Source of the DNA: a bacterium
Lineage (GTDB): Bacteria > SAR324 > NAC60-12
Length of the DNA stretch: 64,000 bases
Assembly: GCA_965205865.1 (NCBI GenBank)
Contig: CBDBHR010000028.1
Coordinates: 1-64,000, forward strand
Direction: 5' to 3'
Positions 1 through 64,000 of the stretch are shown in pieces; the first letter of the stretch is position 1; each line of letters starts with the position of its first letter. Below the pieces are notes generated by a model, which saw only the letters and a list, made by a program, of their open reading frames with translations, had not been told where the DNA came from and made no database searches. A program made the translations under genes and the position numbers.

Positions 1-2479
1 AAAGAAAAACGCATGGATGGGCTGATCTGAAATTTTTTTCATCGCAGGTTCATCCTCGGCAGAAGCATTGCCCGAAATAGAACGCACCAGCGCCAATTCA
101 GAACGGTCAATGTCAGAGAAACGCAAATGGGGCAGTGCCACTCCATCTGCTGCGGGAGTCATCCCGACTTCACTGCCTTCCAGGAAACCCGCTTCCAGAT
201 CTTCAGTACGGATGGACAATCGCTTCGACATTTCGGCCGAGACTTTTTGCGCAACCGTCTCAAAACTCATTGCGGTGGTAAGATCAAGCACGAGGGCTTG
301 ATCGACAAGTGTGTCAAAGGGGTCTTTCTCCGTCGTTGCTCTTTTCTTGATAATTCCTCGTAATTCGCGATCCAACTCATCGGTTTTCCTCCGTCGCATG
401 CGTTCTACCAATTGAAATATTGAACCTCCCTGAATGGCTTTACGACGGGCTGCCACCATAAACACCTCGCGGGCTTTTTTGATCGCGGGTGTCAAGCCTA
501 CAAAAAGCACGTAGTCTTTTTCATAGATGATAGTATCCCCTCGCGGAACCAGGAATTTTTTTTCACGGATGACGGCCGCGGCAATACATTCCATGGGAAG
601 CTGAATATTTTTTAGAACTTTTCCAATCACCTCCGCATTTTTTTCAACGAAAACCCCGGCAAGACTGCCTTCACCCCCACCCAATTCGAAGAGTTCAGCG
701 ATTCCAGGGCGTTCCAGGTAATTTTCCACCATGATTGCGCTGGCTTTGGGGGTACTGATGGCCACTACATTGTTTTCTTCCAAGAGAGGAACATAATCCG
801 AATCAATGACAAGGGATATCACCAAGGAAGCGCCCAGGCGTTTGGCTTGCAGGGAAGCCACCACATTTTGGTTGTCATTATTCAATGCGGCAATCACCAC
901 GTCCATCTGCTTCAGCTCTATTTGTTCCAGCAATCCTTTGTCGGTTCCGTCTCCCTGGTATATGGGAACATTGTAATGCTGTTCCAACTCATGACAACGC
1001 CGCTCATCTTTTTCAACAAAGGTTACTTGATGTTCTGCTGAGCGAAAAATAGCACGTTGCTCGTCCTTCATTAAGAGCTGATTGGCAACACTTTTACCAA
1101 GCCTTCCACCTCCGATAATAAGCACTCGCATACGTTTTCTCCTTCTTGAAACAACCCACCTTTTCAAGCGGGCATAAACATGATCGTACAATTTACGGAG
1201 TTCACTGCGGTTGGCAGGCTGCAGCAAGTAAACGCCTGCCCCGACCAGCGTCATGATCCCTCCCAGAATGAGGCTTCTCTGCTCCAGGGCCAGCACAAAA
1301 AGCCAGCATGAAACCGCACCCAAGAGGGGAATCCATGGGAAAAAAAAAGTTTTGAACGGACGTCTCAAATTGGGCATTTTTTTATGAAGCGCAATCACTG
1401 TACAGTTAACAATGCCCACTCCCATCAGATAGCCGAAGTCAGCGACGGATGCAACAAATTTGATGATTCCTGTGGCACTGACCAACATGATCATCAGTGC
1501 GCAAATGAAAAGAGCAATGTAAGGGGTTTGATAACGTGGATGAAGGGCTGCAAAAAAAAGGGGGAAATGGCGATCTCGCCCCAAAGCGTACAATACTCGA
1601 CCACTGGCGCCCAAAGTGACGGAGAAAGCGGAAAGACTGGCCATTATTGTTGCTACAATGGCTGCCCAACGTCCCCAGGCGCCCACAATGCGCTCGGCAG
1701 CATAAATAAAAGGGACTTCGCTTTCTGCCAACTCCGTATAATGGACGGTCGCCATCATGATCCCCACTACAAACACATATATCCCTATCCCGACCGCAAC
1801 CGTGATGAGGATGGCGCGTGGGATCGTTTTACCAGGATTGATAATTTCTTCAGAAGCATCCGCAATGAGATCGAAACCTGCATAGGAAATGTAAATCAAG
1901 GCCATAGCAGGAATGAATCCCTCGAATCCCAACGGGGCTAATGGTTGCAGGTTGGGAAGTTCCACTTTGGAAATACCCAGCAAGGCAATCATTAAAAGTA
2001 CAGCCAATTCTACCAGGTTCATGAGGATGATGACTTTGATCGATTCCGACATGCCACGTAAGTTAACGGCGGTGAAGATCAGGGGTGGTCAGAGAAGTCA
2101 ACAGAATGATGTTGGCTTCCGGCCAGAAATAAGCCCGGATGGTCAGAGCAAAAATGATGACATACATTGCGCAGGCGGCTGTGTTTCCTACCCAAAGGAA
2201 CCATCCAGTAAAAAATGAAATCGGTTTGGGAAGAGTTCGACTGGCAAAAGAATAGCCGCCACCAGCAATCGGAATTGCCGCGCCGAGTACACTATAATTC
2301 AGAGCAATAACGAGAGCCAATCCCCCCATGGCCAGGTAAACAAAAATTCCCAAAGGGCCCACCATATGAGCCAATTCACCAGGTAACGCGAAAACCCCGG
2401 GACCAATCATCGCGCCAATACCAATCATCACTGCCATGAACAATCCCAAATTTCTTTTGAACTCTACTCTCTCTTTCAT
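1..2479 (-). pseudogene. APC-family amino acid permease fused to TrkA-N/TrkA-C (RCK) and PTS EIIA(Fru/Ntr)-like domains; one +1 frameshift; runs off the window
   Basis: ORF 2063..2479 has an APC N-terminus (GAMIGPGVF, AGGGYSF). Removing one G from GGGG at 2082-2085 joins it to a frame read by hand through to position 1, with GFDLIADASEEIINPGKTIPRAI, then MRVLIIGGGRLG (TrkA-N), VIREKKFLVPRGDT (TrkA-C) and DGVALPHLR (EIIA). The frameshift could be a sequencing error. Confidence 0.85.
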
Positions 2480-2863
2480 CTGTTTTACGGGAAAGGAAGG
2501 AATCGCCTGAAGATTGAAAATCTACCGCAGGAGATTGAAAAAAAACACCAGTGCAACAAATTAAGGGGTATTCAGATTATTCCCACGATTTTCAAGGGAA
2601 CGCCGATTCGATCGCTTCGCAGTCTGAAGAAACGCAAGGCGTCTGCATATGCATTCTGCAGAAAAGCGACGGAACGATTAGGCGTGCGGCAAACCGCGGG
2701 GAAACATTTTCGACAAGATCAAAGTATCATGAATTGGCAAGCGCAGATACATTTCAACTGCCAAACAACAAGGCAAATCTCCAATAAGAGCTTGCCGGAA
2801 AAAAGGCAATCAAATTTTGCCAGGGCAGGATTGGTACTGTTTCCGAAGAGTTCGACGGCACGC

Positions 2864-2892
2864 TTGACAACCCTGGGATTGATGCTATTAAT
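2864..2892 (+). promoter_or_regulatory. putative sigma70 promoter of the aldolase gene
   Basis: TTGACA at 2864 followed 16-17 nt later by TATTAAT; AAGGAG RBS before ATG 2936. Confidence 0.4.
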
Positions 2893-2935
2893 GACTATAT
2901 GAGCGTATCAAAAAATCTCAATTATAAGGAGTATC

Positions 2936-3829
2936 ATGAGCAATCACGAACAACAACTCGAACAATTTAAAAATAAAGCTGGATTCATTGCGGCACTCGA
3001 CCAAAGCGGTGGCAGCACTCCCAAGGCGCTCCGCCTCTATGGCGTTAACGAAAATGCATGGTCCGGCGAAGGAGATATGTACACCCTCGTCCACCAAATG
3101 AGAACACGCATCATCAGCAGTCCGCAATTCACGGGTGAAAGAATTCTGGGTTCCATACTGTTCGAAAATACAATGGACCGGGACATCGGAGGTATGGCCT
3201 CGGCAGATTATTTATGGAATGTGAAACAGGTGGCGCCGATTCTCAAAATTGACAAAGGGTTGGCAGAAGATCAAGACGGGAGCCAAGTGATGAAACCCAT
3301 GCCGACTCTGGACGCACTGTTGGAAAAAGCGAAGTCGAAAGGAATTTTTGGTACGAAGATGCGCTCCGTCATCAAACAGGCTGACCCGGCAGGAGTGACT
3401 GCCGTCGCCAAGCAGCAATTCGAAATCGGCCGACGTATCCTCAATAGCGGTCTGGTACCCATTCTCGAGCCGGAAATAGATATTCACTGTCCGAACAAGG
3501 CAAAAGCGGAGATGTTACTGAAAAAAGAGATTCTCAACGGACTGGATCAATTGGGCGAGGGACAACTCGTGATGTTCAAGTTGACATTGCCTGAAGAAGA
3601 CAATTTTTATTTAGACTGTATCGACCATCCAAATGTTCTGAGAGTGGTCGCCCTATCCGGCGGTTACAGTCGAGAAGAAGCCAATGCGAGGCTGGCGCGA
3701 CAAAATCGGATGATTGCGAGTTTCTCACGTGCGTTAACGGAAGGCTTGACTGCTCAACAATCCGATGAGGAATTCAATGCGATGCTGGGCGCCTCTATTG
3801 AAAGCATATATCAAGCTTCTAAAACCTGA
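2936..3829 (+). CDS. fda: fructose-bisphosphate aldolase class I
   Basis: GFIAALDQSGGSTPKAL, FGTKMRSVI, PILEPE and VALSGGYSR motifs. Confidence 0.95.
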   Translation: MSNHEQQLEQFKNKAGFIAALDQSGGSTPKALRLYGVNENAWSGEGDMYTLVHQMRTRIISSPQFTGERILGSILFENTMDRDIGGMASADYLWNVKQVAPILKIDKGLAEDQDGSQVMKPMPTLDALLEKAKSKGIFGTKMRSVIKQADPAGVTAVAKQQFEIGRRILNSGLVPILEPEIDIHCPNKAKAEMLLKKEILNGLDQLGEGQLVMFKLTLPEEDNFYLDCIDHPNVLRVVALSGGYSREEANARLARQNRMIASFSRALTEGLTAQQSDEEFNAMLGASIESIYQASKT

Positions 3830-3886
3830 TCTCCCCCTGGCAGCCAGAATAAGCCTTTTTCCAACCATACTGACAAAAGGAACGAT

Positions 3887-4806
3887 ATGAAACTGAAACT
3901 TGGAATTCACACAGGTCCCACAGGATCTCTCCATGGAGGAACTTCAACGAATTTGGCGCCGCGCGGAGGAAGCAGGTTTTCACTGGGTCTCAGTTTGGGA
4001 TCACTTTTATGCCAATCCACTCCAATCACGAGAAAATCCTTGTTTCGAAGCTGTTGCGGCGATGGCGGCACTTGCGGCATCAACTCAAAAAGTGAGAGTA
4101 GGTTGTCTGGTTTTTTGCGCCTTGTTTCGCAATCCGGGGCTTTTGGCAAAAGCCGCAATCCACCATCGACCATATTTCTCGAGGACGTGCTGAAATTGGC
4201 ATAGGAGCTGGTTGGTTTGAGGAAGAATTTCAGGATTTTGGATATAGTTTCCCGCGTGTGGGCAAGCGCCTGGATCAGTTAGAGGAGGTGCTGCGGATCA
4301 TCCATTCATTGTGGCATGATCCCGTCACCAACTTCAAAGGCAATTATTATAACATCACCGACGCTGTCGCCAGTCCCAAGCCCTACAACCCAAAAATACG
4401 GTTGTGGGTAGGAGGAAAAGGTAAAGTAAGAACTCCTCAATTTGCGGCAAAGTATGCAGGTGGCTTCAATATTCCGTACGTCTCACCCGAGACTGTCAAG
4501 GATCGACTGCAAAGGCTTGGGAGAGCCTGTGAGAAAATAGGAAGAGATCCGGCTGAATTGGAAACAAGCACCAATGTCGGGTTTTTCATGAATTCCGGTA
4601 AAGGAGATGCCACTCCACTCGTTGAGATTCCGGCAAACATTGCCTCCGGCGTGATTTCAGGCTCTCCCCAACAAGCAATCGATCGCATTGGTCAATACGC
4701 CGAGACCGGCATTAATGGGCTAAATATTGCGTTTCGTCCGCCAATAAACTGGGATGCATTTGAGAGCTATATTGAAGAAGTAATGCCGGTCTTTCTGCAG
4801 AAATGA
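3887..4806 (+). pseudogene. LLM-class (luciferase-like, probably F420-dependent) oxidoreductase with two +1 frameshifts
   Basis: Three frames join after removing one C near 3917 and one near 4160: MKLKLGIHTGPQ..VWDHF..FRNPGLLAKAAITIDHISRGRAEIGIGAGWFEEEF..LWVGGKG. Confidence 0.85.
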
Positions 4807-4858
4807 AAGTTGACGGGGCCATTGCCGTATCCTTGAAAAAATTCCGAGAATCAGAAAT

Positions 4859-5326
4859 ATGATGATTCCATTCAACCTACATATCCTGGAAAAGTGCTAT
4901 ACGTTTGGTTGCGCAGCATATCCGGAAGAAGCATGTGGCATGATCAGCGGAAAAGTGGACATTGATAATCATCTCGACCAAGTGCATTCCATGAAAAATG
5001 TCATGAATGATTATCACGCAGAAAATCCTGACTTGTACCCCCGTACCAACCGCAATGCCTATATGATCGATCCGCTACAACAAATCAAACTGGAACGTGA
5101 TTTAAAAAAGCAGCAATGCCGCGTCAAAATCATCTTCCATACGCATCCCGACGTGGGGGCTTATTTCTCCGACAAAGACAAGGAAGATGCCTTGTGGAAT
5201 GGAGAACCAAGACATCCTGATCTCCATTACCTGATCTGCGGCATCAAGAATGGCAAACGAGACGGCGCTGTTCTCGTCATGTTCAATCTGAAAACAAAAA
5301 ACTTTGACATCACTCGAATTGATTGA
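4859..5326 (+). CDS. JAB/MPN+ (M67, Mec-like) metallopeptidase
   Basis: YPEEACG and FHTHPDVGAYFSDKD match the JAMM motif E...HxH-x7-S-x2-D. Confidence 0.9.
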   Translation: MMIPFNLHILEKCYTFGCAAYPEEACGMISGKVDIDNHLDQVHSMKNVMNDYHAENPDLYPRTNRNAYMIDPLQQIKLERDLKKQQCRVKIIFHTHPDVGAYFSDKDKEDALWNGEPRHPDLHYLICGIKNGKRDGAVLVMFNLKTKNFDITRID

Positions 5327-7122
5327 TCACCTCATTCCAGACCTTATATGAACAAGACCCCGCTTTCCCTTTTCCTCTTCCGCGAAATCCATTTCCCGAC
5401 AAATCAAGACGTCAAGCAGAGCCAGTCAGCGGACCTTTTTCAATCACGGCCACCATCCCCACACTTGACGAAATCATCGATTGGCAAGAGGGTCATTGCA
5501 ATTTTAACTTCGGGTATTACCGGATAATCGACAATCCCCAATTGCGCAGGATTCAAGAGGGTTTGCAATTTCATTATCAGATTCGTCATTGTTTGCTTTA
5601 TACGTCTTTTAAATCTGCCGCATTGGAATTGTTGGACTATCTGCTTCTCGCGAAACCTCAGATGAGGCTCAAAGTGGTTACAGACTTGGCAGCCGGAGCG
5701 CCTTTTTCCATCAAGGCCTCTCTCTCCGCATTGAATACCAAGATTTTCCCGGTAACGCCTGCCCAACTTAAATCACTGCATCCTTTCTCCAAAGAAAAAG
5801 ACGAACTGTTGCTCGTCAATGTCCGGGATCCTTTTGTTTTTATGGAAACTCATGAATGTTTTTTACAGGAAGTAAAATCCTACCGAATCCCCATCCTAAT
5901 GCTTTCAGGAGGATTTCCTGAAAAACAATGGCCCTCCAGTCTGGTCAACTATTGGGTTTTTCCATTAAACCAAGCGAACCAAGCGATCAATGCGGGAGTC
6001 CTTCTCAGCAATCTGGATCGTCAGATGGAAGAGTTGAAAACATTTCGTATTCAGCGGGGACCAGTCCTTTCGATCCGGGATGCTGCTCATTTTTTGGGGG
6101 AATTGGAAGCGACGTCGCATTCTCATAAAGAGGAATTGATTCAACAATTTTGTGAAATGGAAAACGCGCGTTATGGCTTTTTGTTTCCTTCCGGTATGCA
6201 AGCGATCAGCACCCTTTTGAATCTGTTGAGGCGTCCGGGAAAAGCGCAAATCATTGCAGTCGGCCATCTTTATACCGACACTTATGCGATCTTGACTCAT
6301 GCCAAGCAGCGGGTACCTGTAGAGAATCATTTTATCGGAGTGGATGATATGGCCCGATTTCCAGACGCCATGAGCGACCAAACCGCAGCCATCATAACCG
6401 AAACCATTACAAATCCACTCAATGACGTGCCGGACTTGGAAGCGATTCTCGATAGGGCCCGACCGCGTCAAATTCCGGTGATTGTCGACAATACTTTTGC
6501 AACTCCCAGCAACTGTAAGCCACTCAATCTGGGAGTAGATTTAGTGTTACACAGCACCACTAAATTTTTCAACGGAATGAACGATCATGCAGGCGGAGTG
6601 GTCTTGCTGAATGATGCGGAAATGGCAACTCGAATCAGAAAATACCAGCAGCAATGGGGTAATGAGCTTTCTTCCCTGGAGAGTGCTGTTTTGTGGGAGC
6701 GGATGCAGGATTTTGAGGAACGGATGCGACGCTTCCGGAAAAATGCAATGCAAGTGGCGGATTTTCTTCAGCAACATCCCGGCATAGCCAGGTTATACTT
6801 TCACAAATTGCCCTCGCATCGCAGCTATCACGTTTCACAACGTTTGCTAAAAGGTCCCGGCAGTGTGATGAGCTTTACTTTGAAACGTTCTGGGTTGGAA
6901 GGACTGCGCCATTTTTATGATGCTCCGCTTCCCCATATTTTAAAAGCCCCCAGTCTGGGATCAAATAAAACGATCCTCTGTCCATATACTCTGTTAGCCC
7001 ACTTTCATGAGTCTGATGAAAGCTTGGATGCAATTGGACTCCCTCGTTATTTGATCCGGCTCTCCGTAGGATGCGAGCAGCAGATTAAGCCGGTCATTGA
7101 GTCATTGGATCAAGCCTTGTAA
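5323..7122 (+). CDS. PLP-dependent Cys/Met metabolism enzyme (cystathionine gamma-synthase-like) with a long N-terminal extra domain
   Basis: FPSGMQAI, ETITNP, VDNTFATP, HSTTKFFNG (PLP lysine), APSLG, LIRLSVGCE; 4-nt overlap with the JAB gene. Confidence 0.88.
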   Translation: MITSFQTLYEQDPAFPFPLPRNPFPDKSRRQAEPVSGPFSITATIPTLDEIIDWQEGHCNFNFGYYRIIDNPQLRRIQEGLQFHYQIRHCLLYTSFKSAALELLDYLLLAKPQMRLKVVTDLAAGAPFSIKASLSALNTKIFPVTPAQLKSLHPFSKEKDELLLVNVRDPFVFMETHECFLQEVKSYRIPILMLSGGFPEKQWPSSLVNYWVFPLNQANQAINAGVLLSNLDRQMEELKTFRIQRGPVLSIRDAAHFLGELEATSHSHKEELIQQFCEMENARYGFLFPSGMQAISTLLNLLRRPGKAQIIAVGHLYTDTYAILTHAKQRVPVENHFIGVDDMARFPDAMSDQTAAIITETITNPLNDVPDLEAILDRARPRQIPVIVDNTFATPSNCKPLNLGVDLVLHSTTKFFNGMNDHAGGVVLLNDAEMATRIRKYQQQWGNELSSLESAVLWERMQDFEERMRRFRKNAMQVADFLQQHPGIARLYFHKLPSHRSYHVSQRLLKGPGSVMSFTLKRSGLEGLRHFYDAPLPHILKAPSLGSNKTILCPYTLLAHFHESDESLDAIGLPRYLIRLSVGCEQQIKPVIESLDQAL

Positions 7123-7201
7123 GTGTACATCGGAAAACTAAACACACTCACAACCCTTTTCCTTTTTTCTGGAAAAATCATTGGGTAAAATTTAAGCATA
7201 A

Positions 7202-7225
7202 ATCACTATATTTACATTTAGTGAT
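7202..7225. promoter_or_regulatory. inverted repeat, candidate operator upstream of the sahR-like/metH operon
   Basis: ATCACTA-N10-TAGTGAT; a second weak dyad TTCA-N6-TGAA lies near 7238-7251. Confidence 0.4.
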
Positions 7226-7283
7226 ACAATAGATATATTCAGTGCTTTGAAGGATAAAACTATAACACGACCAGGCCGTCACC

Positions 7284-8207
7284 GTGGAAAGAGTAAGCCA
7301 AGCGATTCGAGTTATCGGGGATGAAACACGATTGAGAATTCTCAATCTGACAGCCCGGGTACCACTGAATGTGAGTGAATTGACATCCATCTTAGGACTG
7401 GCGCAATCCGGGGTTTCCAGGCACTTGAGTCATTTAAAACAACAGGGATTGTTGACGGAGCGGAAAAATGGCGTGTGGAGTTACTATCAATTGATTGATG
7501 CCAAAGGTCTTGATCCTGAGTTGAAGCTACTTTGGAATTTTCTGCAAGAACAATTATTGGCATTGCAAGATCCGTTTCGGGATGAAGTTCGACTGAAAGA
7601 AATATTACGCCAGCGGGAAGACAGTATTTCTGGCTTAAACGAACGGTTGTTGGAACCAGGACAGTCTTGGTTGACTTGGTCACGAACATTGGGTTTTTTC
7701 ATGCCCGGCCTGGATGTGGTCGATCTGGGATGCGGCGATGGTACGATAACTGCGGAAATGGCGCGATTTGCCCATTCGGTGATTGCGGTAGACAACAATG
7801 CCAGGGTCTTGGCAGAAGCCCGAGAGCGGATGAACCGTCAAAATCTCAAAGCAGTCAAGTTTCTGGAAGAACGAATCGAAGCCTTATCCATTCCTTCCGA
7901 CTCCGTTGATTTCGCCCTGTTTGCCCAGTCCCTACATCACCTGCAAGAACCTCGGATTGGATTGGCTGAAGCAGTGCGCATATTAAAACCGGGAGGGCGT
8001 TTGGCGGTGATGGAGTTGGCTCCACATCAGGAGGAATGGGTCCGTGAAAAACTAGGACACGTCTGGCTGGGGTTTGAGCAGGATGTATTACGTGAGATGA
8101 TGACCGGATCGAATTTACAGTCTATTGTCGTGGAAAGCAATCCCCAACGGTGGGGAGAAGTATTCCGAGTTATTTTGGCCAGCGGGGTGAAACACTATCA
8201 AACATAA
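7284..8207 (+). CDS. sahR: ArsR-family regulator fused to a SAM-methyltransferase domain (SahR-like)
   Basis: ArsR HTH (DETRLRIL..QSGVSRHL) plus VVDLGCGDG and RILKPGG; lies directly upstream of metH. Confidence 0.85.
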   Translation: MERVSQAIRVIGDETRLRILNLTARVPLNVSELTSILGLAQSGVSRHLSHLKQQGLLTERKNGVWSYYQLIDAKGLDPELKLLWNFLQEQLLALQDPFRDEVRLKEILRQREDSISGLNERLLEPGQSWLTWSRTLGFFMPGLDVVDLGCGDGTITAEMARFAHSVIAVDNNARVLAEARERMNRQNLKAVKFLEERIEALSIPSDSVDFALFAQSLHHLQEPRIGLAEAVRILKPGGRLAVMELAPHQEEWVREKLGHVWLGFEQDVLREMMTGSNLQSIVVESNPQRWGEVFRVILASGVKHYQT

Positions 8208-8214
8208 AAATATC

Positions 8215-11200
8215 ATGCAATTTTTAGACGCATTAAAATCCCAGGTCATTGTGCTGGATGGCGCTATGGGCACAATGATCCAGAACTTGGGGCTCCATGA
8301 TGCGGATTTTGGCGGTTCTGCATTTCGCATGTTGACCGATCTGTTGAATTTTTCGCAGCCTGATGCTGTAAAAAACATCCATCTAGACTATTTTCGAGCA
8401 GGAGCCAATGCTGTGGAAACAAACACTTTTGGCTCAAGTCCCTTGAGGCTGGGAGATTTCGACTTTAAAAAGATCGATACAAGCGCCTTTCAACGCATCC
8501 CCTATGATCTGGATCTGGTCAAATTGTCTTTCGAAGAGCTCGCGTACTATTCCAGCCTCATTGGCGCCCAGATAGCGCGCATGGCATTGGAAGAGCATCA
8601 GGACTCTGAGGAATATGACAGCCGGCCATTGTTTGTTCTGGGTTCCATTGGTCCTTCCAATTGGGTGTTGTCAAGCACGACGGCCAACTTGAACAAAGGG
8701 AATTGGGATCAAGTTGAGGCAAATTTTTATCACCAAATACGGGGATTGCTGGCAGGTGGGGTGGATGCGCTCCTCTTCGAAACGCAGCAGGACATTTTAG
8801 AAGTTAAAGCAGCAGTGGCCGGAGGGTTGAGGGCGATGGCGGAAAAAGGGATTCGGCTCCCTATCATGGTTCAGGTGACTGTTGACGAATTTTGTAAAAT
8901 GCAAATTTTCAACACGGATATTCATGCTGCGCTTACCACCGTTCAAGACATCGGCATCGATGTTTTTGGCATCAATTGCTCCATTGGTCCGGACTTGATG
9001 ATTCCCACTGTGGAAAAAATCTCTCGTTACTGCAAATTACCGATTTCAGTCGTACCCAATGCAGGACTGCCCGTCTCTGAAAATGGCCAAACCGTATACA
9101 AAGTGGGCCCTCAATCCATTGCTGAACAGTTACGAATGTTTGTTGAAAAACATGGCGTCAACCTCATCGGTGGATGTTGCGGTACGACGCCGGAACACAT
9201 TCGAGCAATAGCGGATGCCGTTGATGGCAAACAGCCTGCCAACCGAATAATTGAGCAAGGTGACTATGTTTCCGGGGCCCAAAACGCGATCTTAGTGGAC
9301 GGAACGGAGAATTTGATTCGAATTGGAGAGCGTCTCAATGTGCGAGGGTCCCAAAAAGTGAGGGAAGCGGTTGAAAATGAAAACCAGGCAATCAATTACG
9401 ATGTATTGGAAGAGGTGGTCAATGAGCAAGTCAAGGAATTGGGCGTATCGATCGTTGACATTTGTATGGATTCCAATCTGGTGGATACTGTGGAAACCCT
9501 TCCGCGAGTGATTCAACATTTGACGACGGATTTTTCCGGAGTATTTTGTCTGGACTCGTTCGATGTGGCTGCATTGACGGAAGCCATCAAAGTCTATCCT
9601 GGCAGACCAATCATCAATTCCATTTCCATGGAAGAATATCAAACGGGGCTGAGCAAAGTGGATGCCTTGGTACCGCTTACAAAATTCCACCATCCGCTCT
9701 ACATTTGTCTGGCAACGGGTCCTAAAGGACCTGGTTTGACTGTTGAAGACAAATGTGATTTGGCCCAACAGATTGTGGAGAGTTGCGCCAAACATGGAGT
9801 GACACCCGATCAATTGCTCGTTGACATCAATGCCTTCCCCATCGGAGCAGAGTCGGTGGAAGGCGCAAATTTTGCTGTTGAGTCTTTGAACGCGATTCCC
9901 CGCATCAAATCTATCCATCCCGATCTGCGGACTACCATCGGCGTGGGAAACTTGACCAATGGATTGGCCAAAAAGCCTTACATGCGAGTGGTCCTCACCT
10001 CCGTGTTTCTTGATGAAGCTCGCAGAAAGGGGCTGGACGCAGCCATTGTCAATCCCAATCACTATGTTCCTGTGGAAAGCCTCGATGCCCCTGACTATCA
10101 ATTGGGATTGAAAATTATTCTGGAACGCGACATGGAGGCTTTTGAGACATTGGAGGAGATCGCACAAGCCAAACGGGGGAAAATTAAGGCGCGTCGCAGC
10201 AATTACAAGGATTTGCCCTTAATCACTGCAGTCTCTGAAAAAATAAAGGATGGATTTAAAGAACGGATTCCCGGAAAATTGGAAGTGGAGGGAATGACAT
10301 TTGATTATCAGGATAAAATTGTCCTTCAAGTCAGAGAAATCATTCAGGATATTGCTCCACTGGATTTGATCAATGATTACCTGATGGTGGCCATGCAGGA
10401 TTTGGGAGATGGTTTTGGTCGTGGGGAGGTCTCACTCCCTCATTTGCTCAAGTCTGCAGACGTGATGAAGCAGGTCATGAGTTTCTTGGAAACTTACATG
10501 AAAAAAAAGGCGGGGGTGGATATCAAGGAAGGGATTAGCTCACAGGGAACCATCGTGCTCGGAACCGTCTATCAAGATGTACACAGTATAGGAAAAGATT
10601 TAGCCAAGACCCTTTTTGAGAATTATGGTTACCGTGTTATTGATTTGGGTGTGCAGGTTCCTCTGGAAAAATACCTGACCACGGCACAGGCTGAAAAAGC
10701 CGATGCCATCGGTTTGAGTGCCTTGCTTGTGCAAACATCCAATCACATGATCACGGTGGTGAAGATGATGAAAGATGCCGACATGACCATTCCTGTTCTC
10801 ATTGGAGGCGCACCTGTCAGTAAAAGGCATGCCGGGTATGTAGCGATGGCAGGACAAGAAGACCTGGATGAAATCAAGGAGGATGTTTTTTATTGTCAAT
10901 CCGGGATGGACGGAGTGAATGTCATGAAACTCTTGCAGTCGGAGAATCGGGAAACGTTCACTCAAAGAAATGCCGAGGAGCTGAAAAAGTATTATTTGCG
11001 CGCCAAACAGCAAAACGAAAAGTTGGAATCGTTGTTGGCAACGTTACCCCGTCGAAAAGTGCCATTTGAGGATTATCAGGCCCCTGCTGTCACTTATTGC
11101 CTCGAAAGCATCTACCTTCCTCTTCCTGAGCTTTCCCTGGATACGAAAACGCTCTATGCTCTCAATTGGAAGCTTGGACGAAAAAGTGCTTGGGAAAAAA

Positions 11201-11820
11201 AAGGTTTCACGGTTCAGGACGTGGAAAAACTCAAAGAAAAGTGGGTCCAAGACGCCCATCGTAATCAGTGGATTGTACCTCAGGGGAAAATCGGTCTTTT
11301 TCCTTGTCAAGCAGAAGGCGATGAGGTGATTGTATATGATCCTGCTAACTTGGAAAAAGAAATTGCCGCCATCGATTTCACGGTTGTAGTGGGAAAAGGG
11401 AACCGGGATATCTTTTCAGCCGCTCAATTTTTTCTTCCTCGTTCCAGTGGCAAAATGGATGTCATTGCTTTGCAAATTTCAACAGGTGGACAAGAAAGCC
11501 CGCAAGCAGTTGAAAAATTCAAGGAAGACGGGGACAGCGAATCGTCACTCTTTCTGCAAGGGCTTTCAGACCGGGTCGCGGAAGATATGGCATCCTACCT
11601 GCACGATTGCCTACGTCACAAAACAGAGACCAACCCTCTCGTTGGTACCCGTTACAGCCCCGCCTATCCGGGATTGCGGAACGTGTTTATCAACAAAGTA
11701 ATCTATGATTTATTACGCGCCGAAGAATTGGGGATTTCACTGACTGATGCTCATGAGTTTTTTCCCACCAGTACGACCGCTGCAGTGGTCTGTTTTAATC
11801 CCCATGCTTCTTATGGTTAA
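8215..11820 (+). CDS. metH: cobalamin-dependent methionine synthase
   Basis: LDGAMGT, GINC and GGCCG (Zn ligands), IGERLN pterin domain, DVHSIG and GLSALL (B12 motif), RYSPAYP activation domain. Confidence 0.96.
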   Translation: MQFLDALKSQVIVLDGAMGTMIQNLGLHDADFGGSAFRMLTDLLNFSQPDAVKNIHLDYFRAGANAVETNTFGSSPLRLGDFDFKKIDTSAFQRIPYDLDLVKLSFEELAYYSSLIGAQIARMALEEHQDSEEYDSRPLFVLGSIGPSNWVLSSTTANLNKGNWDQVEANFYHQIRGLLAGGVDALLFETQQDILEVKAAVAGGLRAMAEKGIRLPIMVQVTVDEFCKMQIFNTDIHAALTTVQDIGIDVFGINCSIGPDLMIPTVEKISRYCKLPISVVPNAGLPVSENGQTVYKVGPQSIAEQLRMFVEKHGVNLIGGCCGTTPEHIRAIADAVDGKQPANRIIEQGDYVSGAQNAILVDGTENLIRIGERLNVRGSQKVREAVENENQAINYDVLEEVVNEQVKELGVSIVDICMDSNLVDTVETLPRVIQHLTTDFSGVFCLDSFDVAALTEAIKVYPGRPIINSISMEEYQTGLSKVDALVPLTKFHHPLYICLATGPKGPGLTVEDKCDLAQQIVESCAKHGVTPDQLLVDINAFPIGAESVEGANFAVESLNAIPRIKSIHPDLRTTIGVGNLTNGLAKKPYMRVVLTSVFLDEARRKGLDAAIVNPNHYVPVESLDAPDYQLGLKIILERDMEAFETLEEIAQAKRGKIKARRSNYKDLPLITAVSEKIKDGFKERIPGKLEVEGMTFDYQDKIVLQVREIIQDIAPLDLINDYLMVAMQDLGDGFGRGEVSLPHLLKSADVMKQVMSFLETYMKKKAGVDIKEGISSQGTIVLGTVYQDVHSIGKDLAKTLFENYGYRVIDLGVQVPLEKYLTTAQAEKADAIGLSALLVQTSNHMITVVKMMKDADMTIPVLIGGAPVSKRHAGYVAMAGQEDLDEIKEDVFYCQSGMDGVNVMKLLQSENRETFTQRNAEELKKYYLRAKQQNEKLESLLATLPRRKVPFEDYQAPAVTYCLESIYLPLPELSLDTKTLYALNWKLGRKSAWEKKGFTVQDVEKLKEKWVQDAHRNQWIVPQGKIGLFPCQAEGDEVIVYDPANLEKEIAAIDFTVVVGKGNRDIFSAAQFFLPRSSGKMDVIALQISTGGQESPQAVEKFKEDGDSESSLFLQGLSDRVAEDMASYLHDCLRHKTETNPLVGTRYSPAYPGLRNVFINKVIYDLLRAEELGISLTDAHEFFPTSTTAAVVCFNPHASYG

Positions 11821-12317
11821 ACCAATCACATCAAACGGGAACCCAAATGCGTCTGACAGTACCTGTACATTGGGAAATGGGGTAGATTCCGCTACAATTT
11901 CCTTTTCTCCGGATTTCTCATAGAAAACTGGACATTTTACTGTCCGTTCGTCATATTTTCATGCTGCAACAATCTAGTTGGGTGTGATTTTCTCTGTATT
12001 TTTTAGAATAATTAATAATTTCAATGATTTGTAATCCAGAAACCGATCTTGAATCAATAAACTGCATGGCGTGGAATGCCACTGGATTCCCAGTCGAGCC
12101 AGAAATAAAAAAAACAGAAAGTCGCAGGCTACTATTTTGCTATTGAAAATTGTTCAATGGATTGTATTTTAAACGTCTTGACAATAGATTATAGTAAGAG
12201 ATTCGCATAGTGTTATCTAACACCGTCCCGCTGATGGCAACTAAGCCAAATCCTCAAATAGCCAATTGATACTTTTGTTGGGTCACTATTTTTTTAAAAA
12301 ACTTGATAAGGACTTTC

Positions 12318-13976
12318 ATGAAACGCACATCCATCCGTTGGAGCATTGTTTTTAGCACCCTTTTTGTTGTATTTGGCATTACTCTCCCAGTCCATGCTGC
12401 AGAAACAAACCAGATTACCGCATCCGCCAGTGTCGGATTTCCCATTCTGACCATCATTATTTTTTCTCCCTTGCTCGGCGCCTTGTTTGCTGTTCTCTTA
12501 CGCAATGGATATGGAGGGCTATCTGCCGATGTAGCCACCTTTCTCAGCAGTCTATTGACCCTGGGATTCTGTGGCTACTTGACACTCGAATTCAATCCCT
12601 CCTTTTACGGATTCCAGTTTGTTGAAAAAATCCCCTGGATTGAGCGTTTCGGGATTCACTATTACCTGGGCATCGATGGATTCAGCCTGGGATTGGTTTT
12701 AGCGGCAGTCTTTCTGTTGCCTCCCGCCTTGGTGGCGACTTGGTACACCAAGGAGAGGAGTTGGCCGTTCCAGGTTCAGATCATGTTTCTGCAAGTGGGA
12801 ATTCTGGGTTCTTTCCTGGCTCTGGATGCGGTGCTATTTTACACGTTTTTTGAAATCATGCTGGTTCCCCTGTATTTTATGATTGGGATCTGGGGAGGAA
12901 GCAACCGCATTTACGCCACCACCAAGTTTTTTATTTATACCGTTTTTGGCTCTCTGCTCTTGCTGGCTTCCCTGATTTATACCGGAATTCTCTACCAGGA
13001 GACCTTCGGACAGTGGTCTTTCAGTATTCCGGACTGGTACCGGCTATCCGTACCGGCCTCTGCGCAAACGTGGTTGTTCATCGGGTTCTGTTTGGCTTTT
13101 GCAATCAAAGCGCCGTTGTTTCCTTTTCACACTTGGCTTCCGGACGCCCACTATGAAGCTCCAACGCTTGGTTCCGTTGAACTGGCAGGGTTACTCCTCA
13201 AGCTGGGGCCTTATGGCATCATCCGCTTTGTGATTCCCATGTTTCCGGAAGCAGCAGACCTTTACGTGCCCATCATCATTATTTTTGGTTTGGTGGGAAT
13301 CATTTACGGAGGATTAGTCGCCATGGTACAGCCTCAGTTAAAAAAACTGATTGCCTACTCTTCTGTGGCGCACATGGGTTATATTATCCTTGGGATATTC
13401 GTCTTCAACATCCAGGGGATGGCGGGAGGATTGATTCAAATGATCAACCATGCTCTGGTAACCGGCGCCTTGTTTTTATGTGTGGGAATGCTTTATGGAC
13501 GGACCCACACTCAGGAAATCAAGGAATATGGCGGCGTCGTCCATACCATGCCAGTTTTTTCCGCGTTCTTCCTCTTTTTTTCATTAGCCTCCATTGGATT
13601 GCCAGGATTGAATGGATTTGTAGGGGAATTAATGGTCATGCTGGGAGCCGCCCGTCTTAATATATACTACGCGATTGTTGCGGCGCTTGGAGTGGTCATT
13701 GCCGCAATTTATATGCTGTGGATGTACCAGCGCGTCATTTTTGGTCCCATCAAAAACGATGTCATTGCCAACCTCAAGGACTTGACACCACGTGAAATCC
13801 TCCTGCTATTGCCGTTGGCCACTGCCACAGTCGCCCTTGGGGTCTATCCTCAGCCTTTTTTTGACCGGGTTAACACCACCTTAGAAGGATATGTCCAACA
13901 ATTCAAAGCCGATGAATTCAGCGATAAACACAAATTGGATCTGGCATCCTATCAATCTTCATCACAACTGGAGTGA
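12318..13976 (+). CDS. nuoM: NADH-quinone oxidoreductase subunit M-like proton-pumping membrane protein (stand-alone)
   Basis: LFYTFFE, KAPLFPFHTWLPDAH, LLKLGPYG, KKLIAYSSVAHMG, GLPGLNGFVGE; AAGGA RBS before ATG 12318. Confidence 0.92.
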   Translation: MKRTSIRWSIVFSTLFVVFGITLPVHAAETNQITASASVGFPILTIIIFSPLLGALFAVLLRNGYGGLSADVATFLSSLLTLGFCGYLTLEFNPSFYGFQFVEKIPWIERFGIHYYLGIDGFSLGLVLAAVFLLPPALVATWYTKERSWPFQVQIMFLQVGILGSFLALDAVLFYTFFEIMLVPLYFMIGIWGGSNRIYATTKFFIYTVFGSLLLLASLIYTGILYQETFGQWSFSIPDWYRLSVPASAQTWLFIGFCLAFAIKAPLFPFHTWLPDAHYEAPTLGSVELAGLLLKLGPYGIIRFVIPMFPEAADLYVPIIIIFGLVGIIYGGLVAMVQPQLKKLIAYSSVAHMGYIILGIFVFNIQGMAGGLIQMINHALVTGALFLCVGMLYGRTHTQEIKEYGGVVHTMPVFSAFFLFFSLASIGLPGLNGFVGELMVMLGAARLNIYYAIVAALGVVIAAIYMLWMYQRVIFGPIKNDVIANLKDLTPREILLLLPLATATVALGVYPQPFFDRVNTTLEGYVQQFKADEFSDKHKLDLASYQSSSQLE

Positions 13977-14108
13977 AAACGCTTGTATTAATTTCCGCGA
14001 GATAAATATGGAACATCATTCGAAAGGAATTATACAACCTGCCCGACTGAAGTCCGAAAGGAACCAAGTGGCCGCAATTCTTACAATTTCCATTCTGTAC
14101 TCGGGTTT

Positions 14109-14432
14109 ATGAAACAAGGGCCTTATATTTTTATTGATCCGGATGAACAATCAATTGATATGATTGATGTGGAAGACCTGGATGTCGATGCTCTGTGCGA
14201 TTTATTGAGGTGTGATGCTACCGATGCGATTGATCTCCCATATAGCTTGATGGGTTATGTAGATGGAGAAGGAGCCTGGCAGGGGCGGCAAACTGTATGG
14301 GAATTGAACAATGAAACTTTTTGGGGACCAATGCTTGTTTTCAAAGGATTCGATGAAATCGGCCTGCCCAGTCCCTGTGAAGAAGATGATCTGGAAAAAA
14401 TCGACCCGTTGATCCATTTTTGGGACAACTGA
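14109..14432 (+). CDS. small acidic hypothetical protein (DUF3846-like by eye)
   Basis: 107-aa ORF filling the gap before convergent tyrS; YVDGEG...FWGPMLV pattern. Confidence 0.6.
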   Translation: MKQGPYIFIDPDEQSIDMIDVEDLDVDALCDLLRCDATDAIDLPYSLMGYVDGEGAWQGRQTVWELNNETFWGPMLVFKGFDEIGLPSPCEEDDLEKIDPLIHFWDN

Positions 14433-14460
14433 GTTCAAGACGAGTTTTATAAAATAAGCA

Positions 14461-15684
14461 TCATTGAAAGACAAGACGATGATAGCGTTTTTTCCCAGCC
14501 CTCAGTAATACGCTTCCTGCAGCCAAATGCCCAATATTTAGCTGAAATCCTTCATCATCAATGCGCGTTTCATTGACGTAAATCCCTCCCTGGCGCAGCA
14601 ATCGTCGTGCTTCACTTTTTGATTTGCAGAGTCCTGCCTCATGAAAAGCCTTGAACAAATCCATCCCCACTTTCAGGTCTTCGACAGAGAAGATGCTGGA
14701 GGGGACACCCTCCAGGTTTTTAGATCGACCTCCAAAAAGGGCTTCTGCCGCTTTTTGAGCCTTCAGCGCCTGTATTTTTCCATGCAATAAAGCAGTTACT
14801 TCATAAGCCAGTCTCATTTTTGCCTGCCGAACATCAGCCCCCTTTAAACGACTCAGGGATTCAATTTCTTCCATTGGCAAAAAAGTAAAAATTGCCAGGC
14901 ATTTCCGCACATCCGCGTCTTCAATGTTGATCCAGTATTGGTAATAGTCATACGGAGACGTTTTTTCTGCACTGAGCCAAACTGCGCCTTTTTCAGTTTT
15001 CCCCATCTTATTGCCAGAAGAGATCGTCAAAAGTGGGTAGGTGAGGGCATAGGTTTCAGTCTTCGCCACACGTCGGATCAAATCGCATCCGGAGAGGATG
15101 TTGGCCCATTGATCGTCTCCCCCCAACTGTAATAAGCAACCATACCGCCGAAAGAGTTCCAGAAAATCAAAAGCTTGCAATGGCTGGTAATTGAATTCCA
15201 GAAAAGTCAATCCTTTCTCCAGGCGCATTTTATAAGTCTCAAAGGAAAGCATACGACTGATTGAAAAAAACCGGCCTATGTCACGAAGAAAATCAATATA
15301 ATTGAGCGTGCGCAACCAATCGGCATTGTTCACCACTGAGGCTCCTTCTTCAAAATTCAAAAATCTGGAAAGCTGGGAGCGAATTCCGGTTATATTGGAT
15401 TCAATCTCGTCTTGGGAGAGAATTTTCCGCATCTCCGTTTTGCCAGTGGGATCGCCAATCAGTGCAGTTCCTCCTCCGATGAGGGCGATGACCCGGTGTC
15501 CGGCATTTTGCAGATGAGCCAGTCCCATTATTGGAATCAGATGCCCCACATGGAAGGAGTCTGCCGTGGGATCGAAACCGACATAGCAACAAATCGGCCC
15601 TTCTTTTAAACGTTTTTCCAGGGAATTTTCATGGTTGCATTGTTGGAAAAAACCACGTTGCTTAAAAGTTTGTAGGATGTTCAT
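14461..15684 (-). CDS. tyrS: tyrosine--tRNA ligase
   Basis: YVGFDPTADSFHVGH, QLGGDDQW, KMGKT and C-terminal S4 domain. Confidence 0.97.
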   Translation of the reverse strand: MNILQTFKQRGFFQQCNHENSLEKRLKEGPICCYVGFDPTADSFHVGHLIPIMGLAHLQNAGHRVIALIGGGTALIGDPTGKTEMRKILSQDEIESNITGIRSQLSRFLNFEEGASVVNNADWLRTLNYIDFLRDIGRFFSISRMLSFETYKMRLEKGLTFLEFNYQPLQAFDFLELFRRYGCLLQLGGDDQWANILSGCDLIRRVAKTETYALTYPLLTISSGNKMGKTEKGAVWLSAEKTSPYDYYQYWINIEDADVRKCLAIFTFLPMEEIESLSRLKGADVRQAKMRLAYEVTALLHGKIQALKAQKAAEALFGGRSKNLEGVPSSIFSVEDLKVGMDLFKAFHEAGLCKSKSEARRLLRQGGIYVNETRIDDEGFQLNIGHLAAGSVLLRAGKKRYHRLVFQ

Positions 15685-15734
15685 GGTGTCAATTCAATTC
15701 AAAAAGATTGGAGTCATCGGATTGATTTTAAATA

Positions 15735-17552
15735 TCATTGAGAAGATTTTTGTAGTTCCTCCAAAACGGCATTGCTGATGATAGCATCTGCCAGTGGGCG
15801 GGTCAAATCTCCGAGAATATCCATTTGTTCCTTGAGGGCTTGGGCATCCTGACTCCTTGAGTAATCCTTCACCACCTTCATTTGTTGACGAATCGCCGCT
15901 TGCTGGGGCGGGGTTAATATTTTCTCAACATTCTCCCATACCTTTTCAATCCCGGAAAAAACCGATTCCATTGTATTTCGAAATTCGATCAGTTGTCTTT
16001 CATTGAAATCGTCAATAACGTTGGCGATAGAATCTTCCATGATTTGATCAATTTCATACTGCGTTAGTCCGTGAAAAGGGATCACTTCAATAGCAGCATG
16101 CTGCCCACTGCGTTTCTCAAGCGCTGAAACCGTTAAAATGCCGTTAGCATCCACATGCAGGGTCACCGCCACCAGGGGCAGCCCCGCCTGCATTGCCGGA
16201 ATACCGCGCAACTTGAATTGCCCCAGACTGCGGCAATCCTTGACCAATTCCCGTTCTCCTTGATACAAATTTATTTCAATGGATGTTTGGTAGTCCACAT
16301 GGGTGGTAAAGATCTCGGTTGATTCGGTGGGGATGGTCGTATTTTGCGTAATGATTTTACTAAAGGTTCCCCCCAAAGTTTCGATTCCCAATGAGAGAGG
16401 AATAACATCCAAAAGTACAAAATCCCTTCTGCCGCCTGCCAGTAAATGCCCCTGTATTGCAGCCCCCATGGCAACCACTTTGTAAGGATCAATAGCAACA
16501 TGAGGTGGACGATTGAAAAAAATCTCCACACCCTTCCGCACGGCAGGAATACGAGTGGACCCTCCCACGAGCACGACTTCATCAATGGCCGCAACTCCCA
16601 GTCCACTATCATCCAACGCTTGCTGACAGCTCTTCAAAGTCTCTGCGAATGTTCCTGCAATCAAAGATTCAAATGCCGCTCTTGTAAAAATCCCTTGAAA
16701 GGCAATCAATTTTTCAGGAATCTGGATTTGGTAATTGGATTCCAATGCGGAGCTCAATTGTATTTTCAGTGTTTCTGCAGTTTGCTTGAAGATTTGCTGG
16801 GCGAGGGCATCGTTCAGATCTGCCTGAGGATATTCCACTCGTAAGATCGCTCTCAATTTGCCACTCAAGGCGTAATCAAAATCGTCGCCACCCAGGTGCG
16901 TGTTGCCACATGTGGCCAGCACTTTGAACACTTTACCCGAAAGTTTCAGTATCGAAATGTCAAAAGTCCCGCCTCCCAAATCATAGACGGCAATGTGTCC
17001 TTCTTTCTTTTCATCCAGACCGTAGGCAATAGCTGCCGCAGTGGGCTCATTGATAATTCTTACAACCTCCAAACCTGCAATCCTTCCGGCGTCTCGAGTA
17101 GCCTGCCTTTGAGCATCATCAAAATAGGCAGGCACTGTAATTACAACTTTTTTAACCACAAAACCCAGGCATTGCTCCGCGTCTTCTTTCACTTTTTTTA
17201 AAATTTCAGCTGACAGTTCCTGAGGCGTATATTCTTGTTCTCCAAGCCGAATTTTGACCAATTTACGCTGGGCTCCTACAATCGCATAGGGCAGGTTTTT
17301 CTGTTCCTCCGCCAACTCGGAAAGATCCCGTCCCATCAGCCGTTTTACTGAATAGACAGTGCGACTCGGAGTTGAAATGCGATGAGGAAGCGCCTCTTTT
17401 CCCACAAGCCATCCTTCATCGATTTTGGCAAGGACCGAAGGCACAATCGGATCTTCTCCAACCCGACCTATCACTTCGGGTCCTTCTTCAAAAACCATGG
17501 CTGCCAAGCTGTTGGTAGTTCCCAAATCAATCCCAATAATGGGCTCTGTCAT
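15735..17552 (-). CDS. hscA: Fe-S assembly Hsp70 chaperone
   Basis: [31 protein letters not shown]; located in the isc operon. Confidence 0.93.
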
Positions 17553-18187
17553 GACGGTCTCCTGGCGATACGATCAAGCATGCGTTGGAAATAACGTCCT
17601 ACATTGAGCTTCTGTTGAACCCCAGGCAATATTTCTTCCCGCTTAGCAGAAGCAGTTTCCAATTGAGCGAAGTATGCTGATATCTGCTGCCGCAGTTGAT
17701 CCAGATTTTGCTCGATCTTGATTCGAAATTTTTCTACTTGTGAGGAATGAGGATCCTTTGCCAGCAATTCTTCCAATGATTCCTGCAACTCAAAAATTTT
17801 TTCCAAAAATCCCTCCGGCAGTTTCCGCTGGTCTAAATGTTGGTCATTGGCTAGCAACTTTAATAAATATTCGGCACGGGTAATGGGGGACTGTAGCGTA
17901 GTAAAGGCTTGGTTCAGCAAAGTTGATGATTCCTGGCTTTGTTTTTTCTCGAAGGAAGAGGCGCTGATATAAAAATCAGGATGCAACTCCATGCTCAGCT
18001 TTTGATAGCGTTTTTCCAACTGCTCCACATTCAAATCGTAACTGTAAGGCAGGTTGAATATTTCAAAATAATTGGGTCTGCTGTTGAGGCGTTGGATGGA
18101 GTTACAGGCAAAACAAAAAAGGGGTGTCGCCATTGTGGTTTGACACCCCATGCAAACAGCCTGTACGGATGATTCTCGGGAATACAT
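17549..18187 (-). CDS. hscB: Fe-S co-chaperone with N-terminal CxxC..CxxC
   Basis: [15 protein letters not shown]-domain, [14 protein letters not shown]. Confidence 0.93.
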
Positions 18188-18252
18188 TCGTAGATTGAGA
18201 TGACTACTATGATGATCTGAAGATGCTCCTGATTTTTTCAGATATAAAGTTA

Positions 18253-18383
18253 TATACTCAACAAGGCTACAATTGTAGGATGCATCAAGTGCAGCGGATG
18301 CGCCAACAACCCCGGAACCCCAGGGCTTTACTGCGCTTGAGCCACCCTATGCAAAAACGCAATTTGTAGCTGTGCGCAGTATA
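18253..18383. repeat. MITE-like element: TATACT...AGTATA inverted ends around a degenerate inverted GTAG-type REP pair
   Basis: TATACTcaacaagGCTACAA versus TTGTAGCtgtgcgcAGTATA; inside, GTAGGATGCATCAAGTGCAG versus CTGCGCTTGAGCCACCCTAT. Confidence 0.6.
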
Positions 18384-18480
18384 GACTATGTACTTATCCA
18401 TAGAGTTTGCGTTTCACCCACAGAGGAGAAGGAGAAACGGCTTTTCTAACAATTCAATTTTCTGCAGCTAATAATTGTTA

Positions 18481-18879
18481 TCATTTAACTGCAGCCGCTT
18501 CATGGTCTTCACGCTTCTGGTAGTTCTTGATCGCGGAACGAATCGCATCTTCTGCTAAAACCGAGCAGTGGATTTTCACTGGAGGCAATGACAATTCTTC
18601 CACAATGTCGGTATTTTTAATGGTCAATGCCTCATCAATGGTTCTTCCCTTGATCCATTCCGTCGCCAAACTGGAACTTGCAATGGCAGACCCACAGCCA
18701 AAGGTTTTAAATTTCGCATCCACGATACGATCCTCTTCGACCTTGATCTGGAGCTTCATCACGTCTCCACATTCTGGGGCTCCCACTAATCCCGTTCCGA
18801 TATTTTCTTCCTCTTTTGAGAAGCTCCCCACATTGCGAGGGGCTTTGTAGTGGTCAACTACTTTATCACTGTATGCCAT
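18481..18879 (-). CDS. iscU: Fe-S scaffold protein
   Basis: GAPECGDVM, KTFGCGSAIA, LPPVKIHCS. Confidence 0.97.
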   Translation of the reverse strand: MAYSDKVVDHYKAPRNVGSFSKEEENIGTGLVGAPECGDVMKLQIKVEEDRIVDAKFKTFGCGSAIASSSLATEWIKGRTIDEALTIKNTDIVEELSLPPVKIHCSVLAEDAIRSAIKNYQKREDHEAAAVK

Positions 18880-18978
18880 TTTGTCCCTTTCTTAAATTTA
18901 ACCAAATTTTTGATACAGGAATGAGGGCTGTTTTCTCCGCCTAGAATCCTGCATCGTTTTTTACATAAATTCCCAGTA

Positions 18979-20193
18979 TCAATGAGAAGTCCAATTTACC
19001 GTAGAGAGATCGGTTCCCTCGCAGACCATTTCATACAAAGGTGACATTTCCCGCAATCGACTTACCGTCGCAATCACTTGTTCTGCAGTATAATCGATTT
19101 CTTCGACGGAAGTAAAGCGTCCCAATCCGAAGCGAATCGAACTATGCGCTAATTCGTCTCCAACTCCCAATGCCCTGAGGACATAGGAAGGTTCCAGACT
19201 GGCAGAGGTGCAGGCAGATCCGGAAGAGACGGCAATGTCGTTGATTCCCATAATCAAGGACTCACCTTCCACATATGCAAAACTGAGATTCAAATTCCCG
19301 GGAAGTCGTCGTGTAGGATGGCCATTTAAGAACACATAATCGAGTTTATCCGTCAAACTTTTATAAAGCCGTTCTCGCAAACTGATCAAGCGCTCACCTT
19401 CCGAATCCATCTCTGCTCGGCAAATTTCAATGGCTTTCGCAAAACCGACAATGCCTGAGACATTGAGGGTCCCGGAACGCATTCCACGTTCGTGCCCACC
19501 CCCATGAATTATTGGAGAGAGACGCACCCTGGGTTTCTTTCTGCGGGCATACAAGGCACCAATTCCTTTCGGGCCATAAATTTTATGCGCAGTCATGGAA
19601 AGCAAATCGATATTCATCTCATCGACATCGATTGGAATTTTTCCGATACCTTGAGTAGCATCACAATGGAACAAAATCCCTTTCGAACGAGTTATCGCGC
19701 CGATTTTCTTGAGAGACTGCACTGTACCGATTTCGTTGTTGGCCGCCATGATACTCACTAAAATTGTTCTATCCGTGATCAAGTCCTCCAATTGTTGCAA
19801 ATCAATCTCACCATATTTATCGACATCCAGGTAAGTCACTTCATAACCTTTTTGTTCTAAATAATGGCAAGTGTCCAGAATTGCTTTGTGCTCGGTGGGA
19901 ACTGTGATGAGATGATTGCCTTTTCCTCTATAAAATTCAGCAACCCCCTGCAAAGCCAAGTTGTCCGATTCAGTCGCGCCACTGGTGAATACGATTTCTT
20001 TACCACTTGCTCCAATTATCGATGCGATTTGATCTCGGGCCATCCCCACCACTTCTTCTGCTTGCCAACCAAAAACATGGTTGCGACTTGCAGCATTCCC
20101 AAAGGTTTCGGTGAAATATGGCAGCATGGCTTGCAAAACACGCTCGTCCATCGGTGTGGTAGCATGATAATCAAGATAAATAGGCAGTTTCAT
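18979..20193 (-). CDS. iscS: cysteine desulfurase
   Basis: [28 protein letters not shown]. Confidence 0.97.
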
Positions 20194-20626
20194 TGACGGT
20201 TCTCCTATCGTAATCGAATTGTGGGTGGTGGATCACCTGATCGAGTGTCAGGGATTCCATAAATGTCTCAATCTGTTTATGTAAGGCAATCAAAGGATCC
20301 TGGGTAGGGCACCATGGGATGATTTTACAGCCACACTCATCACTGTCATGGGCACATTCCACCAAATTGAAAGGATTGTCAGTGACTTGAACAATCTCTG
20401 CAATGGAAAGACTTTCCGGTTCCCGTATCAACAAATACCCCCCCTGCTGCCCTCGCTTGGACTCTATGATTTTCGACGAAGCGAGCTGTTTAAGAATGTT
20501 AGCCACCATCGGTTGTGGCAAGTGATATTTACTTGCCAATTCCTGAGCGCTCACCGGATGATTGCTGACAGCCAAATGACTCAACAAAATTATTGCATAA
20601 TCGGTCTTTTTGGATAGTTTTAACAA
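20171..20626 (-). CDS. iscR: Rrf2-family Fe-S assembly regulator (IscR-like)
   Basis: [20 protein letters not shown], cysteine cluster [20 protein letters not shown] start at 20626 inferred. Confidence 0.85.
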
Positions 20627-20711
20627 AGGACCTTTTTGCTGAAAATGAATTCCCCGTATAAGACCAAAATCTTTAATGCGATCTTTATTCTCAATGATCA
20701 TTTTATATAAA

Positions 20712-20733
20712 TAGCACCTAATTAGTACTAATT
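20712..20733. promoter_or_regulatory. candidate Rrf2/IscR operator
   Basis: TAGCAC-N7-GTACTA dyad overlapping a perfect palindrome AATTAGTACTAATT, upstream of iscR. Confidence 0.5.
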
Positions 20734-20791
20734 CAATCTAAAATACAAAAAAGTCTCTTTTTTTATGAATGAACAGCAAATAAGAAAAAAC

Positions 20792-20820
20792 TTGCATTCC
20801 TTTCTATTATACTGTATAAG
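20792..20820 (+). promoter_or_regulatory. sigma70 promoter of the tRNA pair
   Basis: TTGCAT-N17-TATAAG, 30 nt before tRNA-Val. Confidence 0.55.
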
Positions 20821-20849
20821 AAGGGTTTGTCTATTTCTCTTCTTGGGTA

Positions 20850-20925
20850 GGGCGCTTAGCTCAGCTGGGAGAGCGGCGGCCTTACAAGCCGTAGGTCACA
20901 AGTTCGATCCTTGTAGCGCCCACCA
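20850..20925 (+). tRNA. tRNA-Val(TAC)
   Basis: GGGCGCT/AGCGCCC acceptor stem, CT-TAC-AA loop, TTCGA T-loop, encoded CCA. Confidence 0.96.
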
Positions 20926-20935
20926 TTTCGAGTAC

Positions 20936-21012
<77 letters not shown>

Positions 21013-21173
21013 CAGCGTTAAAAGGAGTTCCATCCGATTTTTCATTCTTTCATGCCAAGTTAAAAAAAGTGTTTCTCCTCCTACACTTCATTCAATTGAA
21101 GTGAAAATAGATGAAAAATCCGAATTCAGTTATCGAATAACATTAAACACAACCTAAAATATAAGGATAAGCA

Positions 21174-21368
21174 ATGAAAGAAGGAATCGTCAAATGGTTT
21201 AACACGCAAAAAGGCTATGGCTTCATTCAACAGGAAAATGACCAAGATCTATTCGTGCATCATTCCGAGGTACGCGGTGGTTATTTGGCAGAAGGTGAAA
21301 GAGTGACCTTCGAAGTTGGAGAAGGACGAAAGGGCCCATGTGCCGTCAATGTTCAATTGGCGAAATGA
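21174..21368 (+). CDS. cold-shock protein (CspA family)
   Basis: VKWFNTQKGYGFI and DLFVHHS (RNP1/RNP2). Confidence 0.95.
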   Translation: MKEGIVKWFNTQKGYGFIQQENDQDLFVHHSEVRGGYLAEGERVTFEVGEGRKGPCAVNVQLAK

Positions 21369-21382
21369 AAAAATCTGCAAAA

Positions 21383-21415
21383 TTTTAAAGCAGACCAATC
21401 TGGTCTGCTTTAAAA
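21383..21415. terminator. stem-loop after csp (probable terminator)
   Basis: TTTTAAAGCAGACCA-atc-TGGTCTGCTTTAAAA, a perfect 15-bp stem. Confidence 0.65.
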
Positions 21416-21563
21416 CTCCCGCAATTCTAAGGTCTGCATAGTAGGAAAATCAAAAATTTGCAGAAGACCCTACCCTTTGAAATAGATGTATCAGAGCAAT
21501 GGACGAGAGGATTTTTTGATTTTTTGGCAGATTTCTTAGAGGAGGCTCTGTCGGAGCGGGTTG

Positions 21564-21911
21564 TTAAGTGCTTTGCGCACTCGATAAATACTGCTCAAGC
21601 GCCTCCGTAACAACTTTATTGAGATTCGTCCCTTTTTCTTTAGCATATAAAGCTGCTTGTCGGTGAAGTTCATTTCCGGTACGTATATTAAAACTTCCTC
21701 TGAAGGATTGTTCAGGTTCAATCCCTTCTTTTTGACAAAGCTCCAAATAATCATCAACAGCATTTTCAAAAGATTGCTTCAAACTGTCCACATCCGTTCC
21801 CTCATAATTGACTAAGCTCCTGATATACTCAATCTTCCCAAAGAATACACGATCTGCATCACTATAATGCGCAGAACCACAATACCCTTTATAACTCATC
21901 AAGTCCTTCAT
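21564..21911 (-). CDS. hicB: HicB-family antitoxin
   Basis: MSYKGYCGS..FENAVDDYL..FRGSFNIR..LH..SLN-like. Confidence 0.9.
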   Translation of the reverse strand: MKDLMSYKGYCGSAHYSDADRVFFGKIEYIRSLVNYEGTDVDSLKQSFENAVDDYLELCQKEGIEPEQSFRGSFNIRTGNELHRQAALYAKEKGTNLNKVVTEALEQYLSSAQST

Positions 21912-22161
21912 AACATACCTGCCTGTTCTAAATCTCTTATACTTGATTTATTGCGTAACGCTTTAGAATATTTTGAGGATGTGGTTTGTGAAGCGTTATA
22001 AGTGATGCAGAAGCATGAACGAACCGCCTTTTCGAACCACCAGTTCTTCCTGTTTTGGCTTCTCGATATCCCAATGCTCTCAATAAACTGGTTAATTCAA
22101 CCCATGTAAAATCTTTAGGGCGTTGTTGCAATCTGCCTAAAAGTTTTTCTTTTCGACTCAT
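21908..22161 (-). pseudogene. hicA: HicA-family toxin, C-terminally truncated by a 1-nt deletion
   Basis: PKDFTW..GGSKRRF..LHKPHP; stops at YAINQV*. Adding one A gives ...QVIRDLEQAGML* with an ATGA overlap onto hicB. Confidence 0.8.
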
Positions 22162-22204
22162 AATCTCCTTTTTACCTATAGCATAGGAGATTTAATTTTA
22201 AATT

Positions 22205-22222
22205 GCAACTAAAATTAGTTAC
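22205..22222. promoter_or_regulatory. candidate HicB operator
   Basis: GCAACTA-N4-TAGTTAC dyad upstream of hicA. Confidence 0.5.
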
Positions 22223-22935
22223 TCTAAATATATCCACTATCTTTTGTGTCAAGTGATTATTTTTCAGCACTTGCCGGGTAGCTAACTTGTTTCTGACAGC
22301 AGGGAAGATATCAAAAGGTATGTGAGGCTCTTGGTATAAAAATTGAACTTGAGATACCAGAAGAAAGCAAAGTGCCCGTTGGATAACGACGCGCTAGCAC
22401 GTGTCTCATGTTTGACCTTGTGCTTCAAGGTATTTCCATTCATGGCTAGTGAAATGGTATCGTCTTCTGTAGATTTTTGATTTTCCTATATGGATGGACT
22501 CAATAGCCGAGTCCATTCATTTCCTATACATTTCAGGCCAGAAGAAGAGGCTGAAAAACAGCAGAACAATCCCCACTCCCCCTCCGAAAGCCAGAGCCCT
22601 GGAGGCACCAAGCCATAGCTGGTGACCCACCGCTTCGGACTGGAAGACGTGAATCAGGGTTTTGCTGCTGCCCTGGACAAAAGCCAACAATCCATTGAGG
22701 CGCACATTCATCCTGGTACTAGAGCGGGTTTATTTTGACACCGGTCATCTGCCTTCTAAAAACATCGTAGGAGTTTTGCTAACAATTTGCTGCCAAACTA
22801 CAGTCATTATTCCAGGATCTTCAAAAAAACATCCATTTTAGTTTCACGATTATCGACACACTGACAAATCAGGTTAAAATACCTGGAACTAAACTCTCAA
22901 TCTGGTCTACTCCAAAAATTTCTAATAAAACTTTT

Positions 22936-24073
22936 CGGAATGATAGACATTAAGGCTTAAGCGATTAATGGTAAGTTAGGTCTCTTTCCTTGACTAATAG
23001 CATATTCCTTTCTGCAATCCGCTCATTTGTAACGTCGTGAGGTTTAACGATCTCACGGCGTTTATTTTTTGTCAATATCAACCCCCCAGGCAAAGTTTCA
23101 AGGTATCGGTGAACATGTTTTCATTGCGTCTATGGTTGTATTTGAAGCATGATTCGCCGATATAAAGATGCGCATACCGACGACTATACCAGTGATGTTG
23201 GCCATACCATGCGCGTTTTAAAAGACTCCAAAAACTCTCAATCGTGTTTGTGTGGATATTCCCGTCTACGAATTGCTTTTCATGATCAACAGAATAATGA
23301 AATATTTCATCTTTCATTGCTCGGTACCCTGAATATTGATCCGTCATCAAAACAGCCTTCGCCAGGTCAACGTGCTCCTTCAGCATCTCTTTGAAATTCT
23401 TGTTCGATAAGGACTTGTCATCAAAGAGCTCTGCCGCAACTCCCCCCTTACGCTCCGCAATACCTACAACAGGAAGCTTTTTTGTTCCCCTACCACGCTT
23501 GTTGTCATCATCCCTGTCTTCCTTCTTGTTCTCCTTCCTGGGCTTTCCTCCGACATAGGTTTCATCCATCTCGACGATTCCTTTGAATAGACGTTGTTGC
23601 TCGCCATCTTTTCCCATGGCTTCCCGGATTCGTTTCCCGAATGACCAGGCAGTTTTGACACTCAAATCCAAGTCTCTTCCGAGTTGACGGTTTGAAATTG
23701 ATTTCTTGGCATTCAAAACGAGAACGATCCCCAGGAACCATTTTCTCAAGGAAAGTTTGCTGTTATGGAAGATCGTATTGACGGTTGCCGAAAAAGAACG
23801 ATGGCAGGATTGACATTGAAGCCGGCTTCTTTGGTTCTTTTCTTTGTGTCTCGACACCTTCTGGGAATGACAGTAGGGACACTCTGGTTTATCGCTCCAT
23901 CGTAGATTTTCAAGATGCTTCAGTGCTTCTTCTTCTGTTGGGAATTTATTGATTATTTCCATGAGACTTGTGCTTTTCATTTTCAATCTCCTCTGATAGA
24001 TTCTTGTTTAATTCATTTGAATCTATCATAGCAGATTCCAAGTATATGCCAAGCCTTTTTGTCTATCATTCCG
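22936..24073 (-). mobile_element. complete IS1595-family element (1138 bp)
   Basis: TIRs CGGAATGATAGACA..AAGGCTT and AAGCCTT..TGTCTATCATTCCG; 8-bp target duplication AAACTTTT at 22928-22935 and 24074-24081. Confidence 0.93.
23078..23986 (-). CDS. IS1595-family transposase
   Basis: CPYC..CQSC Zn ribbon, VEMDETYVGG, LMTD, HTNTIESFWSLLKR. Confidence 0.95.
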   Translation of the reverse strand: MKMKSTSLMEIINKFPTEEEALKHLENLRWSDKPECPYCHSQKVSRHKEKNQRSRLQCQSCHRSFSATVNTIFHNSKLSLRKWFLGIVLVLNAKKSISNRQLGRDLDLSVKTAWSFGKRIREAMGKDGEQQRLFKGIVEMDETYVGGKPRKENKKEDRDDDNKRGRGTKKLPVVGIAERKGGVAAELFDDKSLSNKNFKEMLKEHVDLAKAVLMTDQYSGYRAMKDEIFHYSVDHEKQFVDGNIHTNTIESFWSLLKRAWYGQHHWYSRRYAHLYIGESCFKYNHRRNENMFTDTLKLCLGG

Positions 24074-24451
24074 AAACTTTTTGAAAAAGACTTTTTGGAA
24101 GGATCTCTATCAGTGATTGAAGAGAGTGAGGATTTTCATGGCAAGGATCATCCGCCTGGAATTAATTGATGAGCCGCTTGGATTCAGAGGCACTTTCAAT
24201 TTGGACCCGGTGCTGTGGGAAAAGTCGAAGTACCATTCAATCTATTTTTTGACCATAATGAAAAATAGCCATTGATTATTTTTTTTTGTATACCATACTC
24301 CTCCAAAGTACAGTGACACTGTAAGCATCCACACCCCCTTGCCTGGATCCTTGGTCAATCGTGTCAATACATGCGATCAGATCCATTCATGGTCCTCCGG
24401 GTCCGGGGCATTGATGCGAAACCTCACTCAACTCTGTCTACTAAAAGTTTA

Positions 24452-25474
24452 ATGAAACGCGATCTTTTCTTTGGCATCACCGAAAGCGGGGTGATGCGCA
24501 CCGATGCCGATCCGCCGATTCCCCTGGAAACCAAATTCCAGATGGTCAAGGAATCAGGGGTATACGATTATTTCGACAAAACTCCTCCCAGGGAGTTGGA
24601 GAACGATTACCTGCGTTACAGCGAAAAGTACGATCTGCCGATCCTGGCAGGAGGGTGGTTTTATGTACTTGGAAGGGACGATGAACTGCTTTTGGAAAAC
24701 CTTCGTCTCGGAGGCCGTCTAGGTAGCCTGGTCCACAACACGCAGATCATCATGGACCACGCGGACGGTTCTTTGGTGAGTGACGAACAGGTCGCAGAAA
24801 TCTACCTCAAAGCCTATGAAACCGGAGAAGAAATTGGGTGCCGCCCTACTTTCGAGGTGCATGTCAACATGTGGTCCGAGGATTTCCGCCGCATCGAGAA
24901 AGTGGCCGATCTTGTAGAACGTCGAAGCATTCCCTTCTGCATGACCCTCGACCACTCGCATGTCATTTTCAAAATCGACAATCCACGTGAACAGGAAGTG
25001 TTCAATATTCGTGAATCGATTGAAAACGGAGAGCTGGTCCTCGACCCTTTCCAGGAAGATCATGTATGCGGAAAGTGGATCCAGCGGGGTTTCGTCAGGC
25101 ACTGCCATGCACGAGCCGCGGTGCCGAATAATCCTAGGAATATCTGGAAGCATCATCTCAGCCTTGATGGCCTCGTTTCACAGCATCCTAAGGATACCAT
25201 CGGGCGAGGAATCCAGTATCCCTTCCTCAAACCTGAACCCGGTCAATGGCACAGCGAATGGAATGAGTCCCTGCTGGAACCCTGGAAAGAAGTGCTGCGG
25301 CAATTGATGCGTTATCACGCCACACAGAACGATAGCACCCTCAAGACCATCTCCACCGAATTCATACCTAATGAGGATTACGGAGGAGGGGCCGGGTATT
25401 CGATTTTTAAAAATTCGTGTGCCTGTGCCAGATGGCTGAGGGAAACGTGGAACGACATTTCAACCTCTGCATAA
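24452..25474 (+). CDS. xylose isomerase-like/AP-endonuclease-2 TIM-barrel protein
   Basis: [21 protein letters not shown] and STEF metal-site pattern; start at 24452 inferred. Confidence 0.75.
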
Positions 25475-25484
25475 AAGGAAACTG

Positions 25485-25910
25485 ACGAAAACACGAGCCG
25501 CCGTTGCCTGGGAGTCCGGCAAACCGCTGGAAGTCCTGGAAATCGATCTGGAAAGCCCTCGAGAGGGCGAGGTCCTCATTCGTAATGTTAAGACCGGAGT
25601 CTGCCATACGGACGCTTATACCCTCTCCGGAGCAGATCCGGAGGGTATTTTCCCTTCGATCCTTGGACATGAAGGAGGCGCAGTGGTGGAAGAAATCGGT
25701 CCCGGGGTCTCCTCCGTTTCCGTGGGAGACCATGTCATCCCACTCTACACTCCCGAATGCGGAGAGTGTAAATTCTGCACTTCAGGAAAAACAAACCTCT
25801 GCCAGGGCGATCCGTGCGACCCGGCAAAAATGGTCAGCACACTACCGGATGGAGGATTACATCATCCATGAGCTTCCGAAAGCGATTGGAGCACATTTTC
25901 CGAAGTATAG
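25485..25910 (+). pseudogene. frmA: deletion fusion of S-(hydroxymethyl)glutathione dehydrogenase (5' part) and S-formylglutathione hydrolase (internal part)
   Basis: Start codon reads ACG after [37 protein letters not shown], then a shifted frame gives [16 protein letters not shown] (FrmB-like). Confidence 0.85.
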
Positions 25911-26122
25911 GAAAATCAATACATATTTGTATTTGACTCAATCAAAATATAACAAGAATTATACTCTGATATTCTATCAAGGTCTAAAAGAGTGCAACGA
26001 CCTCTCTTGCTTTATAAACACTCAGCAAGTCCACAAGCCCTTTTTTGGGAGAGTCCACCCTCCGGATCACCTCAATCTTCTCTGTAAATCAGATTAATAT
26101 CAAACAGTAGAACTATTTGTAT

Positions 26123-27019
26123 CCTATGTTGGGCGATTCGTAATAAAAAAGCTCCCAAACTTGTGGAAAATGTGTTATATTTCAGTGAGTAAAAACAATA
26201 TTACGACAAAATCTAACACAACCCAACAGGTAGAGAGCTTTATGGAAAAGGTATTGCTGTCTCTGATTTCTTTTTGCGGATATTTTGTTTTTTCATGGAC
26301 GGCAGCAGCCGTCGTCTCAGTTGGTTCGATCACCTCAAAAGGGACGAGGGTTATGCCGCGTTGCTGTCATGCAGTGAGCAAGACCTTGCCTCCTCGCATG
26401 CCGTGAAAAGATTTTTTGGAAAGTTCTCTGTTCATAGCATCCTTGGCTCGTACCACGGACGGGGAAAGGATGAACTGGCCAACCGGGCGCTGAAAAACTT
26501 TGGTCATCGACAACTACCCTTCAAGGACTTCATTTCCCATACCGCATGGTACTATCTGATGCTGCTTGGCAATAACCTCTTCGAAGCCTTCAAAGAAGAT
26601 GTCAGCAAGCCGGTGATTGCGGTAACGATGTATGCTGATACTTTCCGGCGCCAGTTTCTTGATACGGCAGGCAAACTGCTTCGTCATGCCGGAAAACTGA
26701 TCTTGAAAATACCCAAAACGACCTTTGAGCGCTTGCAATTGGACCAACTATTTGCCACCTGCCAGCATGCATTGGCGCCAATCTGATCAACGGGTTTCGC
26801 TTCAATTAAAAAACAAAAACATTAAAGTTTAAGGGGATGAGTGTGTCCAAGACATGAGAAATGAAGACTTTCCACATCTGAAAACAGCATTTTGATGCTC
26901 ATTCTCACTCAAACATCCATGGATTTGATGATCAAAATCTGATTTCAGAATGATTGCCTTTCTCAGGCAAAAAAATCATCTTGAAAATCTGATCCTTTTT
27001 TAGAATCGCTCAATTTAGG
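26123..27019 (+). mobile_element. internally deleted IS1380-family element
   Basis: Ends CCTATGTTGGGCGATTC and GAATCGCTCAATTTAGG; residual transposase YHGRGKDELANRALK..TFRRQFLDTAGKL. Confidence 0.75.
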
Positions 27020-27643
27020 TGTACATTGGTTTCAACCACAAAGGAGTCGCAGCGTGCACGTAGCGCCTTGCTTGAATCATGAAGTTCAATCTTCTTCTCC
27101 GTGCGAGTTCGGGTTGGCCCATCTTTTGGGGCGTTTTTTTTTACCAGCCCATGTCCGGCTTTGACAACCAACTGATTGATCTCATCGAGAATCTCAGGTG
27201 TGAAAAGACGCAGGTTATCCTTGATCGTCTGCCGGTTGTACGTCGTTTTGTCCTCCCCGCCAAAGAACCTCCCGACCTCCATGTCCGAGCATCTGCCGGA
27301 TGGTGTCGTGATGGTTAGCCAACTCATGGATGCGGTCGTAATCGCTGTTGAGACCCAGGCGCAGTACGCCAAGCGCCAGAATCTTCCACTGCTCCATCCC
27401 GGGACGCACAAGACGGGGGTCCGCTTTGCGATGCCTGTCTTCGTTGCTCAGGCCCGGGCCGCTTCGCGAGGGGATGACCCGTTCCGGAACCTTGAATACC
27501 GATGCGCGTAATGCTGGCGTGGCGTATATGTATTGCAAACCACTAAGGATAGGGGGGATGTCATCACGGGATTTTAGATCCAACTCGATGGCGGCAATGT
27601 CGACTTCGCCGAACTGCATCTGGGGGTCACGTATGGTGCGCAT
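27020..27643 (-). pseudogene. ISNCY/IS5-like transposase 5' fragment, frameshifted and cut by the IS1380 end
   Basis: QMQFGEVDI..KSRDDIP..RPGMEQWKILALGVLRLGLNSDYDRIHELANHH..RQMLGH, then RCDSFVVETNVH. Confidence 0.8.
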
Positions 27644-28225
27644 AAAATTTCAAATCTTGAAGATTTACGGAAAAACGAAAGAAACCAGTCCGAAGATACT
27701 GTAACTGCAACGATTGACCCTTCATGCGAGCTGGTGCGCACTCGGGTTCTTTCAAATCTTCGCGTCACAAATATCAGTTTATCATCTTGATATAATTAAT
27801 GAAAGACTTAACATGATATTTAATGGTATTCACCTATTTTTAAGAAACGAAGATTTTGGAGAAACTCATAAAAATCCCATTTTTTGCTGATTTTGGCCAT
27901 CTGAACACTGCATCAAACCAATCTTCATCCTGTGAAATTGAAGAATTGTCATTCACAAATGATCATAGTTCAGATAAACCGGCATCGGCGTTTTGGTTTG
28001 GCACTCACTGATTTTTTCACCGATTCCGCGTGGATTGTGGAGTTGGAAAAGGAGCTATCTCTAATCCGGAATATGAAGAAGGAACATGGGCCGTTGTGAG
28101 TAGGGACATTTCCCAACATTCCGGAAAAGCCAAGCGTGGAGATGTTACCTTACCTGCATAATTCCAGGTTGTGCCCTCAGAGCCCGGTCGGTAAGAAAAC
28201 GATTTAAAATGAAAGAAGAGACAGG

Positions 28226-28555
28226 ATGATTGAGTATTCTCGGATTAAAGAATTATGTGGGCAAATTGTCCAGCAATTTCACCCTGTTCAAGTAATTCTA
28301 TTTGGTTCCTATGGCTATGGTCAGCCCACAACGGATTCTGATGTCGATCTGCTGGTAGTCCTTTCTTTTGAAGGGAAAAGTGCTAAGAAGTCTTGGGAAA
28401 TTTTACGTCAAACGAATCCTTCCTTTCCTGTGGATCTGCTTATCCGTACTCCCGAACAGATTCAGAATCGTTTGAAACTCGACGATGGATTTATGCGGGA
28501 GATTATCGAAAATGGTCAGGTCCTCTATGAAGCAGATCACTCGAGAATGGATTGA
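28226..28555 (+). CDS. minimal nucleotidyltransferase (MNT) antitoxin
   Basis: ILFGSYGYG..DSDVDLLVV (GSx10DxD). Confidence 0.9.
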   Translation: MIEYSRIKELCGQIVQQFHPVQVILFGSYGYGQPTTDSDVDLLVVLSFEGKSAKKSWEILRQTNPSFPVDLLIRTPEQIQNRLKLDDGFMREIIENGQVLYEADHSRMD

Positions 28556-28913
28556 GAAAGCCGAAGGTGATTTCAGGACAGCCACCAGGGAGTTGGCTGT
28601 GCTGAGCGATCCCAATTATGATGCGGTGTGTTTTCATAGTCAACAATGCGCGGAGAAGTACCTGAAAGCTCAATTGCAAGAGGAGGAGATTGCTTTTGGT
28701 AAAACCCACAATCTGATAGCTTTATCAGAGTTTCTGATAGCAAGAAATCCAGGGTAGGAATCCTTGCGTTCGGCGGTTCAGGGACTCAGTGCATTTGCAG
28801 TAGAAGTGCGTTATCCTGGTACCTCTGTTGATCAGGAAATCGCTGCTGAGGCGCTGGAGTTGTGTCAAGAAGTCCGTCAGAAAGTCAGAAACACTCTTGG
28901 AGTAGAGAAGTGA
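28527..28913 (+). pseudogene. HEPN-domain protein with an internal TAG
   Basis: WIEKAEGD..CFHSQQCAEKYLKA..KTHNL, TAG at 28755-28757, frame continues with AVEVRYPG to TGA 28913. Confidence 0.85.
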
Positions 28914-29126
28914 GAGGATCAGAGCAACGTTACCCTCCCTCCGGCCTACCGGCAATCAAGTTCCACCTGACCCGGTACTCTCGCACGCGAACCTTATCGT
29001 TAACAAGAGAAGCGATTCCGGATAAGCCATCCCGGTGTCGACAAATTTCCGTCTCGGCAGTGTGGCTTCCCTGCACGGCGGCGTGACCAGAAATCTGCCA
29101 GTCTACGATGAGACCAGGCGAAAATA

Positions 29127-29700
29127 CTAAAATCCCATTTCTTTCTTCAGATCCTGATCAATCCGGAGACGGGCGAAAACGGATTGCCGGTTCATAGTGC
29201 CCGGTTCGATTTCCCCGCTAAAACCAATAATCTACGGCTGGATCACTTGAAACAGGAGCGCTCTCGGACCAAACACAGTAAGACCTGCTCGATAATGTAC
29301 ATGTCGCCCTTTCGAATCAAACTCTGCTGCTCCTCAACGGTGGTAGCGGTGATAGCGGCCTCATACAATTTGTCAAAAGCTGGGTCAATGACGTTTCAGG
29401 GGTTCCAGGCACTCTCCGAGTACATCTTTTCAAAGGGTACGTATAACCCGAACCCATTTTTAGCGATAATCCCCGCAGGTTTCGTGCCGGCCCATCCCTT
29501 GTAGTAGGTTTATTGATGGTCTCAAAGTCGATAGCCATCGATATGGCCCGGCGCATCCGGACGTCGTTCCAGGGTTCAATTTGGGTGTCAAAATACGGAG
29601 CCGTTTCCGCACAATAGGAATTGGAATTGTAGAGAGAGGTTACCCCTTGATGCGCTTTGAGCGTCATGCTTTCATCTTGTCGATCGATGTGCCGGATTTT
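29127..29700 (-). pseudogene. fragmented family-5 ABC substrate-binding protein, paralog of 59521..61302
   Basis: TQIEPWNDVRMRRAISMAIDFETIN and FARLRIDQDLKKEMGF* match the intact paralog. Confidence 0.8.
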
Positions 29701-29825
29701 GGAAGAGAACAAACCACCAACGATCATGGTTCAATCGAAAGGATAATGATAAACCGGCATCCGCAATACGGCGCGCTCTGGTCTGGGGAGAGGAATTGCC
29801 GGGGATTCGAAAAAAGGAGAAATCA

Positions 29826-30019
29826 ATGTCGCAACAAAAATAATCGAGCTCGAACAAAAGATCGGAGAGTTGATAACGGAGCTCAACGCGCTGCGCAAAA
29901 AGAGCGAGGGTACACCGGTACCGGATTATACGTTTTCGACACAAAATGGAGAGACGACACTGCGGCACTTGTTCAGCGAAAAAGAAAAACTGCTCGCCAT
30001 TCACAACATGGGCCAGGCT
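29826..30019 (+). pseudogene. DUF899 (thioredoxin-like) 5' fragment ending at the group II intron
   Basis: AGGAG RBS; MSQQKIIELE..VPDYTF..TTLRHLF..LLAIHNMGQ. Confidence 0.7.
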
Positions 30020-30990
30020 GTGCGCCAGGAAAGCTGGCAAGAAATAGAGAGTGAAAGTCTCTTACTCGGTAAGGCAGTAACGACCCGCCGAGTCCCCGAG
30101 TCATGAGTGGTTATTCGCAAGGATAGGCGCTAAGCGTTGACAGGGGAGAACATAGGCTCGGTATTGAGCTCCGAAATCATAGTTTCAGGCGCTGACCTTG
30201 TGGTCTGGTGGGGAAGGCAATATCAACCGAAGGCGTTAGCGTGAGTCTCGGCTGAGCCTGGAGGAGTCAAAGACCCGGTGCATGTGTGGAAGTTTCTTGA
30301 TCGGAACCTGGGAGATCCTGAAGACGACTGTCAACATTCTATTGGTAGTCGGATCGGGAAAATTAATAAATAACCCCGATATCTACGTCTTCAGGAAGTC
30401 GGACAAGTTCGTAGTAGCGATGAAGCGGCGAACAATGTGCGCTTAGCAGGATCTGCCCGGAAGATCATTTGCAGAGAGTAACAATGCAAAGGAAATCAAC
30501 GGAGCCTGTGGAGCAAAGGGACTTGGCTGAGAGGAATTCTGCTTGTCCTCCTGTGTTCGGAGGACTCAGATGGCCGGTAAAATCAGAGTAACACCTCTAA
30601 AAGCAAAGGTTCGGCTCTCGGTAAATGGCGGGTTCAAGCAGGGTGCGCCAAACGGCAACGTTTGAGCGTCTGACTCGAAGCAGGAGCCGGATGCGTTAGC
30701 AGCGTCCGGATCTGAAGCGGCGTGAGATCCAGAGAGTAACAATGCAAAGGAAATCAACGGAGCCTGTGGAGCAAAGGGACTTGGCTGAGAGGAATTCTGC
30801 TTGTCCTCCTGTGTTCGGAACTCAGAGGCCGGTAAAATCAGAAAGCGGTAAGCAGGGTGCGCCAAACGGCAACGTTTGAGCGTCTGACTCGAAGCAGGAG
30901 CCGATGCGTTAGCAGCGCACGTCCGGATCTGTACCGGAGGAATGACGAAAGGTGGCTGGAAACCACTATAAGTCAGTTCTTTACGGTGAC
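30020..30990 (+). mobile_element. ORF-less group II intron, copy 1, with an internal duplication of the DIII-DV region
   Basis: 5' GTGCG; DV-like GAGCC(G)GATGCGTTAGCAGCGCACGTCCGGATC; 3' end ..GGTGAC; first ~415 nt nearly identical to 58772 onward; no reverse transcriptase ORF. Confidence 0.85.
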
Positions 30991-31060
30991 TTTGATTATT
31001 TGATTTGGAACGAGTCTAGTTTTTTTGCTCCCTTTTCATTTAATCAAAGGCCTGACCCCC
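30991..31060. repeat. 3' part of the palindromic GGTCAGGC..GCCTGACCCC repeat (intron 3' exon)
   Basis: TTTGATTA-loop-TAATCAAAGGCCTGACCCCC. Confidence 0.75.
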
Positions 31061-31384
31061 TTCGACCCCTTCGCAGTACTTTATCTCCAGTTATCCGTCT
31101 GCGAACTGGAACGCTGAGAGCATCATCAATCGTGTTTTAATACATTGGGATACTGAAACCGGTACTTTTGGAACAAAAGATCATCATTTTTCTGAGGATA
31201 AAGTGCGCTACAAATCCATACAAGGAGCAAAATCCCATGTCATCATGCTCAATTCGGTATGCAACTTGTTTTGGGCTCCGGCTTTTGAAAATTACTGGAA
31301 CAACATGCCTATCTCCTATCGTATGCAGTTTCTCAAAGATCACCCAGAATATAATCCGTTTCAAATAAATAACACTGATTAACT

Positions 31385-32077
31385 CGAATGACGGCATTGT
31401 AGATCAAATACATGATCGCCCGACGCCAGGGCGAGACATTGTTGGCCGAACCGTGCAGGACATTACAATGGATGAAACAAACCGATCCGGCCGCTCCAAT
31501 CAATTCCTCAATACCGTTTTCGGAAGCCATCCGTTCCATGGTGGCGCGATCCACGGTCATCAGGTCATATCCCTTTCCCCTGGCATCCGCGTGTAGCGTT
31601 GCCTCCATGAGGCCGTGGCCGTGTGAGCCCGACACCAACAGGAGAGGCAACTTGGCCGCTGTGCAGTCGTCGATAAACACCGATGCCATGATACAGCGCG
31701 GCTCCGCCATGCAGTCGATGGCGCGAAACGGAGGGTAATCCTGGTGCCAATTCCAGGAAGAGCCGCTGCCGAAACCCGGTTTGGGGTTTAAGCGGCTCTG
31801 ATGCAGGTAGACGTCGTCCTGAAACAACTGGCGCACCGGATTCAACAGCCGCGGCAGCAGTGAGAGACGGCGATATGGTTCGGGAAAAAAATGGGCTCCA
31901 AAGACCAGCCGAGCAGCAGCAGAGTCGTCTTTTTCGCGCACCACCTCGGTCCCTGGCGACTCAGAATTTCCGCCATCGGTTTTGCAGATAGGCCACCTCA
32001 TCTCCATCCAGCAGGCCCGGAAAAAACAAGAAGCCACGTTCTTCGAATTGTTCGATTTGCTCGTCGCTGAGTTGCAT
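31385..32077 (-). pseudogene. PhyH/ectoine-hydroxylase-like 2OG-Fe(II) dioxygenase, frameshifted and truncated
   Basis: MQLSDEQIEQFEERGFL, then another frame gives WNWHQD..HCNVLHGSANN..R. Confidence 0.8.
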
Positions 32078-32116
32078 GGTATGCGATCCTTTGTTTGAGA
32101 TTAAACTGAGAGTGCA

Positions 32117-32570
32117 TTAATCGATGAAACTAAAACCGACAGCCCGAGCGTGATAATACAAACCACCATCCTGGACAACCAAGCTTGTCATTCGTTTGTC
32201 ACCATGATTGTGATGGGAATGCACAGCCCTTGGTGGTGTCACCATGACTGTGTTTGGCTGCCAATCAATGCGCTCGCCATCAATCATAGAATGACAATCT
32301 TTACTTTGAAGACACAGGGTTAATGCCACGGCGTTATGGACATGCGGTCGTTGAGAGTTTCCACCTGGCAGGGAATTGATCGCTGAGGTCGAGATCAATC
32401 AGACCGCTTGGGGTGGATTTCGAAAATGCTTTGTCACGTTCGTTGACAAACAGGTGCGTTGGTACTGGCGAACGTTTCGTTTTGAATACGTTTTCCAGAA
32501 TTTCATAGATCGCACGGTGTGTATATTTAGTTTCTGCTCGCTCTATTGAATGGGGAGTGGTCTCTAACAT
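32117..32570 (-). pseudogene. cupin-domain protein remnant
   Basis: QRPHVHNAVAL..VTPPRAVHSHHN; N-terminus in another frame. Confidence 0.7.
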
Positions 32571-32648
32571 AAAGCTCTCCTGCCTCAGGATAAATTAAAA
32601 CGTTTAGCTTAGGTGATTCTTATTTGCAAGCATAATCTGCCCCTTTTT

Positions 32649-33704
32649 CTAAACCCTGCTCACCGTGCTAACGATCTTTCCCGTATGTGCCGCTTCGACA
32701 ATCGCTTCGGTAACCCTCAAATTCTGCAACCCATCTCGCACACCGACGAAAGGCTGTACCTCACCTCGGATAACAGCACAGAAGTGATCGAGCTGTCGCT
32801 CCAAAGGATCAGCACGTTTCACTTCGATGTTGCTAGTTTTAAAAGGTTTCCACCAAGATCGATCCTCGGTTTTCTCATAGATTTTGAGGCGCATTGTCGG
32901 AATCGCGAGTGAGCCATGGGTTCCAGCGATGAGATAACAGTCTTCGTCAGGATAGGTTGAATAACTCTCGTTCTCTTGCGAAGTCTGCTCCCAACTCCTT
33001 GCTGCGCCAACCGTGTCGGACAGAAGGAATGTGCCGAGCACACCGTTTTCGAAGCGCAGATTGATCGCCACGGTGTCTTCAACAGGGAAGCCCCGAGTGG
33101 CATTGGAGGAGAACGCCTGCACTGCGACGATCTCCCCACACAACATACGCAGGTTGTGTATTTCATGGATCATGTTAATCAGGATTGGGCCTCCCCCTAA
33201 CTGGCGACGCCACGAGGCGGCATTATAGTAATCATCAGGCTTAAAAAACAATGCGCTCCCCATAACTGCCACGAGCTGACCGAGTTTGCCATGGTCTATA
33301 ATTAGTTTAGAGCATGTCATGATCGAACTGTATGCCCGATGATGGCCGATAAGGATTTTAGCCTTGGCCGCATCCGCTATTTCACACAACTGCTCACCCT
33401 CCTCGAGTGTTTGCGTAATCGGCTTTTCGAGCAGCATCGGCACTCCGGCATCGATGCATTTTAGGGCATGTTCGAGGTGTATCTGATTCGGTGTGGCGAG
33501 AATCATACCATCCGGACAATCCTTCTCGAATAGTTCGTCAAGCGTCTCGAAGAGGGCTACTCCGGTTTTCGATGCGGTTTGCCTAACACTCGGAGAAGGG
33601 TCGATAATGGCGGCCAGTTTACATGCCGAACTGGCTTGAATGCACTCGATATGGCGTCGTCCGATCAACCCTGCGCCAGCGACAGCAATCCTGATTTTGT
33701 TCAT
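32649..33704 (-). CDS. Gfo/Idh/MocA-family oxidoreductase
   Basis: IAVAGAGLIG, LLEKPI, GGGPILINMIHEI. Confidence 0.92.
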   Translation of the reverse strand: MNKIRIAVAGAGLIGRRHIECIQASSACKLAAIIDPSPSVRQTASKTGVALFETLDELFEKDCPDGMILATPNQIHLEHALKCIDAGVPMLLEKPITQTLEEGEQLCEIADAAKAKILIGHHRAYSSIMTCSKLIIDHGKLGQLVAVMGSALFFKPDDYYNAASWRRQLGGGPILINMIHEIHNLRMLCGEIVAVQAFSSNATRGFPVEDTVAINLRFENGVLGTFLLSDTVGAARSWEQTSQENESYSTYPDEDCYLIAGTHGSLAIPTMRLKIYEKTEDRSWWKPFKTSNIEVKRADPLERQLDHFCAVIRGEVQPFVGVRDGLQNLRVTEAIVEAAHTGKIVSTVSRV

Positions 33705-33947
33705 GTGGGAATTTCCTTGCGAACAAATTAGTATTTAGAAAAAGTGCAAGATACCACTATACTGAGGGACTTTAAAGTCTTTATATTTTGTTTATTTTTA
33801 TAATTATTTACAATTGAATTTTAAATTTGTTAAATTGGGCGCCAACGGGCGATCTTCGTATTCCAACACGGCCACCGAAAGGTTGTTTGGTTCCGTGTCC
33901 TCCGGTAAGCAACTTTTCAGGGCATAGGGTCTCCTTATAACTGATGT

Positions 33948-34102
33948 TATACTGTGAACGGATTATTTCTGGATTCATTTTTTGTCATCCTGAGGGAACC
34001 GAAGAATCTTCTTGATTCCCATGAGATTCTTGCTTAGGCAGCCCCCTTAGCTCGGAATGACAGTTCTTTTGAAAAGTGAAATTTAAACCCGTTTAGAGTA
34101 TA
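33948..34102. repeat. MITE-like element: TATACT...AGTATA ends around an inverted TGTCAT-type palindrome pair
   Basis: TATACTGTGAACGGATT versus AACCCGTTTAGAGTATA; inside, TGTCATCCTGAG..GAATCT and AGATTC..CTCGGAATGACA. Confidence 0.65.
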
Positions 34103-34211
34103 TGTGAATAGATTTTGCAAGAAGTTAATATTTCCTCCAATGGATTATCCAGGGACAAAGGCCGACATGGAACGGGCAATTGAGGTTTGACCCCTTTTCA
34201 TTTTCAAATGT

Positions 34212-34651
34212 TTCGAAGCCTTCAAAGAAGATGTCAGCAAGCCAGTGATTGTGGTAACGATGTATGCTGATACCTTCCGGCGCCAGTTTCTTGATACGGC
34301 AGGCAAACCGGTTCATCATGCCGGAAAATTGATCTTGAAAGTACCCAAAACGACCTTTGAGCGCTTGCAATTGGACCAACTATTTGCCACCTGCCAGCAT
34401 GCATTGGCGCCAATCTGATCAACGGGTTTCGCTTCAACTAAAAAACAAAAACATTAAAGTTTAAGGGGATGAGTGCGTCCATGACATGAGAAATGAAGAC
34501 TTTCCACATCTGAAAACAGCATTTTGATGCTCATTCTCACTCCAACTTCCATGGATTTGATGATCAAAATCTGATTTCAGAACGATTGCATTTCTCAAGC
34601 AAAAAAATCATCTTGAAAATCTGATCCTTTTTCAGAATCGCTCAATTTAGG
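34212..34651 (+). mobile_element. second right-end fragment of the IS1380-family element at 26123-27019
   Basis: About 440 nt nearly identical to 26580-27019, ending GCTCAATTTAGG. Confidence 0.85.
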
Positions 34652-34686
34652 TTGTAATAAGGTCTATCTTAGTCCCGGGGGGAGGC

Positions 34687-35740
34687 CTATCGTTTCCTTG
34701 GACTGATCGAGTGATTCCTCATTTTCTTCGCCATCGATGGGGATGTAGCGCACTCCCCCGCATGATTTACGATGGAGTGGTCAGTTTCAACGCGAAACTT
34801 TTTTCCATGGTGGGTGACGATCTGATTCATGATTTGGCCATACGTTTTTCCGGAGGTTCGCTCCCACGGGGGAATAGGCCCCCGAGGATCTTCAAAATTC
34901 CAGACTTCATCGATTTTGAGCAGTTGACGGAACCGCTCCCCATTGCGAGCCAGATTTTCTTCCGAAATCCGGCTGGGGGGTAATGCTCTTGCGTGCGGCA
35001 GTAGAAGGCACTGTAATAAGCGGTGACCCACAATCGAAAACCTGGATTGATCCGAGGAAAGGCTCCGTGCAAGAGGGTGCCTATGAAAACAATGACCGAA
35101 CCCGCGGGTGCTTCGACAGCGATGGCCTGATCCACCTCCTCACCCGGCTTGGGGTGGCGGCGGAGTTTATGGGATCCCGGGACGATCGCCAGGGCGCCAT
35201 TGTCTTTGGTATAATCGATCAGACACCAGTTTGTATTGAACACCATTGGGGGATCGGGAAGCGGTTCAAAAGGATAGAGGTGGGTATCGGCATGTAAGCC
35301 CATTGTGTGCCCATAGCCCACCGGGTCCTGCCATTTGACAATCCCGTTGAACGCGGAAAGCAGGCAACCGGAACCCAGGTAGTAATCTATCAAGGGCAGA
35401 GTCAGAGGATGCTGGATGATTTCCTCAATAATCGGATCCTTTTCCATAAACCCGAAGTACCAATTTTGGGTTTGGTTGGTGCCATGTTGTCGGTGAAACC
35501 ATGTTCCCCGGTCTCTTCATCGGGCCGCACCCCAGTGATTTCTTCCCCAACCCGTAAGAGCGCTTCTTTGGTTTGCTCTAACAGGCGAGTGTCGCCCATT
35601 TGCTCAGGGGTGATCACGGTGAATCCCTGCTCTTCAATCTCATCCAGATTTTTAGTAAGGCCACGCTCTTCGATCTGCTGAGAGGCCATTTTCTTCCAAT
35701 TCTCCCAAGTGCGCCATTCTGACCATTTTTTGGTAATCAT
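34687..35740 (-). pseudogene. PhyH-family dioxygenase split over three frames
   Basis: EEQGFTVI; GLHADT..NGALAIVPGSHK..LLHGAFPR; C-terminal part in a third frame. Confidence 0.8.
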
Positions 35741-35874
35741 ATAACTCCTTACTTATTTCTCTATTTAAGTACTTATGCAAAAGAAAAATTCACATTTTTA
35801 CCACTCATAATCGTTCCACTCCATAATCACGCAAGGCTATCCATAATGAAAGACATTTTTCGGACAAGCGCTAA

Positions 35875-36750
35875 TTATTCCTTGATAGCGCCTGCCGTGA
35901 GCCCCTGGACAAACTTCCGCTGGAAAATTACATACACCACGATAATTGGCGGCATGACGATGATCGCGCCGGCCATTTCCAGCGAGTAAGCTCTACTGTA
36001 GGCGTCTCGGAAGAACATCATGCCCACCATGATGGGCCTTAGGCTGCCTCTCTGCATGTAAACCAGGGGCAGCAGAAATGCGTTCCATGCTGCCATAAAG
36101 TTAAAAACCACCATGGCGGAAATGGCCGGCCCAGACAGCGGCAACATGACCCGCCAAAAGACACCAAATTCGTTACACCCATCGATCTTCGCTGCATCGG
36201 CCAATTCGTAAGGTAGCCCGGTGAAAAACGCACGCATAAAGAATATGCTAAACGGCAACCACAGTGCGATCTGAGGCAGAATCATCGCCCAATAGGTACC
36301 TAGCAAGTGGATGTCTTTCAAGAAGTGGAAGAGCGGGATCATGATCGATGTAAACGGTACCATCAGCCCTATCAGGATGAAGTAAAAGACAAAATTGGCG
36401 CCCGGCAGTTTGAGACGGGCCAAGGCGCAGCCGGCCAGGCTGGCAAGACACACCGTACCCAGGACAATTGGAACGGACACGATTACACTGATGAGAAAGT
36501 ATCTGCCGAATCGACCTTGTTCCCACACCTTCGAGACATTCTCCCAATGCAGAGTGGTTGGTGGTGCTAGAGGGTTCCTTGAGATTTCTCTTTCCGTCTT
36601 GAAAGCGGTGGAAACCACAAAGTAAAATGGTGCTAAGCTGATCAGCGCATAGAGGAGTAGAACCCGGTACTTAAAACCTCTACTCAGCCAATAACGCCTT
36701 GATCGCCTCGGCGTCAACTGCCTCACCGTATCGGTAGTTGCGATCTCCAT
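35875..36750 (-). CDS. carbohydrate ABC transporter permease (MalG-like)
   Basis: LPYELADAAKIDG EAA loop; QRKFVQGLTAGAIK. Confidence 0.92.
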   Translation of the reverse strand: MEIATTDTVRQLTPRRSRRYWLSRGFKYRVLLLYALISLAPFYFVVSTAFKTEREISRNPLAPPTTLHWENVSKVWEQGRFGRYFLISVIVSVPIVLGTVCLASLAGCALARLKLPGANFVFYFILIGLMVPFTSIMIPLFHFLKDIHLLGTYWAMILPQIALWLPFSIFFMRAFFTGLPYELADAAKIDGCNEFGVFWRVMLPLSGPAISAMVVFNFMAAWNAFLLPLVYMQRGSLRPIMVGMMFFRDAYSRAYSLEMAGAIIVMPPIIVVYVIFQRKFVQGLTAGAIKE

Positions 36751-36754
36751 CTCG

Positions 36755-37637
36755 CTACTCCCCCCTCTCTCGTACGCGGATAAATATGTAAGATGTAACC
36801 AGCGCCAGGCTGGTCAAAACCATCGACACCGCTGCACTATAGCCAATGTCACTCTCCCTGAAAGCTATCTTGTAGATATAGGTGGCGATCACCTGTGATG
36901 CCGTGCCGGGGCCGCCACTGTTCATGATCCAAATGAGGTCGAAAACCTGGAAGCCACCGATGAGCGTGAAAGTGATCAGCATAGTCAGCACGTGCCGCAG
37001 CTCAGCAATGATGATGTAGATGAACCTTTGCCAGGCATTGGCCCCGTCAATCAAAGCGGCCTCGATCAGCTCTGGGTTAATATTCTGCAAACCGGCCAAG
37101 ATGATGACAAAACAGAAGCCAACATGGGTGCAGACAGCAGCCACGATTATGGACGGCAGAGCCCAAGTCGGATCCGCCAACCAGGCTCTCGCCAGAAAGT
37201 CAAGACCGATGCCCTTCAGCACCTTGTTGACAACCCCGTACAGTGGGTTATACATCCAGCTCCAAATGATCCCGACCACGACCTGGGATAGAACTACCGG
37301 CAAGAAATAGATGGTCCGAAAGACCACCCTGCCCCGCACCCCACTCCATACGAGAACCGCCAGCACGAGTCCGATTAAAATAGGCGTTATCGAGCCCAGG
37401 ATGATCCAAATCAGGTTGTGGTACTGTGCCTCCCATAGCAGCGGGTCGACTATTAGGGCGCGATAGTTCGCCAACCCGACAAACTCTTTTACGGGCTTTG
37501 CCCCATTCCAACTGGTGAGGCTGTAGTAGAACGAGGTGCACAAGGGATACGATGAAGAAAACGTATACGATAAGCGCTGGTATGATAAAAGCGTAGCCTG
37601 TAGCGACGACTCGCACCGACCTGCTAAGGGTAACCAT
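36755..37637 (-). pseudogene. carbohydrate ABC transporter permease (MalF-like) with a frameshift near 37545
   Basis: GYAFIIPALIVYVFFIV is in a different frame from FVGLANY..ELIEAALIDGA. Confidence 0.8.
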
Positions 37638-37754
37638 GCGTGCTCCGCCCATCACCCCACCGGCTTGAACAACCTCTTTCCTCGAGATTTCCTGACTCAT
37701 TGAACTATCACTTGATGTGAACCTGAATTCGACAAATAGTTTTGGCCTGTCATT

Positions 37755-37863
37755 CAAAGGCGATTTCGTTGAGAACTATCAAAAAAGAAAAAGAAAGACT
37801 AACAGAAATTCTAAAAAATCTTCAGCCAAAGGCGATTTCGTTGAGAACTATCAAAAAAGAAAA
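37755..37863 (+). repeat. 37-bp direct repeat x2 with a 72-bp period
   Basis: CAAAGGCGATTTCGTTGAGAACTATCAAAAAAGAAAA at 37755 and 37827. Confidence 0.85.
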
Positions 37864-38005
37864 CGACAGACAGATCTTCGATGCGGAGTGTCGCTTCCGC
37901 GGACGTGGTCCGGCATCCAGGGCGCATCAGCGTACTGGCCCAGGGAAATTTACGAGAGAATTTTTTTGATATTTTGGCAGGTTTCTTGAGGGGAGGGGCG
38001 AGTTA

Positions 38006-38359
38006 TTATAGAGATCTTGGTTCAAATAAAAGTTTGATTCCATCCAGAATCTCTTGAAATTTCTTTTCGGAAACTTTTCCAATTTTTTCTCCTAAATCTG
38101 ATTTGTTGATCGTATAGATTCGTAAAATATTGACGACACTTTTCTTTTGTAAATTGGCCTCGCCTTTGGGCAAGAGCACATTCCCAGGTGCGCTCGCTCG
38201 TTTCAAATTCGAAGTGAGAGAACAGACGACAACCGTATTTAATTTACTGACATTGAAAAGATTATTTTGAACTACAATATACGGATGCCGATGGGCTGGT
38301 TCTGACCCTCTTGGCTCTGCCAAATCTATCCAATAGATTTCTCCTTGCTTGATTACCAT
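38006..38359 (-). CDS. mazF: PemK/MazF-family toxin
   Basis: QGEIYWIDL..GSEPAHRHPYIVVQNN..LTSN. Confidence 0.9.
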   Translation of the reverse strand: MVIKQGEIYWIDLAEPRGSEPAHRHPYIVVQNNLFNVSKLNTVVVCSLTSNLKRASAPGNVLLPKGEANLQKKSVVNILRIYTINKSDLGEKIGKVSEKKFQEILDGIKLLFEPRSL

Positions 38360-38610
38360 TTTATTTCCTTCATACTCGATTTTTGTTTTAGAATCATTTG
38401 CTTGTGTTTGATATTTTCTTCTTCATCCGGAAAATCACTATAGGCCGTATTGAGTTGTTCTAAGAGCATTTGATTTTCTTTACTCTTCATATAATCTTCG
38501 ATCGCTAAGGCAAAAAGTCGGCTCCTTGAAACATGGAGTTCTTCAGCGAAATGATTCACCTTTTCATAAAGGTTTTGATCCAGCGAAATAGCCGTTTTTA
38601 CTGTTGGCAT
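38353..38610 (-). CDS. ribbon-helix-helix antitoxin (MazF partner)
   Basis: VKTAISL..VSRSRLF; overlaps mazF. Confidence 0.85.
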   Translation of the reverse strand: MPTVKTAISLDQNLYEKVNHFAEELHVSRSRLFALAIEDYMKSKENQMLLEQLNTAYSDFPDEEENIKHKQMILKQKSSMKEIKW

Positions 38611-38799
38611 TGGAATCTCCTTGAAATAAGTATTGATAATATTATTACTGAAAATTATACTAAATAATCATACTTATGCAATACTTTTGTGAGTTTTCTG
38701 GAGGAATGCAAGACCGTGAAACAGGAGCTGAGGGTCGTTGATGACGAACACTGAGGTCGGGACTCCATTTCCCTTCAATTTGGAGGGGGCAAAGCTCTA

Positions 38800-38921
38800 G
38801 GCTTTCTAATCGTATAGCTAACCCATTGATTGTCTCTAAAGCTATCCCTGAAAAAGCCGCTCAAGATTCCCTTCATATTGCAATTGCCTGTCTACATGGT
38901 ATTGATTATTTATTAACTTGA
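38800..38921 (+). pseudogene. PIN-domain toxin fragment
   Basis: Hand translation AIPEKAAQDSLHIAIACLHGIDYLLT*. Confidence 0.6.
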
Positions 38922-38990
38922 TTTAAATCATCGGATTTAATAAAGATGATAGCGCTAATATTTTTAAAAGCAGCCTTTTGATTCTCCTAA

Positions 38991-40181
38991 ATGGACAGTG
39001 AGGTTAATATGAGTATAGATCATCCATCTTTAGAAAAGAGCGTCCTTGTGGATTATGGGACAGAAGAATCAGCCATGGTTCGTTATCGGGAGGAGGGCAC
39101 CCGACGCGCTTTGGTACTCGACAACCGAAGTGCGATCCGTTTTGATGAAGAAGGCCGTCTTGATCCGGTCATCCTTCAATCCTATTCACGCAACGGGTTC
39201 TACATTTTCGAAGGGATTCTCAAAGAAGAGGAACTCCAGGACATCGAACAAGATCTGGCCGATCTGCTGGACCATGCACCGGTGACTAAAGGTGCGCAAG
39301 TCGATCATCAGGGACGCCCGGCCTTCAATGCAGCTTGCCAATTGCAAGACATTAGTTGGGTCAAGCCCCTTTCAGATGAGGCTGGGGGAACCACCAAAAA
39401 TCATAGTCGTCACCAGGTCAAGATGTTTGAACCAGTGGCATCGGAAGATGCCCCGGAGTTTGTAATACAATACATCAATGGTTCCTTGCAGTTTTCTGAG
39501 ACCTGCCTGCACGTTTATGGACATCCCCAACTCCTTGCCATTGCTGAAGCGATCAACGGCGAGGATTTCACTCCATTCAATGAGGGTTTGTGGATCAAGT
39601 ATCCCAGACTGGGTGGTTCCGTCGCCTGGCACCAGGATGGCGTCACCCATTGGGACAACCACGATCTCGATGAAAACACCCACGGCTTCAATTTCATGGC
39701 ACAACTCTATGGGTGCAATGCCGCAAATGGTGTATGGGTGGTGCCGGGATCTCATCGGCAAGGCAAGGCAGACATCAAAGCCAGGGCTGAGGAAGCGGGG
39801 TCGGACCGGTTGCCCGATGCCATGCCGCTGATCTGCAATCCAGGGGATGTCGTCATCTGCAACCGTCAGATCCTTCATGGTTCCTTCGCGAACACCAGCT
39901 CCGACCTTCGCGTTACCATCAACTTCGGCTTCCACCGGCGTCAGTCGGTGTTGGATGTGCCCAGTAAAGTGCAGGCCAATCCTGATGCCGTCTACGATGC
40001 GGCGTATATCCGTGAACGTTCGCGGTTGATCATGTACGCTATCGACGCCCGGCGAAAACAGTATCCGGAGGAAGCCCCTTTTGTGTACAAACCGTTTGCA
40101 GGACAAGAGAAAGCCTACCGCTGGACCCCCAAAGCAAAAGCGGGTCTCACAGACTACCATCTGCAGGATATCCGGATCTAG
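38991..40181 (+). CDS. PhyH-family 2OG-Fe(II) dioxygenase
   Basis: VAWHQDG, WVVPGSH, LHGSFANTSSDLR. Confidence 0.9.
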   Translation: MDSEVNMSIDHPSLEKSVLVDYGTEESAMVRYREEGTRRALVLDNRSAIRFDEEGRLDPVILQSYSRNGFYIFEGILKEEELQDIEQDLADLLDHAPVTKGAQVDHQGRPAFNAACQLQDISWVKPLSDEAGGTTKNHSRHQVKMFEPVASEDAPEFVIQYINGSLQFSETCLHVYGHPQLLAIAEAINGEDFTPFNEGLWIKYPRLGGSVAWHQDGVTHWDNHDLDENTHGFNFMAQLYGCNAANGVWVVPGSHRQGKADIKARAEEAGSDRLPDAMPLICNPGDVVICNRQILHGSFANTSSDLRVTINFGFHRRQSVLDVPSKVQANPDAVYDAAYIRERSRLIMYAIDARRKQYPEEAPFVYKPFAGQEKAYRWTPKAKAGLTDYHLQDIRI

Positions 40182-40246
40182 CCAGAGGTCCGTTTTGAAT
40201 TTCACACTGGCTGTTCTGCCAAATTCAAAACGTTTTTAAGTATCAT

Positions 40247-41105
40247 TTACGATAAATTTCTCCTCGCATACGCACAGGCTCCAACAAAGACCAATCCTCT
40301 TGGGGCAACCTCATGCCCAAGAGGAAAGGGCGGCCTCGGTTCGATTTCGAGAGATTGCAGCACCCGATCGTCCTGGTAATAACATTGCGCGACCGCAGTG
40401 AGTATGAAGGAGAAGAATGGTGAATCGCGGCCTACGGTTTCTACAATTTGCATTTGAGCTTCAACACCTGCCTCAATGAATGCTTCCTTGAACTGTGCCT
40501 GTGTCGTTTGTTCAATAGCATTCAATTGTGCTGATACAAATTCGGCTTTCTATTCGCAGAGGGTGAGGATGCCTGAAAAGATTTGCGGGTCATTTGTACC
40601 AGGGACCTCATACTCGGGACTGGGGGGAATGATCAGCACAGCAAGGGCACTCAATGTCGCTTGTTGGTTGGCATCAAAAGGGTTGTTTGTCTTAGGGTCC
40701 TGATCGGTATTACCTTTCTTTTCCTCCTCAGGTGATATCCGTGTTTGCTTTGGCACCTTGCGCACACCCACTTGTTCAGGCACCCAAATTGATACACTTG
40801 TCTCGGCCATCATAAACCACGGTGGTGAAAGCGCTATCTGAAGGCCACCAATGCCAGCCCAGCTTGTTGAAGCCTTGCGCGAGTGCGGTGCCCGACTTGC
40901 CTAAGGGGAGAGGTGGCATCACTTCCGGATTGGGAGGGTAGGCAGGATCGCCAGCAAGCCCCGCGACGCCCATCATCCAATTATTTTGATCATAATAAGG
41001 AGCAAGAGTCTCATAGGTAATGGGCTAATCCTCACCCACCCCATCCAGGGTTTTAGTGCGAAAATCGGAAGGGTGAAATCGAGGGAAATGGCCTGCAAAT
41101 AAGAC
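40247..41105 (-). pseudogene. remnants of a GMC oxidoreductase and its small partner subunit
   Basis: HFPRFHPSDF..D*PITYETLAPYY..LGWHWWP..CINLG with stops; then LIIPPS..AQCYYQDDRV..PFPLGH. Confidence 0.7.
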
Positions 41106-41106
41106 A

Positions 41107-41361
41107 GTGCCTCCGCCCACGCTGTTAAAATTTGTAACAGATATGGGGGAGTTTTCTTCGTTGATGATGACTTTATTACTCGATCTTGAAAATCTCCAGC
41201 ATTTCAGGAAGAGTGATCAACTGGCTGCTTATGTGGGTTTAACCCCTTCCCAGTTTTCCAGTTCCGATCAGGTCCATATGGGCATTACTCGCTCCGGCAA
41301 AGCGGATCTGCGAGGAATGCTCGTCGAAACCGCTTGGATCTTGGTGCGTAAAGATCCTTGA
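41107..41361 (+). pseudogene. IS110-family transposase C-terminal fragment
   Basis: LAAYVGLTPSQFSS..ITRSGKADLRGMLVETAW. Confidence 0.75.
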
Positions 41362-41366
41362 TGGAT

Positions 41367-41591
41367 CTACCCTCGCTGGCCAGGATTTGGTGGCCAAGCC
41401 ATGTCTCCGGCATTTCTTCCTCCGTCTACTTGTTTGACAACGTGCTCTGTTTTCTTTTCGTTACGGGCTGCTATGACAATCTCTGAACCATGTTCGGTAA
41501 GTCCCATTGCTATGGCTCGTCCTATCCCACTGTTTCCACCGGTAACGATTGAAACCTTACCTGTGAGATCGAATAAGTTGCTCATTTTCAC
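41367..41591 (-). pseudogene. SDR oxidoreductase 5' fragment
   Basis: LFDLTGKVSIVTGGNSGIG; truncated. Confidence 0.8.
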
Positions 41592-41636
41592 TCCTGATCT
41601 AGAAGTTTTGCGCTCCGACTGGGGAGAGGGCTCCTC

Positions 41637-42596
41637 CTAAGAGAACGGGTTGATCAACCCGTTCAAGAGGCCTCGTTTGCGTTTCACTTTCGCGGTACCA
41701 TAACTGCCCTCACCACCCCGCATCCTGGGGTCGAGCAGGTCTCTCACCGCGTCGCCGAACATGTTGAGGGAGTAAACGACAATCGTCAGGAAAAGCCCCG
41801 GCCAGAGAGCTGGCCATGTCGCCATCTCCATGTACACACGCCCTTCCCGGCTGAGCATCCCTCCCCAGCTAGGAATCTGGACCGGCAGTCCGAATCCCAG
41901 GAAGCTCAGCGAGGCTTCGGAGTTGATGACCCCGCCAATGTTGATCGAGAAGACAATGATGACGGGTGCCATAATATTAGGCAGCGCATGTCGTAAGAGG
42001 ATTTGGCTCGTGGGGGTGCCCACGGCCATGGCGGCCAGAAAATAGTCATTCTCTTTGACACCGATCACGGCGCTTCTGATGACACTCGAGCCGCCGATGC
42101 CTCCTGATATCCCCAGAACCAGTATTATCTGTAACAATCCCTTTCCGGCTATGGACATGATGGTTAACAACAGGAGCAGTCCCGGGAGACACATCCAGGC
42201 ATCGACAAAGCGCTGCACCACCAGGTCCAATTTGCCACCAATGTACCCTGAAATGCCACCGATCAGCACCGCCACCACATCATTAACAGCGGTCGCTGAC
42301 AGACCGACAACCATGGAAAGACGAGCCCCGTAGATCAGGCGGCTCAGGAAGTCTCGCTCCAGCTGGTCGGTACCCAGCAGGTACCGGGCTGATGGGCCCT
42401 GCATCCTGTCTACCGGGTGTAATTGCCAAAAAGGATAAAGAGCCAGCACATCGGCGAAGATCGCGACGAGAATCAAGAGCAAGACGATCATCCCGCAGAA
42501 CGTCCCCAGCTGCTTCTCCTTGAGAAGCCTGCTGAAGAAATCCACAAACCGACCCCGTCGCTTGGGCTCATGGATGGGGGAGGATTTCTCACTCAT
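41637..42596 (-). CDS. peptide/nickel ABC transporter permease (DppC-like)
   Basis: LLGTDQ..SRLIYGARLS, RHALPN, EASLSFLGFG..PSWG. Confidence 0.9.
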   Translation of the reverse strand: MSEKSSPIHEPKRRGRFVDFFSRLLKEKQLGTFCGMIVLLLILVAIFADVLALYPFWQLHPVDRMQGPSARYLLGTDQLERDFLSRLIYGARLSMVVGLSATAVNDVVAVLIGGISGYIGGKLDLVVQRFVDAWMCLPGLLLLLTIMSIAGKGLLQIILVLGISGGIGGSSVIRSAVIGVKENDYFLAAMAVGTPTSQILLRHALPNIMAPVIIVFSINIGGVINSEASLSFLGFGLPVQIPSWGGMLSREGRVYMEMATWPALWPGLFLTIVVYSLNMFGDAVRDLLDPRMRGGEGSYGTAKVKRKRGLLNGLINPFS

Positions 42597-43258
42597 ACCG
42601 CACCCTGGGGTCCAAATAGGGATAAATCAGGTCGATCATTAGATTTATTGCTAAAACCGCGGTGGCGAAAATCAGGTTTACCCCGGAGACCACCGGGTAG
42701 TCTCTTTCCTCGAGTGCATTCACCATAAGACGACCTAGCCCCGGCAGGTTGAATATGTTCTCCATGATAATGGCGCCGCCTACCAGCAAAGGTAACTGCA
42801 TGCCAATCAGGGTGATAACCGGGATGAGGGCATTTTTGATAGTGTGTCGGATAATCACGACCCGACCCCGGATCCCCTTGGAACAGGCGGTGCGGATATA
42901 ATCCTGCCGGAGCCTCCAGCATCATGGTGCGCGTCATCCGCATGGTGGCGGCAGACAGGGCCGTCCCCGGAATCACGCTGGGAATGATGAACACCCCGAG
43001 ATTCCTCAGCGGGTCTTCCATGAAAGAAACCAGCTTCATTGGTGGCGACCAGCCCCACCAGATTGCCGGGAAGATCATGACCATGAGTGCCGGCCAGAAG
43101 TTGGGTGTTGCCAGGCCGATGATGGCATGGCGCGCCCAGTCGGCGGCCGTATCCTGGCGAATCGCCGAGTAGATGCCGACTGGCAGCGCTATCAGCAGCC
43201 CGATTACGATTGCCATGAAACCGAGTTCAATGGTCACCGGCAATCTACCTATGACATG
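42589..43258 (-). pseudogene. peptide ABC permease (DppB-like), 5'-truncated and frameshifted
   Basis: RLPVTIELG..RMTRTMMLE, then HTIKNALIP..ENIFNLPGLG..YLDPRVRY in another frame. Confidence 0.85.
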
Positions 43259-43366
43259 ACTTTCGGATATTAGGAAAATAATTTGCGTTTTTAATTAATA
43301 GGTGTAGAATACCATGAGATTACAAACTAACTCGTGCTGTTATGGAATCTTCTCTTAGAGAAACCT

Positions 43367-43481
43367 TGTCATTCCTGCGAAAGCAGGAATCCGGAGGTAT
43401 GCAGCCAGACTGAAATCCGGATCCCCGCTCCCCGCTTTCGCGGGGACAAGTTTCACGGGGACAAGTTTCGCGAGGATGACA
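43367..43481. repeat. TGTCATTCC-type palindromic repeat pair
   Basis: TGTCATTCCTGCGAAAGCAGGAATCC ... GGATCCCCGC..CGCGAGGATGACA, with an internal duplication of CGGGGACAAGTTTC. Confidence 0.75.
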
Positions 43482-43675
43482 TATACGCTAGGATACTCAT
43501 ATTATTGAAGATTTATCTCGAACTCAGGTTAAACTACAGACTTGAACATGCTGGTCAACCGGACGCGGACTCGCAAACGTCGAGTCTGGAGTTCCGCACA
43601 AAATGCGGGACCACCCACGCCACCACCGTCGAGATGCGGCTTGTGATAGCGCCATGAAATAATTCCGGGCATCGA

Positions 43676-44146
43676 TCATGCGGAAGGAATCTTTTTGAGG
43701 AGGTTGACCATTTCAATGGCGCTGAGCGTCGCCTCTGCGCCTTTATTGCCCGATTTGGACCCGGCGCGTTCGATCGCCTGTTCGGTGGAATCGGTGGTAA
43801 GAACGCCAAATGCGATGGGAAGTTGGTTCTGTAAGGCCAGGGAGGCGATACCCCTTGCCGATTCGGAGCAAATATAGTCGAAATGAGGAGTGGCTCCGCG
43901 GATCACCGCCCCTAAACATACAATCGCGTCGTACTGCTTTGCGCGGGCCAGTTTCTGGGCAGCCAATGGAATTTCAAAGGCGCCCGGCACCCTGACCACG
44001 GTAATATGCGCCTCATCGCCCCCATGGCGGTAAAAACAATCCAATGCGCCTCGCAGTAGGTTTTCGGTTATCACTCCGTTGAAACGGGAAACCACGAAGG
44101 CCAACTTCAAATCGTTGGCCATCAATGCGCCATCAATGCTTTTCAT
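43676..44146 (-). CDS. ribH: 6,7-dimethyl-8-ribityllumazine synthase
   Basis: [33 protein letters not shown]. Confidence 0.96.
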
Positions 44147-44220
44147 TTAAATTTCTCCCGGAAAAATACGGATCTTTCACCAGTGCGCAGATCGACCGCT
44201 GAATACGGAATGGAGAATTA

Positions 44221-44565
44221 TCAGAAATTTACGCTTTCCCGTTTCTCTGAAAGACAGATCGAACAGGCGCAGATGGCTCTTAAAAACTTAAACGAGTACA
44301 ACCCTGTATTGTGCCCGTCACTCCAATTGATTCGTAAGGCATAATTGCCAATGTACTCGGATTGGCGGATACGAATGTCGGAGGGAATCTCCGTCGTCTT
44401 CAATGTCTTTTCTCCAGTCATTTCATCAATGCAGCTGGCACAGGGGCACCTGTCACGCAGCATGAAAAAGGGATAACGACTTTCGTGCCCATCTTTCCAA
44501 AGTATATATAAGTCGTCGCGCGCCAGAATGGTTTCCGGCTTTCGACGCTTCAAAGGGTTCGACAT
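44221..44565 (-). CDS. DUF971 / GBBH-like N-terminal domain protein
   Basis: WKDGH..LRDRCPCASC..GNYALRINWSDGHNTGLYS. Confidence 0.88.
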   Translation of the reverse strand: MSNPLKRRKPETILARDDLYILWKDGHESRYPFFMLRDRCPCASCIDEMTGEKTLKTTEIPSDIRIRQSEYIGNYALRINWSDGHNTGLYSFKFLRAICACSICLSEKRESVNF

Positions 44566-44730
44566 TTTTTCTGAAAGACAAAGCTGAGTTCGTTTTGCTG
44601 AAAACCAGGCTGAATTCTCTCACAAAACAACACTCCTGAAAAGACAAAACTGTCTGTGGATTTGATTGCAACGTGAGATGTCCCTCTTTTACTCACTTCA
44701 ACAAAGTCGCTTCTTGCTCGCGCGGGAATT

Positions 44731-44759
44731 TTGACAAACCCGGTCTTGCAAGGTATAGC
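44731..44759 (+). promoter_or_regulatory. sigma70 promoter of the pcm-galU-rlu-pgm cluster
   Basis: TTGACA-N17-TATAGC. Confidence 0.55.
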
Positions 44760-44824
44760 ATGTTTTCGAGAAGGAGAGGAAAAACTCCAAACCGGCACCC
44801 GGCAGAAGATTCGACGCTCAAACG

Positions 44825-45445
44825 ATGGCAGTAATGACTCCCAAGGACCTATTGTGTCAGCGCTGGAGAAAATCCCGCATCATCACCAATGAAAGGGTCT
44901 TGTCCGCTTTCATGCGAGTGGCGCGCGAAAAATTCGTTCACGCGAATTCTGTCGATATGGCCTATCTGGACCATCCGCTTCCCATTGGTTATGACCAGAC
45001 GATTTCACAGCCCATGACCGTCCTTGTCATGATTCAACTGCTGGAAGTTGAAAAAAATCACAAAGTTTTGGAAATTGGCGCGGGAAGCGGATACAATGCG
45101 GCCATCCTTTCCATACTGGGTCAATATGTCCATAGCTTGGAAATGATTCCCGAGTTGGTGGCCTTTGCCAGACAGAATATCGACCGCAGCGCCATTACAA
45201 ACGTCGAGGTCCTGCAACGTGATGGCAAACAGGGATACCCCTCTGCTGCTCCTTTTGACCGTATCATCGTGACGGCAGCCGCTTCCGGAGTACCTGAAAA
45301 ATTGCTGGAACAATTGGCGGACGATGGCATTTTGGTCATTCCAGTGGGCAATCCTTATGGATGCGAAATGCTCAAAATCCACAAGCAGGGTCCGGATTTC
45401 AAAACCAGTAAACACGGATTGTTTTCTTTTGTTCCTTTAGTTTGA
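44825..45445 (+). CDS. pcm: protein-L-isoaspartate O-methyltransferase
   Basis: AYLDHPLPIG..QTISQP, VLEIGAGSGY, APFDRIIVTA, FVPL. Confidence 0.95.
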   Translation: MAVMTPKDLLCQRWRKSRIITNERVLSAFMRVAREKFVHANSVDMAYLDHPLPIGYDQTISQPMTVLVMIQLLEVEKNHKVLEIGAGSGYNAAILSILGQYVHSLEMIPELVAFARQNIDRSAITNVEVLQRDGKQGYPSAAPFDRIIVTAAASGVPEKLLEQLADDGILVIPVGNPYGCEMLKIHKQGPDFKTSKHGLFSFVPLV

Positions 45446-45478
45446 ATCACTATATATTTATCATTCTTTCGATTTTTA

Positions 45479-46405
45479 ATGATGAAAGGCGTCATACTGG
45501 CCGCAGGATATGCGACTCGTTTTTTACCGGCCTCCAAAACCATCCCCAAGGAAATGTTTCCATTGGTGGACACTCCGGTGATTGATTTCATCGTACGGGA
45601 AATGGTCACGTCCGGCATTCAGGATATTTTGCTGGTTTCCTCTCGACGGAAAAAAGCCCTGGAGGACTATTTTGACCGCGAAGTCGAATTGGCAACCAGT
45701 TTTTCCCAATCGAATGAATTGAAAAAACTGGAGCGAATTCAACCAATCGCCGTCAATCTCTTCACCATGCGTCAACAATACATGATGGGAACCGGAAACG
45801 CGCTCATGCTGGTAGAGCCTTTTGTGGCAAAAGAACCCTTTGTGGTGGCTTACCCGGACGACGTCATTTTTGATACCCCTCCTCTTTCCAGGCAACTGAT
45901 CGATGCGTACCACCAGACCGGAGATACGATTTTAGCGGTGCAAGAAGTTGCCGGACAAGATGTATCCCGTTACGGCGTGATTGATCCGCAGGGAGACGGC
46001 CCTTTGCTCAAAGTGCGTCGGATGGTGGAAAAACCCGCTCCGGGAACCGAACCCAGCCGCTTTGTTTCTTATGGACGGTACCTGTACACTCCCGAAATCT
46101 TCGAAATTCTGCGGGAAACCGCGCGCAGCCATACCCAGCAAGGAGAGTTCACCCAAACCGAAGCCCTCAATGAACTGGCCAGAAGAGGGCGCGTGTCCGC
46201 GGTTCACTTTCAGGGAGAGCGTTTCGACGTGGGGGAGCCGCTGGGATATGCGCAAACTTCGATCAAACTGGCTTTACGCCGCCAGGAGTATCGCCAACCA
46301 TTGTTGGAATTTCTGCGGAAAGTACTCGAGGAAGAGGAAACGCGCCGGCAAAATGGCGAATCCACCTCGCAACCGGCATCCCCAAAGGCAACTCATGGGA
46401 AGTAG
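45479..46405 (+). CDS. galU: UTP--glucose-1-phosphate uridylyltransferase
   Basis: AAGYATRFLPASKTIPKEM, MVEKP, GRY. Confidence 0.92.
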   Translation: MMKGVILAAGYATRFLPASKTIPKEMFPLVDTPVIDFIVREMVTSGIQDILLVSSRRKKALEDYFDREVELATSFSQSNELKKLERIQPIAVNLFTMRQQYMMGTGNALMLVEPFVAKEPFVVAYPDDVIFDTPPLSRQLIDAYHQTGDTILAVQEVAGQDVSRYGVIDPQGDGPLLKVRRMVEKPAPGTEPSRFVSYGRYLYTPEIFEILRETARSHTQQGEFTQTEALNELARRGRVSAVHFQGERFDVGEPLGYAQTSIKLALRRQEYRQPLLEFLRKVLEEEETRRQNGESTSQPASPKATHGK

Positions 46406-47393
46406 AACGGATGTGGCACACACGGTATTGACATTCCAGTACATGCGGATCAATCAGCAACCCGAAACCTTACTCGGGTTTCTGCTACGAAAGTTTCGCT
46501 ATCACGACCGTGAGGAATGGCTTGATCACATTCAGGCGGGAAGGTTGTTGGTCGACCGCAACATGGGAGATCCCGCACAGTTGCTGAAAAACGGCCAAAT
46601 CGTCCGCTACCTCCGTCCGGACTATCTGGAACCGGCAGTGGACCCATCGTTCGAGGTGATTTTTGAGGACGAATACCTGATTGCCGTCAACAAGTCGGGG
46701 AACCTGCCCACCGCTCCTTCGGGTAAGTACTTCAAAAACACGCTGGTTCATCTCCTTAAAATGTCGTCAGGCTGCCAGAATTTGTACACCCTGCACCGTC
46801 TCGACCGGGAAACCAGTGGGGTTATATTGTTTGCCCGTCAAAAAGAAATTGCGCAGCGCATGGCCGCTCTATTCCGTGAGCATCGAATAGAAAAAACCTA
46901 CACCGCCATCTTGAGCCGTCCTCTTCCTTCACCCGACGTTTTCGTTTCTGTGCCAATCGCGCCGGATCCAAACAGCATCGTTCGTATCAAACAAGGCGTC
47001 GTCCCTGAAGGCAAACTCAGTCAAACCCATTTCCGGGAATTGCAGTGGCCCTTTCGCCAGAACGCGGCAGATGCAAAAATCGGACAATACGCAAAAGTGG
47101 AAGCGGTCCCCTTGACCGGACGCACCCACCAAATTCGAACACACGCCGCTTATCTGGGATGCCCCATTGCCGGAGATAAACTGTATGGTTTGCAAAATGA
47201 CGGGTTCTTGCATTGGCTGCAGAAAGGCGAGGCCTACCTGCGCGAGCAGCGTTTTCCTCTCCATCGCCAGCTTTTACACGCTTGCCGACTGCGTTTCAGA
47301 CATCCGGTGACTGAAAAGGAAATGACCCTTGAAGCATCAGACCACTGCTTGATGGCGGATTATTTTTCCGGTTCTTCACTCTCCCCCGAGTAA
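46395..47393 (+). CDS. RluA-family RNA pseudouridine synthase
   Basis: VNKSGNL, HRLDRETSG, TGRTHQIR, GDKLYG, LLHA; start at 46395 inferred. Confidence 0.92.
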   Translation: MGSRTDVAHTVLTFQYMRINQQPETLLGFLLRKFRYHDREEWLDHIQAGRLLVDRNMGDPAQLLKNGQIVRYLRPDYLEPAVDPSFEVIFEDEYLIAVNKSGNLPTAPSGKYFKNTLVHLLKMSSGCQNLYTLHRLDRETSGVILFARQKEIAQRMAALFREHRIEKTYTAILSRPLPSPDVFVSVPIAPDPNSIVRIKQGVVPEGKLSQTHFRELQWPFRQNAADAKIGQYAKVEAVPLTGRTHQIRTHAAYLGCPIAGDKLYGLQNDGFLHWLQKGEAYLREQRFPLHRQLLHACRLRFRHPVTEKEMTLEASDHCLMADYFSGSSLSPE

Positions 47394-47398
47394 GCCTT

Positions 47399-49108
47399 AT
47401 GGGATCCTTTACCGAGAACGCCCGATATTGGGCCCGGTCCTCCGTTTTTGATCAAGCCACACGCCAGGAAGTGCGGAAGCTCTTGGAGCAACAAGATGTA
47501 AAAGAACTGGCAGACCGGTTTTCCAGCCCCCTCGAATTTGGAACTGCAGGAATGCGGGGCATTATGGCAGCCGGAGTGAACCGTATGAATCGTTATACGG
47601 TTCGTCAAGCCACGGAGGGATTGGCGCGCTACCTCGAAAAACACGCGGACGATGACCATGCCGGCGTAGTGATAGGCTACGACTCCCGCCACAATTCTCC
47701 GCAATTCGCGCAGGCTGCCAGTGAAGTCCTCGCCGCTCATGGTATCCCCGTTTTTTTGTTCCGGGAAATGGCGCCCACTCCCATGGTCTCCTTTGAAGTG
47801 CTCGAGCAGAAGGCCATGGCTGGCATCGTCATTACCGCCAGCCACAACCCTGCCGAGTACAATGGTTATAAAGTCTATTGGAAAAACGGTGGTCAGATCA
47901 TTGCTCCGCAAGATCAGGGTATCATCGCTGAAGTGCGACAAGTGACCGATATGGCATCGATTGCGCACATCCCTTTCGAAAACGCGCTCCGGGAGGGAAT
48001 CATTCAAAAACTCGCGGAAGATTCGGACGCCCGCTATCTGGCAGTCTTGGAAAAACAGGCGCTGGGAGACCCTGCGCAGAACAGACGATTGGCAGTGATC
48101 TACACCCCCTTGCATGGCACGGGCATACGCTGCGTTCCTCCTCTTTTGAGAAAACGGGGTTTCCGACAATTGAAACAAATCGAAGCGCAATGCGTACCTG
48201 ACAGCAATTTTTCCACGGTACGCTCCCCCAATCCCGAAGATGCCCGGGTTTTTGAAATGGCAAGGGCCGCCGCCGCACCCGAAGATGAACTGATCTTAAC
48301 CAACGACCCCGATGCGGACCGGCTTGGAGTGATGCTCCGTCACAATACCGAATGGCGCCACTTGAATGGCAATCAAACAGGGGCTCTCTTGCTGGACTAT
48401 TGGCTGTCACGACTGCAAGCATTGAAAAAACTGCCTGAAGATGGCGTCTTTATGCTGAGCAACGTCTCCTCGCCCTTGGGAACAAAAATCGCCGGCTTTC
48501 ATGGCCTCAGGGTTATCGAAACCCTGACTGGATTCAAATGGATGCGCGCCGAAGCGACGAAGATTGAAGAAGAAGGCAGAGGCACTTTTGTTTTTGCCAT
48601 GGAAGAAAGTCTGGGTTTCCTGGCAGGGAATCATACCGGAGACAAAGACGGCGTGTGGGCGGCCCTGGCATTTGCGGAAATGACCGCCTCCTTGAAAGCC
48701 CGGGGACTGACTCCGCTGGATCGCTTGCGGCAGTTGCACCAGCAATTCGGATTCCATCTGGATGATTTGGAAAATCGTACTTTGCCCGGCATTGACGGTC
48801 GACGGCGGATAGAAGCGATCATGCAGGGTTTTCGCCATCATCCGCCGGCCACGATTGGCGGAAGCCGCTTGCTGCGAATCACGGACCTTCTGGAAAAGCT
48901 GGTGACCACGCCGGGATCCGGCGAAACACTCCCGGGTCCGGATTTGCCCGTTTCCGACGTGCTTATTTTTCAGTTGGAAGACGACGCCCGCGTTATCGTG
49001 CGCCCTTCCGGCACGGAACCTAAAATCAAATACTATTTCAACCTTTGCGGCACCAATGAGGCGTTGTTGCAAGAACGTCTGGATCGTCTCAAAAAAGATA
49101 TGCTATGA
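47399..49108 (+). CDS. pgm: phosphoglucomutase/phosphomannomutase
   Basis: FGTAGMRG, TASHNP, DPDADR, RPSGTEPKIK. Confidence 0.93.
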   Translation: MGSFTENARYWARSSVFDQATRQEVRKLLEQQDVKELADRFSSPLEFGTAGMRGIMAAGVNRMNRYTVRQATEGLARYLEKHADDDHAGVVIGYDSRHNSPQFAQAASEVLAAHGIPVFLFREMAPTPMVSFEVLEQKAMAGIVITASHNPAEYNGYKVYWKNGGQIIAPQDQGIIAEVRQVTDMASIAHIPFENALREGIIQKLAEDSDARYLAVLEKQALGDPAQNRRLAVIYTPLHGTGIRCVPPLLRKRGFRQLKQIEAQCVPDSNFSTVRSPNPEDARVFEMARAAAAPEDELILTNDPDADRLGVMLRHNTEWRHLNGNQTGALLLDYWLSRLQALKKLPEDGVFMLSNVSSPLGTKIAGFHGLRVIETLTGFKWMRAEATKIEEEGRGTFVFAMEESLGFLAGNHTGDKDGVWAALAFAEMTASLKARGLTPLDRLRQLHQQFGFHLDDLENRTLPGIDGRRRIEAIMQGFRHHPPATIGGSRLLRITDLLEKLVTTPGSGETLPGPDLPVSDVLIFQLEDDARVIVRPSGTEPKIKYYFNLCGTNEALLQERLDRLKKDML

Positions 49109-49244
49109 AGATCCGGAATAGCCCATCCAGGCAACTCGGACCGCCTCGAGATTGAATCGTTTTGGCAAGAATGATAGTTTCTCAGTCATGTTACCGTGAA
49201 GAAAACTATCTAACCTACTGAAACTATATGGTTTGTTATTTTTA

Positions 49245-49496
49245 TTCATCCTCCGGGGTGAAAATAATTTACATGAAGGTTACGCGTATATTTTTTGCAT
49301 TCTGCGGTTTCCATGAATACGCTTCACCACAAGTGTGTCATTCCTGGCGAAGACCAGGAATCCAGGAATCACCCTGGAACGCTAGCAAAGTGGATTCCTG
49401 GTCTTCGCCAGGAATGACAACTCGATGAGACGCATAACTGCAAAAATCGTTCACGTAACCTTCATGAAAACTTATGCTTTCACCCCGGAGGATGAA
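49245..49496. repeat. triple-nested inverted repeat (MITE-like)
   Basis: 19-bp IR (49245-49263/49478-49496) encloses a 13-bp IR (49272-49284/49454-49466), which encloses a 29-bp IR (49336-49364/49391-49419). Confidence 0.9.
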
Positions 49497-49537
49497 AATG
49501 TTATATACCAATAGAGGCTGAAGCGCTCGTTTCTCAT

Positions 49538-49746
49538 GTTAGCGACTTGATCCTGTCACGTAACCTGAGCGTAGCTTTCATTGGTTCGCACCCCGGAGTG
49601 TTTCGTAGTATTTCTACAGAAGGTACGGTAAGAAGACCGACTTCAGGATTCAATTTTGATTCATGGAGCCAGGTAACCCAAGAAAGTGATTTTTCAGCCT
49701 CCTTTACGAGTGAAGCCAACTACTACATTCAGGAAAGGAGGAGAAG
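49538..49746 (+). ncRNA. candidate IS110 bridge-RNA-encoding left end
   Basis: Position and length fit established IS110 architecture; contains ACGGTAA and GGTAAC, which match the element's right end; fold not computed. Confidence 0.45.
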
Positions 49747-50973
49747 ATGATTCAACCCTTAGCTCAAAGTAGTGCTGGTCTAGATATTCATCGCGCTGTG
49801 ATTGTGGCCACAGTGCTTCATGAGAATCGCGATGGACAAATAAGCAAAAAGGTCAAAGAATTCGAGACCTTTTCACAAGATTTGGAAGAACTCGCTCAGT
49901 GGTTAAAGCAGTTAAACCCAGAGTTAGTGGTCATGGAATCCACAGGCATTTACTGGAAACAAGTTTATGAGTCTCTCGAAAATGTGGGAATTATTCCTTG
50001 GGTGGTCAATGCCTACCATATCAAAAAAGTTCCTGGTCGAAAGAGCGACGTCCAGGATTCAGAATGGTTAGCAGAACTTGCCTGTTGTGGATTACTCAAA
50101 GCCAGTTTTGTTCCTCCAAAAGATTTTCGTCAACTTCGTTTGTTGACACGTTACCGTAAAAAACTTTCAGGCGTTTTGAGTAGCGAAAAAAATCGCTTGC
50201 ACAAAATCCTTGAAAGTTGTGGTATCAAATTAGGGCTCGTGCTCAGTGACATCGATGGCGTTTCGGCACGAAGAATGATCGCTACTCTCATCGAGAGTGG
50301 CGGGATTCAGCCGGATAAACTTGCCTCCCTTTTAGATGGTAGGTTGCTTCCGAAGTTGGCTCTGATTGAAAAATCATTGTCCACTTCTTTGAGTGAGCGC
50401 CAACGTTTTTTGCTCAAACAGATTCAGGCCCATATGGTATGGCTCGAATCCAGGATAGAGCAAATCGATGAGCAGCTCGTTGCGGCGATGGTCCCGTATC
50501 AGGAGCAATATCACTTATTGCAAACCATTCCTGGAATTGACCACATCTCTGCCACGATGTTACTGGCCGAGCTTAGCACCGATATGGGTGCTTTTCCCAA
50601 TAAACACCATCTTTGTTCATGGGTGGCACTCTCGCCTGGAAACAATGAAAGTGCAGGAAAACGCAAAACCGGTAAAACTCGTAAAGGCAATGCATATGTT
50701 CGTTCATTATTATGTGAATGTGCTAATGCTGCCATCAAAACCAAATCGCAATTTAAAGGACGATATCAAGGCCTTGTGATTCGCCGGGGACACAAGCGTA
50801 GTATCGTTGCCATTGCTCATAAAATGCTTCAAATAATTTACATTGTTCTCAAGAAGCAAGAACCTTATCGAGATCCTCAAATTGATTATGAGGCACTCGT
50901 TGTCAAAAAAAATGCTCCCAGATGGTTGAAGGCGCTTAGTAAATATGGGTATTTGCCAAAAAACTCAAACTGA
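49747..50973 (+). CDS. IS110-family recombinase/transposase
   Basis: GLDIH, VMESTGIYW, KSDVQD (DEDD); TIPGI..PGNNESAGK (catalytic Ser region). Confidence 0.95.
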   Translation: MIQPLAQSSAGLDIHRAVIVATVLHENRDGQISKKVKEFETFSQDLEELAQWLKQLNPELVVMESTGIYWKQVYESLENVGIIPWVVNAYHIKKVPGRKSDVQDSEWLAELACCGLLKASFVPPKDFRQLRLLTRYRKKLSGVLSSEKNRLHKILESCGIKLGLVLSDIDGVSARRMIATLIESGGIQPDKLASLLDGRLLPKLALIEKSLSTSLSERQRFLLKQIQAHMVWLESRIEQIDEQLVAAMVPYQEQYHLLQTIPGIDHISATMLLAELSTDMGAFPNKHHLCSWVALSPGNNESAGKRKTGKTRKGNAYVRSLLCECANAAIKTKSQFKGRYQGLVIRRGHKRSIVAIAHKMLQIIYIVLKKQEPYRDPQIDYEALVVKKNAPRWLKALSKYGYLPKNSN

Positions 50974-51130
50974 GAAGCGCATCACCTAGAAAATCCATCT
51001 GATTGTGGCTAAAACGTGAACTTCAGGCCCACTCACTCTATGTGCGCCCTCAGCCACCAGATATTTTCACGGTAACATCAGTTTCTAATTGCAAATCATT
51101 GCGCACATTTACTTTTGATCAGGGAAATCC

Positions 51131-51709
51131 ATGAGCGACGAAAAACACGAAGACAGTTTGGAAATGATGAGCTTGACGGCCAAAGTTCTCAAATCCCGCA
51201 CGATTATCATTTCAGATCAAGTCAACAACGAATTGGCGAAAAAAGTACTCAATCAACTGCTGTTGCTGGAGCAGGAAGATCCGCAGAAAGAGATCACCGT
51301 CTTCATCAATTGCCCCGGTGGCGAGGTTTTTTCAGGTTTTGCTATTTATGACGCCTTGCAATTCATCCAATGCGAGGTCACGACGATTGTTGCCGGATTT
51401 GCCGCCAGCATGGGCTCGATTCTCAGTCTGGCTGCCACCAAAAGCCGTCGTTTCGCCTTTCCCCGTTCCAAAATCATGATCCACCAACCGCTTTTAACCG
51501 GCTATCAAGGGCGGGCCACGGATCTTGAAATCCAGGCCAATGAAATCCTCAAAACCCGGGATTTCATCATCGATATCTACTGCCAGGCCACCGGCAAAAC
51601 CTATCAAGAAATCAAGATGGCTATCGACCGCGACAATTGGTTCACTGCAGAAGAAGCCTTGGCGTTCGGTCTGATCGACCGCGTGATTTCCTCCCGCAAC
51701 GAGATGTGA
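51131..51709 (+). CDS. clpP: ATP-dependent Clp protease proteolytic subunit
   Basis: INCPGG, AASMGS, IMIHQP, DRDNWF. Confidence 0.94.
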   Translation: MSDEKHEDSLEMMSLTAKVLKSRTIIISDQVNNELAKKVLNQLLLLEQEDPQKEITVFINCPGGEVFSGFAIYDALQFIQCEVTTIVAGFAASMGSILSLAATKSRRFAFPRSKIMIHQPLLTGYQGRATDLEIQANEILKTRDFIIDIYCQATGKTYQEIKMAIDRDNWFTAEEALAFGLIDRVISSRNEM

Positions 51710-52171
51710 GCCGCCACCTGTTGCGCGATCTTCTCCGGAATCGGAGGAGTTGGAGCGAGCCGCTCTTAAGTTCGTCGGTGCTGCCGGCGAGACGAGGCGG
51801 ATCTCGAGCAGAACGCGCTTGTCGATGCGTCCGCTGAGACGTGACACCAGATTAATGAGGCGCATCTGCCAACCGTACTTCTCACGCAGGACTGCGTAGG
51901 CGCGTTTTTCGACGTCGCCGTCCTCAACGATGAATGCCTCCGCGTCAAGCCAAGCGCCGCGCAGGTCTCCGCGACTGCCACAAGCCGCGACGCGGGCGCG
52001 CGGCGAGTTGCGAAGACGCTTGACCTTTCCCGCCCCGGCCTCGGAAAATACGTAGTATCGACCGTCCAACGCCGCGAACCAGACCGCCGTTTCGATCGCC
52101 CTCCCGCTCTTTCGGAAGGTCGCCAGATTGACGTATTTCTCGCCTGTGAGTGGATCCATGGGCGTGGGCAT
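51494..52171 (-). CDS. PPOX-class F420-dependent oxidoreductase with a C-terminal extension antisense to clpP
   Basis: YVNLATFRKSG..AVWF..KVKRLRNSPR..KYG; the domain ends near 51790; visibly GC-richer than its neighbours. Confidence 0.8.
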   Translation of the reverse strand: MPTPMDPLTGEKYVNLATFRKSGRAIETAVWFAALDGRYYVFSEAGAGKVKRLRNSPRARVAACGSRGDLRGAWLDAEAFIVEDGDVEKRAYAVLREKYGWQMRLINLVSRLSGRIDKRVLLEIRLVSPAAPTNLRAARSNSSDSGEDRATGGGSHLVAGGNHAVDQTERQGFFCSEPIVAVDSHLDFLIGFAGGLAVDIDDEIPGFEDFIGLDFKIRGPPLIAG

Positions 52172-52464
52172 TCTAATCCCTCGGAGCGCGTTGTAGCAGG
52201 AAAAAATGATTGCGAATCGGGACCAAATTAATCTCCCCATAAGGGACAATCAAAAATTTACTGAGGACGGTAACATCTGAAAATAGAGGTGTAAAGACAA
52301 AGTTACGGGGAATATTTCTATTTTTTGGCAGGTTTCTCGAAGGGATAAACGGCCTATTCAATTTTTCGCAGTTTTTCTTCCATCCTGCTTTAAAAAACTT
52401 GACTTCGAGTGAGGGGCAGGCGTGGAAATTTGGAATTTTAAACAAAAATTCGGACCTGAAGGGA

Positions 52465-52768
52465 TTCGAGAAAATCTTGGAGGTTCCGGGATTGCTTGTT
52501 CTGAAAGGGGGTCAAGTCTTTCTTTGCTTCGCTTTCCGAGGCATCTTGGCAAATTGAAAAAGATTAAAATTTACATTTTTGCAAACTTGCAAGCCTGACC
52601 CCATTTCGAGAAAATCTTGGAGGTTCCGGGATTGCTTGTTCTGAAAGGGGGTCAAGTCTTTCTTTGCTTCGCTTTCCGAGACATCTTGGCAAATTGAAAA
52701 AGATTAAAATTTACATTTTTGCAAACTTGCAAGCCTGACCCCATTTTTTGCAAGCCTGACCCCATTTT
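52465..52768 (+). repeat. 140-bp tandem duplication (x2) plus an extra TGCAAGCCTGACCCCA copy
   Basis: Units start at 52465 and 52605, with one mismatch noticed; each carries GGGGGTCAAGTC...TGCAAGCCTGACCCC. Confidence 0.9.
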
Positions 52769-52872
52769 CGCGTTTATTATGATATCAATTATGAGCAAGG
52801 CAGGGTTGAAGTTCAGGCGATTGGCATCAAAATTCGAGATAAAATATCCATTGCCGGAGAAGAGATCCCACT

Positions 52873-53145
52873 ATGAAATTCGCATCCTTAGCAGAAGTTA
52901 AAAACCAACTCAGTGCCTTTATTAAACAATGTGAAGAGGGAGAAACCGTGATCATTACCAAAAATGGGAAACCTGCGGTCGCTCTTGTTAACATTGAAGA
53001 TGAAGCGGATTTAGAAAGTCTCCTGTTAGCCAAATCCAATCAGTTTCAACAGATCATTGAAGAATCCCGAAAGAGTTTTCAGCGAGAGGAAGGCATACCT
53101 CATGAGCAATTTTGGGAAGAGATGAAAGAGAAGGAAGACTTATAG
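52873..53145 (+). CDS. Phd/YefM-family antitoxin (no toxin adjacent)
   Basis: SLAEVKNQLS..ETVIITKNGKPAVALV. Confidence 0.9.
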   Translation: MKFASLAEVKNQLSAFIKQCEEGETVIITKNGKPAVALVNIEDEADLESLLLAKSNQFQQIIEESRKSFQREEGIPHEQFWEEMKEKEDL

Positions 53146-53230
53146 CATTGGCTGAATTTGATGCGGAGAACAGGATGCGCGGACTTTTTACAAAAATCCG
53201 GGTAATATCGCAACGAGTTGTTTTAATCCC

Positions 53231-54244
53231 TCAAATCAGGGGCAGCCGGTCCGTTGGATTTTTTTGCAGAATTTCCTGATCATGGAAATAACGGATGGTG
53301 GTGTTGGCCGAGGAATGCCGGGCATAGGCCTGTACTTTCTGCAGGGGCTCCCCCAATTCCAGAGCCAGGGTGATGGCGGTGTGGCGCATGGTATGGGCCG
53401 AGATATCCAGTCCCACCGCTTTTCCGAGGCGGAAGACGACGTCATTGACCCCTTTACCGGTCATTTTTTGTCCGAAGGTACGAAAGCCCAGAGAAATGAA
53501 GACCCATGCGCCCTCCAGGTTTTTTTCGCGCAAGGTATCCCGCCACTCCTGCAATTCGGCAAACAGTTCATTACGGATTTTCAAACGCTGGGGAACCCCG
53601 CTTTTGGTGTTGTGGAGTAACGCCACATGAAATTTCCCATCCTGGCGGAGGTCTTCCCAACGCAATTCCGCCACCTCTCCTCGCCGCGCTGCCGTGAGAT
53701 AAAGAAATCGCAAGAGCAAGGCATTGCGCTGACGCATCAACTCTGCCACTCGGGGATCATACGTCTCATTGGCATTGGCTGTCATCATGGCATTCAATTG
53801 AGTAATCAGTAACGCCCCCTTCGTGCTGACGTCCGAGACCTTTTCATTACGAATGATGGTGGATTTGAATGGATTGGCAGGAAGGTAGCCAAATTCCGTG
53901 AGCACCTTGAAAACCTTGCGTAACGCGCTCATAGACTGGTTGATGCTTGCCGGTTTTTTCCCCTGAGCCTTGAGAAAGGATTTGTACTCGAGGATAGTGA
54001 GACTGGTCAGTGTTTGCAGTTTCCCGCCACGGTATCGTTTGGACGATCGAGTGGGAACTCTCACCCCCTGAAGGGAAGCCCATTTTTGAAAATCGGCAAA
54101 AATCCGCGTGTATGCCCGCCGGGTATTGGGTTTGTAATCCTCGAACAGCAGCATCAATGCCTGGGAAGGAGTGAACTCTCCTCGCTTTTCCCATGAAACC
54201 GGTACATCCTCGATGGTGTTGCTGATTTTTTCCACAATCTTCAT
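53231..54244 (-). CDS. tyrosine recombinase/integrase
   Basis: TAARRGE (R), TKSG (K), HTMRH, ARH..TTIRY; N-terminal NTRRAY SAM-like domain; start at 54244 inferred. Confidence 0.92.
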   Translation of the reverse strand: MKIVEKISNTIEDVPVSWEKRGEFTPSQALMLLFEDYKPNTRRAYTRIFADFQKWASLQGVRVPTRSSKRYRGGKLQTLTSLTILEYKSFLKAQGKKPASINQSMSALRKVFKVLTEFGYLPANPFKSTIIRNEKVSDVSTKGALLITQLNAMMTANANETYDPRVAELMRQRNALLLRFLYLTAARRGEVAELRWEDLRQDGKFHVALLHNTKSGVPQRLKIRNELFAELQEWRDTLREKNLEGAWVFISLGFRTFGQKMTGKGVNDVVFRLGKAVGLDISAHTMRHTAITLALELGEPLQKVQAYARHSSANTTIRYFHDQEILQKNPTDRLPLI

Positions 54245-54314
54245 AATTACGGAGCTGTCTGTTTCGTCAACCCATTGAATCGGGGGATATCCACTGTGAC
54301 CACCGGCAGCGCTT

Positions 54315-54914
54315 CTAGAATACTTCCATTGCGCTGAAGTAGCCTTCGATACGAGATCCGGATTTACCACTTCGCCAGTTGCCTGCGAAACCATTGGTGC
54401 TGATCTCACCTACTTCCAGCACGGCGTAGGCGCCGTCGTAACGCCGGAGGTCACGCTGGTTTGCGATCGAGCCGAGTCTCAAAAGAATGCTTCGTTCACC
54501 GGCGTAGTTTCCCTCGAGCACGAGCGCGCCGGGAGCCTGCGGGTCTTGACTGGCGAGACTGCCGACGCGGTATGCGCCAACCGCTTTGATATCGACGTCC
54601 GTGAATCCATACAAAGGCGTTGACGCGCTGCCCGGCGATTCGAGTCCTTGCGGCTGCTTCCGCAGCGTGAGCTTACCCCGCACGGAGCGACTATCATTGC
54701 CATTTACGACCTCCACGAGCGTCAACTGGTAATTACCACTTCTACCCACCAGGGTCTCATCCGCACTAAGGCGCCCGGAAGTAGCCATGCAAGAATCCTT
54801 CCCTATCCGCGCCATCTCGGGACCATCTTGCGCAGTGGGTTTACCGGAGGTCCAGCATCCTACCAGCATAGTGAGGGCCATCGTCGTCAGGAATGCGTTC
54901 TTATACAAAACCAT
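54315..54914 (-). CDS. hypothetical lipoprotein
   Basis: Signal peptide with lipobox LVGC. Confidence 0.65.
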   Translation of the reverse strand: MVLYKNAFLTTMALTMLVGCWTSGKPTAQDGPEMARIGKDSCMATSGRLSADETLVGRSGNYQLTLVEVVNGNDSRSVRGKLTLRKQPQGLESPGSASTPLYGFTDVDIKAVGAYRVGSLASQDPQAPGALVLEGNYAGERSILLRLGSIANQRDLRRYDGAYAVLEVGEISTNGFAGNWRSGKSGSRIEGYFSAMEVF

Positions 54915-55266
54915 ACTCTTCTGAATCTGAATCCCGGACTATTTTCTGATCTGGAATATCGCTTGTAATGATTGACTCCCATCTCCGAGCCGCCTGCCGG
55001 AACAACTCTTTTTGGTCTTCCGTGACGTCGCCGACAAAAATGAGATCGATATCGAAGGTAAGGTTATCCGGGCCGTTCTCACTGTTATCCGGGTTGTTCC
55101 CACCGTTATCCGGGTCGTTCCCATCGTCTCCACCGCCTCCACCACACCCGGCAAGAGTAATCAGGCAGATAAGGAACGCGAATACCTGCAACCGGAGCAG
55201 GCAAAATGCGTCCGTGAAATTTACCAGGATTTTCTGCGATATGACGATTTTGAGCGGACTTTTCAT
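54901..55266 (-). pseudogene. truncated lipoprotein, possibly the N-terminus of a leishmanolysin-like metallopeptidase
   Basis: LAGC-GGGGG, three PDN repeats, FDIDLIF..FRQAARRWESIITSDIPD, then ends without HExxH. Confidence 0.5.
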
Positions 55267-55278
55267 ATTTCAGAGCCG

Positions 55279-56478
55279 TTATTGGTGTTTTCTGCGTTGG
55301 GGGTCATTGAATTGATGATGAACTTCGCTGAGGAACTGGGGGATGGGAAGTTCCTCCGGACAACGGGGCAGGCAGTCGCCACATTCCGTGCAGGCATCGG
55401 CAAAACGGCCGGAAAACCAAGGTCCGACCGGATTCAACATATTGTAGCGATAGCGGACGAATTGCCGCATGTCATAAGCTTTCCACATGTTACGAAAGCG
55501 CAGCACCTCCGGGATGTCGATCGATTCGGGACAAGGCAGGCATTTCTGGCAGAGAGTGCAGTACTCGCGACCCTGCTGTCGGAAGGCTTCAGCTGCCTGG
55601 TCCACGCGGGATTTGATGCGGGCAAACCAGGATTCCGGCGCGGCATCATCCTTGATTTCCGCAGCAATGGAGGCAAGATGAACGTCGACGTGTTCCTGCT
55701 TTTCGGCCCCCAAACTGAGGGTATGGATTTGCGGGTGAGAAAGGCAGAAGCGGTCGTTGAAATTCATGGCTGAGAGGGGATGAGTCAACTTCAACAATTT
55801 TTGAGGAGGTTGAAACAATTGTCCTCCTTTGTCGTTGGGAGAAATGATGAACACTCCCATGTCTCGGGCAGCCGCTTCCTCGATGGCGGGTAAGTTGTGC
55901 TGGAAAAAATAGTAATAGTGAAGATTGATGGACTCGAAAACACCGCTGCGGATTGTTTTCAAGATGATGGGTAACTTGCCATGCGTGCTGAAACCCAAGT
56001 GCCGGATTAGTCCTTCCTCGATGGCATCCTGCACTGCCTGCAGACATCCCCCCTTTCGAAAAATGCACTCTAAATCTTCCTCCTGGTTGACCCCGTGAAA
56101 ATCAAAATTGTCGATCACCTCCAACTGCAGTCGCTCCAGGGAATCCTCGATGCATTCACGCATTTTTTTATAGCTGGGCATAGGCCTGATTTTCGTAGTG
56201 AAGAGGAGACGGCGGCGCAACTGCATTTTGGTTTCAGCAGGTTTGCCGAGTCGAGGCCAGATTTTGCCATAGATTCGTTCGCTGCGCCCATAATCCCGGG
56301 CTGTCTCAAAATGATGAATCCCCCTTTCCAGGGCATACCGGCTCACTTCCAAAGCATGCTGCAGCGTGTCGTCAGGGAGCAGGTCATGGGGACCTTCCCA
56401 TCCATGGATATAACGCATGCCTCCCAACGTGAAGACCGGAAGTCGTAATTCAGTTTTTCCAAAACGCCGGTAGAGCAT
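55279..56478 (-). CDS. aldo/keto reductase with a C-terminal 4Fe-4S dicluster
   Basis: YRRFGKT, HFETARDYG, LGFSTHG, CTLCQKCLPCP and CTECGDCLPRCP. Confidence 0.92.
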   Translation of the reverse strand: MLYRRFGKTELRLPVFTLGGMRYIHGWEGPHDLLPDDTLQHALEVSRYALERGIHHFETARDYGRSERIYGKIWPRLGKPAETKMQLRRRLLFTTKIRPMPSYKKMRECIEDSLERLQLEVIDNFDFHGVNQEEDLECIFRKGGCLQAVQDAIEEGLIRHLGFSTHGKLPIILKTIRSGVFESINLHYYYFFQHNLPAIEEAAARDMGVFIISPNDKGGQLFQPPQKLLKLTHPLSAMNFNDRFCLSHPQIHTLSLGAEKQEHVDVHLASIAAEIKDDAAPESWFARIKSRVDQAAEAFRQQGREYCTLCQKCLPCPESIDIPEVLRFRNMWKAYDMRQFVRYRYNMLNPVGPWFSGRFADACTECGDCLPRCPEELPIPQFLSEVHHQFNDPQRRKHQ

Positions 56479-56627
56479 CTGTTTTCTCCTTCTTTGGCAA
56501 TTGAGTTTTCTCAAAAAAAGGGTATACTCGGGATTTACATTCGATTTGTTCTCCCTGCCACCATTATTTTTCCTGATGGATAGAAAGAATTCGATTCCTT
56601 GTCAATCTCTTTTTAACAAACCGATCC

Positions 56628-57599
56628 ATGTTTGAGCCACTCGAGTTAATGAATTTACGTTTTAAAAATAGTATTCTTTTCCCACCTGCTTCAGAAAATC
56701 AAGCCAATGTCAACGGTAAAGTCAATATGTCGATGATCCGGCATTATCGTGAGCAAGCCTTCCATGGAATGGGAACCATCATTCTGGAGTCCGCCTACGT
56801 GAACAAGCAGGGACGTAGTCATGTCTCTCAGTTGGGGATTTCAGAAGAAGAGCATATCCAAGGTCTGGCAAAATTGATCCGGGTCCTCAAGCAGCAAGGG
56901 GTCGTCGTCGGAATCAGACTGGCTCATGCGGGGGCCAAAACCTCCGATGAAATCTGTGGAGAGCAACCGATTGCTCCCTCGGTGATCAACATGGGAAAGG
57001 ATTTCAGTTCGAGCCGGGAATTCGACCGTGCGGATTGTGAGGAACTCAACATGTTTTTCACCCACGCCGCAGAACGGGCTGAAGAAGCAGGGGCGGATTT
57101 TGTCGAAATCAACAGCGCTCAGCAATTTCTCCTGGATCAATGCCTGTCTTTGCGTTTCAATGGACGTGATGACGAATTTGGTCACGAAACGATCGCCTCC
57201 CGTTTGAAATTGAGTTTGGACGTGGTCCGCTCCGTGCGCAGGCGCATTTCCAGGTACATTCCCATCAGCTTCTACTTTTCCATTCATGACAAGCTGGAAG
57301 ATGGCTTGTCCGTCAGGGAACTCAGAACCATGATCAAACTGCTGGAAGAAAGTGGAACCGAAATTTTTCACCCCACTACCCTCCATGCCACCAATAAAAT
57401 TTTTGGTAGCGAAGAAACTTTCATCGAATGGATGGCCAAATATACGAACAAAGCCATTGTTGCCGAGGGAAACATAAAATCTCCCCAAGTGCTCAAGGAA
57501 GTCTACAGTCTTGGCAAGGCCCATTTTTATGCTCTGGACCAGACTATCTTTTCCCGCCCTCAGTGGTATGAATTTCTTACTCGTAAACTGTTGGCTTAA
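56628..57599 (+). CDS. NADH:flavin oxidoreductase (old yellow enzyme)-like protein with a degenerate active site
   Basis: FEPL..FKN, LAHAG, AEEAGADFVEIN, NGRDDEFG..R. Confidence 0.8.
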   Translation: MFEPLELMNLRFKNSILFPPASENQANVNGKVNMSMIRHYREQAFHGMGTIILESAYVNKQGRSHVSQLGISEEEHIQGLAKLIRVLKQQGVVVGIRLAHAGAKTSDEICGEQPIAPSVINMGKDFSSSREFDRADCEELNMFFTHAAERAEEAGADFVEINSAQQFLLDQCLSLRFNGRDDEFGHETIASRLKLSLDVVRSVRRRISRYIPISFYFSIHDKLEDGLSVRELRTMIKLLEESGTEIFHPTTLHATNKIFGSEETFIEWMAKYTNKAIVAEGNIKSPQVLKEVYSLGKAHFYALDQTIFSRPQWYEFLTRKLLA

Positions 57600-57689
57600 T
57601 TGCGCGACGGACCCCATCTCAATGTCTCTAACCCGAGTGCGAGATAGCGCACTCGATGATTTGAAGCGGCGTTGTCTCTTTCATTCTAT

Positions 57690-57860
57690 TGAAGGTTGGT
57701 TTTTCCGGTTGCCAGTATAAGCAATTGAGCCTGCGAGTGAATCAGCCATAAAGTTTTTGACACTGCGATGTCCGGAATGCTCAATTCGTGATATATTTTT
57801 CAGTTGGTTGTTGATGGTTTCAATAATGAAGCGTTTTCTCAGAAGGTGTTTGGCAAATAA
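57690..57860 (-). pseudogene. IS982-family transposase C-terminal fragment
   Basis: Hand translation LRKRFIIETINNQLKNISRIEHSGHRSVKNF. Confidence 0.7.
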
Positions 57861-57889
57861 ATTGCATGTCTAGTTCCATTATTTAGGAG

Positions 57890-58020
57890 GAGATGGATGT
57901 ATCCATGCGATTCAAGCGATCAGGAATGGTCTGAGTGTGAAAACCCATACGCTTCCAAAGAGCGGGGCATTGATGGGGGGGAAAAAATCAAAGGGCGTAA
58001 ACGCCATTTCAGTGTCGGTA
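57890..58020 (+). pseudogene. IS5-family transposase fragment
   Basis: RGIDG/GKKIKGRKRH motif. Confidence 0.55.
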
Positions 58021-58420
58021 CTTTATTGATCGTATGGGAACCCTCACAACCACTGCTGAAAATATAATTCGTATTGCCATGATCAAAGTCACCTCAGCAA
58101 AGTGTCTTATTCAACCAAACGGGTTCTTGAGAAGGCTCCCTTCATCTATGAGGCGGCATCAGGTCATTGTTTTAAACTCCACCTCTGAGAGGTTTGCAGG
58201 CCAGCGGGCGGTGCCTTTATAACACCCGCAGTTTCATACATATTGACCTTTTGGATGGGGGACTGCACCAGCGGTCCTCCATCTACTTCCTTTCTGAATT
58301 TTCAAGATCATTGAATAATGCGCAATTTTTCTGTATAAGTCATGTTACGCGTATATTTTTTGCATTCAGCGGTTTCCATGAATACGCTTCCCCACAAGTG
58401 TGTCATTACTGTCCCCACAA

Positions 58421-58640
58421 GTGTGTCATTCCTGGCCAAGACCAGGAATCCAGGAGTCGCCATAGTGTGTCATTCCTGGCCAAGACCAGGAATCCAGGAG
58501 TCGCCATAGTGTGTCATTCCTGGCCAAGACCAGGAATCCAGGAGTCGCCATAGTGTGTCATTCCTGGCCAAGACCAGGAATCCAGGAGTCGCCATAGTGT
58601 GTCATTCCTGGCCAAGACCAGGAATCCAGGAGTCGCCATC
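58421..58640 (+). repeat. five tandem 44-bp palindromic units
   Basis: GTGTGTCATTCCTGGCCAAGACCAGGAATCCAGGAGTCGCCATA at 58421, 58465, 58509, 58553 and 58597. Confidence 0.95.
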
Positions 58641-58752
58641 ATGAAAACCTACAACGTTTATATCTTGGCAAGTAAAAGAAATGGCACTCTATATTTTGAG
58701 TGACAAATGATCTTCTTAAAAGAGTTTATGAACATAAAACAATCTCGTAGAG
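58641..58752 (+). pseudogene. GIY-YIG nuclease 5' fragment
   Basis: MKTYNVYILASKRNGTLY, then after a frameshift VTNDLLKRVYEHK. Confidence 0.8.
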
Positions 58753-58771
58753 CCAATATTGAGGTCAGGCT

Positions 58772-59354
58772 GTGCGCCAGGAAAGCTGGCAAGAAATAGA
58801 GAGTGAAAGTCTCTTACTCGGTAAGGCAGTAACGACCCGCCGAGTCCCCGAGTCATGAGTGGTTATTCGCAAGGATAGGCGCTAAGCGTTGACAGGGGAG
58901 AACATAGGCTCGGTATTGAGCTCCGAAATCATAGTTTCAGGCGCTGACCTTGTGGTCTGGTGGGGAAAGCAATATCAACCGAAGGCCTTAGCGTGAGTCT
59001 CGGCTGAGCCTGGCGGAGTCAAAGACCCGGTGCATGTGTGGAAGTTTCTTGATCGGAACCTGGGAGATCCTGAAGACGACTGTCAACATTCTATTGGTAG
59101 TCGGATCGGGAAAATTAATAAATAACCCCGATATCTACGTCTTCAGGAAGTCGGACAAGTTCGTAGTAGCGATGAAGCGGCGAACAATGAGATCATTTGC
59201 AGAGAGCGGTTTAAGCAGAGTGCGCCAAACGGCAACGTTTGAGCGTCTGACTCGAAGCAGGAGCCGGATGCGTTAGCAGCGCACGTCCGGATCTGTACTG
59301 GAGGAATGACGAAAGGTGGCTGGAAACCACTATAAGTCAGTTCTTTACGGTGAC
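58772..59354 (+). mobile_element. ORF-less group II intron, copy 2 (583 nt), lacking the DIII-like segment
   Basis: 5' GTGCG, DV GAGCCGGATGCGTTAGCAGCGCACGTCCGGATC, 3' GGTGAC; splits the left arm of a palindromic repeat (58761-58771 and 59355-59424). Confidence 0.88.
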
Positions 59355-59520
59355 TTTGATTAAATGAAAAGGGGGCAAAAAAACTGGACTCATTCCTAAT
59401 CAAATAATCAAAGGCCTGACCCCCTTTGAAGGATCATTTTTGAGGAAGCAAAAAACCGGTGGGACGGCAAACACACACGCCGTCCCATGGGGTTTAGGAG
59501 ATTCCTGGAGAAAGGCGAGA

Positions 59521-61302
59521 CTATTGCCCCATTTCTTTCTTCAGGTCCTGGTCAAACCAGAGGCGGGCGAAGATGCCAGTCCGGTCCATCCCGCCCAGTT
59601 CGACTTCTCCGTTATAGCCAACGACCCACGGCTGGGCCACATGAAACAGGGGAACCCTGGGCCCAAACACCCACCAGTTCTGCACGATGATGCGCCAATC
59701 GGCCTCACGAGCCCACTTCTGCTGCTCCTCTACGGTTTTGGCGGCTCTGGCTTTTTCAAGCAATTCGTCAAACTGGGCGTCGTTGACGTTGGGGGGGTTC
59801 CATCCCGCTTCCGAGTGCGCTTGTTCGATGGGTTGAAGGGCACCGGGATAGTCGGCGCCGACGACCTCGGTAAACAGACCGGTGTACTTATGTTCTCGGA
59901 CACTGGCGATGGTCGTCGTGCGGTCTCTGAGGTTGATCTCCGCATGAATGCCAATCTGCTTCAAGTAATCCATAGCGATCGTGAAATAGTTTAAATCGAA
60001 GAACTCGTAGTGATCATAGGTGGTCTTGATGCGAATGCCATCCGCGCCTTTCGGATAGCCGGCCTCATCCAGGAGTTTCCCGGCCCCTTCCGGGTCATAG
60101 CGATAGTATTGCTTGATCTCTTCGGGCCACTCCGCAAAGGGTTTGTGATACCCGATCACACTATAGCCGATATGCCCCACAGGGGTCGTATTAGCCCATC
60201 CTTTGTGATAGGATTGATTAATGGCTTCATAGTCGATGGCCATCTGGACAGCCCGGCGCACCCGGATGTCGTTCCAGGGTTCAATCTGGGTGTTAAACGC
60301 CATCCCTGTTTCCGCGCGATAGGCATAGGGGTAGAGCTTGAGTTCAGGGTTGGTTTTCTGCAGGCTCTCTACCTGATCCATACTGATCAGTTGCGTGTTG
60401 CCTGCCATGCCAATGTAATCCACCTTCCCTGTGCGCAATAAGGACAAATTGGTCGCGACTTCCTTCGAAACCTTGATATTGATCTCGTCAAAATAGGGCA
60501 ATTGGTTTTCCGGGTATTTTTCGTCGTGGCCCCAGTAATTCGGATTCTTGACATAGTGGTAAGAGGCGCCCTCCACATGGTCCGTCAGCTCAAAGGGACC
60601 GGTGCCAACCACATTCTTCCAATCCGAAACGTTGCCGTGTTCCTGGACCACCTCAGGGGCCACCATATATACGTGCTCTGAATTGAAGATGGCCTTAAAC
60701 GCACTGAGGCGGGGCTCCTTCAACTTGAAAACTACCGTAGAATCATCAGTGGCCGTGATCGATTCAAAAGGGAGCGAGAACAGGACGAGACCGGCTGTAT
60801 CCGCGCTCTTTTCGGTGAAACCGCTGCCTATTCCAAAGAGACGGTGATAGTTCCATTCGATATCCTTGGCCGTTAGGGGCCGACCATTCATTGGGGCCTT
60901 ATTATGCCAGTGAACGCCTTTGCGGATTTTGATCACAAAGGTTTGAGGATCCGGGGTCTCCCAGCTTTCCGCCAGTCTCCCTTTGATGACAAATTCAGGC
61001 ATGTAAATGGTTCGAAAGTCAAATTTGCTCCGGTCCAATGCCCAGTCCGCTATGCCAAGCTTCTCATTGACGGGCGAGATGACCGCTCCCGCAATGTACC
61101 GGTGAAACGGGTCGATATTGGCAGGAACGTTCGTGCGAATCGTTCTGAATGTCCCGCCATACTGTGGTGCAACCACCATCTCCCCGGTGGTGGGGTCTTT
61201 GAGCATCTTGGCTGCCCAGGCCGAACTGACTCCAAAGGCGGTCACCATCAGGATGAGGGCCAACAGAATCGATTGAATTTTACTTATTTTGCTTTTTTCC
61301 AT
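59521..61302 (-). CDS. family-5 (peptide/nickel) ABC substrate-binding protein
   Basis: Signal peptide ending SAWA, LAESWE, GTGPF, KNPNYW, DIRVRRAV, YDPE.A..LLDEAGY; start at 61302 inferred. Confidence 0.92.
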   Translation of the reverse strand: MEKSKISKIQSILLALILMVTAFGVSSAWAAKMLKDPTTGEMVVAPQYGGTFRTIRTNVPANIDPFHRYIAGAVISPVNEKLGIADWALDRSKFDFRTIYMPEFVIKGRLAESWETPDPQTFVIKIRKGVHWHNKAPMNGRPLTAKDIEWNYHRLFGIGSGFTEKSADTAGLVLFSLPFESITATDDSTVVFKLKEPRLSAFKAIFNSEHVYMVAPEVVQEHGNVSDWKNVVGTGPFELTDHVEGASYHYVKNPNYWGHDEKYPENQLPYFDEINIKVSKEVATNLSLLRTGKVDYIGMAGNTQLISMDQVESLQKTNPELKLYPYAYRAETGMAFNTQIEPWNDIRVRRAVQMAIDYEAINQSYHKGWANTTPVGHIGYSVIGYHKPFAEWPEEIKQYYRYDPEGAGKLLDEAGYPKGADGIRIKTTYDHYEFFDLNYFTIAMDYLKQIGIHAEINLRDRTTTIASVREHKYTGLFTEVVGADYPGALQPIEQAHSEAGWNPPNVNDAQFDELLEKARAAKTVEEQQKWAREADWRIIVQNWWVFGPRVPLFHVAQPWVVGYNGEVELGGMDRTGIFARLWFDQDLKKEMGQ

Positions 61303-61685
61303 AATTCCTCTTACAATTGAGGTGAAATTAAAAGATTCGCCATTCCATTGGACAAATCGGGAGAATTTCATTTTTCTTGATTTTCTTATTTCCATTGTGT
61401 CCTCTTACATTTGAGGTTCCAAAAAAAGATTTACCCGCTATGGGACGAATCGGATTTTCGCGGCAGACACGATGTCTGCCACAATCAGCCCCACGACGGG
61501 GGCGAAAAGTTGCTTCAAGTACATATGAACTCCTTTACAAGAGATTGAAAATAATTCACCCCACCATGGAGCGAATCGGGTTTTTGCGGCAGACGCAACG
61601 TCTGCCACGATCAGCCCCACCAAAAGGGTGAGGCATAACGAAAACAATTTTTTCGGTTGCATCATATGACTCCCTCATTACAGAT
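61300..61685 (-). repeat. four tandem degenerate RBS+ATG units; the two upstream units encode related signal-peptide-like segments
   Basis: TGTAAGAGGAATTATG, TGTAAGAGGACACAATG, TGTAAAGGAGTTCATATG and TGTAATGAGGGAGTCATATG; VGLIVAD(V/I)(A/V)SAAK(T/I)RF occurs twice. Confidence 0.65.
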
Positions 61686-61910
61686 TAATCATTCCCCACC
61701 TTCTTCACTCACTCGAGCGTGAAGCATTCTCGAATGACACGCTAGCACATTCGACTCACGAGTCATTAACAGGAATACAGTATGCATTATGAGGATGTCA
61801 ACCCCCTGATTTCACTTTTTTGCAAAAAGCGTTGGATTGCATTAAATGGCGTTTCGATTCTCTCTTGGTAACTATTCAGGTCTCTGAAAAACCCGTTTAG
61901 TTAAATATCA

Positions 61911-63606
61911 CCTAAATCCTGCAATTGAATATTTTGATTGAGTTTCCCCCCACTCTTTGAGAGGTTTTTTTAAAAAAAAGGATTTGAGAGTTGAATTTCC
62001 ATCAGTCCTTGCTCATAAAGGTTTTTCCGCCCTCCATTAGATCGTCATATTTTGTGATGATCTGATACCCGCTTTCGCGGGCACAAGATTCAAGACGTAC
62101 TTCTCCCTGGATTTGGGAATCTACATCTCAGCAAAATGTATCCACTGGAGTGAAACAAAGGATCCAGGTCTCTCCAACAGCGACCCATGCATCCCATTGA
62201 GCATTGTAAAGTGTTCTTTCCGGAACTCTCAGTTTTTGTTGACGAGCGCCACTCGTCCATTTTCCTGCCATTCGGACAAGATAGGTGCGCATGGTGGCCG
62301 GTTCCCAACGGCGCAGTATTGCGTTACCACTACAAAGGGCCATCCAGCGCAGCGTGTTGTAAGCGAGTATCGCGCATTGGAACAAGGCACTGTTGGCCCA
62401 AAAATCGTCGGTTTTAATCTGAGCCAGCGCAGTTTGATTTTTTGCTTCCTCAATCCATGTCTCAGCGACCGCCCTTTGGCCATACTCTTTGTGAGCCTGC
62501 CAGGGAGTGAGCGCGTCAGTGAGAACATAACAAAAATAATCGTACTCCTTCATCTCAAAGAGGGTGGCCATCCCTTTGAGTTCCTCCTCTTTCTCCCTGC
62601 GTACGGCCATGAATTTTCTTGACCTCCTCCAAGTTTCACATTGGTGGGAAAACTCACACCCTTCCCAAGCGGGCTGCCCCTTCACTTTTTGCCATTTTTG
62701 GGTTTCCAACAACGAGACAAGCCCCTTGAGTTTGACCTTGATCAGATAGCCATGGCCTCGTTCTTCGAGGAAATCCAGCAAATCCCCCACAAAAAAACCA
62801 CTGTCTCCACGAAACAGAGTGCGAGTCCGATTTGGAAGGTGAGCGAGAAGTTGCCGCATGAATTCAACGACTCCATTGCTGGTATAGGCACTCCCATCAC
62901 GAAGCCAACCCTGAAGAATCTCCTTTGTCTCTGCGCAAAATGCCAGCAGAGGATGATACGAAGCTGCACCGCGTTTGTGGGGATTATATCCGACAGACAC
63001 TCCTTGCTGCTTGCCGTAGGCCGTTTTCACAGTGGAGTCCACGTCAATCACAAGACAGTGTAACACCCCAACGATGCTTGTCCCACTTCGAAGCGCCTTA
63101 CGCCAGATACCGGCTCGAATCCGATGGTTCAAGCTCTCCATCTCATTGATGTTTTTCTGTGTGAAAGTACGCAGTATCCGGCCGAATGTGGTTTCATCCG
63201 GAATCCTCAGCCAACCGGCCACACGACTCAAAACACGGTCGTTCCAAACTGTCACAATCGAACGAATCGAACGGGCGCCACCAACAATGCCGACCACCGA
63301 CAAAATGACCATGTCCACCGCGTCATAAAGACCCGTGGCGCCACGCCGATGATCTACGGTCTGCTCTGTCTTTGAAACAATCCCTTCTTTGTGAAAAAAT
63401 TTGACAACCGGAATCAAGCCTGCTTGCGCGGTCAGGTCTCTGCCTCCCTGGCTGATATGGATGTTTTTTGCTGTCGTTCTTGCCGATCTTGCGCTACCTT
63501 TGTTTTTCATGGTAATGGTGATCTCTTAAAATGTTGATTCTGGTGTTAACTATTTGAGTATATTACCATTTCCATGTTTGATTGTCATCTAATTGCAGGA
63601 TTTAGG
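61911..63606 (-). mobile_element. complete IS1380-family element (1696 bp)
   Basis: 16-bp TIR CCTAAATCCTGCAATT / AATTGCAGGATTTAGG; TATCA duplicated at 61906-61910 and 63607-63611. Confidence 0.93.
62128..63510 (-). CDS. IS1380-family transposase
   Basis: LTAQAGL, IDVDST, YHPL, RGDSGF, YGQRAVAETWIEEAK. Confidence 0.95.
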   Translation of the reverse strand: MKNKGSARSARTTAKNIHISQGGRDLTAQAGLIPVVKFFHKEGIVSKTEQTVDHRRGATGLYDAVDMVILSVVGIVGGARSIRSIVTVWNDRVLSRVAGWLRIPDETTFGRILRTFTQKNINEMESLNHRIRAGIWRKALRSGTSIVGVLHCLVIDVDSTVKTAYGKQQGVSVGYNPHKRGAASYHPLLAFCAETKEILQGWLRDGSAYTSNGVVEFMRQLLAHLPNRTRTLFRGDSGFFVGDLLDFLEERGHGYLIKVKLKGLVSLLETQKWQKVKGQPAWEGCEFSHQCETWRRSRKFMAVRREKEEELKGMATLFEMKEYDYFCYVLTDALTPWQAHKEYGQRAVAETWIEEAKNQTALAQIKTDDFWANSALFQCAILAYNTLRWMALCSGNAILRRWEPATMRTYLVRMAGKWTSGARQQKLRVPERTLYNAQWDAWVAVGETWILCFTPVDTFC

Positions 63607-63613
63607 TATCATT

Positions 63614-64000
63614 AAAAAAGATTCCCGGGGAGGATCAATCGTTTTCAATTCCTCTCACGATATTGTTCAATCGATCGGGAACCTTCTCTGTCACTAAAAC
63701 AACTTAACGAAGGCATGATTCTAGCACTATAATGTAATGTCAACCCCCCAAGGCAAAATAAATGCGGGATTCGCAAAAAAAACAAAAAATCAATAAATCT
63801 GCTCAAATCCGGGGACAGTCAGAAGCCGTTCAGTTCAATAACGTTGAAAAAAGATTCCCGGCAAGGATCAATCGTTTTCACATCCTCCCGGGGTATTGTT
63901 CAATCGATCGAGCGGGAACCCTCCCACAGCTAATTTTGAATCAAACGAGCGGAAGTCCTCTCCTTCCCTAAAACAACAAGGCATGATTTCAGCACTACTA
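63614..64000. repeat. degenerate direct repeat x2 (~233-bp period) in non-coding DNA
   Basis: AAAAAAGATTCCCGG..AGGATCAATCGTTTTCA..TATTGTTCAATCGATCG..CGGGAACC..TAAAACAAC..AAGGCATGATT..AGCACTA at 63614 and 63847. Confidence 0.8.

Follow-up and report, generated by a model that had tools for sequence, protein, structure and literature searches.

The window analyzed here, a 64,000-nucleotide stretch of contig CBDBHR010000028.1 from a SAR324 bacterium, carries two group II introns without an open reading frame (ORF), each inserted in the tip of a terminal inverted repeat (TIR) that belongs to elements of a Y1 transposase. Very probably, both are degenerate ORF-less members of a proliferating intron family that homes to TIR tips by means of its exon-binding site 1 (EBS1). 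The features on which this account is built are listed in Table 1.

Two group II introns without an ORF

Both elements are genuine group II introns, as the first-pass annotation of the window had proposed. The annotation had recommended a check with Rfam group II models, and the class-specific domain-I model RF02005 (gathering score 49) matched copy 1 over 30054-30276 with 159.6 bits and copy 2 over 58806-59028 with 165.7 bits. Across eight relatives, 89.1% of domain-I cells were paired, 17 of 31 pairs had changes on both sides, and the covariation score was reached by 0 of 500 shuffles. The introns begin with GTGCG at 30020 and 58772, which fits the GUGYG rule, and end with ...ACGGTGAC at 30990 and 59354, in agreement with the 3' AY rule (...GTGAC). 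Empty sites consist of both intron flanks joined exactly.

When mapped to a full-length copy, both introns have the ORF-deletion junction 571|1836. Copy 2 has a further loss of full-length positions 436-537, and in copy 1 the D4/D5 region is duplicated internally (roughly 30472-30720 and 30730-30937), as seen in a blastn self-match. Both window copies are unique, damaged, one-off derivatives of a 692-nt ORF-less form, not the proliferating form, and they are probably dead or past mobility.

Table 1. Positions of intron and target features in the window
Feature	Position	Strand	Basis
Group II intron copy 1, 971 nt, no ORF	30020..30990	+	RF02005, RF00029, blastn, mapping to full-length copy
Group II intron copy 2, 583 nt, no ORF	58772..59354	+	RF02005, RF00029, mapping to full-length copy
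Domain V of copy 1; one lower-helix G fewer than copy 2	30898..30929	+	alignment, folding
Domain V of copy 2, 33 nt, non-GNRA apical loop	59261..59293	+	RF00029 alignment, folding
IBS1 of copy 1, CAGGCT; final six exon bases before the intron, within a left TIR tip that is degenerate (GGGCCAGGCT)	30014..30019	+	
EBS1 of copy 1, GGTCTG, intron 183-188, terminal loop of first domain-Id hairpin	30202..30207	+	
EBS1 of copy 2, GGTCTG	58954..58959	+	
AGCCTGG, EBS1 candidate of the first-pass annotation; a helix strand	30255..30261	+	Rfam alignment, covariation
Left TIR tip (GAGGTCAGGCT) before copy 2; IBS1 at 58766-58771	58761..58771	+	
Spacer and intact right arm that remain of the 80-bp TIR dimer interrupted by copy 1	30991..31062		
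Remainder of 80-bp TIR dimer split by copy 2	59355..59430		
Three empty target motifs (52592-52600, 52732-52740, 52753-52761)	52592..52761	-	

Domain V was less clear than domain I. The D5/D6 model RF00029 matched both copies below its gathering score of 40, with 18.8 bits for copy 1 (30896-30990, E = 0.81) and 29 bits for copy 2 (59259-59354, E = 0.002). Folding energies for domain V were -7.6 kcal/mol in copy 1 (z = -0.08) and -14.0 kcal/mol in copy 2 (z = -2.41). A G-A pair occurs at the catalytic-triad G, where G-U is usual. The apex, GCG-UUAGCAG-CGC, has a 5-base loop (UAGCA) if U-G alone closes it, whereas ViennaRNA draws a 3-base loop; under either reading, there is no GNRA tetraloop. 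In copy 2, the loop of the second Id hairpin, CUUAGCG, complements CGCUAAG at intron positions 109-115, part of which Rfam pairs elsewhere.

The exon-binding site

CAGGCT lies directly 5' of both introns (30014-30019 and 58766-58771), as the first-pass annotation had noted. EBS1 is the GGUCUG loop at intron positions 183-188, which pairs with CAGGCY and which the Rfam consensus structure places in a loop. In this intron family, the loop GU-NNNNNN-R complements exon positions -1 to -6, with six of six matches when wobble pairs are counted. Among 12 relatives whose exon could be read, 10 have a match between this loop and the upstream exon (seven at 6/6 and three at 5/6), and the targets of those relatives are unrelated to one another (CAGCCA, CGCUUA, CGCAUA, UUCCUA, GCGUUG, and GUUCGG). 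By our own arithmetic, the chance of a match of at least 5/6 at a fixed register is approximately 0.03 per intron. No match between EBS1 and exon was found in two of the 12 relatives (L015 and L019). A search by nhmmer with the first 400 bases of the intron aligned 11 of 30 relatives' loci, the more distant ones were taken from Rfam alignments, and the count leaves out L009, whose exon lies beyond the contig end, L037, and the remaining loci.

The first-pass annotation had assigned EBS1 to AGCCTG(G), which is located where it was reported (intron 236-242) and is perfectly complementary to CAGGCT. We rejected this candidate, since its bases are paired in a covarying domain-I helix: in the Rfam consensus, A236 pairs with U204 to close the second Id hairpin, and GCCUGG pairs with UCAGGC at 30185-30190 (intron 166-171). 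Over eight related introns, all six pairs of this helix change on both sides (93.8% of cells paired), and they covary while the exons differ, for example GAGGGC/GCCCUC beside the exon CCCUUA. Furthermore, an A opposite exon -1 would be a mismatch in 15 of 40 copies, those in which C precedes the intron. The sequence is thus the 3' strand of a helix outside the EBS1 loop, an outcome that the annotation itself had named as counting against its proposal, and it is exceedingly improbable as EBS1. The annotation's broader idea, an exon-binding site tuned to an abundant repeat family, holds for the GGUCUG loop.

EBS1 itself varies among copies. A183 is present in 10 of 35 copies, with exon -1 being T in seven and C in three, compared to 15 T and 10 C for G183. 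The A183/G183 difference was not associated with the exon -1 base (p = 0.71), and no intron column in positions 1-400 was associated with C or T at exon -1.

We also sought EBS2 by complementarity to exon positions -6 to -16 in eight sequences and found no consistently covarying candidate. Four candidates were rejected: ACCCC (intron 354-358) pairs within a domain-II stem that covaries in relatives; ACCUU (176-180) forms the 5' side of the stem that carries the EBS1 loop, two bases from EBS1; GACCC (63-67) belongs to a stretch conserved across relatives; and UUUC (164-167), set against the A-rich exon -16 to -13, is four bases long and six bases from IBS1. With EBS2 unplaced, the GGGGT conserved 5' of IBS1 may be mere repeat sequence. 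Single-sequence folding of domain Id (z = 0.09) did not reproduce the consensus; therefore, we relied on covariation.

The target is the tip of a transposon end

CAGGCY is the inner end of an 11-mer, GGGGTCAGGCY (GGGGTCAGGC), which forms the conserved tip of TIRs and occurs at 145 sites in the genome compared to about 7 expected from base composition. Within the window, GGTCAGGCY occurs at six sites compared to 0.75 expected, and none of 100 shuffles reached six. The GGGGTCAG at the TIR tips fits the TIRYT consensus GGGGWSAS. A 328-aa ORF (locus L005, 196-1182) matches Y1_Tnp with 46.8 bits, has an HVH motif and a DnaA_C domain, and lies between inverted GGGGTCAGGCC...TTTGATTA ends, as a Y1 gene flanked by terminal inverted repeats. 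The genome contains 15 Y1_Tnp matches, several of them immediately downstream of introns, and the same tip also bounds miniature derivatives, among them a palindromic TIR dimer of 80 bp. The target repeat is the tip of the TIRs of IS200-like Y1/HUH tyrosine-transposase elements, of the TIRtron/TIRYT type.

Classical REPs combine a palindrome of 20-40 bp with an adjacent tetranucleotide tag, GTAG or a similar one, whereas the repeats here begin with RAAANGGGGTCAGGCY and have no GTAG tag. Where the first-pass annotation wrote of an abundant REP/MITE, the abundant inverted-repeat family stands, and its identity is refined to the TIR tip of TIRtrons.

Excising copy 2 in silico restores GAGGTCAGGCT|TTTGATTA...TAATCAAAGGCCTGACCCC, with 17 of 19 arm positions complementary. 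The right arm at copy 1 is the same as that at copy 2, and its spacer is the reverse complement of the spacer at copy 2. Reading the flanks thus bore out what the annotation had described for the restored hairpin and the reversed loop. An unused target remains on the minus strand of each split dimer, at 31049-31057 for copy 1 and 59413-59421 for copy 2. The three empty minus-strand targets that the annotation had seen near 52590, 52730, and 52752 lie at the tips of gutted TGCAAGTTTGC-type TIR elements in which the first Y1-transposase codons survive; these sites near 52.6 kb represent a different TIR subfamily from the 80-bp palindrome.

Target use across the genome

Tabulating the flanks of all genomic copies and counting occupied and empty repeats were checks recommended by the annotation. 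The 5' flank is exactly CAGGCY in 35 of 40 copies and comprises the whole 11-mer in 23 of 40, the 3' flank begins with T in 26 of 31, and at least eight different 3'-flank types follow the insertion point. Considering the 29 dimers of 80 bp, 13 are occupied and 16 are empty with an uninterrupted motif. The two arms are used seven and six times, never both in one dimer, in keeping with the suggestion that the introns entered opposite arms of the palindrome. Insertions also occur in TIRs whose partner arm is 0.3-1.2 kb away. In a same-genus genome, there are 57 motif sites compared to 3 for a control pattern; introns there follow GGGGTCTGGCT, and their loop AGCCUG mismatches the flanking CUGGCU at -5. 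The motif is at background level in four genomes of other genera.

A group IIC-like intron would find its target by a hairpin in the DNA, be it a terminator, attC, or REP stem-loop, and not by sequence. We consider this reading very unlikely here, even with targets that are palindromic, a domain I that is short, and, as a further point in common with group IIC, no identifiable EBS2. The insertion point lies within the 5' arm, after the 11 bases that begin with GGGG, rather than 3' of a hairpin, and distant partner arms argue against hairpin recognition. EBS1 forms six base pairs with the exon and covaries with it; in IIC introns, according to the available text of Nagy et al. (2013, PMC3753933), part of this site is missing. 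The reverse transcriptase (RT) of the family, described below, has no endonuclease domain, and its best solved relative in a PDB sequence search is the IIC intron RT 7uim (151 bits, E = 5e-43), which favors the IIC-like reading; however, RTs of other intron classes scored 129-133 bits, and the search does not separate the classes.

The intron family and its spread

The genome contains 41 intron 5' ends and 37 3' ends, and the 31 paired copies total about 30 kb. Four intact copies of 1957 nt have open frames of 473-477 codons, and most other copies are ORF-less. The intact copies encode, in domain IV, a 470-aa reverse transcriptase/maturase (TIGR04416, 339.8 bits; cut-off 300) in which Pfam detects only RVT_1 (residues 117-347). 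They supply the RT-encoding parent that the annotation had advised looking for. At least 18 copies, inserted at different sites, have the 571|1836 junction in common. This fits mobilization in trans, as the annotation had proposed for a non-autonomous element; a second junction, 574|1825, is present in three copies. From this pattern, we infer that the ORF-less copies spread by retrohoming driven by the RT of the intact copies.

Compared with local GC skew, 32 copies are co-oriented and 15 anti-oriented, such that the strand bias expected of endonuclease-less introns is only weakly visible, but this result is unusable because the skew is small, noisy, and often changes sign and because the copies are clustered. 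In contigs from four public runs (including two RNA libraries), which are short and broken by repeats, none joined 58771 to 59355 and no empty site was seen. Contigs of the two RNA libraries contain intron sequence, none with joined exons.

Spread at the DNA level, with introns moved by the Y1 transposase as passengers of TIR elements or with the deletion spread by recombination or gene conversion, would account for some of the flanks. The copies at C28:358767 and C29:409363 have an identical 5' flank and different 3' flanks, those at C29:726248 and C29:734414 have an identical 3' flank, and one spacer haplotype is enriched among occupied dimers, as judged by eye. Against this, the insertion point is identical to the base in at least eight 3'-flank types and in both arms, the flanks beyond the repeat differ, and EBS1 and IBS1 pair well at 35 of 40 sites, as expected under retrohoming. 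We regard spread at the DNA level as improbable.

Under retrohoming, the intron RNA would recognize DNA mainly through its six-base EBS1 loop, GGUCUG, pairing with CAGGCY; it inserts directly 3' of this motif, nearly always before T. Because each TIR element bears the tip in both inverted repeats, it offers one target per strand, which accounts for the position of copies 1 and 2 in opposite arms. ORF-less copies would use the RT of intact copies. Given an RT without an endonuclease, integration may proceed via single-stranded DNA and nascent strands at replication forks, the route demonstrated for RmInt1.

A tentative extension, which we consider unlikely, is that the intron is specialized on the GGGGWSAS tip that every Y1 element must keep, presumably as the recognition site of its transposase, such that the two parasites are functionally coupled. 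Introns split 45% of one dimer family. If coupling were true, the intron could disable the repeats it enters and act as a natural brake on TIR/REP-type elements; alternatively, it could be cargo of TIR elements and gain a second, DNA-level route of spread.

Comparison with known systems

The case is of a known kind, in which one genomic parasite homes into another. It involves no new mechanism, since published precedents exist for introns that home into both inverted repeats of an insertion sequence (IS), for proliferation of ORF-less introns in trans, and for twintrons. It does provide a natural example of a retroelement that uses a conserved DNA-transposon end as a safe landing site by a six-base rule readable from sequence, and it thereby links group II introns to the little-studied TIR/REP-type repeats of Y1 transposases. 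In addition, it provides a well-supported EBS1 position for RF02005, which could aid retargeting of compact, endonuclease-less introns.

In ribozyme features, the introns resemble groups IIE and IIF, of which they may be members; the available text of Nagy et al. (2013, PMC3753933) describes these as small IIB-like ribozymes of 450-700 nt without the ORF, with EBS1 in domain Id and a domain V whose apex is not a tetraloop. Splice-site choice there requires EBS1 in Id, and splicing can proceed without EBS2. Further marks of IIE and IIF are a five-base loop in place of the GNRA tetraloop of domain V, alpha' at the tip of an Id3 stem-loop, and EBS1 and EBS2 in two loops of Id.

As regards the target and not the intron, the closest likeness is to the TIRtrons, or TIRYT elements (Di Nocera, De Gregorio and Rocco 2013, PMC3733652), described in the accessible part of that source as a Y1/HUH transposase gene between long TIRs that share GGGGWSAS and are also dispersed as single and dimeric repeats; the likeness is a comparison of this 8-base motif, and introns are not mentioned in that part of the source. 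In the literature consulted, mostly outside subscription journals, no group II intron targeting RAYT, TIRYT, or REPIN was found except one in Pseudomonas putida KT2440 (Tobes and Pareja 2006, PMC1525189). That intron is likewise associated with palindromic repeats, but at two of nine copies and with no base-pairing rule noted in the available text, compared to 35 of 40 copies at one motif here.

TeI3/TeI4 of Thermosynechococcus elongatus (Mohr, Ghanem and Lambowitz 2010, PMC2882425) is likewise one family that proliferated in a genome, and the accessible text reports ORF-less derivatives with common deletion breakpoints, mobilized by proteins of ORF-containing relatives. The TeI family comprises six groups with different targets, whereas nearly all copies here keep CAGGCY; trans mobility is experimental there and proposed from sequence here, and the two cases also differ in lineage and host.

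RmInt2 and RmInt1 of Sinorhizobium meliloti (Toro laboratory, PMC5894124) share an RT without an endonuclease domain and natural targets in insertion sequences. [quoted passage not shown] In contrast to the RmInt2 host, a DDE-type IS, the hosts here are Y1 (IS200-like) elements and miniature dimers, one short tip gives the intron access to several TIR subfamilies, and most copies are ORF-less.

Two altered group II introns

Rfam searches confirmed that the window holds two group II introns, neither of which contains an ORF. Copy 1 and copy 2 matched RF02005 (group-II-D1D4-6, class-specific domain I; gathering score 49) with 159.6 and 165.7 bits, respectively, and both introns begin with GTGCG and end with ...ACGGTGAC, so the boundaries proposed in the first-pass annotation, made from the sequence by eye, are right. 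Matches to the general D5/D6 model RF00029 fell under its gathering score of 40 (copy 1, 18.8 bits, E 0.81; copy 2, 29 bits, E 0.002). The same annotation considered domain V to be IIB/class E-like; agreement reaches as far as the intron size and the non-GNRA domain V apex, which are in line with the description of IIE/IIF introns in PMC3753933.

In copy 2, positions 436 to 537 of the full-length intron are additionally deleted, and the start of the ORF remnant is gone. Copy 1 contains a duplication of approximately 250 nt, and the lower helix of its domain V is one G short; this domain V folds with -7.6 kcal/mol (z -0.08) versus -14.0 kcal/mol (z -2.41) in copy 2. These variants are singletons in the family. 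We infer that both copies were altered after insertion, and they are probably immobile.

Features of the window and of related loci (contigs C23 to C30 belong to the genome containing the window, G001 to the same genus)
Feature	Location	Remark
Intron copy 1	30020-30990	RF02005, 30054-30276; RF00029, 30896-30990
Intron copy 2	58772-59354	RF02005, 58806-59028; RF00029, 59259-59354
EBS1	30202-30207; 58954-58959	GGUCUG loop
AGCCTGG	30255-30261	intron 236-242; rejected as EBS1
UCAGGCG	30185-30191; 58937-58943	intron 166-172; UCAGGC at 30185-30190
tRNA genes	20850-20922; 20936-21009	adjacent; RF00005, 69.7 and 71.9 bits
140-bp unit, twice in tandem	52440-52800 (-)	TIR tip, first transposase codons, degenerate second tip (GACTTGACCCC)
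Extra half tip	52753-52761	by the tandem units
90-aa ORF	52873-53145 (+)	by eye Phd/YefM-type antitoxin-like
392-aa ORF	53231-54409 (-)	by eye tyrosine recombinase/integrase-like; adjoins the 90-aa ORF, both immediately beside TIR remnants
Full-length intron, interrupted frame	C29:386235	
Introns of ~1,600 nt	C28:326218-327823; C29:628615-627016; C30:1205902-1207500	outside the window
Head-to-tail introns	C26:239009-239711	second 5' end at 239712
Introns in upstream TIRs (examples)	C29:734414-732458; C30:425540-423584; C23:179389-178698; C29:649696-650387	TIRs of transposase genes
Transposase array	C29:722000-746000	part is locus L008
Three introns in 11 kb	G001 C1:1099466-1109918	all after GGGGTCTGGCT

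The intron family and its reverse transcriptase

A blastn survey of the 4.74-Mb, 30-contig assembly, in which the window is C28:1-64000, located the 5' end of the intron 41 times and the 3' end 37 times; the lengths of the 31 paired copies sum to approximately 30.5 kb. Five copies are full length (approximately 1,957 nt), four of them with open frames of 473 to 477 codons and the fifth with an interrupted frame. TIGR04416 (339.8 bits, cutoff 300) identifies the 470-aa product as a group II reverse transcriptase/maturase, in which Pfam reports RVT_1 only (residues 117 to 347). Judging by length, an endonuclease domain is absent: the 36 residues that remain beyond the TIGR04416 match are too few to hold one. 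Relatives of the protein occur in "Deltaproteobacteria bacterium TL4" (82% identity) and Desulfuromonas versatilis (60%).

Mapped on the full-length copy, a deletion junction joining positions 571 and 1836 is common to 13 ORF-less copies of 689 to 692 nt and to five other derivatives, among them the two window copies and two twintron forms of approximately 1,600 nt. A second junction, joining 574 and 1825, occurs in three copies. According to Mohr et al., identical breakpoints at many unrelated sites reflect one deletion derivative that proliferated by means of the protein of ORF-containing relatives, which was also shown by experiment in Thermosynechococcus (PMC2882425). In the copies of approximately 1,600 nt, full-length positions 396/400 and 397/401 are separated by an insert of approximately 900 nt, apparently another intron lodged within the first (a twintron). 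In the head-to-tail pair, the 3' end of the first intron serves as the "5' exon" of the next.

The target is the tip of transposase-associated inverted repeats

The motif GGGGTCAGGC is present at 145 sites in the genome, compared with approximately 7 expected, and constitutes the outer end of inverted repeats bounding three kinds of element. The first comprises genes whose 328- to 335-aa products combine a Y1_Tnp (IS200-like) domain with an HVH motif and a DnaA-C helix-turn-helix; Y1_Tnp was matched 15 times in the genome. The second comprises gutted derivatives of approximately 105 to 365 bp that retain the first codons of the transposase gene, among them the three empty sites near 52.6 kb in the window. 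The third, the palindrome of the first-pass annotation, joins two TTTGATTA-type ends into an 80-bp dimer. GGGGTCWGGCY occurs at 57 sites in the same-genus genome versus 3 for the reversed control pattern, and at 1 to 5 sites in four genomes of other genera (control, 3 to 12). Di Nocera et al. [quoted passage not shown] Four intron copies, including a full-length one, are interspersed among the five near-identical 335-aa Y1-transposase genes and TIRs of the array on contig C29.

We compared 40 5' flanks, leaving out one further copy that sits head to tail behind another intron. Thirty-five end exactly in CAGGCY and 23 in GGGGTCAGGCY, with positions -16 to -13 A-rich, and 26 of 31 3' flanks start with T, so the other copies do not have unrelated flanks. 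After the insertion point, the 3' flanks diverge into at least eight types (TTTGATTA, TGCAAGTT, TGCATA, TGAAAGTT, TCGTTA, TGTGAC, CYTTTG, and others).

Of the 29 full dimers, 16 are empty and 13 are occupied, always in a single arm, by an intron or a 3' remnant of one. In the empty dimers, the motif is followed without interruption by the 3' flank, which excludes the palindrome being part of the intron 3' end. In the intron orientation, the spacer lies one way in seven occupied dimers and the other way in six, as predicted if each strand offers the target once, which bears out the proposed entry into opposite arms. Introns also occupy the upstream TIR of transposase genes. Splicing was not seen in two RNA libraries, whose contigs are short and broken by repeats, with none joining exons. 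The main idea, that introns lacking an ORF home into a family of palindromic repeats, holds.

EBS1 lies in the first Id hairpin loop

The first-pass annotation proposed AGCCTGG as a candidate for the exon-binding site EBS1, but the Rfam consensus draws these bases as paired, with A236 closing the second Id hairpin and GCCUGG pairing with UCAGGC (intron 166 to 171). In an alignment of the RF02005 segments from this intron and seven relatives in other genomes, the helix showed changes on both sides in six of six pairs, with 93.8% of cells paired. Across the whole domain Id structure, 89.1% of cells pair, compared with 30 to 48.5% when partners are slid by 1 to 3 columns. We therefore rejected AGCCTGG. 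UCAGGCG, the 5' strand of this misleading helix, nearly copies the intron's own target; this likeness is probably coincidental, because relatives carry other sequences there.

Six bases in the first Id hairpin loop (GU-NNNNNN-R) follow the exon, with complementarity to IBS1, the last six 5'-exon bases, of at least 5/6 in 10 of 12 relatives; no loop-exon match was found at loci L015 and L019. Because the same loop follows the exon across relatives, comparative sequence evidence assigns EBS1 to the GGUCUG loop.

Complementarity between the first Id hairpin loop and the 5' exon in the intron and its relatives
Source	Loop	Exon	Match
This intron	GGUCUG	CAGGCY	6/6 with wobble
G008	UGGCUG	CAGCCA	6/6
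G008	UGGCUG	CAACCA	5/6
G083	UAAGCG	CGCUUA	6/6
G084	UAAGCG	CCCUUA	5/6
G081	UGUGCG	CGCAUA	6/6
G084 (L033)	UAGGAA	UUCCUA	6/6
G083 (L036)	UAACGC	GCGUUG	6/6
G087 (L035)	UAACGC	GUGUUG	6/6
G010	UUGAAC	GUUCGG	6/6
G001 (same genus)	AGCCUG	CUGGCU	5/6

The 5' G of this EBS1 can pair with C or U at exon position -1, thereby accommodating both GGCC and GGCT repeat tips. A183, the sole common EBS1 variant (10 copies), showed no association with T at exon -1 in a 35-copy alignment (p 0.71). A search for complementarity to the upstream exon gave no placeable EBS2 candidate; EBS2 is described as dispensable for splicing in IIE/IIF introns (PMC3753933). The same-genus genome has both tip variants, and the loop of its introns suits the CAGGCT variant better.

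Comparison with known systems

The observed basis for the likely homing mechanism consists of EBS1/IBS1 complementarity, an exact and constant insertion point, an endonuclease-less reverse transcriptase, and shared deletion junctions. A strand bias is expected for endonuclease-less introns; relative to local GC skew, itself weak and noisy, 32 copies are co-oriented and 15 anti-oriented. Among the papers searched, an association of group II introns with REP-type repeats was recorded only in a table row for P. putida, with 2 of 9 copies (PMC1525189). RmInt1 resides in ISRm2011-2 (PMC5894124), and the T. elongatus families are described as combining ORF-less proliferation, insertion into IS elements and other introns, and twintrons (PMC2882425). 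These precedents cover the rest of the behavior. Particular to this case is the host element, the TIR repeats of Y1 transposases rather than a DDE-type IS; in addition, one short conserved tip gives the intron access to several TIR subfamilies.
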